Positions 1-64,000 of a DNA stretch of 64,000 nt are shown here, piece by piece (within the stretch, counting starts at the first letter, position 1; every line of letters begins with the position of its first letter). The notes beneath the pieces were generated by a model that worked only from the letters and a program-made list of their open reading frames with translations, was not told the DNA's origin and did not search any database. This DNA is from a virus (taxonomy: Duplodnaviria; Caudoviricetes). The stretch is from IMG/VR virus record IMGVR_UViG_3300011427_000001, positions 9,188-73,187 of that record, one strand, 5' to 3'. The position numbers were made by a program, and so were the translations under genes.

Positions 1-138
1 TTGACCGTGGTAGCCGCAGGGTCGGTCCTTGTCTTCAGGAACAAGGCGGGTTCCAAGGCAGTTCCCCGTGTGCACGTTCATCACCTCTTCAAAGAAGCCG
101 ACGTGCTCAAAGACCTGTCGTTCGTGGGTTGCGTTCAT
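1..138 (-). CDS. hypothetical protein, 3' end truncated by window edge
   Basis: ATG at 138 overlaps the stop of the upstream gene (ATGA); frame open to position 1 (MNATHERQVFEH...). Confidence 0.55.
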   Translation of the reverse strand, partial: MNATHERQVFEHVGFFEEVMNVHTGNCLGTRLVPEDKDRPCGYHGQ

Positions 139-446
139 TTGAGTCGAGATAGAAATTCAATTGCCGCCGCCGCGTCGTCCGCTGGTGTGATGGCACTACA
201 CTTGACGTGCATGCTGCAGCGCAGTTCCCGGTCATACACCAACACCTCCTGCCAGTTCCCATCATCGCGACGGTCCACAATGATGACCGGATGGTCGGCC
301 ACGCGCAGGTTGAAGAAGCCAGTGGGGCACGTCGCCACAAACGGTTTCTTGGCCATCACCTTCTCGAACTGCCCCTGCGTCATCTGCAGCGGACCTTTCG
401 GTACGAGCGGTTCCCGTTCGTCGTCGAAATCGTCTGATTTGTTCAT
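135..446 (-). CDS. hypothetical early protein
   Basis: Start reassigned to MNKSDD at 446 (ATGA overlap with the upstream small ORF). Confidence 0.6.
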   Translation of the reverse strand: MNKSDDFDDEREPLVPKGPLQMTQGQFEKVMAKKPFVATCPTGFFNLRVADHPVIIVDRRDDGNWQEVLVYDRELRCSMHVKCSAITPADDAAAAIEFLSRLK

Positions 447-604
447 TTGAAATATGAGTAGAGTACCACAGCCAACAGCCCAAGCCAGGGCACCGTGACC
501 CAGAAAGCACCGTGCACGAGACCGCGTCGATACGCACGAAGCGTCTGTGCCTCGATGTGCGAGTGCTGTCGCAACCAAGCGCCCACCTGGGGAGTTGTCT
601 TCAT
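443..604 (-). CDS. small membrane protein, 53 aa (below the ORF-track cutoff)
   Basis: Hand translation MKTTPQVGAW...FWVTVPWLGLLAVVLYSYFK; ATGA overlaps at both ends; C-terminal hydrophobic helix. Confidence 0.65.
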   Translation of the reverse strand: MKTTPQVGAWLRQHSHIEAQTLRAYRRGLVHGAFWVTVPWLGLLAVVLYSYFK

Positions 605-879
605 TCGAATCCTGTGAGTTTGTCAGTCGTTGGGTCTATTACAATATCCTTCAGCCAACCTTCCACTTGCGAGTCCCAGCCGTACGGTGGCTTGGCTTGC
701 CCCCATTCGTAGCGCACCACATCGTGGTCCACTACCAAACGGTCGCTGCAAATGCCGCCTCCCGGTCCCACGCGGTCCCGTTCATAACGTCCACCCGAGA
801 TCCGTTTGTACCCGTGACGCTCGGCCCATGCCCAAAGCACCTTGAGCTTGAGCTTGAGCTTGTGTTCTTCGTCAGTCAT
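601..879 (-). CDS. hypothetical early protein
   Basis: Start reassigned to MTDEEHK; tight coupling to neighbours. Confidence 0.6.
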   Translation of the reverse strand: MTDEEHKLKLKLKVLWAWAERHGYKRISGGRYERDRVGPGGGICSDRLVVDHDVVRYEWGQAKPPYGWDSQVEGWLKDIVIDPTTDKLTGFE

Positions 880-1054
880 TGGGAAAGATTGGGACAATGA
901 AATTGTGGCCGCAGTCGCAAGTGAACCTGATGTCATGACCGCCGGCCTGTTGCGCAATGCAATAGACCGAAGCCGTGTGCGTGCGTTCGCACTTCTCACA
1001 GATAAAGTCGTATCGACCGACCTGCTTTGGCGGCTGTTTCTTCGGACGTCTCAT
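872..1054 (-). CDS. small zinc-ribbon protein
   Basis: CEKC...CDC cysteine pattern; overlapping start/stop with neighbours. Confidence 0.6.
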   Translation of the reverse strand: MRRPKKQPPKQVGRYDFICEKCERTHTASVYCIAQQAGGHDIRFTCDCGHNFIVPIFPND

Positions 1055-1242
1055 CGCAAGGCCTCCGTCGCATTGTGAACAGTGAGCGCCGCCAAACAGA
1101 GGGTGCGCTGAGCTTCGAGCAGCAGCAGAGCAGCCGAAAGACCGGGGCGGTGTTGCGTTGCATCGCGCACGACATCGGTCATCAGCAACGTCATGTCGTA
1201 TAATTCCTTTTCCATCTTAGCCAGTTTTTCGAGGGAGGTCAT
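1051..1242 (-). CDS. hypothetical helical protein
   Basis: ATGA-coupled ORF within the operon. Confidence 0.6.
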   Translation of the reverse strand: MTSLEKLAKMEKELYDMTLLMTDVVRDATQHRPGLSAALLLLEAQRTLCLAALTVHNATEALR

Positions 1243-1979
1243 TTGATGCGCGCTCCATTATTATCTCCACCTTCAATGCCCTTGTGCAAGCGAATGGTCC
1301 GGCCGTCCGTCGCACCCCGTACGAAAGCGTGAGCATTGCTGTTCTCCCGCCGGTTGCTGACCGTCTTCACCTTGGCCTCCTCGCAGTAGACCGCAATGGC
1401 CTTGTCCTTGTCGACCAGCACCAACGCAAAGGATTCCGCGTGCTGCACTTTCATCTCGGCCCGTTGCGCGTCGTCCCATGCGCGACAGAACCCAGCCTGC
1501 AACCCCGCTAGGTAGCTGTTCCACACGCTGGGGATGCGCGGCTGGCTGTAGTCCGCCGCGTACTTGTTCCACAAGCGCAGGAAGGTGTCGTTCAATACGT
1601 CCCACGCATAGGCCGCAAACGCACAGTCCTCCTTGGTGCCGACCAGCGAGTAGCGCACAACCAAACCGGGAACCCGGTAGCGCAGCACCGTAACGTGGAA
1701 ACAGTGCTTGATAACCAACCGCACGTACAAGTGAGTCGGTCGCTCCGTGCGCCACGCTTTGTTGATGCCGACCTCCTCCACTTTGTCAGCGCCATCGTCT
1801 TTGGTCTGGCCGAGCTGGTGCTGCTCAATGCCGTGCTTGGTCATCAGCTCCGCCGCTTTGGCGAAGTAGAGCTTGGCCTCGGCCTCGCTCGTTGCGGGAT
1901 TCCCGGCCTTGTTCAGCAGCGCCTCAACCTTGTTGAGAATGTCGCTGTTTGCGGCCGGAGCGGGTGTTTCGTTTTTCAT
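1239..1979 (-). CDS. DUF2786-domain protein
   Basis: N-terminal KVEALLNKA...SEAEAKLYFAKAAELMTKHGI matches the DUF2786 pattern. Confidence 0.75.
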   Translation of the reverse strand: MKNETPAPAANSDILNKVEALLNKAGNPATSEAEAKLYFAKAAELMTKHGIEQHQLGQTKDDGADKVEEVGINKAWRTERPTHLYVRLVIKHCFHVTVLRYRVPGLVVRYSLVGTKEDCAFAAYAWDVLNDTFLRLWNKYAADYSQPRIPSVWNSYLAGLQAGFCRAWDDAQRAEMKVQHAESFALVLVDKDKAIAVYCEEAKVKTVSNRRENSNAHAFVRGATDGRTIRLHKGIEGGDNNGARIK

Positions 1980-1985
1980 GGTAGG

Positions 1986-2174
1986 TTAGTAGCCCAGCAC
2001 CTGCCGAAGGTTCGGCAAGCGGGAGTTGAAGTTGGCAGCATTAACGGCGCTGCGCATATTGCAGCGCACAATGGCATTTCGACTGGCTTTGGGCCAGGTG
2101 CGATAGCACTGCGCAGCAACGGTCACCACGCGGGGCACCGATATTTCGGTGCTGGGATTCTGATTGGTTTTCAT
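1986..2174 (-). CDS. hypothetical protein
   Basis: Fills the operon gap, with short intergenic spacers. Confidence 0.55.
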   Translation of the reverse strand: MKTNQNPSTEISVPRVVTVAAQCYRTWPKASRNAIVRCNMRSAVNAANFNSRLPNLRQVLGY

Positions 2175-2180
2175 GGTCGG

Positions 2181-2405
2181 TTAAGATTTGTTGCGTGCGT
2201 GACACGCTTTTTCAAGCAGCGCATTGATGTTCGCTTGCTCCGCTGGGGCAAAACCATTGTTGAGAACAACAACACTGCCCGGGAACTTTTTCTTAGCAGC
2301 TGACACAGCTTCGGTCGCTTTGATAAAGTTACTGCCACAGTTTTTTGAGCCCTTAAAAATGGCCCAAGTCCCGGTCCCTTTGAGAAACTTGACTGTTACT
2401 TTCAT
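2181..2405 (-). CDS. small basic protein, first gene of early operon 2
   Basis: ATG at 2405 follows the conserved leader motif CCAACGTGTGAGC; K-rich. Confidence 0.65.
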   Translation of the reverse strand: MKVTVKFLKGTGTWAIFKGSKNCGSNFIKATEAVSAAKKKFPGSVVVLNNGFAPAEQANINALLEKACHARNKS

Positions 2406-2479
2406 GCTCACACGTTGGAAGAGTTTGATGTGCGCTACAAGGGCAAAGGTTGCCTTTTCAACCTATGTTCCATAAGCCC

Positions 2480-2508
2480 AACGTATCCAACGACTTACGG
2501 ACTGTCAA
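2480..2508 (-). promoter_or_regulatory. sigma70-type early promoter, copy 1 (TTGACA-17 nt-TACGTT)
   Basis: Consensus -35 at 2503-2508, 17-nt spacer, -10 at 2480-2485; near-identical copy at 29788-29816. Confidence 0.8.
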
Positions 2509-2517
2509 AGTTTGGTG

Positions 2518-3111
2518 CTAACTGCACTCTTTCAACGCTGCGAACACGTGTTCGCGACGTACCGCACCAAAAAAGTCGTCCAGCAACAGTGCAGCAAACG
2601 TCACCTGCTCGACGCGGCCTCCACCCAAACGCACTGCAGCACGCAACAAACAGCGTGGCGCCCCCAGCTCCTTCAACGGGGCACCCGCCTCCACCAGTGC
2701 AGCATACACCCGCCGCGGGAAGTACACCAGCGCCCGCTTCTTGTCCCTGCGATGAATGAGAAGCCAACCGTAAGACCCCGCCTGGTCAGCTGACGTGATT
2801 GCTTGCGATAAGAACTGTTCGAAGCCTTTCAACTTCTCATGACCGGATCGGTCAAGCAGATCGGCAATGGTGCAACGGTTGTACCCGCGCTTCAACTCCA
2901 GCGTCACAAATTCAAGCAACGCATGTCCGTCCGGATCGTCCGCCCGGATATCGCCGTAGTTGCCGAAGGTCCCTTTTCCCTTCTTGGTGCGCACGGTAGC
3001 ACGCCCACCACTGTTTGCACTGCGCCAGAACATATCATCACGCTGCCCGTCGCTCCACCACTGCGACAACGCATGGCATATCTCCCGTTCAAATGTGCCG
3101 CCCTTAGCCAT
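2518..3111 (-). CDS. Holliday junction resolvase, PD-(D/E)XK Hjc-like
   Basis: KGGTFEREI...GDI...LELKRG nuclease motifs. Confidence 0.75.
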   Translation of the reverse strand: MAKGGTFEREICHALSQWWSDGQRDDMFWRSANSGGRATVRTKKGKGTFGNYGDIRADDPDGHALLEFVTLELKRGYNRCTIADLLDRSGHEKLKGFEQFLSQAITSADQAGSYGWLLIHRRDKKRALVYFPRRVYAALVEAGAPLKELGAPRCLLRAAVRLGGGRVEQVTFAALLLDDFFGAVRREHVFAALKECS

Positions 3112-3469
3112 GTGCGAGTTGTTTCATGTGTTGCTTCACCTTCTCTGGACTACGAGCAAGCAAACGACTGGCACGTTCAAGTGAGCAACCTGCTTCCTTC
3201 AACCGCACCAGTATCTTGTCATGCCGTGGAATCCAAATGTGTCGGTCCATGCAAGGCGCGTCGACCTGCTCAATGGTGCATTTGTGCACACCCGAGAATA
3301 TTGAATCAACTCTACTGATTACCTCGAAGCGTCGCACCTCCAACACCTGCGCAATTCGATCTATGTCCATGCCAACCATGAACACCCACCACATCCAATC
3401 AAGGTCGCATTGTCGCCGCCACTGGTCAGAAGAAGCCTCGAGGGCTAGCAGGCTTTCGGTGTCCATCAT
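3104..3469 (-). CDS. HTH/Myb-like DNA-binding protein
   Basis: Two HTH-like segments, including WIPRHDKIL...ASRLLARSPEKV. Confidence 0.5.
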   Translation of the reverse strand: MMDTESLLALEASSDQWRRQCDLDWMWWVFMVGMDIDRIAQVLEVRRFEVISRVDSIFSGVHKCTIEQVDAPCMDRHIWIPRHDKILVRLKEAGCSLERASRLLARSPEKVKQHMKQLAHG

Positions 3470-4304
3470 TTATTTTCCTCCAAGGCATGCGTTCACGAAT
3501 CGACTTCATCCCCAACGCGTCAGTCACGCGCTTCCACCCATCATCGTCAAGCTCATCAGGAGACCAGTGCATAGGTGCGACACCCGCAAATGGCAGCTCC
3601 ACGAGACGTCGGTTGCGCTTCACAATGTCCCAGCCGTTCTGAATGGCTTGATACTTCTTGGACATCGCTGGCAGCTCGCCCCGCACGTACTTCAACGCCG
3701 TTGTCGTGCCTACCCCGCGGATGCCCGGCACCTCATCAGTCTTGCAACCCGCAATCGCAATCACCTTGGCCCAGAGCCGAGGTTGAATACCATAGTCCTT
3801 CACAAAACCCTGCAGCGAACGAATCTTGCCCTTGTTCGGATTGTAGATTGTGACCGACCCTGAAAGCAACTGGTAGAGGTCTTTGTCCGAGGACACGACC
3901 ACGGCCTCGTCGTCCGGCCCCAAGGCTTTGACCAGTGCTGCAATGAGGTCGTCACTCTCGTACCCCGCCTGATGGAACACGTTGCGAAAGCCCATGTCGA
4001 ACAGGTACTGCTCCCGCAAGCTGTCAATCTGTCGATGCAGCTCGGCCCGGGCCTTGGTCTCCTCTTCAGTATGCTCCTCAGTATGCCGTCGCTTCTTGTA
4101 CTCGGGAAACAGAGCCTTGCGCTTGCTCTCGGTTGAATCAAAACAGAACGCCACTGCACCCGCGTCGTGGTCCGACTGCAGCATAGACAGGTCTTTCAGC
4201 ATGCCGTAGATGACACCAGTGGGAATATCTTCATGCGTCAAATGCCCCATGCTATGGAACGCACGCCACGCCAGGAAGTGCATGTCTAAAATCAAGTGCT
4301 TCAT
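3426..4304 (-). CDS. 5'-3' exonuclease / flap endonuclease (PolI N-terminal family)
   Basis: LILDM, YESDDLIA, SSDKDLYQL and the H3TH motif KTDEVPGIRGVG. Confidence 0.92.
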   Translation of the reverse strand: MKHLILDMHFLAWRAFHSMGHLTHEDIPTGVIYGMLKDLSMLQSDHDAGAVAFCFDSTESKRKALFPEYKKRRHTEEHTEEETKARAELHRQIDSLREQYLFDMGFRNVFHQAGYESDDLIAALVKALGPDDEAVVVSSDKDLYQLLSGSVTIYNPNKGKIRSLQGFVKDYGIQPRLWAKVIAIAGCKTDEVPGIRGVGTTTALKYVRGELPAMSKKYQAIQNGWDIVKRNRRLVELPFAGVAPMHWSPDELDDDGWKRVTDALGMKSIRERMPWRKINDGHRKPASPRGFF

Positions 4305-4690
4305 CCGGAGAAGCCAAACCCAGCACCTCGAGGCGGCTGAATTGGTGCCCGCGCTTTGACCTCTTCAGCCGTACGCTTGAAACAATGGGCCAACCATTCG
4401 TAGTCCTGATGCCACTTCAGAGCTTTGTCCAAGCAATCGAGCTCGTACTGCGTCCAACGTCTACCGGACCGCTCAGTTGAAATCACAATGGAGGTATCTT
4501 CACCTCGATACTTACCAAGCACTTTCCAAATCTTGGTGTAGACCGCATGGTAGCTTCGGCCTGTCTCCTCGCAGTGCTGTCGCAGCGATTTCTGACCATC
4601 GAACACCCTGCACATCATTTCATGTGCTTCATGCGTAGTAAACAGCACACCTGCCCGCTTGTGGGTCTTGTCTTTGACACCTTTAGGCAT
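4301..4690 (-). CDS. HTH/Myb-like DNA-binding protein
   Basis: WTQYELDCL...LAHCFKRTAEEVK; C-terminal RGAGFGF tail. Confidence 0.55.
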   Translation of the reverse strand: MPKGVKDKTHKRAGVLFTTHEAHEMMCRVFDGQKSLRQHCEETGRSYHAVYTKIWKVLGKYRGEDTSIVISTERSGRRWTQYELDCLDKALKWHQDYEWLAHCFKRTAEEVKARAPIQPPRGAGFGFSG

Positions 4691-4871
4691 TTCGAGGTTT
4701 CTTGCGGTTCACTCGCAGCACCTGCGAAACATGAATCTCATTGCGACGCCCCAATTCGTAGATGAGGACATGCTCTTTGGTCGCACGGGTACTGGTGATA
4801 AGACCCACCCGCGGCATGTCCTTGTCGTCCATGTAAACCACAAGGTCATTGCGCTTGAAGACTGAGCTCAT
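4683..4871 (-). CDS. small hypothetical protein
   Basis: Start MSSVFK at 4871 overlaps the RecA stop (ATGA). Confidence 0.6.
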   Translation of the reverse strand: MSSVFKRNDLVVYMDDKDMPRVGLITSTRATKEHVLIYELGRRNEIHVSQVLRVNRKKPRNA

Positions 4872-5986
4872 GCGTATCGAGGTTTGCGATCCAGTTCGCA
4901 CGCTGCCTCAATCTCGGTCCACACGCCGTGCATCGCCGCCTTGAGGTCTTCCTGCAGATTGTTCTCTTCAACGTGCTTGATGATTTGGTTGCGCGTGCCC
5001 TCGAAGTCCAGCTCCCGGGCATCGTAGCTGCTTGACTCCTCCTCGCTCTTCTTCTTCTTGACCGGCTTCCACGCCTTGTGGTCAATCATGAAGTCAACAT
5101 TGGCTCCCACGTCGTCAATCCCAAAGCTGTGATAGATGGGAATTTCGACCGTGCGGTCCTTGCCTGTGATGCGATTCTTCTTCACTCGGGCCTCGACAAT
5201 GACACCCACAATCTTGGTCTCACCTTTCACCGTGCGCTTCAACCGTTCCTTGACCGACGTCCAGATTTCAAGCGTGGCATAGAAGCGCAGCGACTTGCCC
5301 CCGCTACGAGTCTTCTTGTCCATCCCCATGCCCAGGTTGTCACGGGTCTGACCGATGATGATGAGAATGCTGCCCGTGTCGCGAAGGCCAATGAGCACGC
5401 GGCGGATGTTCTCGGAATGGGCCTTTGCTTTGCCATCCCCGTAACTCCCAGCCGTGTCCTTACCCTTCTCGTAGGCTTCCTTGCGCTCCGCAAACTTCTC
5501 GTCGGACGCGTCACTGGTAAGTGAATCCTGACTGTCCAGCACATAGATGAACGGACGGGCCAACCGCTTGGCGCGCTTGATGGCATTGTCCACGTGGAAG
5601 TAGAAACTCTCCACCGTGGAACTGTACACCGGCTCCCCTTTCTCGTCATAGCTGGGAGCCCGGATACGTGCCGCCATCTTCGAACCAAAGTAACGCTCCA
5701 AGTCCATCAACGCACCGTCTTCCACGTTGTCGTGATAGAACTCGTAGTCCTCGAAATCTGGATTGATGCTGGCCTCTGCCGCACACGTCAGCGAGAGCCA
5801 CGTCTTGCCGCTTGTGCTGTCCCCCACGATGAAGACGTACTTGCCCTTGATGAGACCGCCTTCGGCCCTACCGCTGCAGGCAAGGTCCAGCGCAGTGCTT
5901 CCCGTGGACAAGCAGTCGGAAGCTTTGATACCGGGTTGTACCGTCTTTCGCTTCAACTGCTTCTTGATGTCTTCAGTCTCGCTCAT
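4868..5986 (-). CDS. recA: RecA/UvsX-like recombinase
   Basis: STGSTALDLA, Walker A GDSTSGKT, VLDS, GGKSLRFYA, KNR motifs. Confidence 0.93.
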   Translation of the reverse strand: MSETEDIKKQLKRKTVQPGIKASDCLSTGSTALDLACSGRAEGGLIKGKYVFIVGDSTSGKTWLSLTCAAEASINPDFEDYEFYHDNVEDGALMDLERYFGSKMAARIRAPSYDEKGEPVYSSTVESFYFHVDNAIKRAKRLARPFIYVLDSQDSLTSDASDEKFAERKEAYEKGKDTAGSYGDGKAKAHSENIRRVLIGLRDTGSILIIIGQTRDNLGMGMDKKTRSGGKSLRFYATLEIWTSVKERLKRTVKGETKIVGVIVEARVKKNRITGKDRTVEIPIYHSFGIDDVGANVDFMIDHKAWKPVKKKKSEEESSSYDARELDFEGTRNQIIKHVEENNLQEDLKAAMHGVWTEIEAACELDRKPRYA

Positions 5987-5995
5987 AAAAATGTA

Positions 5996-6028
5996 AGTGG
6001 GCGGGAGCGGGGTAGTCCCCCGCCCACT
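5996..6028 (-). terminator. GC-rich hairpin between SSB and recA (terminator or stabilising stem)
   Basis: 10-bp stem AGTGGGCGGG/CCCGCCCACT followed by TACATTTTT on the minus strand. Confidence 0.5.
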
Positions 6029-6056
6029 GCAGGTTTGGTGTTACTTTAGTCGCAGC

Positions 6057-7283
6057 TCAGTCCCAATCATCCTTCGCCTTCCCAGCCGGCTCGCGTTCCT
6101 CGCGGCCACCCCCACGACGGTCATCGTCGCGGGAACCCCGGCGCTCTTCCCGAGCCGCAGGCTCACGCTCGCGGGTGCCCCGTTCAGCGGCCGGAGCACG
6201 CTCTTCCCGCGACCCACGCCGGCGGTCGTCATCCTTCGGCTTGTCGTCTTTGTTGCTGGGTGGAGGGTCACGGTCAGCATCAAACTCCTCCTTCGGCTTC
6301 TCGTCACGGGACCCACGCCGGTCATCATCACGTTGCGACCCGCGACGGTCTTCGCTCTCACGAGAACCACCCCGGGGACTGTCATCCCGTGACCGGGAAT
6401 CCGTTCTCGAGGCCGGCTCGCGTTCCTCGCGGCCACCCCCACGACGGTCATCGTCGCGAGCCGGTGCCCGATCATCATCACGGGAACTACGACGGTCGTC
6501 GTCACGACCACCCCGGTCACGGTCCGGAGCACGCTCTTCCCGGTCACGTGCAGGCGGACGGTCGTCGTCACGCTTGCGACTGGCAGGCTCCTGGAAGAAG
6601 AGCTCCTTCAGCTTGTCGTAGCTCTCGGTGATGAGCATGGCGTCGAGGTCAAAACCCTCGTCCATGATTTTGTCACCGTACGGCTCACGAGTCTTGAAGT
6701 CGATGGTCTCCGCTTCGTACCATGTGCGCTTGCCCTGCTTGACCTCCGTGAAGCCAACCTTGAGCGTGAAACCCTTGGCCAAGTGATAGAAGAGATGGTA
6801 GTTGTCCCCTTCGTCTTGGTCGCGAATGCGAGCGTCCAGCAGTTTGCCAAACAGGTGGTAACTGTAGTCCCACGGCTGGACCAGCTTGTCCCGAGTATCG
6901 AGATCGACAACCTGGAACAATTGGCGCTCCTTGGGGTACAGGGCCTTGATGAGCTTCTCGTCTGCGCCGTCGTCGCTCTTCAGCTTCTTCTGGAACTCGC
7001 ACACGGGGCACGGCAGACCGAACGTGCGGTTGGGACACACCATTGTGTCGTTGTTGGGACCGATGTCCCGATGCACGAAAATGGTGCGCTCGTAGTGCAG
7101 CTGACCGGCGTCAGCGTGCGGGTTACCCTTCAACGCCACAAAGGGAATGAAGTCCAGCCGGTACACCCCCTCCTTGTCGACCTTGAAGGGCTTCACTCCC
7201 TTCGGCATCTTGAGATACTTGCTGTCGAAGCTATCATGCTCGTCGGCCCGTTTGCGGGCGTCAGAGTAACTGTAATTACCCAT
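6057..7283 (-). CDS. single-stranded DNA-binding protein, T4 gp32-like, with long Arg/Asp-rich tail
   Basis: H...C...CPVC zinc-site pattern; lies between UvsY-like and recA; acidic/aromatic end DDWD. Confidence 0.75.
   Translation of the reverse strand: MGNYSYSDARKRADEHDSFDSKYLKMPKGVKPFKVDKEGVYRLDFIPFVALKGNPHADAGQLHYERTIFVHRDIGPNNDTMVCPNRTFGLPCPVCEFQKKLKSDDGADEKLIKALYPKERQLFQVVDLDTRDKLVQPWDYSYHLFGKLLDARIRDQDEGDNYHLFYHLAKGFTLKVGFTEVKQGKRTWYEAETIDFKTREPYGDKIMDEGFDLDAMLITESYDKLKELFFQEPASRKRDDDRPPARDREERAPDRDRGGRDDDRRSSRDDDRAPARDDDRRGGGREEREPASRTDSRSRDDSPRGGSRESEDRRGSQRDDDRRGSRDEKPKEEFDADRDPPPSNKDDKPKDDDRRRGSREERAPAAERGTREREPAAREERRGSRDDDRRGGGREEREPAGKAKDDWD
6085..6458. repeat. 47-bp perfect direct repeat (6085-6131 and 6412-6458) in the SSB tail
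   Basis: Both copies read gccggctcgcgttcctcgcggccacccccacgacggtcatcgtcgcg, encoding RDDDRRGGGREEREPA. Confidence 0.95.
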
Positions 7284-7288
7284 GGTGG

Positions 7289-7456
7289 TTATTTGTTTTT
7301 GGTTGACGACTCAAAGAGCTTCATCTGCTTGCGCTCCTGGTGCTCAGCCCAGACCCGCTTCCCGCTGGTCCAGCCAAACGATGCGGCCTTGGCGCAGAAG
7401 TAGATCAAAATGGGCAAAACCACACAAGACAAAGCAACTATGAAGAGGGGATGCAT
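7289..7456 (-). CDS. small membrane protein, 55 aa (not in the ORF track)
   Basis: Hand translation MHPLFIVALSCVVLPILIYFCAK...KQMKLFESSTKNK fills the gap almost exactly. Confidence 0.6.
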   Translation of the reverse strand: MHPLFIVALSCVVLPILIYFCAKAASFGWTSGKRVWAEHQERKQMKLFESSTKNK

Positions 7457-7457
7457 G

Positions 7458-7940
7458 CTAGGCAGTGGACCGGTCTTCCAGTCTGTGGCCCAAACGACGG
7501 ACCCGGTCCTTTGTTACATCCTCCACGGCCTCACGTCCTTCCCGAGTAATACGAGGGTCGGCAAAGTAGTTTTGACCGTGCAAGTTGACCAAGGCTTGAA
7601 TCATCGACTTGCGCTGCTCAATGGCAATGACCATCGCTGCTATGACATCCTGATGATGACGTGCATCAAACAGCTCACCTTGTGCCCGCTTCACGTCGGG
7701 GTGGTTGGTCACGGCCTCGGCCACCGACCCTTCCGTCACCTTCTCCAGATTGAACTTCGCTGGGTTGTTCCGAATCTCCCGCGCCGACTCAGCCTTCACG
7801 ACTTCGAAGTTGTTGCGCGCCTCCTCAGTCAAGAGCTTGGCATCGGCTAGCTTGGCCGACCATTTGAAGTAGAGCTGGGGCTGCTCGAGACAGGCCTTGT
7901 CCAGCTCCAGTTCGTCAATCTTGAGACAGTCTGAGTCCAT
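7458..7940 (-). CDS. UvsY-like recombination mediator
   Basis: Helical protein of about 160 aa (EQPQLYFKWSAKLA...IEQRKSMI) next to SSB and RecA; start reassigned to MDSDC. Confidence 0.6.
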   Translation of the reverse strand: MDSDCLKIDELELDKACLEQPQLYFKWSAKLADAKLLTEEARNNFEVVKAESAREIRNNPAKFNLEKVTEGSVAEAVTNHPDVKRAQGELFDARHHQDVIAAMVIAIEQRKSMIQALVNLHGQNYFADPRITREGREAVEDVTKDRVRRLGHRLEDRSTA

Positions 7941-7951
7941 GTGTGCCTGTA

Positions 7952-8872
7952 TTATCGGCGGTCTTTCAGCACGGCGTAGCACGCCAGCACAAGCCCCGCC
8001 CGACCTGAGTCATAGAAGTTTTGTTTGAACACGTCCATCAGGAAGAAGGCGCGTTCGTTGCTACTGTTGAGTAGAATGCTGCTCGCGTATCCCAGCACCA
8101 AGCGGCGGATGGCCTCCGGCTCCTCATCGCAGGTCTTGATCAGCGCCGCCACTTCCGACCACGGCGTCTTGGGATTCATCAGCAGCCGTGCAATCTGAAT
8201 TGCCGCGGCCCGATGGTCGTTGTCCTCAATGGACTTCATCTGCTCCGCTGGGTCCTTGATTGACAGGATAGCGTTGAGCAGCACCAGCGCCTTGCGCGCA
8301 CTGGACTCCGAGTGCTCGACAATCTTGGTACATACTTCCTTCGAAAGGTCAAAGCGCACGAGGTCCGCAATGTCTTCCACCACGGCCTGCAGCGCCGCTG
8401 GCTTCATCGCCTTCAACCGAATCTCCGTGCAACGGGTGTTGATAGTGGGCAGCACTTTGACCGGGTCGGTCGTTGCCAGCATGAAGTAAACGTGCTTCGG
8501 GGTATCTTCCAGCATCTTGAGCAGCATGTTCTGCGCATCCTTGGTCAGCTGGTGACACTCGTCGATGAGATAGATGCGCACCTTGCCGCCTATTGGATGC
8601 AGATGCATGCGCTGCGCAATCTCGCGCACCGTGTCGATGCCCCGGAAGTTGGCTGCATTCTTCTCATCAAAGTCCTGGTCGCTGCACTCCAGCTCCTTCT
8701 GCAGGATGCGAGCCAACGTGGTCTTACCCACCCCGCTGGGACCCGTAAAGAGCATCGCATGCGGCATGGAGCCTTCATTCAAAAAGCCCTGCAGGATTTT
8801 GACCGCCTCATCCTGTCCGATGACATGCTTGAATGAAGTGGGTCGGTATTCTTTGTATAGTTCGTCGCTCAT
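7952..8872 (-). CDS. AAA+ clamp-loader subunit, DnaX gamma-like
   Basis: LYKEYRPTSF..VIGQ, GPSGVGKTT, IDECHQL, LLKMLE, TRC arginine finger; no zinc module or tau C-terminal domains. Confidence 0.9.
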   Translation of the reverse strand: MSDELYKEYRPTSFKHVIGQDEAVKILQGFLNEGSMPHAMLFTGPSGVGKTTLARILQKELECSDQDFDEKNAANFRGIDTVREIAQRMHLHPIGGKVRIYLIDECHQLTKDAQNMLLKMLEDTPKHVYFMLATTDPVKVLPTINTRCTEIRLKAMKPAALQAVVEDIADLVRFDLSKEVCTKIVEHSESSARKALVLLNAILSIKDPAEQMKSIEDNDHRAAAIQIARLLMNPKTPWSEVAALIKTCDEEPEAIRRLVLGYASSILLNSSNERAFFLMDVFKQNFYDSGRAGLVLACYAVLKDRR

Positions 8873-10380
8873 GATGGTTTCATGTTATGTTCTAGCATCT
8901 CGAGAAACTGCTCCACGTCTTCCGTGTTCACCTTGTCGTCCTTGCCCTTGGGGGTGAAGCCGAACTCAATCCCATCCCACTTAAATGGGTACTTGTGAAA
9001 CCAGGTACCGGTGGGAGGACAGATCTCATCTTCAACTTCAAGCGGACAAATGATCCACTTGAACGCCTTGCGGAGGTCTTCGTTGACCACCTGGTGCACC
9101 AAATCGAGATACTGCTTCAGTTCCTTGATGTAAACGTCACCCAGCATGCTGTCATGAACTTGCATCACCACACGTGACTTCATCTTGTGTTTGCGCAGCA
9201 ACTTATTCAGACGAGTGAGCGTCCACAGCAAGCAATGAAAGGCGCTGCCCTGCACCGGGTAGTTGATAACCTGATTGCGCCGGAACGCCCCTTCAATCCG
9301 GAAACCAGTCAACGTATCAAACCCACCTTCCTCAAGGTAGTCCTCATACCACTTCTTCTTCCACGCACTGTAGACCTTGAATCGATTGTTCCAAAAGTCA
9401 TCTTCAACCTCTTGGATGTGCTTCTCGAAAGTACCATCAAGTGGACCTCCCTTGGCTTTGGGGTCACACGCCCCCAGCTCAAAGATACCATTTGCGCGCA
9501 AATGCTCCCGCAAAGGACGGCCATCGGGACCCAACAGCTTCGCACGTTCCATCCACTCCCACAAGTCAGGGGCGCATTGCTTGTAATAGCTGCCGTAGAA
9601 CTCAGGAAACACAAACCTGTTCTTGCCACCGTAGCGATGGTTCTTGCCATACTTCTTCACCCACTCGTTCTTCAAGAAGTAAATCTGAGCTGACATGTCC
9701 CCGTGCATATCCTTGGTCGGGTCAGTCAAGTAACTAATCATGACCGGGTCTCGATGGTAGCACGTTGCAATTGAAACCTCCGCACCCTTGAAGTCATTCT
9801 CAACCAGAACGTAGTTCTGATCGGTTGCAATGAAATTGGTGCGCAGCAACTCAGCCTGCATCGGGTCACGCACTGGCACATTCTGGAAGTCCGATGACGA
9901 CCGATACGTCACCGTGGTATGCAAATCGTAATTCGGATGGAACCTCCCATTGACCAAGGTACGCTTGATGCGTTTTAGATATGTACCATGCGCCTTGTTC
10001 AGCTGAGATAGGATTTGATAGCCACGCAAGAAGTGCAGATCGATCTTTTCCAATGCACCTATCTCGACCGAAGGCTGTCCCTCCCCCTCTTCATCGCCGG
10101 TCCACTGCGTCACAGGGAACTTCATCTCACCGTACAGCACATCCCGCAACTGGTCATCGGAGTGCAAATTGGCCTTGGTGCCGAACCGCCGCTGCCAAAT
10201 CTCCCACACCTCATCCTGACGCAGCTTGTCCTCAATCCGACGCATGCGCTCCTTGGCCATCTCCGTGGTCGCATCCAACCGTCTCTCGTCAACCCTGATA
10301 CCAGTTGCCTCGATCTCAGCCAAGGCAATCATACCCTCGTGCAACAGCTGGTATCCTTTGTGTGTGTTAGGTCGTTCCAT
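8869..10380 (-). CDS. polA: family A DNA polymerase, polymerase-domain subunit
   Basis: Motif A ENDFKGAE, motif B GKNRFVFPEFYG, NYPVQGSA, motif C QVHDS. Confidence 0.92.
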   Translation of the reverse strand: MERPNTHKGYQLLHEGMIALAEIEATGIRVDERRLDATTEMAKERMRRIEDKLRQDEVWEIWQRRFGTKANLHSDDQLRDVLYGEMKFPVTQWTGDEEGEGQPSVEIGALEKIDLHFLRGYQILSQLNKAHGTYLKRIKRTLVNGRFHPNYDLHTTVTYRSSSDFQNVPVRDPMQAELLRTNFIATDQNYVLVENDFKGAEVSIATCYHRDPVMISYLTDPTKDMHGDMSAQIYFLKNEWVKKYGKNHRYGGKNRFVFPEFYGSYYKQCAPDLWEWMERAKLLGPDGRPLREHLRANGIFELGACDPKAKGGPLDGTFEKHIQEVEDDFWNNRFKVYSAWKKKWYEDYLEEGGFDTLTGFRIEGAFRRNQVINYPVQGSAFHCLLWTLTRLNKLLRKHKMKSRVVMQVHDSMLGDVYIKELKQYLDLVHQVVNEDLRKAFKWIICPLEVEDEICPPTGTWFHKYPFKWDGIEFGFTPKGKDDKVNTEDVEQFLEMLEHNMKPS

Positions 10381-11617
10381 GCAGGCTTGATTCGTTTACG
10401 TACCAAGTTGGCAACGGGTCTATCCTTAGCTTCGCCATTTGCTTCTCAGCCAGCAAATATTCAAGCAGCGTGTCAGTACCACAGTAAAGCAACAGCTGAC
10501 GAAGCTCCACTTCCTCTCGCACCCGGTTCAATACGCTACCGGCTTGGCTTTCGAGGAACTGCTTGATATGCTCATCGTACGCCTCAGCCCCCAGGTGAGC
10601 AAACGCCTGAAACTTCAACCCGCAAATGCCTTTTCGATTGTCAATCACGTGTGCTGCCAGCATGGTATCCCACAACCAATTCTGCACCGGACGCCCTGAC
10701 ACCTTGCGCGTCCACCGTTCTTCGTGTTTGAGGTTCGACGCAATGTGGTAGCAGCGTTCGGAATGCAGCAGGTCGAACGTGGCTTCAATCGCCGCTCCGT
10801 GCCAAGGGTACGCAATGGTCTTGCGTCCCCGCCAACAGGCCGAAGCACACACAATCTCACCACCCGGGGTCTCGGGCTTCAGACAGTTGTTTTCATAGTC
10901 GAACGCAATCGCCCCTCCTTTCTGTTCCATCTTGCGCAGCACTGCAGCCGCTTCGTCCGTGTCAAGCAGCACTTCAATCTGCGACTCGTAGTCTGGGACC
11001 TGTTCCCACGGTACCTCGCGATAGCTGCAGGCCTTCTCGAGATGTCGCACGAAGTCCCGGTCCATGACCTTGCTGTGCATTCGCATTAGATAGGACGGAT
11101 GGTACGTGGGGCTGATCCACACATTGGGTTTCTGGCATGGGATGTTCCAGCCAACCCAGCGAGTAATGGCACCCGGTGCCTCCTTCCAGACGTGGCCTAT
11201 CAAACTCTGCACGGGAGTGCCACCCAACAGCACAATCGAAGCGGGCTGCAACCGCTCAATCGTCGTGATCAAATTGGGGCGACAGTAGTCCACGGCCCGC
11301 TTGTCCGAAATCTTGTTGTCGGGTGGACGACAAATGAGAGCGTTCGTAGTCCAGCAGTCTTTCCTCAGGTCAATCCCAATGTGATCAAGTGCGTCTTCGA
11401 GGTAGCGACCCGCCTTGTCTACAAACTGAATGCCTTCATCGTCTTCATTCGCTCCCGGCGCTTCGCCCACGATTAAGATCCGTTTGCGACCTTCGCCGCT
11501 TGGTCGCATCTTCGGTGTCTTGCACCCCTTGTAAAGACCGCACGCCCCACACTTGGGCAATAGGCTTGCCGGTGCTTTGGTGTCCAGCAGCTCACTCCCA
11601 GCAAAAAATCCTCTCAC
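10367..11617 (-). CDS. family A DNA polymerase N-terminal subunit: family-4 UDG-like domain plus 3'-5' exonuclease
   Basis: CGACGL..GC, VGEAPG, TNALICRP, YHPSY (UDG-F4); then AFDYE, ASNLKHE, DTMLAAH, YCGTD (DnaQ-like exonuclease). Confidence 0.88.
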   Translation of the reverse strand: MRGFFAGSELLDTKAPASLLPKCGACGLYKGCKTPKMRPSGEGRKRILIVGEAPGANEDDEGIQFVDKAGRYLEDALDHIGIDLRKDCWTTNALICRPPDNKISDKRAVDYCRPNLITTIERLQPASIVLLGGTPVQSLIGHVWKEAPGAITRWVGWNIPCQKPNVWISPTYHPSYLMRMHSKVMDRDFVRHLEKACSYREVPWEQVPDYESQIEVLLDTDEAAAVLRKMEQKGGAIAFDYENNCLKPETPGGEIVCASACWRGRKTIAYPWHGAAIEATFDLLHSERCYHIASNLKHEERWTRKVSGRPVQNWLWDTMLAAHVIDNRKGICGLKFQAFAHLGAEAYDEHIKQFLESQAGSVLNRVREEVELRQLLLYCGTDTLLEYLLAEKQMAKLRIDPLPTWYVNESSLHGTT

Positions 11618-11620
11618 AGA

Positions 11621-12685
11621 TCAATCCCCTTTGACCTTTTCCTTCAGCGTCTTGCTCGTCTTGCTTTCGTCCGGCGCGGTCAAGCACGTCATGTAAACCC
11701 ACTTGCCCCCATCAACCCGCAAGCGTCCCTTGGCAATCTCCGCTTCATTGTGCTTCTCGGTCAGCTCAGTCAGCAGTTTGGGAGCAATGAGAAACTCCAT
11801 CGGCGGACCACTGTATTTGAGGTCCTTGACCTCGCGGAAGCGTCCACAGGCCCCTTCGCCCGTAATGCGCAGCATTCCACCCCGGTCCGGTCGCAACTGC
11901 ACCGTGACCACGTTGTCCTCACTGTTCTCCGCGCTGAATACTTCAGCCAAGTCGGTCGCTTCCTTCAACCCCTTGGGCAGCGTAATCGGTTCGCCTTTGA
12001 AATCCAACAGGGAATCGATGTTATGGTATTCCACCATATACCGACGGCAGGACAACACCAGGCCGTCCGCGTTGCGGAAATGAATCCACGTTTCGGTCTC
12101 GCAAAAGTCGGTCATCCCCAATGACGCAACGTGCTTGAGACTGTCCCGCCGCACCAGCATGGACGCCTTAACCCCGGTCTTCATTTTGACCCGCGTGGCT
12201 TGGAAATTGTCGCACGCCTCGATGAAGTCAGGATGCAGATGGATGCAGGTCAGCTTGAATTGGCTGGCATCCTTCGAAGCACAGTGCTGCACCAAACCCA
12301 CCCCTTCCAAGAAGTCTCCGTGCAACTCCACCCACTTGGTGGGCTTTTCCACTTTGTCGATGTGCAGCAGGATGTCGTTCTCGTGCCGGATCTCAGCACG
12401 TCGCCGCTTCCCAATCAACACGAAGTATCCGTCAGCCACCTCAACCTCGAGCTCGGTCTCGGGCATCTTGCGCAGCACGGACAGCAGTGGAGCCGCTTGC
12501 ACTGCCCCCTCAACCTTCAGCTCACATTCGTGGGTGCAAGCAATCTCATCGTTGAAAGTCATCACGGTCTGGTTCTGAAAGACAAAGCAGGAACTCTGCT
12601 CAATGATCTCTCGAGTGGACAGACCCGGTTGAACCGCTTCAAGTTGAAGCAGAAGTTTTTCCCTGTTTACGATTTGAATAGCCAT
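11621..12685 (-). CDS. sliding clamp, DNA polymerase III beta-like
   Basis: 354 aa with beta-clamp-like segments (MTFNDEIAC, LLSVLRKMP, IEACDNFQA); adjacent to the polymerase and clamp loader. Confidence 0.8.
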   Translation of the reverse strand: MAIQIVNREKLLLQLEAVQPGLSTREIIEQSSCFVFQNQTVMTFNDEIACTHECELKVEGAVQAAPLLSVLRKMPETELEVEVADGYFVLIGKRRRAEIRHENDILLHIDKVEKPTKWVELHGDFLEGVGLVQHCASKDASQFKLTCIHLHPDFIEACDNFQATRVKMKTGVKASMLVRRDSLKHVASLGMTDFCETETWIHFRNADGLVLSCRRYMVEYHNIDSLLDFKGEPITLPKGLKEATDLAEVFSAENSEDNVVTVQLRPDRGGMLRITGEGACGRFREVKDLKYSGPPMEFLIAPKLLTELTEKHNEAEIAKGRLRVDGGKWVYMTCLTAPDESKTSKTLKEKVKGD

Positions 12686-12690
12686 TGTTT

Positions 12691-13167
12691 TTAGATGTGC
12701 TTCCAGGTCTGCCGTAAGACAACTGAAGATATTGTTGACGAACTCACATTGTATTGTCGTGCGAGCCGATACTGTGTCCCGCGAATACCCTTAGAAACCT
12801 GCGCTCGAATATGCAAAACAGCTTCTGACGTTAATGTGTGATTCCCCGAATCATCTCCTACGGGATGACGTGCTCGGTTCTTCTTTATGGCATCCCTCAC
12901 GTTATCTCTAGGAGAACCCACGAACAAATGTCGCGGATTCACGCACGACGGATTGTCACATCGGTGTAAAGACCATTCGGATCTCAAAAGAGGCCTTCCT
13001 AATTTCAACTCAAGTGAAAAACGATGTGCCAAGATATGATTACCCAAACCACGCCTAGGCGCTAGGCGCCCATAGCCTTTCATGTCCTTAGAACCTAGCC
13101 ACAACCAACACTCATCCAATCGGCCCTTTCGCACCTTATTCCAGAAACGCACCAGTACCGGTTTCAT
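12691..13167 (-). mobile_element. free-standing HNH homing endonuclease
   Basis: RFWNKV..CWLW.G..GYG, AHR, HRCDNPSCVNPRHL; AT-richer than its neighbours. Confidence 0.88.
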
Positions 13168-13385
13168 TTTTCTTTTGGGCGTGGACGGTAGTTGAGAATT
13201 GGACCGGGTTGCGCCTTACCCCTATTTATCAGCGACTGCTGATGCACCGCAAAACGACGCATGGTATCCCGCACTCGGCGCTGATAGATATCGTGGAAGG
13301 TAAGCATGATTGACAGCTCGTGCTGGTGCATCAACGCCTCCGGCACCACGTCTCTGCTTGAGTTGCCGCTGTAGTAGATTACCAT
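13164..13385 (-). CDS. 73-aa protein, possible detached N-terminal piece of DpdA
   Basis: MVIYYSG...IMLTF resembles the N-terminal strands of DpdA-like TIM barrels; starts 1 nt after the dpdA stop. Confidence 0.55.
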   Translation of the reverse strand: MVIYYSGNSSRDVVPEALMHQHELSIMLTFHDIYQRRVRDTMRRFAVHQQSLINRGKAQPGPILNYRPRPKEK

Positions 13386-13386
13386 G

Positions 13387-14310
13387 TTATTCGTTGAACC
13401 CGAATCCTTCGCCCCGGGTCTGGCGCATGAACGGCCAAGGCCATTGGGGCAAGCTGTCCGACATGGCCATGAAGTATCTCAAATTTGCTTCCGCTCTAGG
13501 CTTATGGTGTGTGAGCACTCCGCGTTCCACCTCGACACCGCTACCATCGTACCTACCAAGCGCGATCCCATGCAGGGACAGCCACGCAAGCATAATTTCC
13601 CGTTCCTTTGACGATACGGTGGTGATATGCTTGCCCTGCTCCTTCATGTTTGGGGACTTCCCGCTCATCGTAATTGAGTAGGGCTTCTCGTCGAAAACGA
13701 ACTTCCCGCCGCGCTGATGGGGGACGTAGACCGTACCAAAAGCCGCAGCCTTAATCCAGCTGGCGCTGTCCACACTCCACCACGGGTACCTCCGCATGAG
13801 GTCCCAGCTCGTCATCGCAAACCCATGCGTCTTGACGACGGGGAACTTGTCGTTGCTGGCTGGACAGATGAGATGGAACACGCGGTCGGCCCAGCCGTAG
13901 TATTCGTCCTTCGTTACCTCCTGTCCCAGTCCACCAATTCCGAGAAAGTCATAACCCCGCTCAAGGTAGTGGGTAATCCATTTGAGGGGAGTGCCAAAGT
14001 GGATAACGGGGACCGGACGCAGACCGTGTTCCCTTTCGAGATACTGCTGAACTTTCCACGTGACCTCTGGGTTAAAGATAGCGTCGACGTTGGCGTAAAA
14101 GTCCATCGCCCAACCGAAGCGTTTGATAAAACCAGCGTAGCTGTCACAGTAGGCATAGAATTCATCAGTCTCGTAGAACTTGTAACCGTTTCGCCCCTTG
14201 AGATCTATCACCTCTCGCGTGTAGATACTGTGCGCTCCGCTATCGAGAAAGAAACTACCCACTGCGGTGGGGATGTTCTCCAGAGGATGCGGTTCTTTGA
14301 GCTTGGTCAT
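13387..14310 (-). CDS. dpdA: DpdA, 7-deazaguanine DNA transglycosylase (TGT-like)
   Basis: FLDSGA, NVD, PVIHFG, GIGG, HGF, DSASW motifs; located in the que gene cluster. Confidence 0.85.
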   Translation of the reverse strand: MTKLKEPHPLENIPTAVGSFFLDSGAHSIYTREVIDLKGRNGYKFYETDEFYAYCDSYAGFIKRFGWAMDFYANVDAIFNPEVTWKVQQYLEREHGLRPVPVIHFGTPLKWITHYLERGYDFLGIGGLGQEVTKDEYYGWADRVFHLICPASNDKFPVVKTHGFAMTSWDLMRRYPWWSVDSASWIKAAAFGTVYVPHQRGGKFVFDEKPYSITMSGKSPNMKEQGKHITTVSSKEREIMLAWLSLHGIALGRYDGSGVEVERGVLTHHKPRAEANLRYFMAMSDSLPQWPWPFMRQTRGEGFGFNE

Positions 14311-15452
14311 ATCTGCGCGTGCCAGATGTTTACTTCATTGTCTGGGTTGCGCAGCCCGCACACAATTTCAGCTTCAAGAACACGACCGGCATCACATTGC
14401 ATTGCAATTGACCTGAAACCAAGGCACCGACACTGCACCTTTTCACTGAGAAGACGCAACACTGACCTCATGTCAAAAGCCTGATACATGTTCTGCGCCG
14501 GCAGTATTTCCGGAAAGCTCCGGAAGTGGGGATACACCAGGTTACACCCCGCAATGCACGCCTCCAACAGCGTCCACGAAACGTAGTCTTGCAAGGAGCA
14601 GTTGAATTGAATGGCCGCAGTGGCAAGCTCATTGTAATACTGCTCCTTCGTGAGACCCGAAAGCAGTTTGAACCGCGGCTCGTCTTGTGCGAACTCGACA
14701 ATCTCCTTCAGCGTCTCGGGTTCGTTCGAGCGGAAGTCAGCTGCACTGGTCGTCACACACCAAGTCCAGTCCTTGTACCTCAGCAAGAACAAACGAGCCA
14801 CTTCAAGCATGAACCTTGGGTTCTTCTCTCGATCCAGCCTCGAGGTAAAAACTACCTTCCGTTCACGCTGCGACAGCATGGCCGGCATCTGTGCTTCCAC
14901 CGCACTGACTGAAATGGGTAAGCCCACCACATGGATAGGACATTCAAAGCCGGCAACGCGCAACTGGTCACGATGAATAGTGCTACCAACAAAGACCGCA
15001 GTGTGCACTCGGGACAAGCCCACTTCCATGGGACGCATCCAATGGCGCATGCCCCACGTGAAGTCGTATTCATCCACGCTCTGCGCATGCAGCATCGAGT
15101 AGATCTTCACTCCGGTCAGCCCGTACAAGTGCAGCGCATACGGCACAGCCTCAAACCCCGGTGTCCAGAAGTCCTGCAGAAAAATGGCATCGTCGTTGCT
15201 GACCGACCCGCTCCGGATCTCACGCATGAAATTCTCAACCTGTCGACAAGCATACATCCCACGACCAGTGGCATCCAGCACCGCCCCCACCGTAATCTGC
15301 GCCTCCACCTGACAGCCTTCAATCTTAACAAACAGCGTCGAAGGAGAGACCGCTGCCACTGCTTTGGGAAACCAGTCTTCGCAGAGCTGCTTCGTATATC
15401 GTGCAGCCAGCGGTTCAAGTCCAAAATAGAACAGTCTTCGAATGGGCTTCAT
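14307..15452 (-). CDS. GT-B glycosyltransferase (GT4-like)
   Basis: Start reassigned to MKPIRRLFYFGLE (TAATG overlap); VFTSRLDREKNP and EACIAGC...FPE donor-binding region. Confidence 0.8.
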   Translation of the reverse strand: MKPIRRLFYFGLEPLAARYTKQLCEDWFPKAVAAVSPSTLFVKIEGCQVEAQITVGAVLDATGRGMYACRQVENFMREIRSGSVSNDDAIFLQDFWTPGFEAVPYALHLYGLTGVKIYSMLHAQSVDEYDFTWGMRHWMRPMEVGLSRVHTAVFVGSTIHRDQLRVAGFECPIHVVGLPISVSAVEAQMPAMLSQRERKVVFTSRLDREKNPRFMLEVARLFLLRYKDWTWCVTTSAADFRSNEPETLKEIVEFAQDEPRFKLLSGLTKEQYYNELATAAIQFNCSLQDYVSWTLLEACIAGCNLVYPHFRSFPEILPAQNMYQAFDMRSVLRLLSEKVQCRCLGFRSIAMQCDAGRVLEAEIVCGLRNPDNEVNIWHAQI

Positions 15453-16216
15453 TAATAGAATAGTCCGCGACGCTTCGGACACGCGGATTCGTGCACAAAG
15501 ATCCGGTCGCGCATGCGGGACAGAACCACAGTTGGATCTTCCAGTGGGGCTAGGTCTGTCGTGTATGCCAGGTACCCACGGGCGCGCAGCAACGTCCAAA
15601 TGTCTGCAGGAGTGTCACTGTACCTCTTGAGGAACTCTGGTACCTGCTCAAGCACAATGACCGGACGACTGTCCGCGAGAATGCGCTGAGCCCCTTTCAG
15701 CACTTTGAGTTCGTACCCCTCAACGTCTATCTTGAGTACGTCAACCAGGGTGTTAAGACGAACACAGTCGTCAAGGCGCTCAAGCGGGACCAAGGTACCC
15801 ATCGTCCCTTTGCCCACATGTCCACCCAGATGGGCTGTAGGCGTTGACACAATCCGAATTTCGCTCTGCTCGGCCCCCAACGCACAATTCTCGGACTTCA
15901 CGTTCGATACTTTGTTGTCAGCCAAGTTCCGCACCAGAAGCGCATAGATGTTCGGGTCGGCCTCGAATGATTGCACCTGTCTGGCCCACCCCGAGAAAGT
16001 CAGAGCGGTCTGTCCTACGTTGGCACCTACGTCCAACACCAAACCCGCACCCGGCTTCAAACGCTTGAGCGAGGCCAACGTCACCGCCCCATAGACCTTG
16101 GCGTAGGTGAGCAGTTTGGCCCGCTCATCCTGTTTTGGCATCCAGTACGTAAATCCCGAGCGCGCTTTGATCTGCTCAACCGGGAAGGGAACCTTGGGTG
16201 GGGTCTGCTCAGACAT
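15452..16216 (-). CDS. FkbM-family SAM methyltransferase
   Basis: LDVGANVG, FEADP, KIDVEGYELKVLKGA; start reassigned to MSEQTP. Confidence 0.88.
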   Translation of the reverse strand: MSEQTPPKVPFPVEQIKARSGFTYWMPKQDERAKLLTYAKVYGAVTLASLKRLKPGAGLVLDVGANVGQTALTFSGWARQVQSFEADPNIYALLVRNLADNKVSNVKSENCALGAEQSEIRIVSTPTAHLGGHVGKGTMGTLVPLERLDDCVRLNTLVDVLKIDVEGYELKVLKGAQRILADSRPVIVLEQVPEFLKRYSDTPADIWTLLRARGYLAYTTDLAPLEDPTVVLSRMRDRIFVHESACPKRRGLFY

Positions 16217-17048
16217 CCTGATCCTGGTCGAAGTCGGGGTGGTGCAACCACGTTTCCCATTTCGTGTTGAACGCACGATTGTACCAACTGATCGTTTCGT
16301 CTTGAACCTGCTTGAACATGAGATGGTCGACAAGTGACTTGACTTGAACCTTGGCGTAGTCCTCCGGACGCAAGCCCATCAGAATTACATGCCCCAAAAC
16401 CGGGCTCAAGTGATTCACCGCCAGCTTCTCCAGCAAAGCCAACGCCGGGGACACTCCCAAGAACTCAATATCGACTTTCAGGTTGTGTTGTTGCGCCTGC
16501 ACCAACGCCTCGAGAATAAGCGGGTTGTCCACCGTGCGCAACCGTCTGTTCCCCGCCCCCAAGTAAACCCGGTGCAGGCCCGCGGCTTTCTTTCCAATGG
16601 TCTCTGCCATTGCCGCATGCCCGATCCCATCAGGAACAAACAGCACGCGCTCACCTCGAGAGGGGCCTTCGAGCTCTTGACCGATAAACATGCGCGACTT
16701 CTGCATCGTGGGCATGACACTGCGCACTACCACGGCACCGTTCTCGCCGTCTTCGCTCACTTCACAATAGATGCCTCGAAAACGGCACAAGACCAGCGAC
16801 GCAATGTGCTCGCACGAGAGTTCAAACTGTTTCGTCGCTAACACCGGGTGTCCACTTTCGAGGTAGTCATCCAACAGTCGTTTCAGTTGGAAAAACTCAA
16901 TATCCCGGTTATCGTGCTTGACCGGCATGCCCAGCTTGACATGGAAGACATGTCTGTGCCAATTGCGCAGGAAGACAACGTCTTCGGGTGCATCCACCCA
17001 ACGGTGCTGCGCTTCAAACCGCGTTTGAATATAGATTTGAGTACTCAT
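16209..17048 (-). CDS. DpdL-like QueD paralogue (T-fold) fused to a C-terminal domain of unknown function
   Basis: LRNWHRHVF fits the LxxxHRHxF signature I recall for the CDG decarboxylase DpdL; extra domain of about 150 aa begins FIGQELEG. Confidence 0.7.
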   Translation of the reverse strand: MSTQIYIQTRFEAQHRWVDAPEDVVFLRNWHRHVFHVKLGMPVKHDNRDIEFFQLKRLLDDYLESGHPVLATKQFELSCEHIASLVLCRFRGIYCEVSEDGENGAVVVRSVMPTMQKSRMFIGQELEGPSRGERVLFVPDGIGHAAMAETIGKKAAGLHRVYLGAGNRRLRTVDNPLILEALVQAQQHNLKVDIEFLGVSPALALLEKLAVNHLSPVLGHVILMGLRPEDYAKVQVKSLVDHLMFKQVQDETISWYNRAFNTKWETWLHHPDFDQDQDV

Positions 17049-17914
17049 TCAGAAAGTTCAGCGTAGGCATCGTGGTAGTGTATGCTCTCCGCATTATCCA
17101 CGCGAACCGTAAAGTGCTTCACAGTTGGCATCTGCCGCAGTTGACAAGCCATGTCCCGCACCACGTCTTCCACGAACTTGGGATTATCGTATGCCCCCAT
17201 CGTCACCGCTCGCTCATCGGGACGCTTGAGCACCGGGTAGATCGGATGGGAGAAAGCACGCCAGGCCGCATGCACTAGCATCTCAAACCAGACTACCTTG
17301 TCCGGCTCGTGCTGCACTAAGACCGAAATCTTGCTGCGCTGGGCATGTGCTCCTTTGCCCATCCCGGTTGCAGCGTTGAAGTCACTTATCTCCCGCGAAC
17401 AGGGGCAGCACGTCTTCCCTTGAACCTCGACGCCAGTGTGCGTGACAAAGGCAAAACGATCTTCCGGCGTCCGCACACACTCAATCTGCAGGATACCTTT
17501 CAGCGGAGCTGTCCCCGCACACTTGGTAACCGGGGCCTCCTGCGACATGAAGTAATCGACCGTGACCTGCAGGAACACCCGACGGGTCTCCAGCTTCTCC
17601 GCCAACTGCAAAGCCACAGTCTGCAGATCAAGGCTACTGAAGGTGCCATCGGCCAGAATGTGTTGGTTGAGCACTTGAGTGAAACGACTCATGTGGGTGC
17701 CCTTCACTTCCGCACTGAGCGAACAGGCGAGCTCGAACTCACCCACCGTGTCAAGCACTGTCAACGCCGGTGTTTTGCCATCCACAGACGACGGGGCACG
17801 CAACACTCGGATGGGCAAACGGATGCCCGTCACCCCGACGCGTTTGATGAAGACATCGCGTGTGTCGAGTGTCCGTTGAATGTCCGGCAGTACGCTGACT
17901 GGTGTGTTGCTCAT
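17045..17914 (-). CDS. folE2: GTP cyclohydrolase I type B (FolE2)
   Basis: KGTHMSRF, TCCPCS, AHAQRS, NPKFVEDVVRD, ESIHYHDAYA. Confidence 0.93.
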   Translation of the reverse strand: MSNTPVSVLPDIQRTLDTRDVFIKRVGVTGIRLPIRVLRAPSSVDGKTPALTVLDTVGEFELACSLSAEVKGTHMSRFTQVLNQHILADGTFSSLDLQTVALQLAEKLETRRVFLQVTVDYFMSQEAPVTKCAGTAPLKGILQIECVRTPEDRFAFVTHTGVEVQGKTCCPCSREISDFNAATGMGKGAHAQRSKISVLVQHEPDKVVWFEMLVHAAWRAFSHPIYPVLKRPDERAVTMGAYDNPKFVEDVVRDMACQLRQMPTVKHFTVRVDNAESIHYHDAYAELSE

Positions 17915-18447
17915 GTGTGTCCTAGTATCTTACGAACGCGATGTTCTTTCTTATGACACTTTTGACAAAGTGTGATTCCGTTCGAGATATCAAAACGCAA
18001 TTCAGGATACTCAACCCAAGGTTTGATATGATGTGCATGTAAATGACCTCCCTTAGCAGGACATTTTTGGCATTTGTAACCGTCACGTTCCTTAACTGCC
18101 AAGGCCCACAATTTACCTTGGAATGATTCTCGATCCAACTGTGCACCCGGGTCCCTATCCTCTGGATAGTACCCGTATCTTTTCTTGTAGATCCTCCGAG
18201 CGGCTTCAACACCATGAATCTGAACCATCGTCTTTCCCTTACGTTGTAATGAAATCGCAGCCCGCCTTTCAGGTGTCATCGACTTCTTAACTGCTTTCGA
18301 AATTGATTGGCAGCGTTGCTCATGGGTTTTCTTCCAGTTTCTAGAAACACCCCTTGCCTGCTTCTTACGATATGAAGCACGTGACCAACGCTTCTTCGCA
18401 GCCGCCACCTGCTTCACACGAGTACTTTCAGGCGTACTCGACCTCAT
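17911..18447 (-). mobile_element. free-standing HNH endonuclease inserted between queE and folE2
   Basis: ERDGYKCQKC, HAHHIKP, NGITLCQKCH; basic N-terminal DNA-binding arm; AT-richer. Confidence 0.85.
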
Positions 18448-19127
18448 TGAGAAGAGCCAAGCACCGGATTACCACCAAGCGGAACCATTGGCTGTGTTCT
18501 TCTATCTAACGTATCAACTCGAAATAATTTGTGCAACTGATATCCAACCCGGTAAGGTTCACCCGCTACCTTCACAAATTCACTTATGGTATTCAAGATG
18601 GCCGGGTCGTTCCGCTTGCTCCACTCGGGGTGCAACCAAATGGGTTGTCCATGATACTGTGGCGTCGACAGCATGCGTGCCCAATGCGAAGGAGCTTCGA
18701 CCGAATCCACAATTACCTTGAATTCATTCGCCGCAAAAACGTTCTCGGGGAGGGGAAGCTTCGCCGCTTTAGGTGACAGCGTAATCCAATCGAAGGTCCC
18801 CTTGATTTCAAAGCAGCCCGCCGTCTCGAGGTGCGCTGCTCGGCCCAAGTCATGCAGCGTAGCGGTCAGCAGTCGCAAGTCGTGAATGGTGGGTTCGCCT
18901 CCGGTCACGACCGCGAAGGATGCGTTGGTTTCAAGCATCTCATTCACCAACTCTATCTCGGACAGCCGGTCAACGTGAGCTGGGACGTAGTCCTTATGCC
19001 ACGTCCCGGCGCTGTCGCACCAAGGACAGTGCAGTGGACAACCGAAAGTGCGGATGAAAAAAGCAGGTCGACCCATGTGGACCCCTTCACCCTGCCACGT
19101 GTAAAATCTTTCGTGAATGGGAAGCAT
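18444..19127 (-). CDS. queE: QueE, 7-carboxy-7-deazaguanine synthase (radical SAM)
   Basis: IHERFYTWQGEG, GCPLHCPWCD, TGGEP, LET, TLSPK; start reassigned to MLPIHE. Confidence 0.93.
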   Translation of the reverse strand: MLPIHERFYTWQGEGVHMGRPAFFIRTFGCPLHCPWCDSAGTWHKDYVPAHVDRLSEIELVNEMLETNASFAVVTGGEPTIHDLRLLTATLHDLGRAAHLETAGCFEIKGTFDWITLSPKAAKLPLPENVFAANEFKVIVDSVEAPSHWARMLSTPQYHGQPIWLHPEWSKRNDPAILNTISEFVKVAGEPYRVGYQLHKLFRVDTLDRRTQPMVPLGGNPVLGSSQ

Positions 19128-19131
19128 TGCC

Positions 19132-19629
19132 TTAATACTCTGCGGTGGCGCTGTTCTTGCTGTCTTCGTAGACAGTGACCTTCGATATCCTAACCGACCG
19201 ACGAACACAGTCTTGATCCGCATGCACTCCCAACTTATGGAAGAACACCGCATTGACCGTATCCAGCAACCACCGGGCCAGCCCCTCGCAACTGCAATCA
19301 GGCACGGAAATGATTTTGGCCAATTCAATGGACGATGGGCTGGTTGGGTCAAAACGAACTTCGGTCAACTGCTCCTGCAGATACCCAAGAAACGGGTCAC
19401 TCGCATTGAGCACCAGGGTATGGTCAAAATGGTCCTCAAGCCACTTGCGCAGTTTCTTGAGCTTCCCAAAGTCCACCACAAACCCAGTCCCCGCTTCAAG
19501 TTCAGCACACACAAAGGTCAGTTCGAGTGACCAATTATGCCCATGCAAGAGAGCACAGTGCCCATCGTGGGCCGGCTGGCGGTGTGCAAACGGGAACTCC
19601 GGGAACAGTTTGGTGATGCTTGTCTTCAT
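19132..19629 (-). CDS. queD: QueD, 6-carboxy-5,6,7,8-tetrahydropterin synthase
   Basis: AHR...CALLHGHNW (Cx3HGH), VVDFG, FDHT, SCEGLA, YED. Confidence 0.92.
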   Translation of the reverse strand: MKTSITKLFPEFPFAHRQPAHDGHCALLHGHNWSLELTFVCAELEAGTGFVVDFGKLKKLRKWLEDHFDHTLVLNASDPFLGYLQEQLTEVRFDPTSPSSIELAKIISVPDCSCEGLARWLLDTVNAVFFHKLGVHADQDCVRRSVRISKVTVYEDSKNSATAEY

Positions 19630-19721
19630 AAGTTTCCACCTATTGTCACGCCCAATGCTTCGCCCTGCGCAGAGATCTCCCTCTCTTTGGACCCGCACAG
19701 CTATTCCCGAGACCGACCCCG

Positions 19722-19768
19722 CTAGACGAAGAAAAAGCGCACTGCTCGCACAGTGCGCTCTTCGCTAG
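19722..19768 (-). terminator. intrinsic terminator-like hairpin with extended outer pairing
   Basis: AGCGCACTG/CAGTGCGCT stem followed by T-rich TTTTCTTC; CGAAGA/TCTTCG and CTAG/CTAG extend the stem. Confidence 0.7.
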
Positions 19769-19781
19769 GGAAACAACCGGG

Positions 19782-20345
19782 TCAGACCAGCCGGTATCCC
19801 TTCTCGCCGGACTCGGCCTTCTTCTGTCCGATGAGCCACTTCACGTGTCCGCGCACCCGAGCGACCGTGACCTTCGCACCCTTCGCGATGGTCTCCTCAT
19901 CGGTCCAGCTCTTCTTGAGCTGCGCGTTGATGGCCGCGGCCTGCGACCCCTCGCGATTACCGAACTTGTCGCGCACGACGTCCGACTTCGGGGGCGTGGT
20001 CGGGTGCTTGGTGGCCTTGGCCGACTTCATGGTCTTGACCCCGGCGCTCTCCGCGACCTTGTCTTCAGCAGTCTTGCCCGGGTCCTTACCCGCCGACTTC
20101 TCGGCCTTCTCGGCCGGCTTGCTGTCGTCTTCGACCGTGAGGGCCTCGCTCTTCTCGTTGGCCGCAAGCACGGCCTTGAGGTCGGCCAGCACGGCCTTGT
20201 CTTCGATGCCCTTGAGGTCGTCGGCCACCGCGGTCTCATTGATGCCGGACAGCTTCTTCTGGACGCGGTCGAGGTCCCACTTGTCGGCCGTCTTGAAGCG
20301 AATTGCGACGAGAACGGCTACGGCTGCAATGCGTGTGATGTTCAT
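19782..20345 (-). CDS. Lys/Ala-rich, probably highly expressed DNA-binding protein with C-terminal HTH
   Basis: Strong G/C-ending codon bias like the capsid gene; long A-rich leader; own terminator; AEK-rich linker. Confidence 0.65.
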   Translation of the reverse strand: MNITRIAAVAVLVAIRFKTADKWDLDRVQKKLSGINETAVADDLKGIEDKAVLADLKAVLAANEKSEALTVEDDSKPAEKAEKSAGKDPGKTAEDKVAESAGVKTMKSAKATKHPTTPPKSDVVRDKFGNREGSQAAAINAQLKKSWTDEETIAKGAKVTVARVRGHVKWLIGQKKAESGEKGYRLV

Positions 20346-20404
20346 TTTGGTACTTGTTTTTTGACTAGCGTTTTGACTTTTGGTTACTAACGGAAAGTGG
20401 TGTA

Positions 20405-20575
20405 TCAGCATTCAGCATGGACCAGTTCGAGCTCGCACACAATGGACGCTTCCATTGGGGTCATCCCCGCGTGGTAGCAACGGGTCAGCACGTCGAACGC
20501 GACCGCGATATCCTTCGCGTCCATCCAGTCCGTCAGGAGGGTCATCCAGAGTTCGAATTGGAGTTTGTTGTGCAT
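20405..20575 (-). CDS. hypothetical protein, 56 aa (not in the ORF track)
   Basis: Hand translation MHNKLQFELWMTLLTDW...ELVHAEC; A/C-rich leader; same strand as the operon. Confidence 0.55.
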   Translation of the reverse strand: MHNKLQFELWMTLLTDWMDAKDIAVAFDVLTRCYHAGMTPMEASIVCELELVHAEC

Positions 20576-20688
20576 GTGTTTTGCGAGTTTGTAACTAACC
20601 CAACACCCACACCATGAACGATGATCTGGTCACGGTCAACGATTTTTCTGACAAAGGTTTCCGATTTCCGTAACCACGGCACGAACAC

Positions 20689-22095
20689 TTAGAAGCACGA
20701 CCGCACAGCGGGATTGCTCATGGCCAAGCATGCCGCAACCGCCACCGTATCGGTCTCAACGTACTCTCCTTCCCGCAGCACTACCCAATTCAACCGATAT
20801 ACCTCCAGCTTCTTCTCCGCGTCGTTTTGGTTGATGCCCAACAGCCCGGTCACGTGCGACAGCTTGCGCTTGTCTTCCGAGAAGTTCGTGCGTCTAATGA
20901 TCTCGGTCGTGAAGCTGTCGGTGTCAGACTGTGTCGCGGTCACGTACAGGACATGCCACTTCGAACTCAGCCCCCGCTGTTGTTTCCACGATGCGTTAAT
21001 GCGGTCGCGTGATGAGGTGGCAGTGGGGTCCGCTGCAGCCTCGTCGAGAATGTCAGCGTAGTCGACCACCACCACGTCAGGCACCCAGCCTTCGCGTGCC
21101 CAGATCTCGAGCTGGGCGTCAATACCTTTCACACTGAGCGTTGAGTTGGGATGTGCTACGAAGCGCAGGTACTCCTTGCCTCGAACCCGATATTGCGCGG
21201 TCTCCTGAAAAGCCAGCTTGGCGTCTCGAAAGCTAAGGGGTGCGTCGAACACTCGCTCTTCGTGCTTTACCTGCACTTCGTTTTCCACCCGCCGCATTTT
21301 GGTTGGGTAGAGCACCGTGTGCGGCCAGTGCTTCGCTTTGACTGGCCGACCAGCAGCCCGGGCCGCAAATCGTCGCAGCATCTGTCGTTCGCTCATGTCA
21401 CCTGCCGCAAACCAAGCTACCCGCCTGCGTTGCAGAATTGCTCGCCACCCGATGTCAATCAACCAAAAACTCTTGCCCCGCTTCTCGGGTGCCATGAACA
21501 CCACGAACGCGTCCCGGGTCAACTGATTGCGAAGCATTGACCCCAACGCCCCGGGGTAGGTTACAATGTCATCCACGTCATCTTCCAACGCTGCACGCAA
21601 TGCTTCGTCGTCTTCCAACACATTGACAACTGAACCAGTGCCCAGCTCGACCTTGCCAAACTTGTTGACCTCGGCGGTCGCGTCTTCAACCTTGCCAGTC
21701 TCCAACCCTTCAGTCACGGTCTCGACCAATCGTTGCAACCGCACGCGAGTGAAATGTTTCGCGGCCCGGTCTATCACGTAGCTGCTATTGATTTCCTTCC
21801 GCAGCGTTTCATATTCCCCACTCAAGCCACGCAGGAACTTCTCCACCAAGTCAACCGTGTCCTTGTCCTTGTTCGTTTGGGCCCACGCCTCAAACACACC
21901 CTCAATGTCCCCTTGGGGTGCTCGCTCGTGATTGACCAGATACCGGACGCACCAACCTCCCACAATGTTTGCCCAGCGGCTGCGAAACAGACCCTCCTGC
22001 CACTTCGGCGTGATGCGCGCAAGTGTGGTCGTATCCACAATCATTGCTGTCAGAATTGTGCGCTCTTCGTTGCCTTCAATGCGTTCAATTCTCAT
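20689..22095 (-). CDS. DnaB-like replicative helicase
   Basis: Walker A APEKRGKS, VVVDYAD, VTATQ, SEDKRK; helical N-terminal domain. Confidence 0.85.
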   Translation of the reverse strand: MRIERIEGNEERTILTAMIVDTTTLARITPKWQEGLFRSRWANIVGGWCVRYLVNHERAPQGDIEGVFEAWAQTNKDKDTVDLVEKFLRGLSGEYETLRKEINSSYVIDRAAKHFTRVRLQRLVETVTEGLETGKVEDATAEVNKFGKVELGTGSVVNVLEDDEALRAALEDDVDDIVTYPGALGSMLRNQLTRDAFVVFMAPEKRGKSFWLIDIGWRAILQRRRVAWFAAGDMSERQMLRRFAARAAGRPVKAKHWPHTVLYPTKMRRVENEVQVKHEERVFDAPLSFRDAKLAFQETAQYRVRGKEYLRFVAHPNSTLSVKGIDAQLEIWAREGWVPDVVVVDYADILDEAAADPTATSSRDRINASWKQQRGLSSKWHVLYVTATQSDTDSFTTEIIRRTNFSEDKRKLSHVTGLLGINQNDAEKKLEVYRLNWVVLREGEYVETDTVAVAACLAMSNPAVRSCF

Positions 22096-23356
22096 TGAGG
22101 CGTTTTAGGTAGTCTTCGAACTTGGGCATTGCAGCACGTCCCATTTTCAGGAAGTCGGGATGTCCTTCCCAGAAGGTGTAAGACTTGAGCGACCCGCTCC
22201 ATTCCTTCCAATCCCGGGTCTGTTGCTGCACCCGCCTGAACCATTCCTGCACGAAGGCCGGAGTGGAGCGCACCAACTCAACCATGGCATTACGAATGAT
22301 GTCGTGTTGCAGACGCTCAGATATACCGGTCGGCCGCTGCTCCTCCCATTTGAAATACCTCTTCCGAAAAGCAGCGTGTGCATCGAAGCTGGTGCGAATG
22401 GCCTGCTTCAACTCAGCATCCGTGCACGCCCATTTCACTTCACGCAAACGGTCAAAGACGAGCTGCTCAGGTTCTGTGAGTTGAATCTGTTCTACCTTCC
22501 CGTTTACGGCTTTGGCCATTCTGTCCACTGAGCTTTGGGCCATCCTTGCTTCTATCTTAGTGAACTTGTCCCGAAAGTCTTCGGCTGAATGAACCTGTGG
22601 CATCATCTCTTGCTTCCAGTGCAAGGTGTACCAAACCAAAACAGTTCGCAAACGCTCTTTGTTCCCGTCCACCATATCTAATGTTTCCTGCATGAAACGC
22701 TGCCATCTTGTACGACTTGGAGCTCGTGTTAGCCTTCTAGCTTGTCTGATGTGAGTCTCGAGCTCGTGACATGCTCTTTGAACGAATGTGGGTTTTTCTA
22801 TCCCCCCAAAGAAACCCCCGTGCACTTTTTTCTCACCCTCTCCGTTACGACGGGAGGGAGTAACTGTGTTATTCTCTTCTCCTATTATTCTCCTATTAAG
22901 TATCTTGACGGTTTCGCCAAGATTATCTTCTCGTTTTCGAGAAGCAATCTTCTCGTTTTCGTCAAGATGGAGGGAGCTCCCTATTGTACCCTTCGCCCTT
23001 AAAGACGACAAGTAACGAGCGAAATGTTCCTCTAGTAGGCGATAGTACTTCTTCTGTGGAATACCCATGCACCTAGTGTTGACCCAACCGAAGATCTCCC
23101 ATTTTTTCATCACTGTTCGAAAGGCATACAGGGACAGACCCACCGGCTCGCAAAATAGCTTGGGTTGAATGAAAATCTTATCCTGTCCTTCTGCTTTGAA
23201 CTTCTCCCAAAGATAAAGGAATCGACGTATGATAACGGCCTCCTCGATAGAAGAGCCACGAGCTAAGTCATTGTCATAAACCGTGACGTTGCGTTCATTG
23301 TTTGCCTTCCAAACATCATACGGTATCTGTTCCACATTGGGTTGCTCGATTTTCAT
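22085..23356 (-). CDS. replication initiator-like protein (N-terminal winged HTH)
   Basis: wHTH-like N-terminus (VGLS...RTVMKKW..FGWV...KKYYRL); lies between primase and helicase; internal DNA repeats. Confidence 0.55.
   Translation of the reverse strand: MKIEQPNVEQIPYDVWKANNERNVTVYDNDLARGSSIEEAVIIRRFLYLWEKFKAEGQDKIFIQPKLFCEPVGLSLYAFRTVMKKWEIFGWVNTRCMGIPQKKYYRLLEEHFARYLSSLRAKGTIGSSLHLDENEKIASRKREDNLGETVKILNRRIIGEENNTVTPSRRNGEGEKKVHGGFFGGIEKPTFVQRACHELETHIRQARRLTRAPSRTRWQRFMQETLDMVDGNKERLRTVLVWYTLHWKQEMMPQVHSAEDFRDKFTKIEARMAQSSVDRMAKAVNGKVEQIQLTEPEQLVFDRLREVKWACTDAELKQAIRTSFDAHAAFRKRYFKWEEQRPTGISERLQHDIIRNAMVELVRSTPAFVQEWFRRVQQQTRDWKEWSGSLKSYTFWEGHPDFLKMGRAAMPKFEDYLKRLNEN
22877..22968. repeat. 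iteron-like repeat cluster (candidate replication origin)
   Basis: ttctcctatta x2 in tandem (22877-22898); atcttctcgttttcg x2 (22925-22939, 22947-22961); inverted pair atcttgacg/cgtcaagat (22902-22910, 22960-22968). Confidence 0.6.
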
Positions 23357-24225
23357 AAGCCCAGTTCCTTCCTTATGCTCCGCAGTTCTTTTTCGCTAGC
23401 CTCGCCTGCATCTTTTGCGTCCAAATGGAGCAGACACACACGACCGCCAAAACTCTTCAGGTCTTCGGCCATTTGTCGTGCTCGGCTCTGCGCTACCGTT
23501 TCGTTGTCGTAGCAGATTCCCACGATTGGGTACCTAGACATGCGCAGGAGCTGGGCTTGCTTGATAGCGGTCCCAAAGGTCGCAACCGCCCCGGGTCCAA
23601 TCTTCCACACGTCCATCGGCCCTTCCACTACGCAAATGGCGTGCTTGGCGAGGTCCTCCCCGTACAGCAGGGTCTTATGGTTCAGCATTTCCTCTTCCTC
23701 ACCCGCGGAGATATAACGCTGCGTGACGTTGGGGTCGACTGCTCGGGTGGTCCAGCTTACGGTCTCACCCCTCAGCTTGATGGGAATGAAGACCCGCCAT
23801 TGCAGTCTACTGGAAATACCAATGCCCTGAATGTCCCACAGGCGTTCCAGCTCCGCTACGTTAAAACCTCGACCCTCGAGATACTCCACGTGGGCACGCC
23901 TCAAGGGTCCCAGTCCGGGCGGTAACATAAGTTTCCCCCGCTTCTCAATTCGTTTGGGGCCACGATAGGCCTCGAGGCTACCCAACAGTCGACGCGACTC
24001 ACGAAAGGACAGACCTGTGAGTTCAGTCAGTGTCTCGACCAGCCCGTGCTTGGCACACTTCCAACAGTGCACATAATTCTTCTCGAGGTTGTACCCCATG
24101 TGAAACTTCCGGCTGTTCCGTCCGCACCAAGGGCAGTCCAGTTGCACCCACCCCTCACGGCAATGCTTGTTCCCTTCTGCTAGAAATTCAATGCCGTGCT
24201 CAGCTAAGAGCTCGGTGAACTTCAT
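23353..24225 (-). CDS. DNA primase (zinc-binding domain plus Toprim)
   Basis: CPWC...HCWKC; VVEGPMD, TFGT, YDNE Toprim residues. Confidence 0.88.
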   Translation of the reverse strand: MKFTELLAEHGIEFLAEGNKHCREGWVQLDCPWCGRNSRKFHMGYNLEKNYVHCWKCAKHGLVETLTELTGLSFRESRRLLGSLEAYRGPKRIEKRGKLMLPPGLGPLRRAHVEYLEGRGFNVAELERLWDIQGIGISSRLQWRVFIPIKLRGETVSWTTRAVDPNVTQRYISAGEEEEMLNHKTLLYGEDLAKHAICVVEGPMDVWKIGPGAVATFGTAIKQAQLLRMSRYPIVGICYDNETVAQSRARQMAEDLKSFGGRVCLLHLDAKDAGEASEKELRSIRKELGL

Positions 24226-24620
24226 GCCGCGTGTTTGGCAACGGCCCGTTTCCGCACCCGCAGGAGCGGAAGGATTTTGTTCGCTTGACGGAAGAACTCA
24301 ACCATGGCAACAATCATGTCCAACCCATGCTCAGCACACACGGTCTTGAACAGACTGCGCACTTCATTCGGGGTGGGACGGATGTGAATCGAACCGTACT
24401 CCAAATCCGGATTCAATTTCACCCGGCGCCCGTCCTTCACATTCAGCATGGGCACAAGCTCCCGGCTCCGTCGCATGAACTCAATGCACGCTGGCAGCAT
24501 GGGAATGTCCCGCCGGGCACACTGCGCTTTGAAAGCGGCCTTGTCGCCCTTCTCGATAAACCGGATGTAGACCGTGCAGGTGCCCGGCTTCTTGGGGACT
24601 TGGTTGTAGATGGGTTTCAT
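24222..24620 (-). CDS. tandem ribbon-helix-helix regulator
   Basis: Two similar units: VYIR...FKAQCARRDIPM...EFMR and IHIR...FKTVCAEHGLDM...EFFR. Confidence 0.55.
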   Translation of the reverse strand: MKPIYNQVPKKPGTCTVYIRFIEKGDKAAFKAQCARRDIPMLPACIEFMRRSRELVPMLNVKDGRRVKLNPDLEYGSIHIRPTPNEVRSLFKTVCAEHGLDMIVAMVEFFRQANKILPLLRVRKRAVAKHAA

Positions 24621-25957
24621 ATTGATTTGATTAGTTCATTGAAAATGTTTAGGTCGTCGCCCTGCCCTTTGCCGTCCAGTATATTTTCAAGGATACTCTG
24701 TTTGTCGCGAAGTAGCTTGCAGAGTTTCTCTTCCACCGTCTGCACAGCAACGAGGTAGTAGATGGTTGCGACCCGCTGTTGTCCAATGCGATGAATGCGA
24801 TCTTCGCCCTGCACTACGTCACCCGGGGTCCAGGGCAGGTCGGTAAAGGCACAGGTGGGGGCACGAGTGAGCGTCAAACCCACCCCCGCCGCTTTGACGT
24901 TACCAATGAACAAGCGGGTGCCCCGGTCGTGCTGGAACTTGTCCACTGCGAGCATGCGATGACGACCCTTCACACTCCCATCGACCACGACCGAGATCTT
25001 GCGGTAACGTTCGTGCAGCAACTCGACCATCCGCCGATGCACGGTCATCAGCACCAAGTTGTCATCAGTCGACTCAAGGTAGTGGTCAATCCAGTCGTAG
25101 ATCAACGGGACCTTGAGCCTGGCACACAAGCGCAGCAGGTATCCAATCTTGACCAAGGCCTCACTCTTCTTGGCTTTACTGGCCCGAGTGACCGACTGCT
25201 TCGACAGCCACCCCAGAAAGTTTTCGCACGCCTCAACGTACTCACGACGGTCAGGCAGGTCGAGCGGCACTATCTTGCGGACCTTCTCTGGCAGTTCCCG
25301 CAGCACGTCCTTCTTCAAACGCCGAATCATACAATGCGACCGCAACTTTGCATGAAGCTCATCGAGGTTACGAGAGCCACTGTAAACCCATCCCCACGGC
25401 TTGCGCTGTGGACGCGTGTAACGGTACGCGAACTTTTGGAAGCTCGAATACACCTCGGGGTAAAGCACGTTGAGCGTCGGCCAGAGTTCAGCGGGTTGAT
25501 TCGTTAGGGGCGTCCCGCTCAACGCCACGACATGGGGAATGCGGTCAGCTAGGTCCTGCACAGCTTTGCATCGACGACTCGCGCGATTCTTAATCGACTG
25601 GCACTCATCTATGATAAGCGTGCTCGCTCCCAGCTTGCGCAAATATGGTAACCAGTATGACAAGATCTCATAGTTGATGATGGTAACCGGGTGCGTGCTC
25701 AGTGCACGCAAGCGGGGCACCCTGCGACCCTCCAGCACCTCGCTCATTAGGTTGAGATGCGAAGACGCTTCCCGCTCCCAATTGAACTTGAGCGATGCGG
25801 GACACACTATGATGACCGGCAGATGCCGGGTGCGCCAGCAGTAATAAAGCGCCTGCAAGCTCTTACCCAAGCCCATCTCATCGGCCAGCAAGGCCCGCCC
25901 ACCAAAACGATGGATTTGTCGGGCCCCGACGTACTGGTAGTCTTTAAGGTCGGTCAC
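24617..25957 (-). CDS. SNF2-family helicase (HARP/SMARCAL1-like)
   Basis: LADEMGLGKS, IDECQ, SGTP, GVGLTL, QGEDRIHRIGQ. Confidence 0.92.
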   Translation of the reverse strand: MTDLKDYQYVGARQIHRFGGRALLADEMGLGKSLQALYYCWRTRHLPVIIVCPASLKFNWEREASSHLNLMSEVLEGRRVPRLRALSTHPVTIINYEILSYWLPYLRKLGASTLIIDECQSIKNRASRRCKAVQDLADRIPHVVALSGTPLTNQPAELWPTLNVLYPEVYSSFQKFAYRYTRPQRKPWGWVYSGSRNLDELHAKLRSHCMIRRLKKDVLRELPEKVRKIVPLDLPDRREYVEACENFLGWLSKQSVTRASKAKKSEALVKIGYLLRLCARLKVPLIYDWIDHYLESTDDNLVLMTVHRRMVELLHERYRKISVVVDGSVKGRHRMLAVDKFQHDRGTRLFIGNVKAAGVGLTLTRAPTCAFTDLPWTPGDVVQGEDRIHRIGQQRVATIYYLVAVQTVEEKLCKLLRDKQSILENILDGKGQGDDLNIFNELIKSI

Positions 25958-25960
25958 GCT

Positions 25961-26509
25961 CTAGTATCGCGTGAGCAGCACGCCGATCTCCTCAAATGCA
26001 ATCGCGACCCGGTCTCGGGTCCAACCCAGATTCAGCAGGTGATGCTTCAAGGTACGCTGCGCTGCACACTTGGTCCGCACGTCCTTCTCACCCAGGATAG
26101 CTGACAGTTCAGCGGGAGCCTCCAGCACAAGCGAGACGACCAGCTTGGCGTCGTCTTCAAGATGGGGAAGGAAGCGCAGCAGAAACTGGTTGGGGTCTTC
26201 GGTCCCACACACCTCTTCATTCACCTCGAGGTGACCCATGTGCCGACGCTGCTTCTGCAAGAAGGTCTTCAGGTCGTTGCTGACCGCGAAGCACACGTAA
26301 GAAGAGAAGCGGGACTTCCGACTGAAGCGCTCCGGTTCGTAGCGGTCCACACATTTGACGAAGCTGTGATGCGCTTCGCTAATCAATTCGTCGGCCGGGT
26401 AATTGTATCTTCGGGCAAAGCTGTGCGCAATTTTGTAGAGCAGCAGACGAACGTCGGCATAGCATTCTGATATCGTGTCGTGTCTTAGTGCGAGGGCGTT
26501 TGCAATCAT
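25961..26509 (-). CDS. sigma70-like (region 2) transcription factor
   Basis: LLYKIAHSF...DELISEA...FVKCVDRYEP...FSSYV..AV; start assumed at MIANA. Confidence 0.7.
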   Translation of the reverse strand: MIANALALRHDTISECYADVRLLLYKIAHSFARRYNYPADELISEAHHSFVKCVDRYEPERFSRKSRFSSYVCFAVSNDLKTFLQKQRRHMGHLEVNEEVCGTEDPNQFLLRFLPHLEDDAKLVVSLVLEAPAELSAILGEKDVRTKCAAQRTLKHHLLNLGWTRDRVAIAFEEIGVLLTRY

Positions 26510-26604
26510 GTTTGGAGTTGAGTAGGATGAGACCCGTGACCCGTGCGCTGACAAAGCACGCAATCACATGAACCACACTGATGCAGCTACCGGAAAAAAC
26601 GTAA

Positions 26605-26639
26605 AGGAAAAAAGCACGGAACCCCTTGGCTCCGTGCTT
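26605..26639 (-). terminator. intrinsic terminator closing early operon 1
   Basis: AAGCACGGA/TCCGTGCTT 9-bp stem followed by a T run on the minus strand. Confidence 0.85.
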
Positions 26640-26663
26640 AGAAATCTTTTTGGAGAGGCCCGG

Positions 26664-26885
26664 TCAATGTCGGCGTCGAGGGTGGTTGCGATAGTGTGCT
26701 CCCACGATGTATGGATGCACCAAAATCATCCGCGCTCGGGCGGACTCCGATGGAGGCATGGGCTGACGCTTGCGCCGAGCTTTGACGGTCTGCCGTTCGT
26801 GGTAGCGTCGCAGCAGTTCGGCCATGTCAATCCGACTGAAGTCGGTCGATGGTGTGGACGGTTTCTTAGCAGTGTTTGATTTCAT
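26664..26885 (-). CDS. small basic hypothetical protein
   Basis: Start reassigned to MKSNTAKK after an A-rich leader. Confidence 0.55.
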   Translation of the reverse strand: MKSNTAKKPSTPSTDFSRIDMAELLRRYHERQTVKARRKRQPMPPSESARARMILVHPYIVGAHYRNHPRRRH

Positions 26886-26908
26886 GGGTCCTTTCGTTTT
26901 GCTGTTTA

Positions 26909-27850
26909 TTATCCAACGTCGCCTACAAGCATGGGCTCCAGCCAAAGCGTTTTGCGCAGCGTGCGACCGGGTCCATAGGGTTGCCGAGTGAAGTGACCGC
27001 GACGCCAGTGCATGCGCACGTGACCACCCTGCGGCTCGAGTTTTTCAGTCCGCTGCACTGCATAGTTCTGCCCCACGATATTGGGCGACCAAAACTCACG
27101 GCGGGACTCCCCGGGACGCTTAGCTTTTACCGTACGCAAGCAGGTGCCCGGACTGACTTGGTCAGGGCGGGCGTTCATAACCAGCACGATTTTCATGGCC
27201 AATACTGTGAGCCATTGGTTGAACTTGGCCTCCTCATCGGCCATGGGAGCAGCCAGTTCGTCACCCTGTCGTTCAACCCAGTTGTTGGCATTGTCCACGT
27301 CCTGCACCCTTGATGAGTTTTCTGACAGTGACAGGTCGTACGTGTAAAGCTGGGGTGATTCGTGCACCAGGTACATCGAGATAAAGGCACCCAGCGGCAC
27401 GTTGCGCGAGAACCCCGGCAGGTGTGAATGTGTCAGCTTGCTGGCACTTTGCAAGCGACCCACGGCCACAAAAGCCACTTCGCCGCAGGTCGGGTGCTTC
27501 ACTGAACCCCGTTCAAAGATGAGAATCATCCCGGGGTGCGGCATGGGGGTATCGGTCCACCGCATGTCCATCGGCAAGCTCGTATTCGCACACGCATTGA
27601 CGATTGCGCTAGTGACAAAGAAGGTTGGCACCTTGTGCGCGTCCACACAGCATGCGGCCATAAATTGATTGCGGGCACCGGTGTTCTCAAGCCCCAGCTG
27701 CATGGCTGCGATGACCGCATTCGCTAGGCACACTGCTGGTATCCGCGGGCTGTGGAACTTGCCGAGGTTGTCGTAGCTGCGGGGATAGCATTTCTCCCAC
27801 AGCCCCGGGGCCGCAAGTCGAATGAACTTCTCCATCTCGTCGATACTCAT
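26909..27850 (-). CDS. conserved phage hypothetical protein
   Basis: C-terminal HWRRGHFTRQPYGPGRTLRKTLWLEP, a motif I recognise from phage early proteins of unknown function. Confidence 0.7.
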   Translation of the reverse strand: MSIDEMEKFIRLAAPGLWEKCYPRSYDNLGKFHSPRIPAVCLANAVIAAMQLGLENTGARNQFMAACCVDAHKVPTFFVTSAIVNACANTSLPMDMRWTDTPMPHPGMILIFERGSVKHPTCGEVAFVAVGRLQSASKLTHSHLPGFSRNVPLGAFISMYLVHESPQLYTYDLSLSENSSRVQDVDNANNWVERQGDELAAPMADEEAKFNQWLTVLAMKIVLVMNARPDQVSPGTCLRTVKAKRPGESRREFWSPNIVGQNYAVQRTEKLEPQGGHVRMHWRRGHFTRQPYGPGRTLRKTLWLEPMLVGDVG

Positions 27851-28302
27851 TTGCGAAGGCGTTGAAAGTAAAAGACCGCACTGTCACCAATGCTGCCCAC
27901 GACTGAGATGAGTTGCCATCCCAGCTTGCCAAGGTCGTTCAGCTCCTCTAAGGTGTCGGCCGCATCAGCCTCAGCGATCAAAGAGTGCATCTCGTACCCC
28001 TGCACCTGTTTGACCTCGGGTAGAATAATGAAGTCGGTCAGGTAGCCGTGCTGCACGACCCCGTCAGCAAAGGCATACGAAAATTTGAGACTGCTGTCTC
28101 CGTCCGGAATCGCAGCCACAATCTCAGCTTCCTGGTCCAGGTAGGTTATCATCCAATGATGCATGTTCCCCACTGCATTCTTCAACGTATGTTCCCGGGA
28201 CTGGCCCTTGGTCAGCATGTCGTCTACGTGTTTTTGGTAGCCGGGGAAGGCAAGGCGTACACGGCGCCCGATAAGATTTGTCATTGTCGATTTTGAGGCC
28301 AT
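27847..28302 (-). CDS. hypothetical protein with C-terminal DUF4177-like segment
   Basis: LEELNDLGKLGWQLISVV...FYFQR. Confidence 0.6.
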   Translation of the reverse strand: MASKSTMTNLIGRRVRLAFPGYQKHVDDMLTKGQSREHTLKNAVGNMHHWMITYLDQEAEIVAAIPDGDSSLKFSYAFADGVVQHGYLTDFIILPEVKQVQGYEMHSLIAEADAADTLEELNDLGKLGWQLISVVGSIGDSAVFYFQRLRK

Positions 28303-28328
28303 TAGATTCTTTCGTTTAGGTTGATGGG

Positions 28329-28380
28329 GGATTCTTCAGTGCAGGCGTTACCTGCAGACCCGCCTGTGCGGGTTTCGTCC
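28329..28380 (-). ncRNA. type II hammerhead ribozyme
   Basis: GGAC-GAAA-CCCGC(ACAG)GCGGG-UC|UGCAGG(UAACG)CCUGCA-CUGAAGA-AUCC; complete core; predicted cleavage between 28357 and 28356. Confidence 0.8.
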
Positions 28381-29097
28381 TTAGTTCTTTCCATGCACCG
28401 GCAACAGCGCTCGGAACTCGTTGATCTGATCCATCTGGGTCAGCGTCGGGCACTTCTTGACGATGTGCGTGAACGCATTGAGCAGCCCCCAGCTCGTCGG
28501 GACTGCATGATCACCAAACGTGGGGTGTCGGTACTCTTCGTCCACTTGCCCAATGCGGGACCACGGCATGATGCCCTGCCGGCCGCTCTCGACCAGCAAG
28601 TGCTCCACTTCCACGGGCGCCAGCTCCCGTTGCTGCAGGGCCTCGATCTTCCCCGGGAGCTCCAGCGCCTTCGCATGGTACGTATCCATCGCCCCCTCCA
28701 GTGCACTGAACAGGTCAAACCCGCTGGTGTGCTTGTTACACAGCACCACGTCCCCGCTCACCATCCCGTTGTTGCACACGAACACTCGCGTACCGACCAC
28801 GAGCTTGAGCTTGCGGCGCATCATGTTTGAGGTCAGAAACCCCAGCTCCAACGCCTGGCCGACCGGGAGCGTGACGTCGTTCACACGCAGTTGGAACGCC
28901 CCTGCGAGGTCGGCTCCATCTACGCTGAGCGAGAACTGCGACTTCTCGATGGTCCAGTTACGGGTCCGGCACTCATCTTCCACAGCATCAATCAGCATGC
29001 CGTGCGGGATGCCCTGCCAGAAGCTCTTGGCGTGGTTGGGACGCACGAGCGGGATTTGACGAACCTTTTCCAGTGTGGTGTTTGCGTTGCAGATCAT
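28381..29097 (-). CDS. DUF932-family protein
   Basis: GFLTSN...VGTRVFVCNNGMVSG...KHTS; strong leader AAAACCAACAGGAG. Confidence 0.7.
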   Translation of the reverse strand: MICNANTTLEKVRQIPLVRPNHAKSFWQGIPHGMLIDAVEDECRTRNWTIEKSQFSLSVDGADLAGAFQLRVNDVTLPVGQALELGFLTSNMMRRKLKLVVGTRVFVCNNGMVSGDVVLCNKHTSGFDLFSALEGAMDTYHAKALELPGKIEALQQRELAPVEVEHLLVESGRQGIMPWSRIGQVDEEYRHPTFGDHAVPTSWGLLNAFTHIVKKCPTLTQMDQINEFRALLPVHGKN

Positions 29098-29170
29098 GGT
29101 CTTGTCTCCTGTTGGTTTTGTTGTTACGGTTGTTCTTACTCGGTAAAAATAGTCGGTCTGTACCCTATTG

Positions 29171-29437
29171 TCAGTCCTGCTTCTTGGTCAGCTCTGCAAA
29201 GGTACCGTGCTGCACTGCGAACGCTCCGAAGTGCCTCGCTTCGGTCTCAAACTGTGAGGCTCTCAGTTCCGGCAAGTGCAACTCGACAACACTGCAGCCG
29301 CTCGCAGGTCTCCAGAACATGAAGTGGGAGAACACCGGCTTGTCGCCATTATGCGGGAGTGAGGTCAAGTACGTTACAAACGCACCGGCGCGCACATCTC
29401 CGGCGCGGAACTTGATGAGTAGACTGGTATAGTTCAT
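29171..29437 (-). CDS. hypothetical early protein
   Basis: A/C-rich leader; operon position. Confidence 0.55.
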   Translation of the reverse strand: MNYTSLLIKFRAGDVRAGAFVTYLTSLPHNGDKPVFSHFMFWRPASGCSVVELHLPELRASQFETEARHFGAFAVQHGTFAELTKKQD

Positions 29438-29467
29438 TGTGGTTTTGGTTTTGACTGACGTTGAAAA

Positions 29468-29713
29468 TTAGTACCCTCCAACGATTGGGAAGCCGCTGTC
29501 CAAGCCCAGCACTTGCAAGCAATCGGTGCCCAAGCAAATCACCGTCCAGCGACCTGCGTCGTTGCGGCAAATGATGTGTGGGACTGTGTTCGCTCCGCTC
29601 TCCGCCATCTTCTTGACCAGCATCTCGCGGGTGGCGTAGGACTTGATGTATTTGTTATTGAGGTCAATCACTTGACCCCGCGCCGTCCTTTGCTGTGTTG
29701 CTGTGTTTTCCAT
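29468..29713 (-). CDS. hypothetical protein, first gene of early operon 1
   Basis: ATG at 29713 follows the conserved leader CCAACGTGTGAAC; the longer ORF-track start overlaps the -10 box. Confidence 0.65.
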   Translation of the reverse strand: MENTATQQRTARGQVIDLNNKYIKSYATREMLVKKMAESGANTVPHIICRNDAGRWTVICLGTDCLQVLGLDSGFPIVGGY

Positions 29714-29787
29714 GTTCACACGTTGGACAGTTGTGATTGTGCGAGCAAGCAGTTTTGCCCGTAAGAAGTGCGTGCTTTTGTAAACCA

Positions 29788-29816
29788 AACATACCCAACG
29801 ACTTACCGACTGTCAA
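29788..29816 (-). promoter_or_regulatory. sigma70-type early promoter, copy 2 (TTGACA-17 nt-TATGTT)
   Basis: -35 at 29811-29816, -10 at 29788-29793; 31 of 34 nt identical to 2480-2513. Confidence 0.8.
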
Positions 29817-29837
29817 AGTTTGTCCAGAAAATAGGCT

Positions 29838-30119
29838 ATGATTGAAGAACTGCGCTTTGACCTCGTGCAAAAGTGTCTGATAGAAGAAGACCGTCGCTGT
29901 ATTACACTGGTCCGGCTGGTGGTACACGAAGAGCATCGAGGCATTGGTGTTGGGACTGCAGTGCTGCAGGAACTCAAACTGCAGGCCCGAAAGAAAGGCA
30001 AGACCTTGCGATTGGTAGTGGACCCTCAACTTGATGACACAGGACGTCAACGTCTCGTTCGCTTCTATCGCCAACGTGGCTTCCATCTGATGAGTGACGG
30101 AGAAACCATGATATACTGA
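29838..30119 (+). CDS. GNAT-family acetyltransferase-like protein
   Basis: HRGIGVGTAVL (motif A) and LVRFYRQRGF. Confidence 0.7.
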   Translation: MIEELRFDLVQKCLIEEDRRCITLVRLVVHEEHRGIGVGTAVLQELKLQARKKGKTLRLVVDPQLDDTGRQRLVRFYRQRGFHLMSDGETMIY

Positions 30120-31135
30120 TGATCGAAAAGCTCACGCTCGAAGACTTTCAAACGCACACCAGTCGCGTGGTGCAGCTCAACAACCCCATCACGGTCATCG
30201 TGGGCGACACCGATGTGGGTAAGTCTAGCATCATGCGAGCCGTGGCTTGGCTGGTATTCAACAAACCTGACAGTGACGCGTTCATCAATTGGGACGCAAC
30301 CAAGACCACCGTGACGTTGAAAGTCGATGGGCGCTGCATCATTCGAGAGCGTGGCAAGGGAGTGAACACCTACCAGGTAGATGACGTCCCGTACAAGGCC
30401 TTCGGTCGCGATGTGCCAGAAGAGGTGTCGCAACTCCTGCGCCTCGGCCCGGTCAACTTTCAGTTTCAGCACGATGCCTCGTTTTGGTTTTCCCAGTCGG
30501 CTGGTGAGGTCTCGAGGCAGCTGAATCACATTATCGACCTGAGCGTGATTGACAACACCCTGTCTGACATCGCGGCCAAACTGCGGCAGGTGCAGGAGCG
30601 GGTATCAGTGAGCGACCAGCGAGCAAAAGAACTCAAGGTCAAGCACGACACTCTCAAACCCATCACCGAGACTGATGCTGCTTTGGTAGGCGTCGAATCA
30701 GCGCACGACACGCTTGAACGCACGGTCCAGCAAAAGCAGCGTCTGTCCAAAATAATTGTTGATACCGAGGGGAACCAACAGCGTAGCCGCGAAGCGCAAG
30801 CATTCGTCAAGGCCGCGTCACAAGTCACGCAAGCGGCTGAGACCTTTCGCATCTTCAAGAACAAGGCGGACCTGTTGCATGATCTGATTTTGACCGTAAA
30901 GAGTTTCAAGCAAAAGGCCGAAGTCGCCCTGCCTGATTTCAGCAAGCTGACCAAAGCCAAAGCGGAATCCGACCGCGCAACAGCCCAGCGCAAGGCCTTG
31001 GAAGCAACCTACGTCAACGCCTATCGCAACCAAACGGTCTGGAACACTTCGACTATTGAAGCGAAACGAGTCCACCAACTGTTGCATGAAAAGACCGAGG
31101 GGCGCTGTGTGCTGTGCGGACACACGATACCATGA
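30119..31135 (+). CDS. SbcC/Rad50 N-terminal half (Walker A, coiled coil, zinc hook)
   Basis: LEDFQTH, GDTDVGKSSI, FQFQHD Q-loop, terminal CVLCG. Confidence 0.88.
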   Translation: MIEKLTLEDFQTHTSRVVQLNNPITVIVGDTDVGKSSIMRAVAWLVFNKPDSDAFINWDATKTTVTLKVDGRCIIRERGKGVNTYQVDDVPYKAFGRDVPEEVSQLLRLGPVNFQFQHDASFWFSQSAGEVSRQLNHIIDLSVIDNTLSDIAAKLRQVQERVSVSDQRAKELKVKHDTLKPITETDAALVGVESAHDTLERTVQQKQRLSKIIVDTEGNQQRSREAQAFVKAASQVTQAAETFRIFKNKADLLHDLILTVKSFKQKAEVALPDFSKLTKAKAESDRATAQRKALEATYVNAYRNQTVWNTSTIEAKRVHQLLHEKTEGRCVLCGHTIP

Positions 31136-32043
31136 CCAAACCCGTTGCCATCCTTTGCTCTGACCTGCACCTGCAGGAATCCGCTCCCGTGGCCCGTTCT
31201 GCAGAACCCGACTGGTACAAAGCCATGCTTCGGCCCATCAAGCAACTGCGTGACGCCGCTGCGAAGTACGACGTGCCGGTAGTGTGTGCGGGGGATGTGT
31301 TCGACTATTGGAAAGCCCCGCCCGAGGTCATCAACTTTGCTTTGGAAGAGCTGCCCGATATGTTTGCTGTCCCGGGACAGCATGACCTCCCACTGCATCA
31401 GATGCGAGACCTGCACAAGAGCGCCTTTGGCACATTGGTGCAAGCCGGTAAGATCAAGTTGTTACAATATGACAAGCCCTATCTCATCAAGGGTGCCTAC
31501 CTTTGGGGCTTCCCGTGGGATACTGAGTTGCGAGTACCCAATACACTTGATACCCGAAGCGGCAACTTGAATGTCGCAGTGGTGCACGCCTACGTCTGGC
31601 AGAAGGACGCAGGGTACCCCGGCGCCCCCGAAACGAAACGGGTAGGTTGCTACCACGACCAACTGAAAGGGTTTGATGTCGCAGTGTTTGGCGACAATCA
31701 CATTCCCTTCTTGCGTCACTTTGAAGACATGGCCGTGTTCAACCACGGTGGGTTCATGCGTCGCAAGATAAACGAGCAGGACCTGCAGCCCGCGTTCGGC
31801 TTGTTGATGAGCAACGGACGGGTGGAACTGCTCAAGCAGGATGTCAGCAAAGACCGTTTCATTGAACGCAAAGTCGACCCCGTGATAGAACAGGACGAAA
31901 AGTTCCTGCACACGTTTCTAGAAGAGTTGAACGCTCTGGGTCACACCAAGCTGGACTTCCTGGAAGCAGTGCAACACTACCTTCGCACGTACGAAATCTC
32001 CGACGGGGCACGGGAACTGATACTAGAAACAATCCACCGATGA
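31132..32043 (+). CDS. SbcD/Mre11 metallophosphoesterase nuclease
   Basis: SDLH, AGDVFD, PGQHD, VVH, GDNH motifs; start at 31132 gives an ATGA overlap. Confidence 0.9.
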   Translation: MTKPVAILCSDLHLQESAPVARSAEPDWYKAMLRPIKQLRDAAAKYDVPVVCAGDVFDYWKAPPEVINFALEELPDMFAVPGQHDLPLHQMRDLHKSAFGTLVQAGKIKLLQYDKPYLIKGAYLWGFPWDTELRVPNTLDTRSGNLNVAVVHAYVWQKDAGYPGAPETKRVGCYHDQLKGFDVAVFGDNHIPFLRHFEDMAVFNHGGFMRRKINEQDLQPAFGLLMSNGRVELLKQDVSKDRFIERKVDPVIEQDEKFLHTFLEELNALGHTKLDFLEAVQHYLRTYEISDGARELILETIHR

Positions 32044-32288
32044 TTGATCTCAAGACCTATGAAAAGTTGAAAGCGGCCGTTAACGAGAAGCAACGGGAAG
32101 CGGACCGCGCCAAAGGTGCGTTTGACCAGAACGTCAAACAGCTGAAGGAGGAGTTCGGTTGCAACAGCTTGAAGGAAGCACGCGACAAGCTCGAGCAACT
32201 GACAGCATCGGAAGAGAAAGCCGAACAGGAATATGATCGGCTACTACGTGACTTCCAGCGGGAGTGGTCTCATGTCGTCTCCACTTGA
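32040..32288 (+). CDS. 82-aa coiled-coil protein (possible middle piece of SbcC)
   Basis: Continuous heptad-like charged helix; coupled to both neighbours. Confidence 0.65.
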   Translation: MIDLKTYEKLKAAVNEKQREADRAKGAFDQNVKQLKEEFGCNSLKEARDKLEQLTASEEKAEQEYDRLLRDFQREWSHVVST

Positions 32289-32847
32289 CACCTACCGTTC
32301 GCAAGTGAACGAAAAGCTGATGCAGTTCCGCGCCGCGAAGGAGTCATATCAAACTGAATGGGATGCACTGACCAAGGCCGAGGACCTGTTGACCAACACG
32401 CTCGAGGCGCAGAAGGTTCTGCAAGCCGTAGCGCAGACCGTGCAACAGCAAGCGCACGACCGCATCGCTGGAGTGGTGACCCGCTGCCTCGAGGCGGTCT
32501 TCCCCGACGACCCCTATGAGTTCAAGATCCTGTTCGAACAGAAACGGGGGCGTACCGAAGCAAGGCTCGTGTTTATGCGCCGGGGACACGAGGTCGACCC
32601 TCTTACCGCAAGCGGTGGAGGGGCGGTAGACGTAGCTGCGTTTGCTTTGCGGGTCTCGTGCATAATGCTGTCCAAACCCCCGGTAAGGCGGATACTCTTT
32701 CTCGATGAACCCTTCCGCTTCGTCTCGGTCAAGTATCGGGACCGAGTGCGACGCATGCTCGAAGCTCTGGCTGACGACCTCAAGATGCAGTTCGTCTTCT
32801 CCACCCACATGCCGGAGCTCCGGACGGGTGAGATAATTCAGCTCTAG
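32272..32847 (+). CDS. SbcC/Rad50 C-terminal half (signature, Walker B, H-loop)
   Basis: TASGGG signature, LFLDEPF, FSTH; N-terminal coiled coil. Confidence 0.88.
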   Translation: MSSPLDTYRSQVNEKLMQFRAAKESYQTEWDALTKAEDLLTNTLEAQKVLQAVAQTVQQQAHDRIAGVVTRCLEAVFPDDPYEFKILFEQKRGRTEARLVFMRRGHEVDPLTASGGGAVDVAAFALRVSCIMLSKPPVRRILFLDEPFRFVSVKYRDRVRRMLEALADDLKMQFVFSTHMPELRTGEIIQL

Positions 32848-32855
32848 ATGGTAAA

Positions 32856-32881
32856 GGCGTGCTGTTGCGACGCAGCACGCC
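32856..32881. terminator. hairpin at the junction of convergent operons
   Basis: GGCGTGCTG/CAGCACGCC 9-bp stem; TTT follows on the minus strand. Confidence 0.6.
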
Positions 32882-32944
32882 AGTCCCCCACCCCTAGGAA
32901 CGAAGTACCCACAACAACAAACCTAGGAGCGGAAATTCTTCCTG

Positions 32945-33109
32945 TCACCCCGCTCTGGGCATCTTGATTGCCACAATAGCCCATGCGACCGCGTCCACTA
33001 CAGCCAGGGCCCGCAAAATGAAGTCACTGTACTCAATGCGCAGGTTGGTAATCCCCAGCAGACCGAACAGCAACAGGAAGCAAGCCAGCAGTATGATTGC
33101 GATTTTCAT
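32945..33109 (-). CDS. small two-TM membrane protein, 54 aa, holin-like (not in the ORF track)
   Basis: Hand translation MKIAIILLACFLLLFGLLGITNLRIEYSDFILRALAVVDAVAWAIVAIKMPRAG; A/C-rich leader. Confidence 0.6.
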   Translation of the reverse strand: MKIAIILLACFLLLFGLLGITNLRIEYSDFILRALAVVDAVAWAIVAIKMPRAG

Positions 33110-33158
33110 GTGATTTGGTTTTTTGGTTCTACTTTTCAGCCAAGCAGCAGACGTGAAA

Positions 33159-33620
33159 TTATTTTTTCAGATACAAAGAAATTGCCACAATTACACTGAT
33201 CACTGAAATTGTAGCCATAACCAAGTTTGGTATCAACCCGAGATAGAAGCCCTGTTGGCTCATCTTACCACTCGACGCTCCCTGTTCGATGCTGCGAGCC
33301 TCTCGTAGAACGGTAATATCCACCCTGAGTAATCGCACCTCTCGTTCCAACTGTTCCCGAAGAAGGGTCAATGATGTCTCCGTTTCCTTGCGGGGCATCA
33401 AGGTTGCCGCTTGATCAGAAAGCTGCCCTCGAAACTCATTGGCCCGTTCCCTTTGTTCTTGGGCAGTCGATTCAGCTTTCGTGATTGCTACTTTGCTGGC
33501 TTCATAGATCGCAGCGTTGTATTTATCTGACGCAGCAAAATGATCGGTGTAACGCCGATCACGCTCGTCAAGCAAACGCATTACCTCATTCACCATTAGG
33601 ATTCGATTTCTTTCTTTCAT
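33159..33620 (-). CDS. coiled-coil protein with C-terminal TM helix (lysis module)
   Basis: AITKAES...RANEFRGQLSDQ segment; hydrophobic C-terminus; start reassigned to MKERN. Confidence 0.65.
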   Translation of the reverse strand: MKERNRILMVNEVMRLLDERDRRYTDHFAASDKYNAAIYEASKVAITKAESTAQEQRERANEFRGQLSDQAATLMPRKETETSLTLLREQLEREVRLLRVDITVLREARSIEQGASSGKMSQQGFYLGLIPNLVMATISVISVIVAISLYLKK

Positions 33621-33627
33621 GGGGAAT

Positions 33628-34032
33628 TCAGTTACCTCCGTCTCTTCCGCTCTTAGCGTCATCCCTTCTACCATTGAGCGCGCGAATGTCAGCGTCCTGC
33701 CGAGCATCCGTTATGTCTTTTTGATTACGCCAACGACTCCATTCCCCATTGTTAGAAGATGTTTCCTCTTTCAACTCCCTAATCGCGACCCGGGCATCGG
33801 TAATGCCTAGTGTCAAGGTATCTTTCAGATGGGCACTCTCCAGCCTCATCAAAGTTTGAGCATTAGCCAAGTCTGTCTGAGTGTCCTTGATGTTGTTCAG
33901 TAAAACTAACACGGCAGCGGTACCCACAGCTACGGCAGAGATTAGTCCCCAAAATTGGGGCAAAGATAATCTCACGCGGGTCAGGTCTGGGACAATATCA
34001 CCGTGTTCATTTTTTCTGGTTGGGTGTGTCAT
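33628..34032 (-). CDS. membrane protein (N-proximal TM plus coiled coil), i-spanin/holin-like
   Basis: FWGLISAVAVGTAAVLVLL followed by a helical region. Confidence 0.6.
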   Translation of the reverse strand: MTHPTRKNEHGDIVPDLTRVRLSLPQFWGLISAVAVGTAAVLVLLNNIKDTQTDLANAQTLMRLESAHLKDTLTLGITDARVAIRELKEETSSNNGEWSRWRNQKDITDARQDADIRALNGRRDDAKSGRDGGN

Positions 34033-34043
34033 GAAATCTAAGG

Positions 34044-35147
34044 TTACGCCGCCTTTTTACGTTTGGCAATCGCTCTGAGCTCTAGAATTAAGGCCTTCTG
34101 GTTATCATCCAGCGTGCTGCTCATTTGACCGAAGATGGGATCTTCGTTGGGGGTTTCCTTCAAGTGAATGAGTTCAGACAACTTGGTAAGGGTGGCTTCT
34201 GCTTCCGTGGCGTCTTTGTCGAGCGTCTTGCGCTCCTTGTTCTCGCGCCACTCGCTCCAAAGGTAGCCTGCAATGCCGAGCACACTCAAAGAGCCACCCA
34301 CGATGACGACCCACTTGAACCACCACTGGTTAATCGTCCACGCGCACGCAAAGCAAAACGCAGCGGCTCCCGCAAAGACCCCGGCCTTGGTTAGTGAGCC
34401 AATCAGGTTGCCCGCTTGCACGCCTGTGTAGGCAATGAACGCTCCAATGAGAATGAGCACGACACCCGCCCCAATTAGCCACTTGCCCATGCTCCGCATG
34501 AATGCTTTGCGCTCCTTATCCAGCTCCCCTTCGTAATACGACTTCTGGTTATTGAGCACAGTCTGATTGGCGATGCGGTTCTCTTCCAGTTTGGCCAGGT
34601 GGTCAGCGGTCGCCTTCTTCAACTGTGCTTGAGCGAAGTCCCGGTCCCGGTCCGATTGAGCCTTCTGCTCCTGAAGGGTTGCGAGGTCACCCACCAATTG
34701 CATTGCCGCAATGTTACCCCTCTCATACGCCTTGCGTGCCTCCTCCGCTTTCCCCGCCTCGACAAGGGCCTTTCTTTGCGCGGCAGCGACCGCTTCAACG
34801 GGGTCCTCCTGCACATCCGCCAGCTTGGCTTGTGCTAGTCCAAGCTCTCCATCCACGATAACCTTTGGTGGACCGTCGGGGTTGCTCTTGTTCTCTTCCC
34901 GGGCTGCGGTGACATTGGCTTTGACTTCCGCTGCCCTTGCTTGGTTCTTGGCCTGCAGAGCCACGTTCGCCTCTTCACTCCTTTTGACCGCAGCGGCCAC
35001 GGCTGCATCAGCATCAACCAACGGGGCCGTTTGCCCCAACGTGGCAGTGGGCTTCGCTGGTGGTATTGGCTTGGACCAGAAACAAGCTGACACCAACGTC
35101 AGCAGAATTAGCGACAGGACAAAGATGCCAGCTTGTTTCTTGGTCAT
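34044..35147 (-). CDS. lipoprotein with long coiled coil and three C-terminal TM helices
   Basis: Signal peptide ending LVSA-C; about 200 aa of Ala/Glu/Lys/Gln-rich helix; three hydrophobic segments. Confidence 0.7.
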   Translation of the reverse strand: MTKKQAGIFVLSLILLTLVSACFWSKPIPPAKPTATLGQTAPLVDADAAVAAAVKRSEEANVALQAKNQARAAEVKANVTAAREENKSNPDGPPKVIVDGELGLAQAKLADVQEDPVEAVAAAQRKALVEAGKAEEARKAYERGNIAAMQLVGDLATLQEQKAQSDRDRDFAQAQLKKATADHLAKLEENRIANQTVLNNQKSYYEGELDKERKAFMRSMGKWLIGAGVVLILIGAFIAYTGVQAGNLIGSLTKAGVFAGAAAFCFACAWTINQWWFKWVVIVGGSLSVLGIAGYLWSEWRENKERKTLDKDATEAEATLTKLSELIHLKETPNEDPIFGQMSSTLDDNQKALILELRAIAKRKKAA

Positions 35148-35150
35148 CGG

Positions 35151-35561
35151 TTAGCCCTCCTTGATGAGATCGTACTGCATCAGCACCGAGCTGACGCCCA
35201 TGGGCAGTCCCTTTGCTTCAAGAATTGCTTTCTCGGGGATGAGGCGGTAGTCAACGTCTTCCTTTGAATCCAGAATAGGCTGGATTGCGGCCAGAAAATC
35301 GGCTTCTTCTGGCGAGCCAGCTTTGACCTTGATTTTGCCGACGTCCGGATCATCCTCATCCGTGACGAGCTTGCCGTGCTTCTTAATTAAAGCGTCACGG
35401 GTTTTATCGTAGGTCTTGGTCGCGCTCTCGGCCTTGCTGAGATTGCGAGTCAAGTCGTAACGGGCCTTACTTTCGATGTCGATGGGCTTGATAGCGTCCG
35501 CTTCGGCAGCGGCTCGCAGTGCGGCCCGGATGTGTACGTGTTTTTCAATCTCTAGTTGCAT
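35151..35561 (-). CDS. hypothetical protein downstream of the tail fibre (possible chaperone)
   Basis: Start reassigned to MQLEIE after an A/C-rich leader. Confidence 0.6.
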   Translation of the reverse strand: MQLEIEKHVHIRAALRAAAEADAIKPIDIESKARYDLTRNLSKAESATKTYDKTRDALIKKHGKLVTDEDDPDVGKIKVKAGSPEEADFLAAIQPILDSKEDVDYRLIPEKAILEAKGLPMGVSSVLMQYDLIKEG

Positions 35562-35595
35562 TTGGGTTCTTCGTTTTTGGTTTCCTGACAAAATG

Positions 35596-38259
35596 TTACG
35601 GAACTTCCACCAAGATGTAAGAATAGGTCGAGGTATCTAGGATGTTGTCACTAGTAAGTGTAAAGCTGGTGGCCGCAATCACCGTATATGTCACCGACAT
35701 ACCAATCGTTCCACCCGCCGTTTTGCGAGTGACGTAGACTCGAGTGTTGGCGGTAACGGTGGTATTGTTGACTGTGACTGTACCGCCCACCAACACAGCG
35801 TCACCGGCGCGCTGGTTCGTACCACTGGCAATAGAAATCAACTTACCAACAGACTGGATGAGATCACCACCTAGATACATCTTCTTGGCTACAGCCAAAC
35901 CCCCCGCGTGCATCACCGAAGCAGCGGTGGTCGAAGTGGCTTCCGTTGCGTCGGTCGTCGAGAGGACGCCCCCCATATAAAGAGCACCACTAATCCCAAC
36001 ACCACCTGTGACAACGAACGTTCCCGTTGTCGTACTAGTGGAAGCAATGTTCTTGAGTAACGATAGCTGGCCACTTGTGCCGGTCAATTTCATCGCACAC
36101 GCTAACGACGTCTCCACTGACCAAAGGAAGCTCTGGCTATTGCCATTTATGGCAAAGCACATATCCCCAACAATACTTCCCGTGATGATAGAATTTGCTG
36201 CACCCGCTGCGCCAAAACTAATTCCAGCCGGACCATCATTGTGCGGTTGAAAGGTAATTAAGGTCGACGTGTTCGTCGTCGCTTTAATGTAAAGCCGACT
36301 TGTCCCGCTCGTCGGGAATATCAACACATTGCTCTGGATAGGAACCGTACCCGTCGAAGACCCGCCCCATGAGATACCCGCATTCGCAGTTTGCAGGCTA
36401 AACCCGATTGCCGTCGTGGAGTGTGTGTTAAATAGGATTCTTTGGCTATTGCCCGCCACGCTGATGCACATATCACCAACGGCACTGCTTGCAATGGTAT
36501 CACCTGCTGCCCCTTCCGCCGTGATCTGAACCGCCGCCGGATTGTCATTATGTGCCTGAAGCAAAAGACGCGCTCGCGCGTTGGTCGTCGCCTTAACCGC
36601 CAAGGTTGCAAGTCCGCTAGACGGAAACACCGACACGTTCGCCTTTATTGGCATGGTCCCCGTTGTCCCGCCACCCCATGAAATACCCGCGTTGGCAGAT
36701 TCGATAGCAAAGCCGATTGCCGCTCCAGTTGCCGTTCCAGTGAGAAACCTCTGACTATTTCCGTTGATGAACAGACAAATATCACCCGCTGCGGCGCCAG
36801 TGAGTAATGAATTAGCTACACCCGTCTGTCCGAATGAAACGCCCGCTCCTGCATAGTTATTTGCTCGCCAGTCCATCCATGTTGATGTGCCCGCTGCCGC
36901 TTTCATCATCAAAACTGAGTCACCACTGGCCGGGGACACCGTTAAGCTGGAATTGACCGTCACAACCCCTGCCCCTTTTGGAGTTAGTGAAATGCTGATG
37001 TCGGTATCGCCGCCTGTGGCGGATAAGATAGGTGCAACTCCAGTAGCAGCATTAGTGATGGTGAACTCGTTTACCGCCGAGCCGGTCGCCGTGACTTTGA
37101 AAATCTCATTCCCGTTGGTATCATTCAGCGCCGTAATTAACTTCGGCGAGGTCAGCGTCAACGTCGTGCCGTCTGTAGTGGCATTCGTGATACCACCAAA
37201 GGCGCCTCCGTTGTTGTATTGCACCTGCGTCGTGGAACCGCCAGCCGAAGTGGACAGAGATGTCGGGTTGACATATTCAAGCGCCGTCGCACCGGCATTG
37301 ACGCGTAGTAGATACAAAGCAGTTCCAAGGGCCGTGAGCGCCGTTCCGCCCTGTGCTACCGCCACCGTATTTAACGCCGTCGATAGAATCTTACCAGCCG
37401 CATCGGTCAACGTCGTCGGTCCGCTACCTGTCTTCAGCAAGCCGGCCACGGTTAGAGTGTCAGTGGTTTTATTATAGACCAACCCCGCGTCACCTGCCAG
37501 AGCTCCACTATCATTGAACTGAACTTGCGTGTCTGACCCGGCTACCGTGGCGGAAGGAGCTACAAACTCAAAAGCAGTGGCACCCGCATTTACTCGTAAC
37601 AGGTACAATGCTGTACCCAATGCGGTCAATCCAGTTCCACCCTGCGCCACGGCTACTGTATTGAGGGAGGCGCTAAGAATCTTTCCTGTGGCATCAGTCA
37701 ATGTGGTGGGGCCACTGCCGGTTTTCAACAGACCCGCCACGGTCAAGGTGTCAGTCGTTTTGTTATACGTCAGCCCAGCATCACCGGCCAACACTCCAGC
37801 ATCGTTAAACTGAACCTGGGTATCCGAACCAGCCACTACCGCAGCAGGTGCCGCCCATTCCATTTGGGTAGCTCCTGCGTTTACTCGCAGCACGTACAAT
37901 GCGGCACCAAGCGCGAGTTTGCCCACGGTATTAGTGGCGCTGCCGTAAAGCAGGTCGCCTTGCGTGATGCTCGTTTGTCCCGTGCCGCCCAGCGTAGCAG
38001 GCACACTCGCAAGCTCCTGGATTGCTCCAGTGCCAGCAGTCGTACGACCAAGGATCTTTGCCGTCGACATCGTCAACCCTGATGTGGTAATCGACTGTCC
38101 TGATGTTATGATAGGAACACCACCGGCAGTTGTACCATCACCCATGACCAGACGCTTCGTGTCGAAGTACCAACCCAACTCACCTTCATCCAGCACCACG
38201 GCGCCTAGGTTAGCTTCCGTGTCCCGCCGCTGTAGCATTTTGCGAAAAATTGTGCTCAT
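35596..38259 (-). CDS. tail fibre / receptor-binding protein with internal repeats
   Basis: Mtd-like N-terminus (QRRDT..L..VVLDEGELG...KRLVMGDGTT); Gly/Thr/Ala-rich; 97-aa and 103-aa repeats. Confidence 0.85.
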   Translation of the reverse strand: MSTIFRKMLQRRDTEANLGAVVLDEGELGWYFDTKRLVMGDGTTAGGVPIITSGQSITTSGLTMSTAKILGRTTAGTGAIQELASVPATLGGTGQTSITQGDLLYGSATNTVGKLALGAALYVLRVNAGATQMEWAAPAAVVAGSDTQVQFNDAGVLAGDAGLTYNKTTDTLTVAGLLKTGSGPTTLTDATGKILSASLNTVAVAQGGTGLTALGTALYLLRVNAGATAFEFVAPSATVAGSDTQVQFNDSGALAGDAGLVYNKTTDTLTVAGLLKTGSGPTTLTDAAGKILSTALNTVAVAQGGTALTALGTALYLLRVNAGATALEYVNPTSLSTSAGGSTTQVQYNNGGAFGGITNATTDGTTLTLTSPKLITALNDTNGNEIFKVTATGSAVNEFTITNAATGVAPILSATGGDTDISISLTPKGAGVVTVNSSLTVSPASGDSVLMMKAAAGTSTWMDWRANNYAGAGVSFGQTGVANSLLTGAAAGDICLFINGNSQRFLTGTATGAAIGFAIESANAGISWGGGTTGTMPIKANVSVFPSSGLATLAVKATTNARARLLLQAHNDNPAAVQITAEGAAGDTIASSAVGDMCISVAGNSQRILFNTHSTTAIGFSLQTANAGISWGGSSTGTVPIQSNVLIFPTSGTSRLYIKATTNTSTLITFQPHNDGPAGISFGAAGAANSIITGSIVGDMCFAINGNSQSFLWSVETSLACAMKLTGTSGQLSLLKNIASTSTTTGTFVVTGGVGISGALYMGGVLSTTDATEATSTTAASVMHAGGLAVAKKMYLGGDLIQSVGKLISIASGTNQRAGDAVLVGGTVTVNNTTVTANTRVYVTRKTAGGTIGMSVTYTVIAATSFTLTSDNILDTSTYSYILVEVP

Positions 38260-38278
38260 ATAGAAAGGTACGGATGGG

Positions 38279-38737
38279 TTATAGAGGAGGAGTGCCCTCG
38301 ATCTCAATACTAGGTTCGTAAGAACCGCCGCCATCAATCACATCGGTAAGGGCTGACGATGCATCACCGCCATCAATTACTCCGTCATCACTGCTACCTC
38401 CACCTACGGGAAATTGGAGCCAATCGTCAATCGTTTCACCTCGATTTGAGATGCAGACAAAAACTGCACCAGTATCACCAATGTCAGTGCGAAAGCACAT
38501 ATCGAATGGATGCACGCTACGGTCCGACGTCTCATGCAGCGCCAACATCGTTGCTTCATCACCTACGGACAAATCAGCACCGTGAAACACGGGCGCGACA
38601 ATCGTGCCCTCTAAAAAGACCCGCTTCTGGTCGGACGTCGTGTGCAGTTCATTTGCAAGCAGACGACCATGAGACTGAATGAACTGCCGCTGCAGGTCGG
38701 TACCCGATAGAGGGATTATTCTAGGAAAGGTTGGCAT
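38279..38737 (-). CDS. hypothetical virion-module protein
   Basis: Start reassigned to MPTFPR; ends with IDGG repeats common in tail accessory proteins. Confidence 0.55.
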   Translation of the reverse strand: MPTFPRIIPLSGTDLQRQFIQSHGRLLANELHTTSDQKRVFLEGTIVAPVFHGADLSVGDEATMLALHETSDRSVHPFDMCFRTDIGDTGAVFVCISNRGETIDDWLQFPVGGGSSDDGVIDGGDASSALTDVIDGGGSYEPSIEIEGTPPL

Positions 38738-39020
38738 GTGTATCGTATCTTCCCCATGCCCCGATAGGGCACACAAACGTAGACCACGCAAGCTTCCTTC
38801 GCCCACACCCACAAATGGTGCATGCCCCACTTCCACGATAGGCAGTAGGGTCCCAATTCTTACCCGGACAGCGGGTCGTGCATATCTCCATCCGCATCGA
38901 TAGCACTTCTTCCGGGGCCCGTGCAAACCGCGACTTGACAATTTGCACACTTGCCCCGGCTAGATTGACCGCACGCCGACCTAGGGAAGGAAGCCTAACA
39001 GATGTATGCGATATGATCAT
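38721..39020 (-). CDS. Cys-rich small protein
   Basis: RMEIC...C...CTICGC...KL....VCPIGAW pattern; ATGA overlap with the tail tip gene. Confidence 0.6.
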   Translation of the reverse strand: MIISHTSVRLPSLGRRAVNLAGASVQIVKSRFARAPEEVLSMRMEICTTRCPGKNWDPTAYRGSGACTICGCGRRKLAWSTFVCPIGAWGRYDTHANLS

Positions 39021-42000
39021 ACGGCAATAGACCGACAAACCACACTTGAAATGAAGTGTTCATATCCCACCTCGTTTGGCATTTCAAACTCAGGGATGTC
39101 TACCGAACCTCCCGTTTCAACTGTAGCTTCAAACGTCTCACTTGTGCCAAGGGAAACCACGTTTGTTGCCAGGTCCTTCTTGCTGATGTTTATCTCAACC
39201 ATCACGTAGTCACCTGGATTGATAGTGGGGAAGGTTATCGTGCCGCGTACTTTAGCTTCCGCATACTCAAAAATGAATTGTGTGCGACTCTCATAAATAG
39301 TAGAACAGCAGGGGTACGTCCCGCATGGCACCCATGGTTGTCCAGCCCAAGGATAGGCATTACGCATCCGGTAAATAGCGTCGTCGTCGTCATCTTCCTC
39401 ATGCAGAGATTCCACTACAGTTCCATCAGCCTGAATTGACGCCACCCCAAACCCACTGTCGTTTATGCAACACTGCATCCCTTCCGTGGTGCGATGGGTC
39501 AAGTCTGTGATGGTTTCAACGTAGTAAGGCTCCATCCTGACCAACAAGGTGAAGTAAGGCTGATAGAACAAATCAGGTCTTCCGTCTTGCTCGTACTGGT
39601 CATAGATAGGAAGTAACCCCGGAATTGGTGTCGACTCATCTCCCGGACCTCCGCCCTCTATCAGTCTGGATGTCTCGTGCTTGATTACACTGAAAGAACA
39701 ATCTTCCCGACTGTACCGCTCGTCAATGTCCCATGTGTCAGTGAATCTATTTACCCCGGCTTCATAGTTCCAAGCCCCGATACCCCAACCAAAAATCGCT
39801 TGAATGGAAACCGCTATGGTGAAAATGGCTCCGATGTTTTGAGTAAACTGAAATCCAGCACTGATAGGGCCGTATCCCATCAAAGTGGCGTAGTTAGTGG
39901 GAGGCGGCATAGCGCCGGGAGGAGCAGTCTGTCCGGGTCCTATGGTATATCCATCAAACGTGTAATGGGCCAACCCTGTGTCAAAATCCACCGAATCCAA
40001 AGTCAATCGCACTGTTACCCAATAGTACGAATTGGAAAAGTAATATACCGCCACATCACCGGACTGTGGACCAGACCCCGGATAAGTTGAAGAACAGCAA
40101 GTGACAGTGGCGCCACTGACTGATTGTGTGCTTGGGTGGGCCAACTGTGATAGGTATCTAGCTGAACCGGGAGGAGAGTAATCAATACCATTCGTATTTG
40201 TCGTGTCGGGTCCTCCGTTAGTCGATTGATTGTCAAACCTAAAAATATACGGAGATATGATAGACGACACTGTTCGAATCCCCCCCAAAGTATCATACGC
40301 CACATCACTGAAATTGGAAACATTTATCATATCCCCCGGTGCCAGATGATGCACATCTGGGCACTCTACTTCACAGAACGTAGAGCCTACCCTGGTTAAA
40401 GTGCAGAACCCGCTAATTGAAAATTGAGTCCATTGTCTTATTACATTGGACGTTAAATCACCACCTCCTAGCAAAGCCCCCGGAACAATCACACCGCTTC
40501 CGATGTTCAACTCATCCGAGGTCATCGCCAGTATCGTGTTCCCCGGCACCACAGGATTAGCCCCGTCGTCATAATCAGGCCCACTTGGATCCATATTTCC
40601 TAGCCCATCAGGAATCGACAAGTATTTTCCAATATCCATTTCCCCAGACACTAACCTCTTGCGATACTTCTTGGGAGGTGTTGACCCGGCGAGCTGCCCT
40701 TCCCATGTAAACTCATTGAATCCACATACCGCTAGAGCGTCTCCGCGAGATTGACACTCGAGCTGAACTGTGGATGGGACGATATCTAAAAGGTCCTTGT
40801 AGACCGGGGGCTTCTGAGGCGGGGGTGGGAAGTTGGTAAGATTGGTGAAGTTATCACCTACCCCGTCATCTTCCCACTCATACACGCTCGGGTCCGTCTC
40901 CCGCAAATTGAGCATGATCTGAATCTTGCGGTCCTGAATGACAAAGTCCCACGACATGACATCCATGGGAGTGTTATCGAAACCAAGCTTCGGGAAATCA
41001 AAGGTTACGGTCAGTCCCGGTTGTGCACGGAGGGCCTCGATATTGCAGGGGACCGTCACCTGCCTCGAGAACCGGGAACGCAGCAAAAAGATCTTGGCCA
41101 ACCGTCTGCACTTGGGTGTAGAATCAGTGTTCAGCAAGTCGACATCTTCAGCCAGCTCTTCCTTGTCTTCTTCAAGGGCATTGGAGTCCACGTAGGCCGG
41201 GAAGTCAGTGGGTTGCCATTGCGTGCCTTCGGTCGCATACACTCCGCGCACAGTGTTGAAGCGGTCGCGCTTGCTTTGCCGCGTCTTGCGCGAGACCGGT
41301 CCCACAATGATGCTCTGGTCGACTGTGAAGGTGGGAATCTGGTAAGCCCCCGCGTAGATGCGCTGCTTGCCCCCGACGTAGACCGTCGTTCCGGCCATTG
41401 CTGTACGGAACATCCGAATGATCTCTTCTCCATCATGCTCTAACGAAATCACCCCGTCAAAGGTGTAACGAAACTCATACCTTGGCACAGCAAAGTAGGT
41501 TTCCCCGCTGGCGTAGTTTGAAGGACTGCCAGACGAGACCAACACCAGTTCTTCGCACACGTTGGCCGCAGCAATCAGTTCATCCTCACCCACCTCATCT
41601 GGATAAATCAAACCGGGACCGAGACGTTCAAGAGTGAGGTAGTGATTGAGACAGAGCGCGACGTTGTTGGTGTACTTGACCGTCGACTCTCGCGGGTCCC
41701 AAACGTCTTTTCGACCAAGCAAGATCGCACCAATCTGTGGCACACCATTTGGAAACGCTTCCGGGTCGTAGGTAAGTTCAACCCACGAATAACAAATGCC
41801 CCGCAGTTTATCCGACTCGGCCCAACCGGGAATGATACCAAGACCGTGCGCGGGCGGCAGTAGGTTATCACCCAGCTCACTTTCCCATCGAACTAGACCG
41901 TGGTACGGACTCCCCACTACCGGTACCAGAATGTCCGGATTGCTACTATCAATGGGTTCCACGTGCACCCCTTTACCATTGAACAGAAGAGCTTCCATCT

Positions 42001-42304
42001 GTTCGCAGGGGCCGTCACCCCAGATCAAAATGTAATGAAGCTTCTCGTTCTCAGCCCCGCTGACCGCAACGTAGTCTTCAATCCCACCTACCCGCGTGCG
42101 ACCGTAGATGAGTCGACGGGGCATCGCAGTTGCTCGCACCTGATATAGAACGCCCCGCTGCTTCTGTGTGGCTTGCTGCGCTGCTTGCCGAGCTGCCTTT
42201 TGCGCAGTTTGATATGACGTGTACGAAACGGCCGCCCCAATGGCCATCACCGCAAACACAATGATGTCAACCACACTTGCGAAGATTAGGGGAATTTCAA
42301 ACAT
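39017..42304 (-). CDS. tail tip / host-specificity protein (lambda J / GTA-like)
   Basis: RRLIYGRTRVGG, LRGICY, NNVALCL..YL, FDGVI, FNTVRG; position after the NlpC/P60 gene. Confidence 0.85.
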   Translation of the reverse strand: MFEIPLIFASVVDIIVFAVMAIGAAVSYTSYQTAQKAARQAAQQATQKQRGVLYQVRATAMPRRLIYGRTRVGGIEDYVAVSGAENEKLHYILIWGDGPCEQMEALLFNGKGVHVEPIDSSNPDILVPVVGSPYHGLVRWESELGDNLLPPAHGLGIIPGWAESDKLRGICYSWVELTYDPEAFPNGVPQIGAILLGRKDVWDPRESTVKYTNNVALCLNHYLTLERLGPGLIYPDEVGEDELIAAANVCEELVLVSSGSPSNYASGETYFAVPRYEFRYTFDGVISLEHDGEEIIRMFRTAMAGTTVYVGGKQRIYAGAYQIPTFTVDQSIIVGPVSRKTRQSKRDRFNTVRGVYATEGTQWQPTDFPAYVDSNALEEDKEELAEDVDLLNTDSTPKCRRLAKIFLLRSRFSRQVTVPCNIEALRAQPGLTVTFDFPKLGFDNTPMDVMSWDFVIQDRKIQIMLNLRETDPSVYEWEDDGVGDNFTNLTNFPPPPQKPPVYKDLLDIVPSTVQLECQSRGDALAVCGFNEFTWEGQLAGSTPPKKYRKRLVSGEMDIGKYLSIPDGLGNMDPSGPDYDDGANPVVPGNTILAMTSDELNIGSGVIVPGALLGGGDLTSNVIRQWTQFSISGFCTLTRVGSTFCEVECPDVHHLAPGDMINVSNFSDVAYDTLGGIRTVSSIISPYIFRFDNQSTNGGPDTTNTNGIDYSPPGSARYLSQLAHPSTQSVSGATVTCCSSTYPGSGPQSGDVAVYYFSNSYYWVTVRLTLDSVDFDTGLAHYTFDGYTIGPGQTAPPGAMPPPTNYATLMGYGPISAGFQFTQNIGAIFTIAVSIQAIFGWGIGAWNYEAGVNRFTDTWDIDERYSREDCSFSVIKHETSRLIEGGGPGDESTPIPGLLPIYDQYEQDGRPDLFYQPYFTLLVRMEPYYVETITDLTHRTTEGMQCCINDSGFGVASIQADGTVVESLHEEDDDDDAIYRMRNAYPWAGQPWVPCGTYPCCSTIYESRTQFIFEYAEAKVRGTITFPTINPGDYVMVEINISKKDLATNVVSLGTSETFEATVETGGSVDIPEFEMPNEVGYEHFISSVVCRSIAV

Positions 42305-42749
42305 ACGGAACCCTCCATGCGCAGCGGGTTCGTCTCATTGGTACCGACAGCAACCCTTTTCGGCCCGGGGTCATAGCGTGTGTCCCCGCACATACCCCCA
42401 ACCCCCCACACCAATCATCCGTCTCACCCGGTAATGTGGCAATGAACACGGGGTCACCCCGATGCGCTTGCATCCAGTTAATTTCAACAAAGCCCGCTTC
42501 AGTGAGCACTTGGCTCACCACCTTGTAGAAACCGTCTTCCCCAAAACTGCGAAGCAGCTCCTTCGCCTCTTCGTCATTCCGGTACTTTGACACAAAACTA
42601 TCAGCCAGCTCAATCCCAACCACTTGAAACACTGCCCCCGAAGTAAACCGCACGCAGTCGAACACGCCCCGGTCGAAACAATGTCGCATGTGCTCAACAA
42701 AGTAGGATTGGAGTCTGGTTTCCCAGCCGGGTAGCTTGGTCAGGTTCAT
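42297..42749 (-). CDS. NlpC/P60-like tail tip assembly protein (lambda K position)
   Basis: WETRL...F..G.FDCVRF; RGD; LGVC. Confidence 0.75.
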   Translation of the reverse strand: MNLTKLPGWETRLQSYFVEHMRHCFDRGVFDCVRFTSGAVFQVVGIELADSFVSKYRNDEEAKELLRSFGEDGFYKVVSQVLTEAGFVEINWMQAHRGDPVFIATLPGETDDWCGGLGVCAGTHAMTPGRKGLLSVPMRRTRCAWRVPYV

Positions 42750-43336
42750 GCTTGTGTGCGTCCCCACGTGATTTCGAGATCCTGAATTTGTTCGATCTTA
42801 CTCAAGCCCGTGTCACCTTCCCCGGGATTGAGAAGCTGTTGGTCACGATCGGTGTATCGCCATTCGCGCTTGCGCAGGATATCGACCAAGCGATGTTCAC
42901 AATAGATTGTCAGGTTGGCAGCTTTGGCCGAGAACATCACGTCGTCAGCATCCAGCACTCCGCGCCACAGCGGTTCAGGCAGCATTACGATATCAGGGGC
43001 GTTGGTGCTGGTGCGGTCCCAAAACCCCAAAAGAATTTCGCACCGTTCCTTTTGATAGGCGTCACTGGTCAGTTGGTTCACTAGGTCTTGGTCCAAGCCA
43101 TTGAGTGAAACCTTCAGACCTTGCGCTCCCGTGTCTACCGTCTCCGAAATGGACTCAATGCCTATAATACCCCCCACTCCCGTCCAAACATTGGTACCGT
43201 CGTTGTAATCGCCCTTGCCAGTCCAGATACGCCGGGGCTGTGAAGGGAAGTCAGCAAACAGGAACACGACCGGCTCAAGCAACTCCGCCGCAATCATTGC
43301 CAACACCTCGGGAGACAGTGTGCGTTCAGAAGGCAC
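42746..43336 (-). CDS. tail hub / minor tail protein (lambda L position)
   Basis: RIWTG.G, LSKIEQIQ...WG; synteny. Confidence 0.7.
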   Translation of the reverse strand: MPSERTLSPEVLAMIAAELLEPVVFLFADFPSQPRRIWTGKGDYNDGTNVWTGVGGIIGIESISETVDTGAQGLKVSLNGLDQDLVNQLTSDAYQKERCEILLGFWDRTSTNAPDIVMLPEPLWRGVLDADDVMFSAKAANLTIYCEHRLVDILRKREWRYTDRDQQLLNPGEGDTGLSKIEQIQDLEITWGRTQA

Positions 43337-43962
43337 TAGATGGCCTCCTCGAAGCTGAAGTTGAAGCCGTTCATGAAATACTCAACGTCCGCTGCGAACT
43401 CCGGCCATTCCAGCAACCTGAACAAACCGAACGCCTCAATCCCGACCGTGATGTCAGCATTGTCAGCAAGGTCATTCCGTGCGTGCGGCCAGATGGAGAG
43501 GGTCGCATCGCCCGTCCCGTTGCTGGACGCATCTTCAAGCAACTGGTAGAGCCGACTGTTGACCGAGATGTAATCCCCCTCAAGCAGCATGTCCGTGACA
43601 TTGATGGGCCAACCATCGGTCACGAGATCCGACCCGTTTTGTCCCGCCCCGTTGACCTTGGGTGCTAGGGATGTGCTCAGTGTCAATGCCCCACGATGGT
43701 CCGCCGCCTTTGGGTCCTGAAACAGAAAGGTGCCTTCCACTCCGTTGAGTTTGAGAAAAGCCGACTGCCAGGCTCGGGCTTGGACAATGCTGTTCATCAC
43801 TCCTATCTCCGCCGTCGCCCGCCGAATCTGCCCATCCCAGGCATACACCTTCGAGCGAAATGAAAACTCAGTGGGTTGACGCGCCACAGCCGAATCCGGC
43901 GTCCAGGTAAACTTAATGCAGCCCGGCAGCGTTGGAAGTGATATGGGATAGGTGATAGGCAT
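43336..43962 (-). CDS. distal tail protein
   Basis: Immediately follows the tape measure gene; FLKLNG..GTFLFQDP, LEGDYI. Confidence 0.7.
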   Translation of the reverse strand: MPITYPISLPTLPGCIKFTWTPDSAVARQPTEFSFRSKVYAWDGQIRRATAEIGVMNSIVQARAWQSAFLKLNGVEGTFLFQDPKAADHRGALTLSTSLAPKVNGAGQNGSDLVTDGWPINVTDMLLEGDYISVNSRLYQLLEDASSNGTGDATLSIWPHARNDLADNADITVGIEAFGLFRLLEWPEFAADVEYFMNGFNFSFEEAI

Positions 43963-43965
43963 GGT

Positions 43966-46836
43966 CTAGCGTTTGAAGTTTTGCCGCTGTGACCCACCTC
44001 GAGATATGCCATCCCAAATGGCCCCAACGGTCTCGCGCTTGGTGACTTCACTTTGCCGGGCTAGGTCCTCCCGCGTGACCCCACCCGTGAAGGTCTGATT
44101 CACAAGCACAGTGATGCCCCCACGATCGGGTTCTTCCATCCCACCCCGCCGGTAGTGGTCGACCACCTCTTCCTGCGGATGCAGCATGGCCATGAACCCA
44201 CCCCTGCCATCCAACCCGCCGGTGCGTGATCCACCTCCAGTTTTCCCACCACCTTCAAACGACATGCCGATGGCCTGCATGTTCGAAATGATACCGAGGC
44301 CGTTTGCAATGATGGACAAGTATGCTGGGATCTTAGCGTAGAAGGGCAATGCTGAATCGGCCATCACTTGCGCCCCCGCCTTATACATGTTCATCGTTGC
44401 CTCAGCGATAGCGAAGGCCTTGGACGCCGCGAACGACGCCTTATACATCGCACTCTGCTTGCCAAATGCGTTCTCCGAAATGCTGGCAAGTTGATCGAAC
44501 ATGGCCGAGCTGTTCTGCAGAATCAGCGACGTGCGCTTGCGCTCGAGAACATCAATGTTGGCGATGTACGTCTCCGACATCCGCTCCAGCGTGGCGTTCC
44601 GCACCTGCTCCAACCGAGTCTGCTCCGCAATGTTCCCTTCCTGCGCTTTGATCTGCCGGTCGTAGTACGCATCGACCACCTTCATCTTCTCTTCAAATGA
44701 CTTCTCGAGCAGGGACAGCTCGTTATGATTTTCAATGAACGGATCAATGATGGGGTCCCCGGTCATATCCTTCAACGGACCCTGGCTGAGACCGCCCACA
44801 GGCTTGATGAACTGATTCTGCGTGGCCAACAGCTTCTGCAGTGCCTCGTCATACTCATACGCCGAGAGCACGTTCTTCGCCATCTCATCATCATACTGCG
44901 TCCGGGTAATCTTCCCAGCGGCAAGCGCAGCGTCAAGCTTCTTGACCGACTCGAGACTGGCCCGCATCACGTTGTCCAGTTCCTTGATTTGCTCATTGTA
45001 AACCGCAGCCGATGGATCCGCCAGCATGTCCCGCAACTTCTTCAGCTCGGGACTCAGGAACGTGATAGCTTCTCCCGCACCCCGTGCACTCGTCTGCACA
45101 GCCCGCAAGGTGGTCACAACGGGAGCCCAAACTGATGAGGTCTTCTCAGCTCCAAAATTGAGTTTGCGCTGCAGTTCCTCCCACCGCTTGAGAAAGTCAT
45201 CACTGGGCTTCCCATCTTTGATGAGCGTATCCAGCGCACTGCCCAACGCCACCACATCTTTCAACGCAGCCTTGGTGTCATTCTCGAGCTCTTTGACAAA
45301 GTCGAAACCATCAAACTTCATCGGCTCGACCGGCTTGCTGAAGTCACCCATCAGGCGTTTGGCGACATTATACACGCCAATCACTTTGTTGATAGCGACA
45401 TTCCACATCTTGATGTTCGCCTCCACCAACTTGCCTGCCGCCAACATCGCACCCGATACCGCAAGTTTGTAGGCTGCAGCGCCAAATTGTGCAGCGGTCA
45501 CAATCAACTTCCAACCGTGCACGACATCCATGAAAACAGTGGTCGCAGTCAATGCCAAAGCCACAATTGTGTCACGCACCTTGCGGGTCGACTCTTCCCA
45601 TTTCTGCTGCTCACCCAAAACCTCTTTCGTCTTGGTGTTGTATTGCTCCAGCGAAAGTGCCCCCGTGGACAACTGGTTGTTGAGCTCCTCGAGATTCGTC
45701 TTGGTGTTGCCAAAAGTGAATCCCAGAGCACGCACAATCGAGATCAGGTCACCGCCCAAAGTGATCAACACGTCCTTTACATTGTTCAGCAAGATGGTGA
45801 ACTGCGCATTCAAGCTCTTCAGCTGCTTGCCCGCCACATCCTCGGTCAAGCCGCCTGCATTACGCAGCCCTTCCTCGTACTTGCGAATCTGTCCCGACAA
45901 TCCCAGCAACGCCTGCGTCGCACTAATGGACCGATCCTGGAAGCCCAGCATCATCAACGTGGTCCGTCGCTGTTCATCGTTCATCGGCCCCAACGCCTTT
46001 TCAAGTTGTTCAACAATGTCAGCCAGGTGACGCATCTTACCCGCACCATCAAAAATAGACAGGTTAAAATCGTCCCAGTCTTCCCGATTCTTGATGGACG
46101 CACGCTGCAGGTCGCGGATTACTTGGTGTAACGCGTCACCCGCTGCCTCAGCCTTGATGCCCTGCTGAGCGAACGCGGCCAGGACCGCAACACCTTCCTC
46201 CACTTCCTTGTTTACCAACCGCAAAGCGTTCGCCGCTTTGGTAGTAAGTGCTTCCGAGAAGTCCTCAACTGAGGCATTAGCCATGATGTTCGCCTTCGTC
46301 AGCACATCGGCCACTCGCTTCATCCCCAGCATGTTCTTCGCTGCATCACTGGTCCGCAACCCCAACGCACTCTGGGCATCGGCCAATAGTGTCGTCGCTC
46401 GGTTCATATCGAACATACCAGCTACTGCAAACTTCTCGACCAGCGGCAGGGCCTTCATTGACTGTTGCACATCGAAACCCGCCGATGCTAAGTAATAGTA
46501 CGACTCTGCCACTTTCTCCGCACTAGTAATGCTGCTCCGGGAAATCGCTCGAGCAGTGTCTTCCATCTGTGCTCGGGTCTGGTCCGAAACATCTCCCATG
46601 ATGGCAAGCGACTTGACCATCGCTGCATCGAACTTCCCAAACTCCCGCACGGCTGCAGCACTGATGAGCGCCATTGACCCTGCGATTGCGACCGATGCAT
46701 ATTTCGCTGCCCGTGCTGCAGCCTCCATCCGCATTGCCGTATCCATCTCCACCGACTTCATTGCCCTTTGGTACTGCGACGCGTTGGCTTGCAGATAAAC
46801 TACCAAGGTCCCGAGTGAAGTGGTGCCTGCAATCAT
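43966..46836 (-). CDS. tape measure protein
   Basis: 956 aa, Ala-rich helical, TP901-type N-terminal repeats; follows the tail assembly chaperones. Confidence 0.92.
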   Translation of the reverse strand: MIAGTTSLGTLVVYLQANASQYQRAMKSVEMDTAMRMEAAARAAKYASVAIAGSMALISAAAVREFGKFDAAMVKSLAIMGDVSDQTRAQMEDTARAISRSSITSAEKVAESYYYLASAGFDVQQSMKALPLVEKFAVAGMFDMNRATTLLADAQSALGLRTSDAAKNMLGMKRVADVLTKANIMANASVEDFSEALTTKAANALRLVNKEVEEGVAVLAAFAQQGIKAEAAGDALHQVIRDLQRASIKNREDWDDFNLSIFDGAGKMRHLADIVEQLEKALGPMNDEQRRTTLMMLGFQDRSISATQALLGLSGQIRKYEEGLRNAGGLTEDVAGKQLKSLNAQFTILLNNVKDVLITLGGDLISIVRALGFTFGNTKTNLEELNNQLSTGALSLEQYNTKTKEVLGEQQKWEESTRKVRDTIVALALTATTVFMDVVHGWKLIVTAAQFGAAAYKLAVSGAMLAAGKLVEANIKMWNVAINKVIGVYNVAKRLMGDFSKPVEPMKFDGFDFVKELENDTKAALKDVVALGSALDTLIKDGKPSDDFLKRWEELQRKLNFGAEKTSSVWAPVVTTLRAVQTSARGAGEAITFLSPELKKLRDMLADPSAAVYNEQIKELDNVMRASLESVKKLDAALAAGKITRTQYDDEMAKNVLSAYEYDEALQKLLATQNQFIKPVGGLSQGPLKDMTGDPIIDPFIENHNELSLLEKSFEEKMKVVDAYYDRQIKAQEGNIAEQTRLEQVRNATLERMSETYIANIDVLERKRTSLILQNSSAMFDQLASISENAFGKQSAMYKASFAASKAFAIAEATMNMYKAGAQVMADSALPFYAKIPAYLSIIANGLGIISNMQAIGMSFEGGGKTGGGSRTGGLDGRGGFMAMLHPQEEVVDHYRRGGMEEPDRGGITVLVNQTFTGGVTREDLARQSEVTKRETVGAIWDGISRGGSQRQNFKR

Positions 46837-47204
46837 TTTTTCTTCCGGCGTTTGTGGTTGGGTCTATCTATGCCTACTGTGAATTTCCAGGCCTGTTTCG
46901 AAGATGCGATGTGTGCTTTGCGTTCGCTTTCGGTTAGTACAGTTTTGGTTGGTGTCTTGCGCGTGAACTTGATAATGAAATCACTCAGTCTTGGTTTCTT
47001 TTTGTTCTTCACCCACGAGCGTCGCACTTCACAAGTGAGCTGAGCCAAGTAATGATAAAGAGGGTCAAACGCATTCGCCTCCTGCAGTAAAAACTCCTTC
47101 CACTCCAGAAACTCCGTGCTCGTTGTCTTAGCCTGGAGTTCCTGAAGCGGGGTGTGGAGTTTTAACGCGAGGGTGAACCAGTCTCGGCGTTCGCCCGTCA
47201 GACG
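46833..47204 (-). CDS. -1 frame extension of the tail assembly chaperone (gpGT equivalent)
   Basis: Frame checked open from 47204 to 46833: RLTGERRDWFTLALKLH...EFLEWKEF... Confidence 0.85.
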   Translation of the reverse strand, partial: RLTGERRDWFTLALKLHTPLQELQAKTTSTEFLEWKEFLLQEANAFDPLYHYLAQLTCEVRRSWVKNKKKPRLSDFIIKFTRKTPTKTVLTESERKAHIASSKQAWKFTVGIDRPNHKRRKKK

Positions 47205-47548
47205 TTTTTTGCTGCCTCCTCACCAGCTTCCTTTCCTGTAGCAAGACCGCTGAGCTTCTGCGACTCAGCATACAATGCTTCAACCACCGTAGACGGCCAG
47301 CCCTTGATTTCGGTCTCGAGAACCAATTGACCTTGCGGGTCCCGCATTGACAGGCTCAGCAAATGGGTCTGCAGGCCATCAAAGTTCTTGATACCGGTGA
47401 CCTTTCCCTTCTCGTCCATCTTAACGCGATTGGCCGAGACGTTGAGATAGGCATCACGCTGCTGACCTGTGAGCTCAGTCAGCGTGTATTGCTTCTCGTC
47501 GAGCTCGACCGGAAGGGTTTTGAGTTTGAGGGTGAATTTGAGTGACAT
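47198..47548 (-). CDS. tail assembly chaperone (gpG equivalent)
   Basis: Between tail tube and tape measure genes; start reassigned to MSLKF. Confidence 0.85.
   Translation of the reverse strand: MSLKFTLKLKTLPVELDEKQYTLTELTGQQRDAYLNVSANRVKMDEKGKVTGIKNFDGLQTHLLSLSMRDPQGQLVLETEIKGWPSTVVEALYAESQKLSGLATGKEAGEEAAKNV
47204..47210 (-). other. -1 programmed ribosomal frameshift slippery site A AAA AAC
   Basis: X XXY YYZ heptamer in frame, one sense codon (GTC) before the TGA. Confidence 0.88.
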
Positions 47549-47592
47549 TGGGTTCTTTCGTTTTTGGTTTCTAAGCACCTGACCCGGTTGGG

Positions 47593-48045
47593 TTAAGGAT
47601 TGTCAGTGTCGTTCGTGTCGCCCACGGAGTCGATGTAGACCGGCGCAATCTCCGCGCCGTCAGCATCTTGATTGGAGGGCACGATGGTACAGTCCGCCGT
47701 GGGTTGTTCACCCTCGACGTTCTCACCCGGCGTGAATTCGTCCAGCCAACCCCAGAACTGGAGCAAGCTGCCGTCCGCAAATTCGACTTCAATCACCTGA
47801 TTGACGCCGATCATCGCGAGCAGTTGCACGTAGACCGCCGTATCGTAGGCCGCCGTAAACGACATCGGGGTCAGGGACTTGAGGTGCTTGGGAGCGTTCG
47901 TGCGCCAAATCTCATTGCGCATCGTGGTCGTATCAGTGGGACCGCCAGCGGAAATGCCGGGAGGAGTGACAGCCTTCTCCCAGAGCTTCACACCGGCGTT
48001 GAGGCTGAAGGAAATCAGCGTCTGGTGGCCGTCGTCGATTCTCAT
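47593..48045 (-). CDS. major tail tube protein
   Basis: PPGISAGG.TDTT, F.G.L..F, TIVPSN pattern; no sheath gene nearby. Confidence 0.8.
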   Translation of the reverse strand: MRIDDGHQTLISFSLNAGVKLWEKAVTPPGISAGGPTDTTTMRNEIWRTNAPKHLKSLTPMSFTAAYDTAVYVQLLAMIGVNQVIEVEFADGSLLQFWGWLDEFTPGENVEGEQPTADCTIVPSNQDADGAEIAPVYIDSVGDTNDTDNP

Positions 48046-48065
48046 GGTATTGTTTTGGTTGGTGG

Positions 48066-48488
48066 TTAGCTGAGCGAGAGAAGGATGTTCAAGGAGAACA
48101 TTTCACGTCGGTTTCCGCCTGGCTCAGCCCCCAGAGGGAGGACCGTATTGTGACGCCTGACAGAATGAAGCATGTAGTCGATGGACTCCAAAGTAATTGA
48201 CCTGCGGTAGAGCGCGTCGAGTACCGCTTCCACTGCTTTGGCTTTGGTCCACCCTTCCGAAAAAGTCTTTGCGCGGAATTGAATTTGAACGGCCGGCTTC
48301 TGAATCACTTCCCCGGTCCGCATGATGCGCCCCTGTTTCTCCGCCCCCGTGTCAATTGTGCAAACGGCGTTGTCCGGGGTGTCAGGCATGCTGTTAATGA
48401 AACACGGCCAGGTGGCCGAGGTGTGCGCATTCACCAAACTCTCGTCCAGCAGGAGTTTCTTCAACACTTGTGCGGGGGAAGCGCTCAT
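48066..48488 (-). CDS. tail terminator
   Basis: P.VQIQFRA, FSLN; synteny; start reassigned to MSASP. Confidence 0.7.
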   Translation of the reverse strand: MSASPAQVLKKLLLDESLVNAHTSATWPCFINSMPDTPDNAVCTIDTGAEKQGRIMRTGEVIQKPAVQIQFRAKTFSEGWTKAKAVEAVLDALYRRSITLESIDYMLHSVRRHNTVLPLGAEPGGNRREMFSLNILLSLS

Positions 48489-48907
48489 CGGTAGTCGTAC
48501 GCGGTACGGCGCACAATGGCAGTCACGTTGTCTTTCTCTTCCCGCACCGGAATTTCCAGGAACTTCGGATGCGCCTTGCCCTGCGGGTCCCAATATCGGC
48601 CTTTGTGCGGGGGGTTGGGCAGGCGCTGCAGCCCCTTCCACGTGCCCTTGGCTTCGTGCACGAACAGTGCGTAGAACGCAGTATACCCCACGGTCACCTG
48701 CGTCTGAAACCCCGTACCAGTGGAACGAGTGAAAGCCGATGCCTTCAGCGGACCGAACTCCACGGGGACTTGCTGCTGGCTTGCTCGCTGGATGTGCAGC
48801 CCACCTTTCTTCAGCCCCAGTGAAACGCCCCGGCGGAAACGCTCATCCCTTCGGTACAGGTTCATTATGACCTGTCGGACTCCTGTGATGTGAACAAATG
48901 AGGCCAT
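48485..48907 (-). CDS. HK97 gp10-like tail completion protein
   Basis: SQQQVPVEFGPLKAS, YALFVHE, KFLE; start reassigned to MASFV. Confidence 0.8.
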   Translation of the reverse strand: MASFVHITGVRQVIMNLYRRDERFRRGVSLGLKKGGLHIQRASQQQVPVEFGPLKASAFTRSTGTGFQTQVTVGYTAFYALFVHEAKGTWKGLQRLPNPPHKGRYWDPQGKAHPKFLEIPVREEKDNVTAIVRRTAYDYR

Positions 48908-48908
48908 A

Positions 48909-49328
48909 TTACATGGGAGCGCGCACGGGACCGAGAAAGGCGGTGCGCAGGAACTTCGTTGCTCGGATGTTTGGGTTTTTGGCCCAACCAAGAATTTCAA
49001 GTGCACCTGACACTACCTCGACCGAGCTGTCGTTGGTATCATTGGTGCTGTTGCTATCATTGGAGTCCTCGAGATCGGCCAAGGTGCCCAGCATGAGGCA
49101 GTCGCCTAGTGACATGTCCCGGTCCACGTAGACCACGGACATCGAGTGTTCCAGCGTGCCGTGCCGACCAATGAACTCACGAATCTCGTCGTCCCAGCGA
49201 CACTTGATTTGCACGGGAAGCTCCCACATGGGACGTCCGTCTTCGCTGTTGACCAGAGCACCGTTGGTGTCACGCTGCCGTGCCCACCAAACTGCGTCCT
49301 GCTTGCACATGCGTTCAATGATGCTCAT
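48909..49328 (-). CDS. head closure / stopper protein
   Basis: Synteny in the neck module; CRW, VYVD. Confidence 0.6.
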   Translation of the reverse strand: MSIIERMCKQDAVWWARQRDTNGALVNSEDGRPMWELPVQIKCRWDDEIREFIGRHGTLEHSMSVVYVDRDMSLGDCLMLGTLADLEDSNDSNSTNDTNDSSVEVVSGALEILGWAKNPNIRATKFLRTAFLGPVRAPM

Positions 49329-49726
49329 GCGTAGGCCTCTTCATCCCCCGCGGCAGTACCCAGCCATTTCAGACCGGACTTGATGCGGCCTTCCATCAAA
49401 GCCTTTTGCAGCCGAGCCAGTCCACCCTTGGTGTCAAGCAGCATCGCCATCTGCCCTTCCTTGGTCTGCATCAACAGCAGGTCCACCTTGTGCTGGAAAG
49501 ACTCCGCCACGGGACCCGCTTTTTCACTCGCAACCGCTTGGTCCCGAATCTTGTAGAAGTGCGCGGACAGCCACCGTTCAATCAGCTCGAGCCGAGTGTC
49601 ACTGTACTCCAACGGCACGCACACCTCCGTCACGATTTCATTCGCAGCGGCAATGAACGCTTCCAAGTCGATAGCAGCATCAACTTCAACAACGAGTTCA
49701 ACTTGCGATGCGGTTGTCCGTGGCAT
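49325..49726 (-). CDS. head-tail adaptor
   Basis: LELIERWLSAHF, T.EGQ; synteny. Confidence 0.7.
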   Translation of the reverse strand: MPRTTASQVELVVEVDAAIDLEAFIAAANEIVTEVCVPLEYSDTRLELIERWLSAHFYKIRDQAVASEKAGPVAESFQHKVDLLLMQTKEGQMAMLLDTKGGLARLQKALMEGRIKSGLKWLGTAAGDEEAYA

Positions 49727-50342
49727 GGCTGAGATACTGTGAGAATTCAGCCTTCGGGAAGAAGGGAATCGAACTCTCGGGATTGAGGTTGATAATCTCG
49801 CGACCGGGAAACACCCGGGGAAGGTCGGTTGCTATGGCCTGCCATCCTTCGAGGAACTTGGGGAAGACTTTCATGTTAATCCCCTGCGTGGTCCATTGGT
49901 GCCAGTGTGCATCAACGCTGGTATCAGCTTTGCAGTCCATTCCCAGCAGGAAGACCCGCTGTGCCCCCATAACCAACGACAGCGAAACTGCCGAGCATCC
50001 ACTGTTGCCCCCGAAACCCACCACGTTGGGGAAGAGCCCCCTCTTCTGCCGCGGGAGGTTCTTCAACCAAGGGATACCCGCCCCTTTGACCATCAAGGAC
50101 GGGCAGTGCGTTATCACATCTCCCGGGAACTTGGCCAGCTCTTCCTTGAAGGAATGATACCAAGGCAGGTCAGAAAAGAAACACACGTTGCACACGTCCG
50201 CCCCCAGCTTGAACGCAGCATTGCATCCAATGGTGTTGCGACCGCGCAGCAACGTGAAGTCAAAACCAGACAAGGACTTTCCGCCGCCAATTACGAATAC
50301 ATCAGCGCCGGTCCATCTCTTGTCTGGCTTCCACAGTGGCAT
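49698..50342 (-). CDS. MAF/DUF115 or GT29-like nucleotide-sugar transferase
   Basis: VIGGGKSL, IGCN, NSGCSAVSL...GAQRVFLLGMD. Confidence 0.7.
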   Translation of the reverse strand: MPLWKPDKRWTGADVFVIGGGKSLSGFDFTLLRGRNTIGCNAAFKLGADVCNVCFFSDLPWYHSFKEELAKFPGDVITHCPSLMVKGAGIPWLKNLPRQKRGLFPNVVGFGGNSGCSAVSLSLVMGAQRVFLLGMDCKADTSVDAHWHQWTTQGINMKVFPKFLEGWQAIATDLPRVFPGREIINLNPESSIPFFPKAEFSQYLSHATDNRIAS

Positions 50343-50345
50343 CGG

Positions 50346-50798
50346 TTACACGAGCGACTTGATGAACTTCTCGAGCTCCTTCTTGTTGAGCGCGGAGTCG
50401 TTCAGTTTGTCATTGGGCACACCGTCTTCGGCCACGTTGTATTTGCCGTCTTCGGCCCTGAAGACCTTGAGCTTCCCCGCGGCCTTCGGGAACTCCGTGG
50501 TCACGTCTTCGCCCAGCGGGTTGACCAAGTCATCCTCCGCGGGCTTGTCTTCCTGCACCTTTGCGGCGGCGATCTTGCGCCGGGACGGCTTCGTGTCAAT
50601 CGGTGCAGCCTCGGCCGGGAGCTTGGCCCCCGACGCCGCCATCTCGAGGTCTTTCCGCCGTTTGAATTTGTTGGGGAAGAGCGCACACAGATCGTCGTGA
50701 AAATCAACGATGTCACCCTTCACGTACTTGCGACTGGCTTTCTTGCCGTCAGCTGACATGGGACCATAGTGGTTCCCGCCTACGAGTTCGAACTTCAT
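50346..50798 (-). CDS. hypothetical K/A/D/E-rich protein downstream of the capsid gene
   Basis: Capsid-like codon bias; A-rich leader. Confidence 0.65.
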   Translation of the reverse strand: MKFELVGGNHYGPMSADGKKASRKYVKGDIVDFHDDLCALFPNKFKRRKDLEMAASGAKLPAEAAPIDTKPSRRKIAAAKVQEDKPAEDDLVNPLGEDVTTEFPKAAGKLKVFRAEDGKYNVAEDGVPNDKLNDSALNKKELEKFIKSLV

Positions 50799-50895
50799 TG
50801 GGTTACTTCTTTTTAGGTTACGAGTCTGACCCTGCTACCTAAGTGCCCGCCGCGGGTCGCACGACGGGCACTACAAACGAACAGGCAAGCAGCGT

Positions 50896-51954
50896 TTAGG
50901 CCACGTTGCCGTTGATGACACCGCTGTTGCCGTTGATGTCGCTGCGGAGCTGCGGCACCTGGATGGTCATCACCTTGAAGTGCAGCTCCAAGCCGCCCTT
51001 CGACTCCCATTGCAGGGTGGTGATTTCCATGCCGATGATCTCGCGGATGACGTCCTCGGTCAACTGGACCAGCGACATGCGGTAGCCGGTCATGTAGTCG
51101 AGCGTGACCACGTCGACGATGTCCTTGATCTTGGCGATGCGCTCGCGCAGGGTGTTGTCCCCCTTCGCATCGGAGTAGTCGTCGTCCAGGTGTTCGTCCC
51201 ACGCCGGAGCGTTGAACAGAATCCACGGGCCGTAGTGGAACGCGTCCTGGCTCTTCTGCTTCATCGCCAGCACTTCCCGCACCGTCGTGGCCGGGGTCCA
51301 AGCCGAGTCGGTCGGATTGGTCAACACCTGGCTCTGAGCGTCCGGGAAGTTGATGATGCCGTAGATGTATCCACCGGCGTACTTGTACGACCCATAGGTA
51401 CCGATCAGGAGCTGTTCACACAGCTCAGCAACGCGCCGGGAAGCCAGCGTGGCGTTGCTCGTGTCCAGCGGGGACCCGCCATTGCGGCTCACGTTCAGCT
51501 CCCGGAGGAAGATGCTGAAGTCCTTGTAGATGACCGGGAGCGGAATGCTGCCCAGCTCGTACTCGGGACGGTCGTTCTGCGATTCCCGCACCGGGTTCAT
51601 CGCCATCTCGGCCGGCGTGATGTCCGACTGCGTTTGCGTCTGCAGAACAGTCTTGGCCATGCCATCGAGGGTGAACGTGAGACCCCGCTTGCGGATCTCG
51701 GTCACCGCCCGCAGGCGCGGCTTGGCCGCAGCGACGATGGCCTTGTCGAGAAGGATCCATTCGTCCTTGCGCATGGTCGCGGTGGCGTTGCTGATGAGCT
51801 CGGGCTGTTCCTTGCCCGTGCTCTTGTTGGTGACGGTGATGTAGGTACCGCGACCGTCGATCGAATAGGGGCGAAGCACGCGCGGGTCCATGTTCGATTC
51901 CAGCAGAGCTGAAGCGACCGAACCGTGTGCCTTCCCGTTGAGAATGAAGTCCAT
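50896..51954 (-). CDS. major capsid protein, HK97 fold, encapsulin/linocin M18-like
   Basis: EWILLDKAIV, IPLPVIYKDF, LD...A..ASRRVAE.CEQ; very strong codon bias. Confidence 0.88.
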   Translation of the reverse strand: MDFILNGKAHGSVASALLESNMDPRVLRPYSIDGRGTYITVTNKSTGKEQPELISNATATMRKDEWILLDKAIVAAAKPRLRAVTEIRKRGLTFTLDGMAKTVLQTQTQSDITPAEMAMNPVRESQNDRPEYELGSIPLPVIYKDFSIFLRELNVSRNGGSPLDTSNATLASRRVAELCEQLLIGTYGSYKYAGGYIYGIINFPDAQSQVLTNPTDSAWTPATTVREVLAMKQKSQDAFHYGPWILFNAPAWDEHLDDDYSDAKGDNTLRERIAKIKDIVDVVTLDYMTGYRMSLVQLTEDVIREIIGMEITTLQWESKGGLELHFKVMTIQVPQLRSDINGNSGVINGNVA

Positions 51955-52005
51955 GTTAGAGGATTCCTTTTGGGTGGTTTTGTTGTTGGTTGTTTCGCTT
52001 CGGCC

Positions 52006-52434
52006 TTACATGGCCCGAGCACGAATTCTGGTTGCGACCGCGCTTGAAGCGCTGAGGTCGAGAGCCTCGAGAACAACGAACAGCTTCTCGCCGCTCGTGA
52101 ACTCCTGGAAGTTGCCGTTGCCGGCGCTTTCCAAGAACTCGCCTTCGTTGACGTTCTCACCCGCGTCGAGCATGACCGCGAGTTCGTCGCCCGGCTTGGC
52201 AATGCCAAACCCGACTTGGTCGTCAACCGCGTAGTTGTCGTCAACCGACTTGCCCTGCAGCGCGTCTTCACGCGCAATGAGCAATTCGGCCGAGCCGCCC
52301 GCGGTGGAATGACGCAGGACCTTGAGGTCGCCGTCGATCTTGATCAGCTGGCCCGGGGTGATGATCCCAGATGCGACGGCTTCGTCGTAGCGGGGGCAAC
52401 CCTTGAGGAAGATTGTGTGATAATCGGTAGCCAT
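52006..52434 (-). CDS. capsid decoration/cement protein
   Basis: Between protease and capsid genes; ITPGQL..., LDAGENV..G.FLES.GNG. Confidence 0.7.
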   Translation of the reverse strand: MATDYHTIFLKGCPRYDEAVASGIITPGQLIKIDGDLKVLRHSTAGGSAELLIAREDALQGKSVDDNYAVDDQVGFGIAKPGDELAVMLDAGENVNEGEFLESAGNGNFQEFTSGEKLFVVLEALDLSASSAVATRIRARAM

Positions 52435-52482
52435 TGTCGATGTCTCCTAGATTGATTGGTTGATGGTTGAGTGGGAGGAGAC

Positions 52483-53016
52483 TTACTTGTCGAAGTCCCA
52501 CGACGTCGCGGGAAGCGCAGCACCTTCGACCTTCGCCGCAGCGTTGTCGATGGGAGCTCCGGAACCAAGCCCGCCGAAGTCGTGCTGTTGCACGTTGGTC
52601 GTCGTGGGTGCAACCGCGGAGGTCGCGAGATCGGCCAACATCGAGAGCTGTTCCACGTCCATCGCCAGAAGCTGGCCGTCCGTGAACTTGTTCTTGACGT
52701 TGGTCTTGATGGTCGCGATGTGCTTCGCCTTCTCGTTGTTGAGAATGCGTTCCGAGTTGGCCAGCACCGCACGCACGCCCGGAGGGGCCTGCTTGAGATA
52801 CTCTTCCTCGGTCAGCTGCTTCGCGGGAGCGGCATTGGTCGCCGGCTCCGTCTTCACCGCCGGAGCGGTCGTGGTCTTGGCTTTGTTCAGGGTCGCGGTG
52901 GAACTGGCTTGAATGCGCGTGAGCGCAGCAAGGTCCATACCCATCAACATCCCACGGTCGGTTTCTGCATAACCGTGGTTGGTGATGAGGTCCGCGACAA
53001 TTTGTTCTTTGTCCAT
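52483..53016 (-). CDS. nested in-frame scaffolding protein (internal start)
   Basis: Internal leader AAAACCAACAGAGGAAACACC-ATG closely resembles the leader at 29098-29120. Confidence 0.65.
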   Translation of the reverse strand: MDKEQIVADLITNHGYAETDRGMLMGMDLAALTRIQASSTATLNKAKTTTAPAVKTEPATNAAPAKQLTEEEYLKQAPPGVRAVLANSERILNNEKAKHIATIKTNVKNKFTDGQLLAMDVEQLSMLADLATSAVAPTTTNVQQHDFGGLGSGAPIDNAAAKVEGAALPATSWDFDK

Positions 53017-54060
53017 GGTGTTTCCTCTGTTGGTTTTGGGTGTGGACGCGCTTTGGTTACTCACGGGCGCGGCCCGATATTCCGTGACACGAACTACCTC
53101 TGCAGGTTCGCCCGTGAGCTTCACGCTGGTGTCACTCGAAGAGTAACCCAGTCTGAAAAGTTTCGACCCCAGGCAGTAGACGAACCACGTGTCGAAAACC
53201 GACTCGATCCACGGGCACGCATACCCCTTGTCGCTGGGGAACTTGGTTTCCAGTGCCTTGTAGATCAGGCTGCGGATGGTCTCGAAGCTGGATTCATTCA
53301 CCTCGAGGTTCTTGGCGTACTTGCGCAGCGACCCGCCTTCCTTGATCGCATTCGTAATCGTGTCACGCACGACGGTCTCGACCAACTTGAGACCGGCACT
53401 GTCAAGCGTGCGGGAGCTGTTGAACACCTGATTCCGAATGAACCCCGCACCGTCGGCCATGCTGCACGCCCCTTTGGCATCGGGCAGGACCGCGAGATGA
53501 TCGGGCCGGTGATTGCGGGCAATAGCGTTGTAGGCTTCGTTGTTCCAGACACCTTTCTTGACTTCGTTGTCCGTATAGACGCCGGTGCTGCACTCCATCG
53601 GCTCGCCCTTCTTGACTGCATTGTAGACCGAGACGTCGACCTCCTTGGTGCGTTCCTCGTCGAGGTATGCGTCCGCACACAAGCGGTTCAGGTCGTCAAA
53701 CCGGGCATTCATGATAATGCCAATCTTGCGCGTGTTGAGCACTTGCTCGGTGCAGGCACTGATGGCCTTGCCATCCGCGTCTTCCGGATGGTTCACCACA
53801 ACCGGCTTGTGGTTGTAGACCTCGGGAGTCTTGCCCAACTCGTCGGCCGGCCACAGCATCGGTCCACCACTGCCATTGTGCACACCCTCGACCATCATCA
53901 CCATGGGAACAATCAGGCACTTGCGTCCTTCAAGCTCCCCGTTGCGGACCAACTTCGTAGCCAGGTTCCACGTGAAATGCTGCAGCTGATTCGTCTGCAA
54001 AGCAGGGGCGGTCGCGGCCTCGTTTGTAACGAGCGCGCTCCGCTTTTTGAGTTTTTTCAT
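52483..54060 (-). CDS. capsid maturation protease (DUF2213-like) fused to scaffold
   Basis: VEGVHNG, PVVVNHP, CSTG, PDHLAVL...GAC. Confidence 0.8.
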   Translation of the reverse strand: MKKLKKRSALVTNEAATAPALQTNQLQHFTWNLATKLVRNGELEGRKCLIVPMVMMVEGVHNGSGGPMLWPADELGKTPEVYNHKPVVVNHPEDADGKAISACTEQVLNTRKIGIIMNARFDDLNRLCADAYLDEERTKEVDVSVYNAVKKGEPMECSTGVYTDNEVKKGVWNNEAYNAIARNHRPDHLAVLPDAKGACSMADGAGFIRNQVFNSSRTLDSAGLKLVETVVRDTITNAIKEGGSLRKYAKNLEVNESSFETIRSLIYKALETKFPSDKGYACPWIESVFDTWFVYCLGSKLFRLGYSSSDTSVKLTGEPAEVVRVTEYRAAPVSNQSASTPKTNRGNTMDKEQIVADLITNHGYAETDRGMLMGMDLAALTRIQASSTATLNKAKTTTAPAVKTEPATNAAPAKQLTEEEYLKQAPPGVRAVLANSERILNNEKAKHIATIKTNVKNKFTDGQLLAMDVEQLSMLADLATSAVAPTTTNVQQHDFGGLGSGAPIDNAAAKVEGAALPATSWDFDK

Positions 54061-54110
54061 TATTGAAAGAGGAAAGCCGACCCAGGTAGGATCGGCTTCG
54101 CTTGTAGAAT

Positions 54111-54139
54111 ACCTTAACTCAGCGATATGGGTACTTCAA
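54111..54139 (-). promoter_or_regulatory. candidate promoter for the head genes (TTGAAG-17 nt-TAAGGT)
   Basis: -35 at 54134-54139, -10 at 54111-54116; flanked by the inverted repeat CTTGTAGA/TCTACAAG; hairpin at 54074-54098. Confidence 0.45.
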
Positions 54140-54159
54140 TGGTTGTCTACAAGGATTTT

Positions 54160-54396
54160 CTAACCTGCACCTTTTTCAGAGCCCTCGGACGGCGGGCGCA
54201 ACGACTGGTTTTTGAAGGCACGTTGGATGACCCCATCTTCGAAGCGCAGCACGATATCACCATAGAACTGTTGCTTCTGGGCTTGCGATAAGAGCGTGCC
54301 CACCCAGGCCGCGTCCCGCACGTATGCGGCACTCTCAATTCGACGCATGGCTTCTACTTCAGACGAGGGAGTGTTCTTTTGGTCGGGGGGAGGCAT
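54160..54396 (-). CDS. small DUF2292/YezD-like protein
   Basis: FYGDIVLRFEDGVI pattern. Confidence 0.5.
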   Translation of the reverse strand: MPPPDQKNTPSSEVEAMRRIESAAYVRDAAWVGTLLSQAQKQQFYGDIVLRFEDGVIQRAFKNQSLRPPSEGSEKGAG

Positions 54397-54574
54397 TTGA
54401 GTTTTTGATGTATAGTTTCGCAGCACCTGCAGTCACTTGTCCGGTGCCATTGCAAAATAAACAGTCCACGAAATCCTTGTGATACCTATTCACTACAATA
54501 GCAACCCTCCCGTTCTCACATCCCACCACTGGACACGCTACAGGAACCAAGAGTGCTGTAGACTCTCGCTTCAC
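54359..54574 (-). CDS. small zinc-finger protein
   Basis: CPVVGC...CLFCNGTG; GTG start. Confidence 0.45.
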   Translation of the reverse strand: MKRESTALLVPVACPVVGCENGRVAIVVNRYHKDFVDCLFCNGTGQVTAGAAKLYIKNSNASPRPKEHSLV

Positions 54575-55066
54575 CTACTGGACCTTGACCTCGTTGGTAG
54601 GAACATCACCGGTTGTACGCTCAACCATAATGGGAATCAAAATACATCGTGTAGACAATAGACGGGAGATTTTCTGGTAGATGGTTTCGTCCGGAAGCCG
54701 ATCGGCCTCGAAGCACTCTTTCACAATCGCCTCCAGCTCTTCCGGTGCAAGCCTCGTGGCGACAAACGTGCTGAACAACTCCAACAGCTCGCCCATCGTA
54801 TTGTACGACGTGCACATATCCATGAACGCACGCTGGACCGGGTCCATGGTCTTGCGCATCTCTGCCACCTGTTCCTTTGATGGCAACTGAGGCAGTGCGT
54901 CCTGCGCAGACATGGCCTTCACTACCTTGTTCAGTTCCTCTAGGCGCATCCCAATCTGCTCCACAGTGCAACCAAAGCGTGCGGCAATGCGGGGCATGGG
55001 CAGTTGGCGGCGCACCATAGTAAGCAGCAATTCATCTTCAGCACGTTGCCAAACTTTGAATTTCAT
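54575..55066 (-). CDS. Myb/HTH-like protein
   Basis: WQRAEDELL...IAARFGCTVEQI. Confidence 0.6.
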   Translation of the reverse strand: MKFKVWQRAEDELLLTMVRRQLPMPRIAARFGCTVEQIGMRLEELNKVVKAMSAQDALPQLPSKEQVAEMRKTMDPVQRAFMDMCTSYNTMGELLELFSTFVATRLAPEELEAIVKECFEADRLPDETIYQKISRLLSTRCILIPIMVERTTGDVPTNEVKVQ

Positions 55067-55257
55067 GTGTACCCTTTCATGCAGTCAAAATCATATTCGC
55101 GACACCACTTGTGAATCAGCTCACGTTGCTTGTCAGTGAATTCCTCCCGGCGCACATTTGACCCAGCCCAGTCAACCAGGTATCCAGTGAAACTCTTTGG
55201 TTCCGCCAGTATCTCGGCGACCACCAACTTGCACTGTTCGTGATTGGGCAGTATCAT
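55063..55257 (-). CDS. hypothetical protein
   Basis: Coupled start/stop overlaps. Confidence 0.55.
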   Translation of the reverse strand: MILPNHEQCKLVVAEILAEPKSFTGYLVDWAGSNVRREEFTDKQRELIHKWCREYDFDCMKGYT

Positions 55258-55772
55258 CAGAACTTCTTGCCCCCGTGCAAATAGGCGCGGGTCTTGTTAT
55301 ACTCGGCCTTGGCGAACAGCGCCCCGATGACGTCGTACTTGAAATGTTCCGCCATGTCAAAGATGCGAATGATGGTGTCGGCCAGCTCCGCCTCGATGCC
55401 CTTGAACTCCGGAATCTTATCATCGGGTCCCTCTCCATGGCGCAGGTTCTCGAGGCCCTCCGAGAGTTCGCTGTGCATGAGCGCAACAAGATTGCCCTTG
55501 TCCCGCTCAGCCGCAGCGGTCGCCCTTGTAATCATTTCTTCCGGTGCATTGGTGGCAACCAAATAGCGAATGACGTCGGTCATCACAGGGTCACGGTCCC
55601 ACCAGCCCTTGGATACTGCAGTGTCATAGACATCTTTCTGCAGCGCTCGCAGCGCCACTTCAGCTTGCAATCTTGGCAACGTCATCGCCGCCATCTTTCC
55701 GAAAGGGATGTGTGCCGTGACTGTCGCTTTGGTAACTCCGGGCGGGTTCAATTTGGGTGTGTTCGGTTCCAT
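55257..55772 (-). CDS. MazG-like nucleoside triphosphate pyrophosphohydrolase
   Basis: MHSELSEGLE...EAELADTIIRIFD...KAEYNKTR. Confidence 0.85.
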   Translation of the reverse strand: MEPNTPKLNPPGVTKATVTAHIPFGKMAAMTLPRLQAEVALRALQKDVYDTAVSKGWWDRDPVMTDVIRYLVATNAPEEMITRATAAAERDKGNLVALMHSELSEGLENLRHGEGPDDKIPEFKGIEAELADTIIRIFDMAEHFKYDVIGALFAKAEYNKTRAYLHGGKKF

Positions 55773-56094
55773 TGCCTATAGTCGCATTCGCAGGCAAAGT
55801 ACCAGTCTTCGCAAAAGTTTGAAGAAGAATGCCGGTATCTAGCATGAGCGACCGATTGTGTGCATCACGAGCCATAGCTCTTTGCATCGGCTCAAGAAGC
55901 ATCTGTGGTTTGGGTGCTAGGTAACTTGCGATCTCGTGCGCTCCGATATAGCACGACAGAATGTTCCGAACCTGCAGTGCCAACTTCCGATTGCGCTCAC
56001 GCACTGCCCCAAAGGTGTATTCGGTTCTATGCCGAATGTCATATTCAATCTGCTCGACCCGGTTCAAACATACGCGAACCAAAGCATAGTTCAT
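55660..56094 (-). CDS. hypothetical protein
   Basis: ATGA-coupled start at 56094, but the 3' end overlaps the MazG-like ORF. Confidence 0.4.
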   Translation of the reverse strand: MNYALVRVCLNRVEQIEYDIRHRTEYTFGAVRERNRKLALQVRNILSCYIGAHEIASYLAPKPQMLLEPMQRAMARDAHNRSLMLDTGILLQTFAKTGTLPANATIGNGTEHTQIEPARSYQSDSHGTHPFRKDGGDDVAKIAS

Positions 56095-56840
56095 TCGATG
56101 ACCCTCTGTAGGCGGGACATGATACCGACGCGCTTCTCTTGCGCGTGCACGAGACCATCCCCTTGGTTTCCCCAACCATGCTGACGGTTGATGTCGGACA
56201 AGCGCAACAGGTCCGCTCGGTATTCCTTGGCCACACGCTCCACGGGACCGAGGTGCTTGCAATGCAGCAAGTAGGTAGAAGGCCGGGAGCGCATGGCCGG
56301 GACCATCGTATTCTTGCCGTTCTTCGTCACAGGCCGACAAGTGTGTGCCCCCACCCCAAAGTTCATTTCAGAGATGCGCTTGGGCGAGAACAGAATGGGC
56401 TTGGCATACCATTTGTCATCCGCTGCCCCCATCTTCACTTCATCGTAGAGCTGTCCCTGCGTAGTGGGGAACACATCAGAACACATTTCAAACCCGTGAG
56501 GCTTCACGATCGCAACCCGATGCCTTTCATACATCTCCAAAGTGAGCGCAGCCCCACCCGGGAAGTAAATCAATTCATCTGCATCGGCTGTGACCACCCA
56601 GTCCGCGTCCGTCCCCTGCCAAGCAGTGTTCTTTAGCTGTTGCGCGAGTTTGTCGTTGATCTTGCCTCCTGTGTTCCAATCCCGCACCTCCGCCCCGTAG
56701 GATGAAGCGATTGCGCGCGTGCGGTCCGTGCTGAAACCATCATGAATTATGATCTTCGTGGCGAAGGTCGTATAATGCCGCAGCGTGTAAGGAAGAATCT
56801 CCTCTTCGTTGAAGGTGAGAAGATGAACCTGAACTTTCAT
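56091..56840 (-). CDS. GT-A (GT2-like) glycosyltransferase
   Basis: LLTFNEEEIL, HDGFSTD.T, DADE; start at 56840 (ATGA). Confidence 0.85.
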   Translation of the reverse strand: MKVQVHLLTFNEEEILPYTLRHYTTFATKIIIHDGFSTDRTRAIASSYGAEVRDWNTGGKINDKLAQQLKNTAWQGTDADWVVTADADELIYFPGGAALTLEMYERHRVAIVKPHGFEMCSDVFPTTQGQLYDEVKMGAADDKWYAKPILFSPKRISEMNFGVGAHTCRPVTKNGKNTMVPAMRSRPSTYLLHCKHLGPVERVAKEYRADLLRLSDINRQHGWGNQGDGLVHAQEKRVGIMSRLQRVIE

Positions 56841-57418
56841 GACGACCGTTTGCGCAAAGCAATCTGCCAACCTGCCGGCGAGAGTGCTTCAACGTGCCGT
56901 TGGTAGCACTGCACGAAGGCGTTGATGGCGGTCTTGGGCTGATCGTAGATGCTGGGCATGACCTTCCAGCCGTAGTCGTCAAAGATCATAATGCCACCCA
57001 CGCGCAGCACGTCAAAGCCAAGCACTGAGTCTTGCAACACCCCTTTGGAACGATGGTCGCCATCGACATAGAGCATGTGCAACGATTCCCGGCGGAATGC
57101 TTTCAAGATGTCAGCCGAGAGCATCTTGTAGATGATGCACCGTTTCGTGTCAGTCCATTGACGAAGCCGCTCCCTTGCCACGCGCTCGTTGTCCGTGCAG
57201 TCCACCCCCGCTGCTGCAAGGTCAGCCGACCCCTCCGGCAACCACGGGTCGATACAAGTGTAGGTGGAAGTCTCGTGCGTGAACACGTTCTCCAGCATCC
57301 ACACAGCACTGTCAGCGCGGAACGTACCTATCTCTCCGCCGTGCACATTGGGTTGACCGACCAAGTGGGCAAGCCATTTGATCCAGTTGGGTCCGTGCGC
57401 CCGGCCGCACTCAGACAT
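56837..57418 (-). CDS. class I SAM methyltransferase (Methyltransf_24-like)
   Basis: EIGTF, YVDGDH, GGIMIFDDY. Confidence 0.85.
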   Translation of the reverse strand: MSECGRAHGPNWIKWLAHLVGQPNVHGGEIGTFRADSAVWMLENVFTHETSTYTCIDPWLPEGSADLAAAGVDCTDNERVARERLRQWTDTKRCIIYKMLSADILKAFRRESLHMLYVDGDHRSKGVLQDSVLGFDVLRVGGIMIFDDYGWKVMPSIYDQPKTAINAFVQCYQRHVEALSPAGWQIALRKRSS

Positions 57419-58142
57419 TCCCTGTTGGGCTTTCAGTGTGTTGATAGAATCGCTCATAAAGGTTTGCATCAGTCCCAATCAAGAGGCGCAACTTCACTAG
57501 GTTGTAATCAGTACGGTTCGGCGGAGTCTCCCTCCGATGCCCCGAGCCAATGCCAGCTCGCCCCGGCATTGATTTGATGCCAATCAGCATCCGGGCGTTA
57601 TCGCAAGGTGGCGCGAAGATGTGCCGGGCAGGAGTGTTGCGCCAAAGCCGCACGTCCAGGAAAGGGGACTTGTCGAAAGCACACTGGCGCAGCACAAACG
57701 TGAACCCGCGCTTCGTCACTACAGTTTGACAGAGACTGGCGTGCTTCATGTTACCGTGCTCCCACCACCAGCGATGCGCGACATTGTAGTAGAGCGCGTG
57801 TCCCTCACCCACTAACATGGCATCTGTATTGTCCCGCATGGCCCGCACCATCCGTTGCAAGTAGTGTGGCGAATACCAGTCGTCGTCTTCAATGAAAGCT
57901 ACGGCATCTCCCTTGATAACATTCTTACTGAACGCATGGTAAATCTTGTTGATGAGACTGCTCGGCCCCGCGTATTGCGGACAGTAGAGATACTCCTGTC
58001 CCAACGTGGGACGATGTGGTTTAGCGCCATCGTCATACACCAACCACTGGAAGTAGGGGTGCGACTGTCTCGCCATATACTTCTCACACAGCGCAAACGC
58101 CTCGGGTCGGCCTCCCGTGGGTGTGAATAGAGTGATGTTCAC
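57411..58142 (-). CDS. GT-A glycosyltransferase
   Basis: TPTGGR, VYDDG, FIEDDDWY (DxD). Confidence 0.8.
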   Translation of the reverse strand: MNITLFTPTGGRPEAFALCEKYMARQSHPYFQWLVYDDGAKPHRPTLGQEYLYCPQYAGPSSLINKIYHAFSKNVIKGDAVAFIEDDDWYSPHYLQRMVRAMRDNTDAMLVGEGHALYYNVAHRWWWEHGNMKHASLCQTVVTKRGFTFVLRQCAFDKSPFLDVRLWRNTPARHIFAPPCDNARMLIGIKSMPGRAGIGSGHRRETPPNRTDYNLVKLRLLIGTDANLYERFYQHTESPTGNV

Positions 58143-58145
58143 AGT

Positions 58146-58505
58146 CTAGCAGGATTTGAGAAATCCATTCTCCATGTGTCCATGCCACAACTCTATTTCT
58201 TGTGAGTTGTTGACGCCATCCGTGGGGACAGTGGTAGTGGTCTTAATTGAAGGAGCCAAAGTGGGTTTATCTAAATTCCCGTTGAAGGTCCATATCGGAC
58301 CCGGCTCTTTGCTCTCCCCTATGTTAATCGTAATCGTTCCTACCCACCAACTGAGACCGGGTTGCCAGATCGTTATCTGCACCGGCTTACCGTCTTTGAA
58401 TCCGTAGTAGAAGTCACCGGGTTGTTTAAGGTTTTCGTAGTCAGGTTCCACCCTACGAGCCTGACATGATTCCCGGCTGGTTTTGAGTTCAGCGTCGAAG
58501 CTCAC
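58146..58505 (-). CDS. DUF6527-like protein
   Basis: WTFNGNLDKPTLAPSI...WHGHMENG. Confidence 0.6.
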   Translation of the reverse strand: MSFDAELKTSRESCQARRVEPDYENLKQPGDFYYGFKDGKPVQITIWQPGLSWWVGTITINIGESKEPGPIWTFNGNLDKPTLAPSIKTTTTVPTDGVNNSQEIELWHGHMENGFLKSC

Positions 58506-58753
58506 GGCACTGTTTTCAGGAGGTCCGCTGCCTGAGCCATCGTTGCTTGCAACGCCTTTTGCTGTTCAGCCGTCATCCCACCAATGCTGAAATCATAGGT
58601 CTCAACTCCCGTCTTCTTCAACTCAATCTTACTGGCAGTGGAACTGGTCAGAAATGTCTGGCTGGTATATTTGACTCCACCGGGCAGCTCCAATGATTTG
58701 GTAGCACAGCCCGCGGCGAGCAGTGTGATTGCGATCAGTAGTGTTGTTTTCAT
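58502..58753 (-). CDS. small lipoprotein
   Basis: Lipobox LAAG-C after a hydrophobic signal peptide. Confidence 0.7.
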   Translation of the reverse strand: MKTTLLIAITLLAAGCATKSLELPGGVKYTSQTFLTSSTASKIELKKTGVETYDFSIGGMTAEQQKALQATMAQAADLLKTVP

Positions 58754-58762
58754 ATCAGATGT

Positions 58763-59860
58763 TTATGGGGTCTGTGACTTCTTTCCACTTATGTTCTTGT
58801 CCGCACCAACCCACCGACTGCGAGCACGGGCGGCATCATCGTCTTTAAGACCGGTCTCACGACGCAGCGACTTCTTGATAGCGGAAGCAATCGTACCCTT
58901 CTTCCGCTTCTGTCCCTTCTCCTTCTCGCTCACGTTGGCCGGGATCCAAGTGCAACGGCAGTTCGGATGGCGGGGTATCATGCCCCGCGCCTCCGCTATA
59001 GTGAGAATGGTACCTTCCAGCGGCGCACACACGGGACACACCCGCTCGTCTCCTGCCGTGCTCCACTCTGCCATCACGCCCAGCTCCTCCACACCCAGCT
59101 CCTCGAAGCTGTCCAGCTGACCCTCCGCGTGCGCGTGCATGATTTCAGTGCGCGCAATCGTACGCGCTCGCGCTTCCATCAGCCCCAGCGTGTTCTCAAG
59201 ATTCTTGGCAATGCGCATCACGCCGTACCCATACGCGAGACCATCGGCCAGCGTGCGTGACATCACAGTCGCCATCGGCCCCGAAATACCACGCAGGCTT
59301 TCGTAGGTGCGGGTCATGAGAAGCTTCAGCTTGGACGCTGCTTCCCCTGCACCAAAACTGTCGCGAAGGAACTGCGCTTTGCTGGCCTCGTAAGAGTCTT
59401 GCTTGCCGGACAAACCCAGGTCCCGCCGGTGCGTGTCAATCCATGCTCGCACCATGCCTTGCTTGTAGGCGCTCTCAATATACTTGGCGGTCCACGCGTC
59501 GGTCCCGTTCTTGACGTTGAGGAAGTTCTTGTTGATGCGGTCGTCCAGCCAGTCCCGGAACTCTGTCACCTTGCGGTCGTCAGTCACAAACGCCCAGCGC
59601 CTTGGCTCAGCGTTCAGTTTGAGCTTGGTGGTAAAGTTCTTGTTGAGCCCAAATGCATCCTCCGTAACCAGCAGTTGACGCAGCTCCCGGCGAAACTCTA
59701 CGAAGCGTTTGTGCAGCTCCCGCAAGAACCGCAGTCTAAGACCCGTGGTCCGCGTTGGGTCCCGCCGCAGTGGGTTCTTTGCCCGCACCCGCCTTGCCAC
59801 CGGCTTTCCTCGAGCGTTCTCGACCGGATTGCAGCAAGGTTTGATGCAGAATTGAATCAT
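58763..59860 (-). CDS. head morphogenesis protein (MuF / SPP1 gp7 family)
   Basis: RARTIARTE, W.TAGDERVCPVC, PRHPNCRC. Confidence 0.92.
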   Translation of the reverse strand: MIQFCIKPCCNPVENARGKPVARRVRAKNPLRRDPTRTTGLRLRFLRELHKRFVEFRRELRQLLVTEDAFGLNKNFTTKLKLNAEPRRWAFVTDDRKVTEFRDWLDDRINKNFLNVKNGTDAWTAKYIESAYKQGMVRAWIDTHRRDLGLSGKQDSYEASKAQFLRDSFGAGEAASKLKLLMTRTYESLRGISGPMATVMSRTLADGLAYGYGVMRIAKNLENTLGLMEARARTIARTEIMHAHAEGQLDSFEELGVEELGVMAEWSTAGDERVCPVCAPLEGTILTIAEARGMIPRHPNCRCTWIPANVSEKEKGQKRKKGTIASAIKKSLRRETGLKDDDAARARSRWVGADKNISGKKSQTP

Positions 59861-60456
59861 GCGACCGCGAGTTCAGGGATGAGGGGTTTGGGCGGGGGCG
59901 AACCCAGCGTCGTGCTTTCCTGGAACGGCACTGCATCGGGGTAAGCGCGCCGGTCCACGATGTTCCCATTGGGCAGGATGCCACCGTAGCCGCTGTTGAT
60001 GATTTTGTTCACCCGGCCGCGCAGGTTCTCCCGAATCTCATCCTGCTCAGCCTTGGGCATCTTGTCGAAGACCTCTTTCACGATGGGGTTACCATCCTTG
60101 TCGAGGGGACGATGGTCGTACGCCTGCATCTTGAGCTCGTTCAGCTGCTTCTTTACCTGCGCGGCCTTGCGCATGTCATTCGTCACATGCTGCTTGAACT
60201 TGACCGGGTCGTAGATGTCATCGAAGTCCCAGCCCCGCGTCTTCTGCCACTTCTCCTTCCACCGCACGGTGTACTTCGCACACAGGGTTTCAATCTTTCG
60301 CTTGCGGGACAGCTTGAGGTCGATCGCCTCAGTTTCACACAGCTTGTCCAACGCAGCGGCAGAGAGACCCTGATGGGCCTTGTAGACGTTTTCCTCGAAC
60401 TCCTTCAGCAGGTAGTGGGGGTGGTCGCGATTGCGGTCTGTGAGTTTGCGTGACAT
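59857..60456 (-). CDS. hypothetical basic protein
   Basis: Phage-like codon usage; ATGA overlap with the MuF gene. Confidence 0.6.
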   Translation of the reverse strand: MSRKLTDRNRDHPHYLLKEFEENVYKAHQGLSAAALDKLCETEAIDLKLSRKRKIETLCAKYTVRWKEKWQKTRGWDFDDIYDPVKFKQHVTNDMRKAAQVKKQLNELKMQAYDHRPLDKDGNPIVKEVFDKMPKAEQDEIRENLRGRVNKIINSGYGGILPNGNIVDRRAYPDAVPFQESTTLGSPPPKPLIPELAVA

Positions 60457-60520
60457 ATCACTATGTTCTGACTGGCTTCACAGGTGCCTTTGGGGTGCCC
60501 ATTGTTCCAGTGTCCTTTCT

Positions 60521-60886
60521 TTACTTCTTCACCGACGCGGCCAACCAGTCGTCGTGTTCCTTTTTCTTCGCCGCCGCAATCATCTCAACACCGTCGCGCT
60601 CCGTCGACCGAGCCCACGCTGCGTCCTTGTACCAGTAGCGACCGGGGGCGCTTTGGTAACAGGCATGGCTGCAACTGCACAGGTGGTCTTTTTGCTGACC
60701 ATACCCGTCGGTCTTCTTGATGTCCTCGACCACGAACACCACGTTGATGGCAGAGAAGTGACTGTCTCCACCCCAGCCGTTTGTGACCAACCCGGGATGG
60801 CGTACCCCGTATTCGTCAACAACGATGACCGCCTCGCCCGTGCGTGCGTACTCTTTCGGTTCCGTCTGTTTCTCAGTTTGGCTCAT
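60521..60886 (-). CDS. hypothetical protein
   Basis: A/C-rich leader; fills the gap between portal and MuF genes. Confidence 0.6.
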   Translation of the reverse strand: MSQTEKQTEPKEYARTGEAVIVVDEYGVRHPGLVTNGWGGDSHFSAINVVFVVEDIKKTDGYGQQKDHLCSCSHACYQSAPGRYWYKDAAWARSTERDGVEMIAAAKKKEHDDWLAASVKK

Positions 60887-60936
60887 TGTTTGGTTTTTCC
60901 AGGAGCTTGATTACCCCCAGAAAAGTCTGCCAAAAA

Positions 60937-62475
60937 TCAGTAGCTGCTCATCATCCGCTTCTTCTTGCGCTTCTTCATCCCGTATGCGCCCCCGTTGACG
61001 TTGCGGGCAAAGCGTCCACCACCCGCTCCAGCTTCAATCTGCGCCAACTTAGCAGCCGCTACGGGGTCTTCCGGCCTGTCAAGCGTGCCATCGTCCTGCA
61101 GGTTCGCATTCTCGAGAATGGCTTCAGCTATGTCGGTATCGTACCCCATCACGTGCGTCAGGAACTCCAGCGGTTGAATCAGCGTGTCGAGATTGCCCGA
61201 CACATACTTCGTCATCGCCTCGGTCTCGTTCTTGGCGATTTCACTGCGCTCCTTCTTGCTGGGGGCAAATACGTCATCCCACTCCACGAAGAACTTTTCC
61301 AAGAACGACAGCACCCCCAACGCCATCAGCCGCTCAACCACAGGGCGGACAATGTGCGACGTGACGTACTTCTTCCGCCGCTTCTTGATGCGCTTGTTCC
61401 AGTTGCGCTCGTCCTGCGCACCTGCAAGCTGGGCCTCTTCGCTTCCCACGAAAATGCGATAAGGCACACCCAGCGTCATGCACATCAGCTTCACTTGAAT
61501 GTCAACGTGCGCACTCGGGTCGGCCACTTGCGGTGCAAGCGACTTGGCTTCCATACCGGTCAACGCCAGCCAACGCTGCAGGCCGTTTTCGTAGTTCCAC
61601 ATCTCCTTCCGCAAGCTCTTCAGATCCCCCGCCGTCATCTCGGTCGTGCCTGAGGCATTAGGCTGAGTCTGCAGCGACAGCCCCGGGAAGCCTCCCTTCC
61701 AGAACATTTCCCCACTGCCTCCTCCCACCTTGCGAAGGTCCAGCAAGCGGTTGAAGACATACTTCATGCGCGGAGTACCGAACACTTTCGAATTTTTGCA
61801 GTTGTCCGCCACGTGCACACAGCGGGTCCAATGTACCACGACCGAGGTGTACTCAGGAGACGATGCTGTGATGCCGTCCTGGGCCGACTGTGACATGCGG
61901 ATATTGTACGTCTTCGGTTGACCGTAGCGTGGTGACTTGCGGTCGCCTTCAAACGAAGCAATCTCGACCACCGACTCGTCGAAGGCCTGCACATACAGAA
62001 GTTCCCGCTTTGCTGGCTGCTTGACCTCGACATTCACCACACCCGTCTTGGGGTCGATTCCGTCAACCGGGTCTTTCAACTCCTTACCATCGTTGATCCC
62101 GAACACCAAAATGCCGTACCGGCCAATGCCACTGATGCGGTCCACCGTGTTCATCATCTCGAACAGATTGTGCTTCTCCTCCAACGCAATGAACTCTTCC
62201 TCCCATGGCGTGTGCTCGTCACCCTGTTCCTCCAGCACCTCGGGGTCACTCTGCCAGCACTCGTCAGGGTAGATATCCACCACCCGTTTGCCCACCTCGC
62301 GCTCGTACATCCAGGCATACATCGAGACCTCGATGGTCTCAGGGTAGCCGCACTCCTTGTTGATGTCTCGCCGTGGGTCCATCAACTTCTCCAGCAGCTC
62401 ACGACGGAGGAGCATGGCATTGGCCACCATCTCCTGCTCCAGCACTTGGTTCTGGGTAATCAGTGTCCGTCTCAT
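60937..62475 (-). CDS. portal protein (DUF1073-like)
   Basis: KRVVDIYPDECW, RISGIGRYG, VHWTRCVH, GVPYRIFVG..AQL; after terminase and before MuF. Confidence 0.88.
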   Translation of the reverse strand: MRRTLITQNQVLEQEMVANAMLLRRELLEKLMDPRRDINKECGYPETIEVSMYAWMYEREVGKRVVDIYPDECWQSDPEVLEEQGDEHTPWEEEFIALEEKHNLFEMMNTVDRISGIGRYGILVFGINDGKELKDPVDGIDPKTGVVNVEVKQPAKRELLYVQAFDESVVEIASFEGDRKSPRYGQPKTYNIRMSQSAQDGITASSPEYTSVVVHWTRCVHVADNCKNSKVFGTPRMKYVFNRLLDLRKVGGGSGEMFWKGGFPGLSLQTQPNASGTTEMTAGDLKSLRKEMWNYENGLQRWLALTGMEAKSLAPQVADPSAHVDIQVKLMCMTLGVPYRIFVGSEEAQLAGAQDERNWNKRIKKRRKKYVTSHIVRPVVERLMALGVLSFLEKFFVEWDDVFAPSKKERSEIAKNETEAMTKYVSGNLDTLIQPLEFLTHVMGYDTDIAEAILENANLQDDGTLDRPEDPVAAAKLAQIEAGAGGGRFARNVNGGAYGMKKRKKKRMMSSY

Positions 62476-62747
62476 GGTGTGTCCTTGCGTGTTGGGGGTG
62501 GTGTAGGCTCAGGCAATGGGTTTCTGAAGAGTGAAATGGATATCGTGACGAGCAGGGTGGAAAACAGCGTCCAGCCCGCTCCCTTCCACCCCAGCGTGCG
62601 AATATCAATGAGACCTGCGCCCTGTGCAGCTATGCCGGCCGAGAATACCTTCAGCCAGCTAAAGAAGCCATTCACGATGCACGTGCCAATCAGGCGCAGG
62701 TAGAACTGGAGCCAAACCTTCAGTTCCTCATTGGTCAGCCGGTCCAT
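62472..62747 (-). CDS. small multi-TM membrane protein (holin-like)
   Basis: Hydrophobic helices; start reassigned to MDRLT. Confidence 0.6.
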   Translation of the reverse strand: MDRLTNEELKVWLQFYLRLIGTCIVNGFFSWLKVFSAGIAAQGAGLIDIRTLGWKGAGWTLFSTLLVTISISLFRNPLPEPTPPPTRKDTP

Positions 62748-62748
62748 G

Positions 62749-63312
62749 TCAGTGGACCGACAATCGGGTACTGGACTGCGCTGAGCCGAGGGGGTTGGAA
62801 ACGACCACCGTATAGGTCCCCGCACTCGATGGGTTGACTCGGTACAGGGACAGCGCCGGTTTCGTCTCGTTGTAGAACTTGGTGTTGTTCTTCCACCAAC
62901 TGTACGACAACGGCGCATCGCCGGTGACCTCGACAGCCAGCGTCACGTTCGATTGCTTGCGAACCGAAGTCACTGGACTCAACCCCGTCTTGATGACAGG
63001 CTTGCTGGGCGGCACACCGATCACGAGCACAGCGTTATCACTCGTAGCAGAGCCGAACGCATTGGTGGCCCTGACCGCATAAGTCCCGGCATCGTCAACC
63101 GTCGCAGCGAGCGAGATCACAAACACAGCATCAGTCTTGCCGGGCAGGTCAGCGCCATTCTTTTTCCATTGCCAAACGATGGGCGGCGTACCATCAGCAG
63201 TGGCGCTGAACGTAACCTTGGAACCGACGGCGGCGGTGGTGGTTTGCGCGTGCAGGGCTGCACTGGTAAAGAGCAGCAACAGCACGAATAGAAACGAGGT
63301 CAGGTGCTTCAT
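62749..63312 (-). CDS. secreted protein with two Ig I-set domains
   Basis: Signal peptide MKHLTSFLFVLLLLFTSAALHA; WQWKKNG...DAGTYAV.ATN and YSWWKN...AGTYTVVVSN. Confidence 0.85.
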   Translation of the reverse strand: MKHLTSFLFVLLLLFTSAALHAQTTTAAVGSKVTFSATADGTPPIVWQWKKNGADLPGKTDAVFVISLAATVDDAGTYAVRATNAFGSATSDNAVLVIGVPPSKPVIKTGLSPVTSVRKQSNVTLAVEVTGDAPLSYSWWKNNTKFYNETKPALSLYRVNPSSAGTYTVVVSNPLGSAQSSTRLSVH

Positions 63313-63402
63313 GTGATATGTGGTTAATGGTGTTGCAATACAATCCTTCGAACGTGCCCTTGTATTATCAGAGCACGGCACGGAGCAAGCGTGGACTGTC
63401 GC

Positions 63403-64000
63403 TCAGGTTCCCCGCGTACCCTCATCATCTTCACCCTTGTCCGGCTCGCCCCGCGTACCTCCTTCAGCTGTGCCCACTGCAAACGCAATGCCAGCACGCC
63501 GCCTCACCGCGGGGTTCACCATGTTATAGGCACCACTGAGAGCATCCACTCGGTCCTTCTTTTTGCCGAAAGGGAAAAAGCGCATCTCCTCACGCATGGC
63601 CGGCCACCACGGTGCACCCGTGGGCACGTAGACATTGCCGATACCCACTTGACCCGCGATGGGCTCCGCTCGTGTCACCTTGTCTCCCGTCACTTTGTCT
63701 ATGGTGACGCGATAGCCCGGCAACGTCGTATGCACGGTTGTCTGCGCGCTTTCCTTGCCACCACTGCCCGGTTCCTGTTCCACCCCGATGGTCACTTCGA
63801 ACCCGTCGGCCTCAGCGGTCTTGGCAATCTTCATGTTCCGCTCTGTGATGCCCCACTGCCCTGCGTCACAGTCCAGAATCCACACCCGCTTCCACTGGTC
63901 CTTCCCCAGCTTCACCCCTGCCGTATTGGCACCTGCATCCTTGGTGCCCGCCTTGTCCCAATATCGCACGACTGACGTGAATTCAGTCCAATGCGGTTGC
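63403..64000 (-). CDS. terL: terminase large subunit, C-terminal nuclease domain (5' end beyond window)
   Basis: VRYWDKAG, VEQEPGSGGK, DKVTRA, FPFG..KDRVDALS; frame open to 64000. Confidence 0.9.
   Translation of the reverse strand, partial: QPHWTEFTSVVRYWDKAGTKDAGANTAGVKLGKDQWKRVWILDCDAGQWGITERNMKIAKTAEADGFEVTIGVEQEPGSGGKESAQTTVHTTLPGYRVTIDKVTGDKVTRAEPIAGQVGIGNVYVPTGAPWWPAMREEMRFFPFGKKKDRVDALSGAYNMVNPAVRRRAGIAFAVGTAEGGTRGEPDKGEDDEGTRGT

Follow-up and report, generated by a model that had tools for sequence, protein, structure and literature searches.

Several proteins encoded in the window considered here, a 64,000-nt stretch of the genome of an uncultured virus of the Caudoviricetes (IMG/VR record IMGVR_UViG_3300011427_000001, positions 9,188 to 73,187), carry at one end a short peptide of glycine and aromatic residues, and the question is whether this peptide docks them onto the sliding clamp encoded by the same phage. 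We considered it as a lineage-specific, Gln-less beta-clamp-binding motif that would bring DNA-modification enzymes to the phage clamp, and we give this reading a probability of about two in three. It is based on the conservation of the motif, the fold of the clamp and synteny, from which we infer the physical contact, the site on the clamp and the coupling of modification to replication.

The peptide and its carriers

All six instances of a shared Gly/aromatic motif listed in the initial annotation are real and lie where it had placed them, all on the minus strand. Precisely, the 5′-3′ exonuclease/flap endonuclease (FEN; 3426-4304; Pfam 5_3_exonuc_N, E = 2.5e-28) ends in P-RGFF followed by the stop (motif codons at 3429-3440). 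Just upstream of it, a small Myb/SANT-like protein of 129 aa (4301-4690), for which no match was found in Pfam or PHROG, has the tail R-G-A-GFGF-S-G (4304-4330, with GFGF at 4310-4321). The N-subunit of the DNA polymerase (10367-11617), composed of a family-4 UDG-like domain and a 3′-5′ exonuclease (Pfam UDG, E = 2.4e-23, and DNA_pol_A_exo1), begins with M-RGFF (11603-11614). The start codon, GTG, is placed 3 nt past the stop of the clamp gene, follows a GGGGA ribosome-binding site at a distance of 7 nt and agrees with all the orthologues. The catalytic subunit, a family A polymerase also on the minus strand (8869-10380; Pfam DNA_pol_A, E = 1.4e-32), does not carry the motif.

By its DpdA/TGT profile match (phrog_887, E = 3.1e-36) and its preQ0-pathway gene neighbours, the product of 13387-14310 is a DpdA-type DNA guanine transglycosylase; tblastn matched it to annotated phage DpdA/TGT genes in 181 phage records, and genes for FolE2, a QueE-like radical SAM enzyme and T-fold proteins lie near it. 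Its tail is R-G-E-GFGF-N-E (13390-13416, with GFGF at 13396-13407). The FkbM-family methyltransferase (15452-16216; Pfam Methyltransf_21, E = 2.3e-18) ends in K-R-RGLFY (15455-15475, with RGLFY at 15455-15469); in this case we used the 254-aa gene call and discarded the 293-aa longest ORF. The sixth instance is an internal GGFF (22808-22819) in a 423-aa replication-protein-like protein (22085-23356) encoded between the primase and the DnaB-like helicase; this protein had no match in Pfam or PHROG, and its nearest Atlas clusters ('replication protein', Phage_rep_O, HTH_36) were taken as a lead only. As a side observation, motif V at the C-terminus of dUTPases (JenK1 gp48) is similar to R-G-x-G-F-G, hence part of the likeness between tails could be convergent Gly/aromatic flexibility.

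At the termini the motif is placed 0-3 residues from the C-terminus or 1-8 residues from the N-terminus, and the linker preceding it varies in length and sequence. It takes the form [K/R/Q]-G-[F/L]-(G)-[F/L/I] at the extreme N- or C-terminus, with a variable basic linker ahead. The initial formulation, RG(x)F(G)F with an arginine, has to be widened: K, R or Q can stand before the core, which is G-Phi-(G)-Phi. The terminus differs between carriers: the polymerase has the motif at its N-terminus, and DpdA, FEN and FkbM have it at the C-terminus.

A search of all six reading frames gave two occurrences of RGFF, each at one of these protein termini, and three of GFGF, of which two lie at the termini described. 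When the 73-kb genome was considered, 5 of the 11 occurrences of GFF, GFG-Phi or GLF lay no more than 10 residues from a protein end (binomial P ~0.001), a terminal count that none of 400 shuffles reached. The motif was defined post hoc, after the data had been seen, and conservation in orthologues is therefore a stronger test than enrichment within one genome, and the motif withstands it. The five terminal carriers occur in this genome alongside the clamp gene, and they recur in related genomes.

Conservation of the peptide in related phages

Conservation was evaluated in 85 IMG/VR loci with 29-60% clamp identity, and the comparison set as a whole exceeded 100 related phages, including the E. 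coli phages of the 9g group. The background of the motif was ~2% of control positions, and in an unbiased scan the C-terminal tripeptides FGL (27 times), KGF (21 times) and GFG (15 times) were among the most enriched.

The polymerase N-subunit gave the most regular picture: among its distinct orthologue N-termini, G-[FLM]-[FY] was present in 52/55 and x-F-F or x-F-Y in 55/55, compared with 27/1378 of other N-termini, and the motif was retained in two loci in which a single fused protein combines the N and C subunits. For DpdA, the alignment of 22 orthologues showed a tail that is kept behind a linker differing in length and sequence. Among 120 gene-called DpdA homologues, 88 carried G-Phi-(G)-Phi within their C-terminal 10 residues, a pattern that occurred in 2.3% of internal windows and in 1.9% of other C-termini. 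Basic residues stand ahead of the tail in 67 of these 88, and about one quarter of the 120 had no recognisable motif. Within the loci, the strict motif was found in 19/36 DpdA proteins against a background of 9/1078 (Fisher P ~1e-24), and the loose motif in 24/36 against 160/1078. One DpdA tail, Q-G-F-F in locus L119, is a bridge between the Gln-less form and a Q-x-x-L-F form.

The sole phage homologue of the FkbM protein (39% identity) is encoded in a related phage contig with clamp and DpdA, and its RGFGF lies four residues short of the C-terminus; among 118 cellular FkbM homologues only 3 match the pattern. The Myb-like protein aligns with syntenic 144-aa proteins of two loci (L002 and L019), which end in GFGVG and GFGIL, and its homologues in two others (L066 and L043) have GFF or GLF at the N-terminus instead of the C-terminus. 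A DUF1643-like protein in L045 begins with M-P-GFF.

The proposal that FEN is a client stands only in part: its terminal RGFF is real and is shared by about half of the nearest homologues, but overall only 11/120 homologues have the motif (strict motif in the loci: 5/22 against 9/1078), which confines it to a sub-lineage and does not support a general role in FEN. The internal copy of the 423-aa protein, which had been assigned to the set as an initiator linker, is poorly conserved: in 12 orthologues most linkers have GFL, GFV, GFF, MFF or SFF, and three have nothing. That this protein is a clamp client is doubtful. The orthologue comparison thus favours the polymerase N-subunit, DpdA, phage FkbM and the Myb-like protein, with FEN patchy and the initiator copy poor. 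Judged from the sequences, the likeness between the motifs is not due to chance.

In cultured relatives the gene order DpdA, clamp, polymerase recurs (JenK1, Seurat, PaMx25, Iggyvirus, Dp-1, and Rhizobium, Vibrio and Edwardsiella phages), and in most lineages examined dpdA directly adjoins the clamp gene. The orthologous position of their DpdA proteins, beside this gene, is occupied by a near-canonical beta-clamp motif: Q-D-L-F-D-E in JenK1, M-E-L-F in Seurat, Q-E-L-F in PaMx25 and PBPA162, Q-G-L-F in VspDsh_1, Q-R-L-F in RHEph06, Q-M-E-L-F in a Stenotrophomonas phage, Q-R-R-L-F in Dp-1 and Q-S-L-W in vB_EpM_ZHS. Their polymerases have G-[FLM]-F-W within the first 11 residues. The tail was present in 12/12 cultured DpdA phages with a clamp and in 0/4 of those whose complete record had no match to phrog_947 (Typha, Finch, PenguinLover67 and BS162P1); the sample is limited in size and clustered in phylogeny, with actinophages making up three of the four negatives. 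Typha-like IMG/VR loci had neither clamp nor tail. The literature searched on Queuovirinae-type DpdA phages does not mention the clamp, and our search returned no paper describing a Gln-less clamp motif on DNA-modification enzymes. Conservation on the four families named above, together with the tail of the cultured relatives, which resembles a clamp-binding motif (CBM), argues at the sequence level for the suggestion that the motif acts as a portable terminal docking signal.

The phage clamp and competing explanations

That the phage has its own clamp and loader, as had been assumed, is borne out by both genes. The proposed receptor is the 354-aa product of 11621-12685 (minus strand). Pfam gave no match for it, DnaN models included; it matches phrog_947 ('DNA polymerase processivity factor', E = 1.3e-25), and the profile of its family (9 homologues) matches B. 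subtilis DnaN 4tr6 (E = 5e-16) and at least 30 other DnaN chains. Its AlphaFold model, built with 9 homologues (pLDDT 87.7, pTM 0.82), has three beta-alpha-beta domains, and the top Foldseek matches were all bacterial DnaN, at full length (best E = 7e-21, TM 0.63-0.70, 13-17% identity). The model thus has the three tandem clamp-fold domains in ~350-380 residues by which DnaN is recognised, and by fold and sequence profile the protein is a divergent beta (DnaN-type) clamp. The AAA+ subunit of the loader (gamma/delta′-like; 7952-8872, minus strand; Pfam DNA_pol3_delta2, E = 1.2e-30, and AAA) is encoded close to the clamp and is kept beside the polymerase in 62 related loci.

We also predicted the complex of a clamp dimer with DpdA residues 274-307. 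The ipSAE was 0.34 (0.34, 0.44 and 0.17 in the single runs) and the best of three controls, including that with an unrelated protein in place of the clamp, scored 0.00; contacts agreed between runs by at least 55%, and the partner pLDDT was at least 38 (39-49). The score mark was reached by 58/80 solved complexes and 2/110 mismatched pairs, and with a score of at most 0.60 it was reached by only 7/80 solved complexes and by both passing mismatches. Clamp-peptide complexes have already been solved, and for this reason the pass may partly reflect structures known to the predictor. The predicted complex weakly supports a clamp-tail contact.

In the mechanism that we propose, the AAA+ loader would load the phage clamp at primer ends and the two hydrophobic residues of the peptide would enter its partner-binding cleft. 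The clamp would tether the split family-A polymerase, via the UDG/exonuclease subunit, and also FEN, DpdA, the FkbM methyltransferase and the small Myb-like DNA-binding protein, in turn or simultaneously on the two sites of the dimer. Freshly replicated phage DNA would thereby receive 7-deazaguanine and undergo further hypermodification. If the peptide is a docking tag for the phage clamp, then the DNA is probably modified during copying, and phage base modification would be coupled to replication through the phage's own clamp.

The motif could be a genuine docking signal with another hub as receptor, such as the host beta clamp, a gp32-like SSB, the DnaB-like helicase or the clamp loader, and it may not be private to the phage clamp. 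The Q-x-x-L-F tails of cultured relatives would suit host DnaN equally well, other terminal tails in the replication module, acidic-aromatic on SSB and a conserved R-K-x-R-Y on the UvsX-like protein, suggest further peptide-hub contacts, and the clamp-tail prediction passed weakly. We nevertheless consider another receptor unlikely, given that clamp-less DpdA phages lack the tail even though every host has a beta clamp, that dpdA so often adjoins the clamp gene and that replacing the clamp abolished the predicted score. It is quite improbable that the tails act in cis with no common partner, as Gly/aromatic lids over their own active sites or as basic RG-type nucleic-acid-binding tails: the same core recurs, N- or C-terminally, on five or more unrelated folds, orthologous DpdAs substitute Q-x-x-L-F and not a Gly-rich loop, and the motif is missing in 115/118 cellular FkbM homologues and in the DpdAs of clamp-less phages, although R-G-x-G-F-G-F is like the dUTPase motif V (R-G-x-x-G-F-G-S-T-G) and basic residues do commonly precede the DpdA tail.

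A terminal sorting or turnover signal common to early proteins (protease degron, packaging or localisation) would fit the fact that all carriers belong to the early or middle replication module, and bacterial degrons usually are terminal hydrophobic tags. This is very improbable in our view, since the carriers are only enzymes acting on a DNA template while other early proteins lack the motif, since the motif correlates with the presence of the clamp gene, and since an N-terminal degron kept in 55/55 orthologues of an essential polymerase is implausible. As for a likeness with no function, arising from chance, composition or the common ancestry of gene ends, the post hoc definition and the non-independence of within-family counts among related members speak in its favour. 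It is barely credible and already contradicted by the conservation data, that is, by tails conserved while the preceding linker varies, by the motif having arisen separately in unrelated families and at both ends of proteins and by the low background, and the shuffles also speak against it.

Comparison with known clamp-binding systems

CBMs (QL[S/D]LF, or the hexapeptide QLxLxL) are carried by Pol III alpha, Pol II, Pol IV, MutS, Hda and others, and N-terminal placement is known in Hda and MuC. The F-F and F-G-L spacing of our tails parallels the two classes, the ...L-F pentapeptide and the ...L-x-L hexapeptide. As with CBMs, a short peptide with two C-terminal hydrophobic residues, adjacent or one residue apart, lies at the end or in a linker of many DNA-acting enzymes, with one DnaN-type clamp in the same genome, and the DpdA of cultured relatives agrees fully or nearly with Q-L-[S/D]-L-F. 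To our knowledge, DNA base-modification enzymes, which are among the putative clients in the window, are not known as CBM carriers. When compared with the bacterial consensus QL(S/D)LF (PMC9690074), the window peptides R-G-F-F, G-F-G-F and R-G-L-F-Y match only in the terminal hydrophobic pair and its spacing: the window clade has K/R/Q-Gly in place of Gln and the aliphatic position 2, and the pair is mostly Phe. The clamp itself also differs: it is encoded by the phage and shares only 13-17% identity with bacterial DnaN.

In T4/RB69, the gp45 clients (gp43 polymerase, gp33 and gp55) have a common terminal clamp-binding peptide, and other processes are coupled to replication (PMC12867686). The likeness to T4 and Mu is that of a phage system in which several proteins, transcription factors included, use one terminal peptide, and by analogy the small Myb-like protein could act comparably to the T4 transcription-factor clients. 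In contrast, the T4 clamp is a PCNA-like trimer and the T4 peptide is a different one, Mu (MuC) uses the host clamp, and modification enzymes are not reported among the clients of either.

Queuovirinae-type DpdA modules (9g/JenK1, Seurat, CAjan, PaMx25, iggy) have the same order of 7-deazaguanine synthesis genes, dpdA, clamp and family-A polymerase, with a C-terminal hydrophobic tail on DpdA and an N-terminal G-Phi-F on the polymerase. They differ in DpdA identity (<35%), in the tail (Q-x-x-L-F instead of the K/R-G-F-G-L of the window clade) and in a single-chain polymerase with no UDG-like domain.

The PIP box (Qxx[I/L]xxFF) likewise uses an aromatic pair as anchor. We rejected the window motif as a PIP box (Q-x-x-[I/L/M]-x-x-[F/Y]-[F/Y], bound to a PCNA trimer): the upstream part is missing, only 1-6 residues precede the polymerase motif, and the receptor would be a DnaN-type clamp instead of the eukaryotic/archaeal PCNA. 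PCNA clients with a PIP box include DNMT1 and human UNG2, the latter with an N-terminal box, whose F-F stands ahead of a UDG-fold domain as in the polymerase N-subunit of the window. By its tether to the clamp, the DNA-modifying enzyme DNMT1 acts on newly made DNA behind the fork, similarly to what we propose for the window.

Module organisation and the phage clamp

The source contig is 73,187 bp long and has a 123-bp direct repeat that is identical at either end (the 5′ end lies beyond the window), which indicates either that the assembly is circular and complete or that the genome is terminally redundant; completeness of the genome is therefore probable. A replication and DNA-modification module occupies the minus strand between 2.5 and 26 kb of the window. 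It includes, all on that strand, a 5′-3′ exonuclease/flap endonuclease (FEN, 3426-4304), a 129-aa protein (4301-4690), UvsX/RecA-like, gp32-like SSB and UvsY-like proteins, an AAA+ clamp-loader subunit (7952-8872), the catalytic subunit of a family-A polymerase (8869-10380), the UDG-like plus 3′-5′ exonuclease subunit of the polymerase (10367-11617, here the polymerase N-subunit), a 354-aa clamp with no Pfam match (11621-12685), the DNA guanine transglycosylase DpdA (13387-14310), a glycosyltransferase ORF (14307-15599) and an FkbM methyltransferase (15452-16216). The rest of the module holds preQ0-pathway genes, a DnaB-like helicase, a 423-aa protein, a primase and a second helicase.

Two HNH endonuclease genes on the same strand, one between the clamp gene and dpdA (12691-13167) and the other inside the preQ0-pathway cluster (17911-18447), are probably mobile insertions that break an otherwise conserved adjacency of dpdA and the clamp gene. 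A 73-aa ORF (13164-13385, minus strand) begins 1 nt past the dpdA stop; in at least 10 related loci a homologue separates dpdA from the clamp gene, and in locus L068 the homologue is fused to the DpdA N-terminus.

Other terminal peptides were seen in the module. The UvsX/RecA-like protein (4868-5986, minus strand) and nearly all its orthologues in the related loci L002-L084 have the C-terminal tail R-K-x-R-Y-[E/A/Q/D], a basic-aromatic ending that is the second conserved terminal peptide of the module. The gp32-like SSB (6057-7283, minus strand) has an acidic-aromatic tail ending D-D-W-D; its counterparts in L015 and L084 end D-D-D-I-P-F, as the E. coli SSB tip does, and the same end is found on the JenK1 helicase gp39 (L102:22024-24027). 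The clamp ORF of L003 has the C-terminus E-D-D-V-P-F.

The claim of the initial annotation that clamp and loader are both phage-encoded was borne out by structure, profile and family matches. The clamp model built from nine homologues is confident (pLDDT 87.7, pTM 0.82), its full-length structure matches were all to bacterial DnaN (E ~1e-20, TM 0.63-0.70, 13-17% identity), the family profile found B. subtilis DnaN with E 5e-16, and the protein matches phrog_947, "DNA polymerase processivity factor". The clamp is hence of the beta (DnaN) type. No close cultured relative was found when the 19-kb region was compared with GenBank phages by megablast, and tblastn with the clamp against the same phages gave no match; the clamps of cultured phages are too divergent for BLAST and were located only through DpdA matches and phrog_947.

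The terminal motif in the window and in related loci

The initial annotation had listed six instances of a short Gly/aromatic peptide, read as RG(x)F(G)F, as a possible private docking signal for the phage clamp, and all six were found in place. FEN ends with RGFF, the 129-aa protein with GFGFSG, DpdA with GFGFNE and the FkbM methyltransferase with RGLFY; the polymerase N-subunit begins M-RGFF, from a GTG start with a good ribosome-binding site 3 nt past the stop of the clamp gene, and the GGFF copy of the 423-aa protein is internal. No motif was found in the glycosyltransferase. RGFF occurs in the six-frame translation solely at two protein termini, and 5 of the 11 core-motif occurrences in the genome are terminal (binomial P ~0.001; 0/400 shuffles), a count for which the motif was defined post hoc, after the data had been seen. 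For this reason more weight was put on conservation in relatives.

IMG/VR was scanned twice with the clamp, which yielded 85 loci at 29-60% identity with flanks covering the module. Among the orthologues of the polymerase N-subunit, G-[FLM]-[FY] was present in 52 of 55 distinct N-termini and x-F-F or x-F-Y stood near the start in all 55, against 27 of 1378 other N-termini. The motif is retained in loci with fused polymerase subunits and so does not serve subunit assembly.

For DpdA, an aromatic pair was found among the last six residues in 24 of 36 distinct tails of these loci compared with 160 of 1078 other ORFs (P 9e-12), and the strict motif in 19 of 36 compared with 9 of 1078 (P ~1e-24). 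In a set of gene-called DpdA homologues (42-79% identity), 88 of 120 carried G-Phi-(G)-Phi (Phi, hydrophobic) within ten residues of the C-terminus, where the background was 2.3% in internal windows and 1.9% at other C-termini, and a basic residue preceded the Gly in 67 of these 88. In an unbiased scan of C-terminal tripeptides, FGL, KGF and GFG ranked with the most enriched. The linker that joins the conserved W-P-W-P-F region to the motif is variable in both length and sequence; from this, and from the low partner pLDDT in the complex prediction, we infer that the DpdA tail is disordered.

The sole phage homologue of the FkbM methyltransferase (39% identity) has RGFGF near its end, and its contig, a related one, also encodes a clamp, a DpdA and a polymerase starting M-P-K-GFW; the pattern was matched by only 3 of 118 cellular FkbM homologues. 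The 129-aa protein aligns with syntenic Myb/SANT-like proteins ending GFGVG and GFGIL, whereas in two other homologues (L066:20246-20869, L043:18768-19313) it is the N-terminus that bears GFF or GLF, a change of terminus that, as read from these sequences, would be the behaviour of a portable short linear motif. We also considered the 129-aa protein as a dUTPase, since its tail resembles motif V; this assignment was rejected, as there is no Pfam or PHROG dUTPase match and the protein aligns with Myb-like proteins.

For FEN the motif is confined to the nearest relatives (11 of 120 homologues in a wide search), so FEN is not claimed as a general client. Many FEN homologues lacking the Gly-Phe motif (P0248-P0279) share the ending R-D-R-M-P-F-G plus three or four basic residues, which may be another means of docking or of binding DNA. 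The internal copy in the 423-aa protein is loosely conserved, and this initiator-like protein is therefore treated as a doubtful client. Two other proteins of the related loci carry similar ends: a DUF1643-like (UDG-superfamily-like) protein starting M-P-GFF (L045:14043-14567) and a 221-aa Cys-rich protein ending GFGL, encoded directly after the clamp gene (L034:6579-7244). The finding flags the uncharacterised Myb-like and DUF1643-like proteins as likely replisome-associated.

DpdA tails in cultured phages and the predicted complex

Cultured relatives were obtained by a DpdA search of GenBank phages and by reading the annotated neighbourhoods. The order dpdA-clamp-polymerase is widespread: it was found in JenK1 (a 9g relative), Seurat, PaMx25, PBPA162 (Iggyvirus), Vibrio phages VspDsh_1 and 2.117.O, a Stenotrophomonas phage, Rhizobium phage RHEph06, BcepGomr, Streptococcus phage Dp-1 and Edwardsiella phage vB_EpM_ZHS. 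Their DpdA C-termini are Q-D-L-F-D-E, M-E-L-F, Q-E-L-F, Q-G-L-F, Q-R-L-F, Q-M-E-L-F, Q-R-R-L-F or Q-S-L-W, near the bacterial clamp-binding consensus QL(S/D)LF (PMC9690074), and their polymerases have G-[FLM]-F-W within the first eleven residues (S-F-F in vB_EpM_ZHS). The DpdA of one IMG/VR relative ends Q-G-F-F and bridges the Gly-Phe and Q-x-x-L-F forms. The nearest cultured model found is vB_EpM_ZHS (OM621816.1, L086; 71 kb), whose module order matches that of the window: helicase, primase, preQ0 genes, dpdA, beta-like clamp, UDG-type fused polymerase, loader and RecA-like protein.

No terminal hydrophobic pair was found on the DpdA of Typha, Finch, PenguinLover67 and Bacteroides phage BS162P1, which have no phrog_947 match in the whole record; likewise, the Typha-like IMG/VR loci had neither a phrog_947 match nor a hydrophobic-pair tail. 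The tail was present in 12 of 12 cultured DpdA phages with a clamp and in 0 of the 4 with no phrog_947 match (Fisher P ~5e-4, calculated by hand on phylogenetically clustered samples). IMG/VR searches from the JenK1 or the Typha DpdA returned close relatives only (17 and 3 loci), and the contingency test stays small.

When the clamp dimer was modelled together with DpdA residues 274-307, the predicted complex had an ipSAE of 0.34 (runs 0.34, 0.44, 0.17), a score to which memory of solved clamp-peptide complexes may contribute; the best of three controls had 0.00. Contact agreement between runs was at least 55% and partner pLDDT at least 38. Of 80 solved complexes, 58 reached the ipSAE mark, as did 2 of 110 mismatched pairs; at values of at most 0.60, only 7 of the 80 solved complexes reached it, together with both mismatches that passed. 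The prediction is weak support for clamp docking and raises its odds a little.

Reading of the motif and comparison with known systems

The motif could have another receptor (the host clamp, an SSB or a helicase), act in cis as a Gly/aromatic lid like dUTPase motif V, serve as a degron or sorting tag, or be a chance likeness. Against all four stand its co-occurrence with the phage clamp gene, its presence on unrelated folds and at either terminus, and its replacement in orthologues by the canonical Q-x-x-L-F; the host clamp may still be the receptor. We consider a Gln-less variant of the beta-clamp-binding motif, [K/R/Q]-G-Phi-(G)-Phi, as the best reading, in which F-F and F-G-L would match the ...L-F and ...L-x-L classes among known clamp motifs. 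For placement at either terminus, Hda and phage Mu MuC are precedents (PMC12867686).

Through such a motif the replicase, FEN (in this sub-lineage), DpdA, FkbM and the Myb-like protein would all be kept on the phage clamp, and DNA would be modified while being made. The most far-reaching form of this reading, to which we give a tentative probability of about 0.35, is a phage-specific clamp code: a Gln-less [K/R]-G-F-(G)-Phi peptide able to move from one protein end to the other would recruit these five, two of them DNA-hypermodification enzymes (DpdA and FkbM), to a divergent beta clamp encoded by the phage, clamps remaining on replicated phage DNA would gate base exchange, base decoration and possibly late transcription, and clamp docking would be a trait of DpdA in phage lineages generally, E. 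coli phages 9g/JenK1 and Seurat among them.

In the full-text library searched we found no paper linking DpdA to a sliding clamp, and the words clamp and processivity are absent from key phage DpdA papers. Specific to the window are the beta-type phage clamp, the Gln-less Gly-Phe form, the N-terminal motif on the UDG/exonuclease polymerase subunit and the wide client set including an FkbM methyltransferase. Phage DpdA enzymes replace only part of the phage guanines; a clamp-docking tail would put DpdA on newly replicated DNA and, if true, give a simple reason for its choosing phage over host DNA. Because cultured phages of E. coli, Pseudomonas, Vibrio, Rhizobium, Streptococcus and Edwardsiella share this gene order and these terminal motifs, the idea is directly testable. 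The drift of the beta-clamp motif, with Gln lost and Gly-Phe gained, also bears on the prediction of clamp clients in viral genomes.

Modification of newly replicated phage DNA by clamp-held DpdA would resemble DNMT1, which rides PCNA. More speculatively, the Myb-like client may recall T4 gp33/gp55 and Mu MuC, proteins through which late transcription is coupled to the clamp (PMC12867686).

Follow-up and report, generated by a model that had tools for sequence, protein, structure and literature searches.

The window, a stretch of 64,000 nucleotides, comes from a freshwater-sediment phage whose 73,187-bp genome carries direct terminal repeats and is rated 100 for completeness by CheckV. Nine tightly overlapping minus-strand genes occupy positions 13164-19629 (Table 1), encoding QueD, QueE, an HNH endonuclease, FolE2, a DpdL-like protein, an FkbM-family methyltransferase, a GT-B glycosyltransferase (GT), DpdA and a 73-aa ORF, all where a preliminary description of this DNA had placed them as a coupled run. 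The QueD-QueE junction measures +4 bases, and the subsequent ones, from QueE through to a further HNH gene at 12691-13167, measure -4, -4, -4, -8, -1, -4, +1 and -4 bases; the translational coupling is thus real. The operon retains intact pathway genes and catalytic motifs and sits within a replisome module (helicase, primase, clamp, polymerase and clamp loader). Contigs from independent sediment runs (X2 and X3) span the GT/FkbM and FkbM/DpdL junctions, which places FkbM at the same position in independent samples. A 41-base 'repeat' upstream of queD, hinted at by a Logan contig, proved to be single-copy in the genome.

Table 1. Features of the deazaguanine operon and its flank, in the coordinates of the window.
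Feature	Position	Strand	Basis
QueD (6-carboxytetrahydropterin synthase), 165 aa	19132..19629	-	PF01242 83.3 bits; phrog_2389 4.9e-30; CALLHGH at residue 25
QueE (radical-SAM CDG synthase), 227 aa	18444..19127	-	phrog_2076 2.7e-34; CPLHCPWC (CxxxCxxC) at residue 30
HNH homing-type endonuclease, inserted in operon	17911..18447	-	PF01844 2.7e-10
FolE2 (GTP cyclohydrolase IB), 289 aa	17045..17914	-	PF02649 234.6 bits; NF010200 214.6 bits
DpdL-like fusion protein, 279 aa	16209..17048	-	DpdL domain + pseudo-QueE
DpdL domain (residues 1-112 of 279-aa protein)	16713..17048	-	QueD-like T-fold, proposed CDG decarboxylase; phrog_17812 on residues 5-108
C-terminal domain 'pseudo-QueE' (residues 113-279)	16209..16712	-	cysteine-free, putative QueE-like half-barrel
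FkbM-family SAM methyltransferase, 254 aa	15452..16216	-	PF05050 67.9 bits (cut-off 22.7); TIGR01444 99.1 bits (cut-off 37.7)
GT-B glycosyltransferase resembling retaining families, 381 aa	14307..15452	-	weak Glycos_transf_1 match; GT-B fold by model
DpdA (DNA guanine transglycosylase), short DpdA1-like, 307 aa	13387..14310	-	phrog_887 3.1e-36
73-aa basic ORF	13164..13385	-	pI 10.3; homologue 30% identical, E 1e-4, after dpdA in L006-L009
Second HNH endonuclease, flanking operon	12691..13167	-	phrog_59 2.2e-23; GC 0.48, GC3 0.47

Precursor and transglycosylase genes

The initial classification of this locus as a DpdL-type deazaguanine cluster lacking QueC is supported by profile matches and motifs, ORF by ORF. 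QueD combines the CxxxHGH motif with a PTPS domain, while the match of QueE to TIGR04322 (92.6 bits) falls under the NCBIfam equivalog cut-off of 200. Neither QueC (PF06508) nor QueF (PF14489) was found by profile search in the whole 73,187-bp genome, so that the absence claimed for the window extends beyond it. The HNH gene inserted between QueE and FolE2 has a GC content of 0.46 and a GC3 of 0.42, against approximately 0.54 and 0.65 in its neighbours, and is not present in the relatives L006-L009, where a type-I FolE takes the position of FolE2.

DpdA gave tblastn matches of 33-35% identity in 181 phage records, among them Enterobacteria phage 9g, with whose DpdA1 it shares 33% identity over 81% of its length. 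It had no Pfam match at E 0.01 and so does not reach the curated cut-off of the TGT domain PF01702; a long DpdA adjoining the GT in locus L010 scores 27 bits against that cut-off of 26.3. The DpdA1 of 9g inserts preQ0 (PMC10516641). Despite the resemblance of their transglycosylases, the DpdA1 systems of 9g and CAjan (dG+ / dPreQ0) differ from this one in carrying QueC or Gat-QueC, neither of which is encoded in the window genome. The Cellulophaga phage phiST (Cui, Hutinet et al., NAR 2023, PMC10516641) resembles it in encoding FolE, QueD, QueE, a DpdL with the LxxxHRHxF motif and a DpdA, likewise without QueC. However, phiST has no GT, pseudo-QueE or FkbM and pairs a DpdA3 with type-I FolE, whereas here DpdL is fused to pseudo-QueE, DpdA is short and 9g-like, and FolE2 replaces FolE.

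The DpdL domain and its fused partner

At residues 27-35 the DpdL domain reads LRNWHRHVF, that is, LxxxHRHxF in place of the CxxxHGH of QueD, the former being the defined DpdL motif (PMC10516641). The domain is 37% identical to the phiST DpdL, CGPG_00067, with H15, H31, H33, E51 and E99 invariant; its model (pLDDT 95) matches PTPS and QueD structures (Z 12.5 to the PTPS 3qn0 over residues 2-108), and it is encoded alongside FolE, QueD, QueE and DpdA in the absence of QueC. Decarboxylation of 7-carboxy-7-deazaguanine (CDG) to 7-deazaguanine by DpdL has only been proposed, and heterologous tests of it failed (PMC10516641).

The preliminary description had raised the possibility that the extra domain of the DpdL-like protein takes part in the modification, and the domain does belong to the module: pseudo-QueE was found in 25 DpdL-anchored loci, every one of which also contains the GT. 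The DpdL N-domain is present in 69 of the 70 long proteins among 129 representative homologues, and the pseudo-QueE HMM additionally matches 59 free-standing c2 proteins as well as both k187 proteins, of phages X1 and BCSR5, that adjoin the GT. QueE structures are the top fold matches (5tgs, Z 7.6 over 138 aa; 4njg, Z 7.0), at Z-scores within the chance-fold range, and hhalign places the G-x-E-x-E-G-P...LFVP stretch of the domain on the QGEG...FIR of QueE, the first motif at P 0.0012 over 23 columns. A word-index search with the domain retrieved only itself, and a protein atlas search returned low-TM, barrel-like matches only. Unlike QueE, the domain, of approximately 165 residues, contains no cysteine anywhere in residues 113-279; it thus has no counterpart to the 4Fe-4S-binding motif, and neither an iron-sulfur cluster nor radical chemistry is to be expected of it. 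Pseudo-QueE, which occurs both as a DpdL fusion and as a free-standing protein, forms a separate family and is not a QueE. CGPG_00066, encoded between dpdL and dpdA3 in phiST, was considered as a further member and rejected, as it reads as a P-loop protein. The fusion joins two formerly separate unknowns in one enzyme and thereby defines a minimal gene set for reconstitution.

The glycosyltransferase and its genomic context

The only GT of the genome scores 19.2 bits against Pfam Glycos_transf_1, under the curated cut-off of 26.4, while PF00534 is carried by some homologues of 50% identity; PDB sequence searches gave nothing useful for either GT or FkbM. Its structural model (pLDDT 90) displays the two Rossmann domains of the GT-B fold. 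Comparison of this model with known structures (VIA) gave Z-scores of 26.1 to sucrose-phosphate synthase, 25.2 to BshA, 23.1 to the BH4 glucosyltransferase and 20.1 to the T4 alpha-glucosyltransferase (1y6f, rmsd 4.5 over 324 residues); sucrose-phosphate synthase, BshA, PimA/PimB' and glycogen synthase lie at Z 23-26 over 310-340 residues, and Foldseek matches GT4 enzymes at 1e-12. Across 37 diverse homologues, SRLDxEKNP, R205, K210 and D289-x7-E297 are invariant; these last three may correspond to the canonical donor-binding arginine and lysine and an E-x7-E-type motif. The family is acidic (median pI 5.4; 6.3 for the protein in the window), which does not suggest DNA binding.

For the 890 homologues of the GT and the 129 of pseudo-QueE, gene contexts were taken from IMG/VR loci. 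Among 80 GT loci examined, 65 had enough flanking sequence; the gene immediately after the GT is a dpdA in 55 of these, and the one immediately before it is dpdL in 34. With DpdL as the anchor instead, 57 of 80 loci encode the GT no more than 7 kb away. The seven records of cultured phages with GT relatives, representing six phages, all have DpdL within 4 kb; in one of them, ACP17, the GT lies between dpdA and dpdL. The module is common, the GT being encoded on 260 IMG/VR contigs and DpdL on at least 545 viral contigs. In viruses the GT family is confined to deazaguanine clusters, and it is nearly absent from 185,579 prokaryote genomes (four short MAG contigs). It accompanies two types of DpdA, the long c1/k139 type and the short DpdA1-like type, and its distribution therefore tracks the base pathway, not a particular transglycosylase. 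Sister clusters repeatedly contain further sugar-handling genes: BUCT-ZZ01 encodes a second GT, BCSR5 a PIG-L deacetylase that has a clustered homologue in X1, and marine contigs a cytidylyltransferase. A supposed marine subgroup with the GT and without DpdL was dropped, because DpdL does occur on one of the contigs, at a distance of approximately 24 kb, and the remaining contigs have a completeness of 12-36%.

The GT is a real part of the deazaguanine pathway. An earlier proposal had tentatively assigned both the GT and FkbM to the pathway; for the GT it is borne out by this linkage, which involves both dpdL and dpdA and recurs in many unrelated phages, while for FkbM the case is weaker.

The FkbM methyltransferase

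FkbM carries the SAM motif I (VLDVGANVG) expected of its family. It is missing from the closest relatives (L006-L009) and from 85 other GT loci, and close relatives of it were found neither in viral nor in metagenome contigs, the best protein match having 38% identity; its role therefore rests on little. Together with the two HNH genes, which show that the operon accepts insertions, these observations would suit a gene that is unrelated cargo and acts on neither the modified base nor its sugar. We consider such cargo somewhat unlikely. In contrast to the HNH genes, FkbM has a native GC3 (0.66, like its neighbours) and overlaps the adjoining genes by 8 and 1 bases. Moreover, FkbM relatives are rare in phages (37 of 50,697 records), and yet a second one, 25% identical, occurs beside pseudo-QueE in L150, an unrelated cluster. 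Neither of the L150 relatives, L156 and L121, has an FkbM; in L150 the gene was recruited independently a second time.

A proposed pathway and its alternatives

Our preferred reading, to which we assign a probability of roughly 0.55, is that the operon makes 7-deazaguanine as in phiST and then adds a sugar, probably O-methylated in this phage. Going by family membership, FolE2, QueD and QueE would convert GTP to CDG. The DpdL domain and the cluster-free QueE-like domain fused to it may then convert CDG to 7-deazaguanine, as suggested by phiST, where DpdL accompanies measured dDG, and DpdA, judging from its homology to DpdA1, would exchange guanine for deazaguanine in phage DNA after replication. 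The GT-B enzyme would glycosylate deazaguanine with a host nucleotide sugar as donor, the C7 side, in the major groove, being the likeliest point of attachment; we would guess that this step follows insertion of the base into DNA, with the free base another possible substrate. FkbM would O-methylate the sugar, and the resulting (methyl)glycosylated deazaguanine could shield phage DNA from host nucleases.

To our knowledge, the natural glycosylations of DNA described so far are all on hydroxymethyl-pyrimidines. Neither a thymidylate-synthase homologue nor a C5-methylase was found in the genome, and thus no route to the hydroxymethyl-pyrimidine acceptors of known phage DNA GTs was found. Animal tRNA offers a parallel in galactosyl- and mannosyl-queuosine, where a 7-deazaguanine derivative already inserted into nucleic acid receives a sugar; the acceptor there is the cyclopentenediol of queuosine, a side chain that the operon of this phage cannot make. 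The T4 alpha- and beta-glucosyltransferases and other phage 5hmC GTs (bioRxiv 10.1101/2023.12.21.572611) are likewise GT-B enzymes encoded near base-modification genes, but they act on the hydroxymethyl of a pyrimidine, whereas the partner genes of the GT described here make a purine analogue.

Because C7 of plain 7-deazaguanine bears no heteroatom, attaching a sugar there would need C-glycosylation or another, unseen handle. We regard a carbon-linked sugar on a DNA purine as quite improbable. The GT-B enzyme would in that case couple the sugar to C7 of deazaguanine, with pseudo-QueE presenting the substrate and O-methylation by FkbM to follow, either by electrophilic substitution on 7-deazaguanine or by ipso-substitution of the CDG carboxyl with loss of CO2. 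We know of no C-glycosyltransferase among the GT-B enzymes that the GT matches in fold. Such a sugar, if true, would be the first on a purine in any DNA and a new type of reaction for a GT4-like enzyme.

An alternative that we judge unlikely has the GT acting on a free base or intermediate before insertion into DNA, either on N2 or, as in the BH4 glucosyltransferase, on a pterin; DpdA would then insert the product, or it would be a soluble metabolite, and FkbM would methylate base or sugar. There is a precedent in the huimycin and dapiramicin clusters, in which HuiG (PF13439) is proposed to place GlcNAc on the 2-amino group of the 7-deazaguanine base, made with FolE, QueD and QueE homologues, and a SAM methyltransferase, HuiC, also tailors the product (PMC7439116; bioRxiv 10.64898/2026.04.15.718813). 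These are nevertheless actinomycete secondary-metabolite clusters with QueC and without DpdA, in which the sugar sits on N2 of a free base; their methyltransferase belongs to PF08241 rather than FkbM, and HuiG is likened to the phage GT by its published description. Also favourable to a free substrate are the acidity of the GT family, its best fold matches among small-molecule GT-B enzymes (BshA, SenB and the BH4 glucosyltransferase), and the probable descent of both the DpdL and the pseudo-QueE domains from enzymes whose ligands are free pterins or deazapurines. Yet the DNA-acting T4 alpha-glucosyltransferase matches as well, and the GT mostly adjoins dpdA, in an operon within a replisome module. 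Furthermore, an N2 sugar, lying in the minor groove, should hinder replication and transcription, and we would expect a base bearing a hexose to fit the transglycosylase pocket poorly.

Less probable still is that the operon makes only dDG (or dCDG), with the GT, pseudo-QueE and FkbM either aiding the pathway while leaving no sugar in the DNA (as scaffold, by transient activation or in self-protection) or having some unrelated substrate, for instance envelope glycans of the host. In its favour, phiST attains 100% dDG with neither GT nor pseudo-QueE (PMC10516641), eight DpdL loci flanked by 5 kb or more on either side have no GT, and members of the FkbM and GT4 families are frequent in the synthesis of surface glycans. 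Against it stand the invariant, putative donor-site residues of the GT, the confinement of its family in viruses to deazaguanine clusters, and the sugar-tailoring genes that recur beside it.

A full-text literature search retrieved no paper on glycosylated deazaguanine in DNA, none describing the chemistry of the DNA in ACP17 or in Xanthomonas phage X1, and nothing relevant for BCSR5, BUCT-ZZ01 or Phosso. A sugar on a 7-deazapurine, if true, would constitute a new class of DNA base, in which restriction enzymes, CRISPR nucleases and anti-phage glycosylases would meet a new target or a new obstacle. As the module occurs in six cultured phages, namely ACP17, X1, BUDD, BCSR5, BUCT-ZZ01 and Phosso, the prediction is directly testable by mass spectrometry. 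In E. coli, dpdL and dpdA from ACP17 yielded no dDG, and the authors raised the possibility that additional enzymes were lacking (PMC10516641); addition of a sugar to deazaguanine by the GT, if true, could explain that outcome.

Gene content and layout of the operon

The window covers bases 9188-73187 of its source genome in IMG/VR (73,187 bp, direct terminal repeats, CheckV completeness 100), which is that of a tailed phage encoding a tape-measure protein and a J-like tail fibre, and the phage's DNA is contained in freshwater-sediment metagenomes. Nine ORFs occupy the operon in the gene order given by the preliminary description, which also reported QueC and QueF as absent from the window; neither occurs anywhere in the genome. 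Start codons mostly overlap the stop codon of the gene before them. Junction spacings are +4 bases between QueD and QueE and then, from QueE to the HNH gene at 12691-13167, -4, -4, -4, -8, -1, -4, +1 and -4 bases. Helicase, primase, sliding clamp, polymerase and clamp-loader genes surround the operon.

Features of the operon and its genome, with family matches and motifs (positions in the window)
Feature	Position	Strand	Match, motif or remark
Tail-fibre protein	35596-38337	-	913 aa; C-terminal region phrog_24355, 8.5e-13
Terminator-like hairpin	19751-19737		5' of queD
Operon, nine ORFs	13164-19629	-	
QueD		-	PF01242, 83 bits; CALLHGH
QueE		-	PHROG QueE-like, 2.7e-34; CPLHCPWC
HNH endonuclease, inside operon	17911-18447	-	identity confirmed by family scan; GC 0.46
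FolE2	17045-17914	-	PF02649, 235 bits
DpdL-like protein		-	279 aa; first 108 residues match phrog_17812; LRNWHRHVF
FkbM methyltransferase		-	PF05050, 68 bits; TIGR01444, 99 bits; VLDVGANVG
Glycosyltransferase		-	weak Glycos_transf_1 match
DpdA-type transglycosylase		-	phrog_887, 3e-36
73-aa ORF		-	
HNH gene, beside operon	12691-13167	-	GC 0.48
DNA polymerase, two ORFs	8869-11617	-	416 aa and 503 aa, overlapping by 14 bases

Both HNH genes have 4-base overlaps with their neighbours and are missing from the closest relatives of the phage (loci L006-L009); they therefore look like recent homing insertions that preserved translational coupling. The two polymerase ORFs match successive stretches of a single PHROG polymerase profile (positions 476-829 and 834-1277). 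As L006-L009 have the identical layout (425 and 507 aa), the arrangement is better read as a true split or as a programmed frameshift than as an error. The C-terminal region of the tail-fibre protein resembles polysaccharide deacetylases, which suggests that the virion carries an enzyme acting on the receptor.

The deazaguanine core

The core genes are present with their motifs intact. In Cellulophaga phage phiST, dG is wholly replaced by 2'-deoxy-7-deazaguanosine (dDG; [M+H]+ 267.1), and the gene set comprises FolE, QueD, QueE, DpdA3 and DpdL, a QueD paralogue with LxxxHRHxF at the site of the CxxxHGH motif (Cui, Hutinet et al., PMC10516641). The N-terminal domain of the DpdL-like protein shares 37% identity with phiST DpdL, keeps the invariant His and Glu residues and is modelled as a QueD-type T-fold (pLDDT 95, Z 12.5). 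The DpdA of the window is unlike that of phiST, showing 33-35% identity to the 9g-type transglycosylases named DpdA1 in PMC10516641. The closest relatives, like every cultured carrier examined, use a type-I FolE; FolE2 (GTP cyclohydrolase IB) is a non-orthologous replacement in the same operon slot.

Linkage of the glycosyltransferase to DpdL and DpdA

A tblastn search with the 381-aa glycosyltransferase (GT) against 50,697 phage records returned only seven matches: Synechococcus BUCT-ZZ01, Xanthomonas X1 and BUDD, Burkholderia BCSR5, Acidovorax ACP17 (two records) and Sinorhizobium Phosso. All seven have a DpdL match at most 4 kb away, and in the annotated maps of five phages (all except BUDD) the GT lies amid FolE, QueD, QueE, DpdL and a DpdA of ~440 aa. 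The family numbers at least 890 proteins, is found on 260 IMG/VR contigs and is nearly absent among 185,579 prokaryote genomes.

All ORFs of 86 GT loci were clustered with annotation unused, and 65 loci had enough flank to count the commonest neighbours of the GT. Among these, a TGT-family protein (PF01702) of ~400 aa lies immediately 3' of the GT in 55, proteins of ~140 aa forming cluster c2 lie upstream in 52, and DpdL is immediately upstream in 34. Reciprocally, the GT lies no more than 7 kb from DpdL in 57 of 80 DpdL-anchored loci (median distance, 601 bases). Like phiST, eight loci whose sequence extends 5 kb or more in each direction lack it. The GT is thus linked to dpdA across phages, a point on which the preliminary description had staked its reading, and belongs to the deazaguanine pathway. 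A reading of the remaining GT loci as devoid of DpdL was rejected, one such contig having DpdL ~24 kb off and the others being fragments.

A cysteine-free, probable relative of QueE

Residues 113-279 of the DpdL-like protein matched nothing in Pfam or PHROG. A full HMMER search with this domain yielded 129 representative homologues, comprising 70 long ones, 69 with a DpdL N-terminal domain, and 59 free-standing proteins of 130-180 aa. An HMM of the domain matches 59 members of c2 as well as the small proteins immediately 5' of the GT in X1 and BCSR5, so that all of these form a single family with the domain, termed pseudo-QueE here. It was detected in 25 DpdL-anchored loci, every one of which has the GT; phiST has neither.

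The domain is modelled as a half (beta/alpha) barrel whose top matches are QueE structures 5tgs (Z 7.6, 138 residues) and 4njg (Z 7.0). An invariant G-x-E-x-E-G-P...LFVP aligns to QGEG...FIR of QueE (P 0.0012), and cysteines are absent. Because the structural score alone falls within the noise range, we consider it probable, not proven, that pseudo-QueE is a QueE descendant retaining the pterin- or deazapurine-binding face while incapable of radical chemistry. That it is fused to DpdL argues for a ligand shared by both.

Modelled structure and predicted sugar donor of the glycosyltransferase

The AlphaFold model of the GT (pLDDT 90) has a GT-B fold near retaining enzymes, namely sucrose-phosphate synthase (Z 26.1), BshA (25.2), tetrahydrobiopterin glucosyltransferase (23.1) and T4 alpha-glucosyltransferase (20.1). 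SRLDxEKNP and D289-x7-E297, invariant across 37 homologues, we read as a predicted nucleotide-sugar site. The whole genome holds no other GT, thymidylate-synthase homologue, C5-methylase or sugar-nucleotide synthesis gene, and from the last of these it follows that the host must supply the donor. No route was found in the genome to hydroxymethyl-pyrimidines, the acceptors of known phage DNA glycosyltransferases.

Sugar genes in sister clusters include a second GT, a PIG-L deacetylase and a cytidylyltransferase, and the attached sugar probably differs from lineage to lineage. The BUCT-ZZ01 cluster (L001, 1093-1554 and 3010-4353) carries an annotated xanthine-guanine phosphoribosyltransferase and, as its second glycosyltransferase, a GT1-family protein of 447 aa. 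X1 (L003, 5338-6526) and BCSR5 (L004, 4981-6525) share a homologous gene pair just 5' of pseudo-QueE and the GT, for which Pfam scans indicate a PAPS-reductase/ATP-pyrophosphatase-like protein as one member (from the X1 copy) and, as the other, a PIG-L protein resembling GlcNAc deacetylases (from the BCSR5 copy). The pair are candidates for additional tailoring steps, and the PIG-L member hints at a GlcNAc donor.

Proposed chemistry

We infer a pathway in which CDG would be synthesized and then decarboxylated by DpdL with pseudo-QueE to 7-deazaguanine, which DpdA would insert; the GT would then add a sugar, to be methylated by FkbM. A sugar in the major groove, at C7, should be tolerable in phage DNA. 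As C7 of 7-deazaguanine offers only carbon, such a sugar would have to be attached as a C-glycoside, and its attachment might go along with loss of the carboxyl group of CDG.

That the GT instead glycosylates the free base seems rather unlikely to us, even with HuiG of huimycin in its favour. This enzyme, the sole natural precedent found for a GT acting on 7-deazaguanine, is proposed to transfer GlcNAc onto N2 of the free base and is partnered by a methyltransferase (PMC7439116).

A sugar-bearing deazaguanine in DNA is a prediction that mass spectrometry on already cultured phages can test. Full-text literature searches returned no paper on glycosylated deazaguanine in DNA or on the DNA chemistry of the cultured carriers. 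PMC10516641 mentions no glycosyltransferase and reports that ACP17 dpdL and dpdA in E. coli yielded no dDG; the ACP17 GT gene lies between these two. Novel features of the window are its fusion of DpdL to pseudo-QueE, its FkbM gene, the use of FolE2 instead of FolE, and the DpdA1-like transglycosylase.

FkbM as a possible optional step

FkbM-family enzymes are for the most part O-methyltransferases, and sugars are frequent substrates. The preliminary description had envisaged, as one example, a glycosylated, O-methylated deazaguanine, an interpretation that is partly supported. Gene content, intact motifs and the linkage of GT, pseudo-QueE, DpdL and DpdA are shown here; for FkbM, the linkage on which that description relied comes close to failing. 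None of the 85 other GT loci carries FkbM. L006-L009, with a GT 64% identical, read QueD-QueE-FolE-DpdL::pseudo-QueE-GT-DpdA-small ORF, lacking FkbM and HNH alike, and no FkbM relative exceeds 38% identity. Such a distribution would fit mere cargo. Against this, the gene has a GC3 of 0.66 like its neighbours (HNH genes, 0.42 and 0.47), overlaps both adjoining genes, and has both junctions bridged by contigs from independent runs. Furthermore, one of the 80 DpdL-anchored loci, L150, has a second FkbM (PF05050, 63 bits; 25% identity to that of the window) between a long DpdA and pseudo-QueE, absent in its relatives L156 and L121. These points argue against cargo. The two genes imply two independent recruitments in a family that is rare among phage records (37 of 50,697), which suggests that FkbM is an optional tailoring step. 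L150 (846-1787, 4157-5086) further encodes a protein with a weak resemblance to Methyltransf_23 and, next to FkbM, an uncharacterized protein of 309 aa.

Follow-up and report, generated by a model that had tools for sequence, protein, structure and literature searches.

Our analysis strongly supports the presence of a genuine type II hammerhead ribozyme in an early operon of a phage, where it lies on the minus strand directly behind the stop codon of a DUF932-like gene. The element is located in a stretch of 64,000 nucleotides (hereafter called the window) that belongs to a complete viral record of 73,187 bp with direct terminal repeats, and by descent it is a member of a large hammerhead subfamily of phage early and accessory operons. 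We consider it fairly probable (about 60%) that its RNA undergoes co-transcriptional self-cleavage after C17 (28357|28356) as part of the operon. This reading is favored by the complete core and the three stems, the model scores, the covariation, the synteny with the nearest relative, the position in the operon and the precedent of other phages, whereas a unique mismatch next to the core, a weakly predicted stem II, the lack of a pseudoknot, a C after stem II and a score below the Rfam gathering score speak against it. The window copy is thus an ordinary but well-supported member of its subfamily, and it represents a known kind of system, rather than a new one, with a rare variation adjacent to the core.

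The whole element extends from 28380 to 28329 on the minus strand and is recognized by the Rfam model RF02276 (24.3 bits) as well as by a covariance model of its own subfamily, termed R1 (71.1 bits). In the 5' to 3' direction, it begins with the 5' strand of stem II, GGAC (28380-28377; positions 11.4-11.1, with C11.1 at 28377), which adjoins the UAA stop codon (28383-28381) and is followed by the core residues G12, A13 and A14 (28376-28374), which are invariant in a hand-made alignment of subfamily members (A1). Next comes stem-loop III (28373-28358), whose six pairs are apparent from sequence and predicted fold and covary in the subfamily; it consists of A15.1 (28373) and CCCGC, an ACAG loop and GCGGG with U16.1 (28358), the partner of A15.1. 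Cleavage is predicted, from the arrangement of the hammerhead core, between C17 (28357) and U1.1 (28356). The latter is the first base of stem-loop I (28356-28340; UGCAGG, loop UAACG, CCUGCA), which is likewise evident from sequence and fold and shows pairing in 100% of the cells across the subfamily. The second core segment, C3 to A9 (CUGAAGA, 28339-28333), follows the pattern C3-U4-G5-A6-N7-G8-A9 and corresponds to the CUGANGA conserved in A1, and position 17 is a C, that is, a residue other than G. The element closes with the 3' strand of stem II, AUCC (28332-28329; positions 10.1-10.4), in which A10.1 (28332) faces C11.1. [quoted passage not shown] The isolated 71-nt RNA is predicted to fold into all three stems, with a free energy of -20.6 kcal/mol (z = -2.6). 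The first-pass annotation of this DNA had described a minus-strand motif straight after the UAA, with its cleavage site at 28357|28356 and an open, three-pair stem II containing an A10.1-C11.1 mismatch. Read on the minus strand, all of its coordinates are correct, the predicted site is correctly placed and stem II has the form that it reported.

A comparison with Rfam hammerhead models, which had been proposed as a check of this assignment, returned a full-length match to RF02276 (Hammerhead_II). The model aligns with 28380-28315 at all of its positions (1-66 of 66), with an E-value of 4e-4 in a search of the 73-kb genome and of 0.0025 in a scan of 106 nt, but its 24.3 bits lie below the gathering score of 37. 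An Rfam scan of the whole window at the gathering score yielded no match. A scan of a 501-nt segment with E-values missed the element, presumably due to the filters used, and a scan of the whole window at E-values of up to 1 produced no further ribozyme candidate. No meaningful match in the genome was obtained with the Hammerhead_3 and Hammerhead_1 models, and a blastn comparison of the locus with GenBank phage records returned no match. The phage occurs in the samples SRR6448380, JGI 3300012040 and ERZ27267732. Over the length of the element, three further assemblies of this phage show 100% identity. Since A10.1 is thus shared by four assemblies in all, it is not an assembly error.

The subfamily to which the element belongs was delineated in viral contigs. 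A search pattern in which stem III, the base of stem I and the core were fixed retrieved nine further viral contigs, and a looser pattern retrieved 96 stretches. The model R1 was then built from the first 11 sequences (alignment A1). It recovers 97 copies, 91 of them distinct, from 84 sources, detects the window element with an E-value of 1.5e-17 and finds no second copy in the genome, which holds exactly one. In the alignment of the 91 distinct copies, which was fitted to R1 and therefore carries a bias toward pairing, 98.1% of the cells pair and both partners vary at 14 of 16 pairs, a degree of pairing that none of 500 shuffles and no slid register came near. The hand-made alignment of 11 sequences already covaries at those positions of stems I and II that the search pattern had left free. 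Typical members have a stem II of four pairs (62 of 88 copies measured), a stem I of six to seven pairs with a loop of 3 to 5 nt, UC as the last two bases of the cleavage triplet (U16.1-C17; 86/88) and an A immediately after stem II (67/88). Four members (L100:1399-1460, L083:4683-4735, L086:130-188 and L105:367-436) contain an extra U between A9 and G10.1 (CUGANGA-U-G), which constitutes a recurrent insertion variant at the junction of core and stem II.

This phage subfamily, which lacks a pseudoknot, is largely invisible to standard Rfam annotation. Among 23 of its copies in eight loci (L029, L034, L035, L036, L038, L039, L058 and L065), a single one reaches the gathering score (L036:12271-12329, 40.2 bits). 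The probable reason is that the Rfam model expects a pseudoknot, whereas the subfamily shows no consistent one; in 14 copies examined, no pairing of loop I with either the tail or the upstream sequence proved to be consistent. Arrays of subfamily hammerheads are common, with nine copies within 4 kb in L065, five each in L066 and L058 and four in L124. In the L065 array (9150-13228, minus strand), each of the nine hammerheads fills a gap between small ORFs.

The closest relative that we found in a large protein collection is the contig L029, whose DUF932 protein is 83% identical to that of the window. It carries a hammerhead at the same site, directly after a UAG stop codon. In this copy, the stem II strands are GGC and GCC, with a canonical G10.1-C11.1 pair, the core segments are GAAA and CUGAAGA, stem-loop III is built from CCCGC, GCAA and GCGGG, followed by UC, and stem-loop I from UGCGUG, UUACG and CACGCA. 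From the window to L029, stem I differs by two compensatory pair swaps (A-U to G-C and G-C to U-A). All four substitutions in this stem are thus compensatory and the remaining three differences lie in loops, which argues for selection on the fold along most of the divergence between the two sequences. These compensatory changes cannot fix the date of the G10.1-to-A change. The comparison also bears on the idea that the likeness to a hammerhead arose by chance, with two GC-rich hairpins, such as those of a terminator or processing site, happening to have GAAA and CUGANGA beside them. The score below the Rfam gathering score would fit this idea, as would chance occurrences of loose core patterns at other places in the window. 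However, the E-value obtained with R1, the syntenic homolog in L029 with its compensatory changes and the strong covariation across the subfamily all contradict it, as does the absence of a T run after both hairpins at a site that is missing from the terminator-scan list. Judged by the L029 synteny, the recovery of the family by R1 and the covariation, chance resemblance is effectively refuted. An intrinsic (Rho-independent) terminator at the element was likewise rejected, because no T run stands behind either hairpin and the terminator scan omits the site. The type II identity claimed by the first-pass annotation is thus strongly supported by a covarying subfamily of 91 copies and by a syntenic, canonical copy in the nearest relative. 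The annotation had made its proposal dependent on conservation of the core and stems in related phages, and such conservation is found both in L029 and in the subfamily at large.

The most distinctive feature of the window copy is its first stem II pair. The 10.1-11.1 pair is the most conserved one after 15.1-16.1 (Perreault et al., PMC3088659). Among the 91 distinct copies of the subfamily, the 11.1-10.1 pair is C-G in 86 cases, U-G in two and gapped in two; it is unpaired in one copy, that of the window, which is also the only one to have A10.1-C11.1 (1/91). The search patterns had left this position unconstrained. The GGAC/AUCC combination of the window is one transition away from the GGAC/GUCC found in L035, L081, L036, L101 and L058. 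A natural U10.1-U11.1 mismatch has been described in an otherwise conserved ribozyme, and in earlier mutagenesis U-U was the most active or best-tolerated mismatch at 10.1-11.1 (PMC3088659), so that A-C can be expected to do worse. In the literature searched, we found no published cleavage rate for A10.1-C11.1. Given that the window stands alone among 91 copies in having a mismatch at the most conserved pair of stem II, its ribozyme may cut slowly or not at all. The caution that the first-pass annotation attached to this core variant was therefore justified, and more strongly so than its author knew.

Structure predictions point in the same direction. The predicted occupancy of stem II is about 0.5, compared with a subfamily median of 0.99, which places the window copy 76th of 91. 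Stems III and I are present in the minimum-energy and centroid folds, both in isolation and with 171 nt of context. In the 171-nt context fold, they are retained and stem II is missing from the minimum-energy structure, with upstream coding sequence pairing with CUGA and CCAUC; the tail of L029 is without the CCAUC partner. The first base after stem II is a C in the window, as opposed to the A of 67 out of 88 relatives, and no pseudoknot of at least four pairs between loop I and the 3' tail is found in the window, the longest complementarity being 2 nt.

These features form the basis of the main rival to an active ribozyme, namely that the element descends from an active ancestor but is now decaying, with the G10.1-to-A change and the altered tail having abolished useful cleavage and left behind two stable intercistronic hairpins. 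Such hairpins might continue to impede exonucleases or affect how the next gene is translated. This explanation, which we regard as possible but doubtful, draws on the sole 11.1-10.1 mismatch in 91 copies, the weak predicted stem II, the failure to find a tertiary pseudoknot and the departure of the tail from the subfamily consensus. The behavior of other natural hammerhead-like sequences with core deviations cuts both ways, as some were inactive when tested but others keep low activity (PMC3088659), and the natural U10.1-U11.1 ribozyme demonstrates that a mismatch at this position does occur in nature. Moreover, all other core positions of the window copy are intact, the differences in stem I relative to L029 are without exception compensatory and the variant is fixed in four assemblies, all of which speaks against a relic. 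An unlikely variant of the active reading is that A10.1-C11.1 acts as a tuned, conditional first pair, forming an A+-C wobble at lower pH or higher Mg2+. If true, only part of the early transcript would be split before the anti-defense genes, at a constant proportion to the full-length form.

The leftward transcription unit comprises, in this order, several small ORFs, the DUF932-like gene, the hammerhead, an orphan ORF of 151 aa and an AcrVA2-like gene of 313 aa, all on the minus strand. It is headed by a predicted sigma70-like promoter (TTGACA-17-TATGTT, 29816-29788), which matches the consensus at 10 of 12 positions, and ends in a strong intrinsic terminator with a 12-pair stem and a T run (26639-26612), which separates the AcrVA2-like gene from genes for a sigma factor (25961-26563) and an SNF2 helicase. 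A scan of the stretch from the promoter to the ribozyme revealed no terminator-like site. The placement of the element in a single transcription unit, as originally suggested, is thus borne out by a promoter and a terminator that bracket it. The upstream gene (29097-28381, 238 aa) is DUF932-like: its own Pfam match is weak (22 bits, E = 1.6e-4, against a cut-off of 23), whereas its homologs carry PF06067. The first downstream ORF (28302-27847), which gene callers start at 28284 rather than at the ATG at 28302 and thus shorten to 145 aa, is without a known family, as searches of Pfam, PHROGs and Atlas all returned no match. The second downstream gene (27850-26909) gave no match in a Pfam search of its own but is AcrVA2-like by virtue of a precomputed PF26125 assignment to an identical gene in L140; its product shares 67% identity with that of the gene downstream of the L029 hammerhead.

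In the active reading, which we favor, the element would be transcribed as part of an operon of approximately 3.2 kb, from the promoter at about 29816 to the terminator at about 26612. The RNA would then fold into stems III and I together with the short, open stem II and be cut after C17. Hammerhead cleavage generates products with a 2',3'-cyclic phosphate and a 5'-OH, respectively. The DUF932 message would accordingly keep its stop codon and a tail of 24 nt that contains the stem III hairpin and ends in a 2',3'-cyclic phosphate, and the downstream message, encoding the 151-aa ORF and the AcrVA2-like protein, would carry a 5'-OH and the stem I hairpin at its start, located 54 nt ahead of the ATG at 28302 or 72 nt ahead of the ATG at 28284. 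In view of the G10.1-to-A change and the lack of the usual A after stem II, cleavage would probably be slower than in relatives. Cleavage with such ends would uncouple the fates of the two halves of the message, as RNA ends of this kind can be expected, from general bacterial RNA decay, to alter decay or translation. We infer both the cleavage itself and its effect on stability or translation from the features described above. For elements of this kind, it is standard to infer that the splitting of a polycistron sets the stability of its two halves (PMC3088659).

A comparison of related phages provides information on how the element is linked to its neighbors. In L029, the AcrVA2-like homolog starts 8 nt past the hammerhead alignment window, about 12 nt after stem II, and the 151-aa ORF is absent, identifying the latter as an insertion between the hammerhead and the AcrVA2-like gene of the window. 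DNA similarity between the two sequences ends with the final base of the CUGAAGA core (28333), four bases short of the 3' end of the ribozyme. Five relatives without the AcrVA2-like module (L030, L006, L144, L145 and L147) have no hammerhead at that spot, and their DUF932 gene runs straight into a terminator, followed by a promoter and the sigma-factor gene. We considered whether these phages had swapped the hammerhead for a terminator and promoter but rejected this idea, because the whole AcrVA2-like module is absent there and their terminator corresponds to that at 26639-26612 in the window. In one of them, L145, whose DUF932 protein is 55% identical, a canonical subfamily hammerhead (1312-1365) is found two genes further upstream in the same operon, after a gene for a 103-aa protein and before a gene with a Y4mA_C domain. 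Conversely, L033 possesses the AcrVA2-like module, but a plain hairpin occupies the site of the ribozyme. In L143 (3220-3849), a relative with 61% identity, a GIY-YIG homing-endonuclease gene, encoded on the opposite strand, comes after the DUF932 gene and the AcrVA2-like gene lies upstream of it, which illustrates that the gene order around DUF932 is fluid.

It is conceivable that the element marks a junction of gene cassettes, with accessory and anti-defense genes being exchanged at the 3' edge of the ribozyme and cleavage being secondary or serving the cassette rather than the operon. The end of similarity at 28333 with an extra ORF beyond it, the concomitant absence of hammerhead and AcrVA2-like module in several relatives, the location of the L145 hammerhead in a different gap of the same operon and the orphan status of most flanking ORFs are in line with this proposal. 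We nevertheless deem it highly improbable, because its basis is a single pairwise boundary and a small number of loci, the module of L033 comes without a hammerhead, no mechanism ties the ribozyme to DNA recombination and mosaic boundaries commonly fall into intergenic gaps in any case.

Self-cleavage within the operon would match the placement of the element, as subfamily hammerheads typically abut an upstream stop codon and precede small early or anti-defense genes. In 71 of 94 copies, an upstream ORF ends 2-8 nt ahead of C11.1, with the stop codon often lying within stem II. Manual inspection of 14 copies placed every one of them between a stop codon and the start that follows it. The majority of the 143 flanking ORFs are without a Pfam family; the recurrent families are DUF932, which is the commonest (5), ArdC (2) and pentapeptide repeats (2). 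The ArdC genes are located upstream of two subfamily copies. One of them, in L037 (551-1441), is a full-length anti-restriction gene with an ArdcN and a zincin peptidase domain that ends right at the hammerhead, an adjacency reminiscent of the association of ardA with hammerheads in the literature.

Hammerheads located between phage genes were reported in 2011, and those of type II are common among bacteria and prophages, where they frequently flank single genes, ardA among them (Perreault et al., PMC3088659). The members of RF02276, known from bacteria, prophages and metagenomes, have the same permutation as the window element, with stems I and III closed and stem II open, and share with it the CUGANGA and GAAA segments, A15.1-U16.1, C17, a short stem II and a site between genes of phage operons. 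They differ in that most, although not all, of them contain a pseudoknot between loop I and the 3' tail, none of which is evident in the window copy, and in that G10.1-C11.1 is highly but not absolutely conserved, whereas the window has A10.1-C11.1 and, like most of its subfamily, scores under the threshold. Tested type II ribozymes needed this pseudoknot for fast cleavage at 0.5 mM Mg2+ (PMC3088659). The natural U10.1-U11.1 variant resembles the window copy in having a mismatch at the first stem II pair of an otherwise canonical hammerhead, except that the window has A-C. The clustered type II hammerheads in prophage operons of A. tumefaciens, C. scindens and A. caulinodans likewise lie beside small early and anti-restriction genes, and such clusters cleave in vitro and in E. 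coli (PMC3088659). The DUF932 and AcrVA2-like neighbors in the window, the ArdC gene in L037 and the arrays in L065, L066 and L058 add to this likeness. While the published examples have been shown to cleave, the window genome contains a single copy, whose cleavage is predicted from sequence. Type II hammerheads beside phage-like genes also cleave in vivo in Desulfovibrio vulgaris (cyPhyRNA-seq, PMC8782182); they have the same architecture and show that such ribozymes work in cells, but come from another organism and differ in sequence.

The processing of long phage transcripts into shorter messages has been proposed as the role of such elements, with the function stated as unproven (PMC3088659), and the purpose of the hammerhead-between-genes arrangement is still unproven after 15 years. 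R1 and the alignment of 91 members provide a tool to find further copies in a subfamily that is mostly missed at the Rfam threshold. Moreover, the window copy represents a natural mutant that comes with its own controls, namely the canonical L029 hammerhead at the same site (3155-3210) and the canonical L035 hammerhead (3537-3592) with the same stem II except for G10.1. A comparison of the window with L029 and L035 would gauge how far a type II hammerhead without a pseudoknot depends on its first stem II pair. If active, the element would be another phage self-cleaving RNA that parts the message of an early gene from those of accessory and anti-defense genes.
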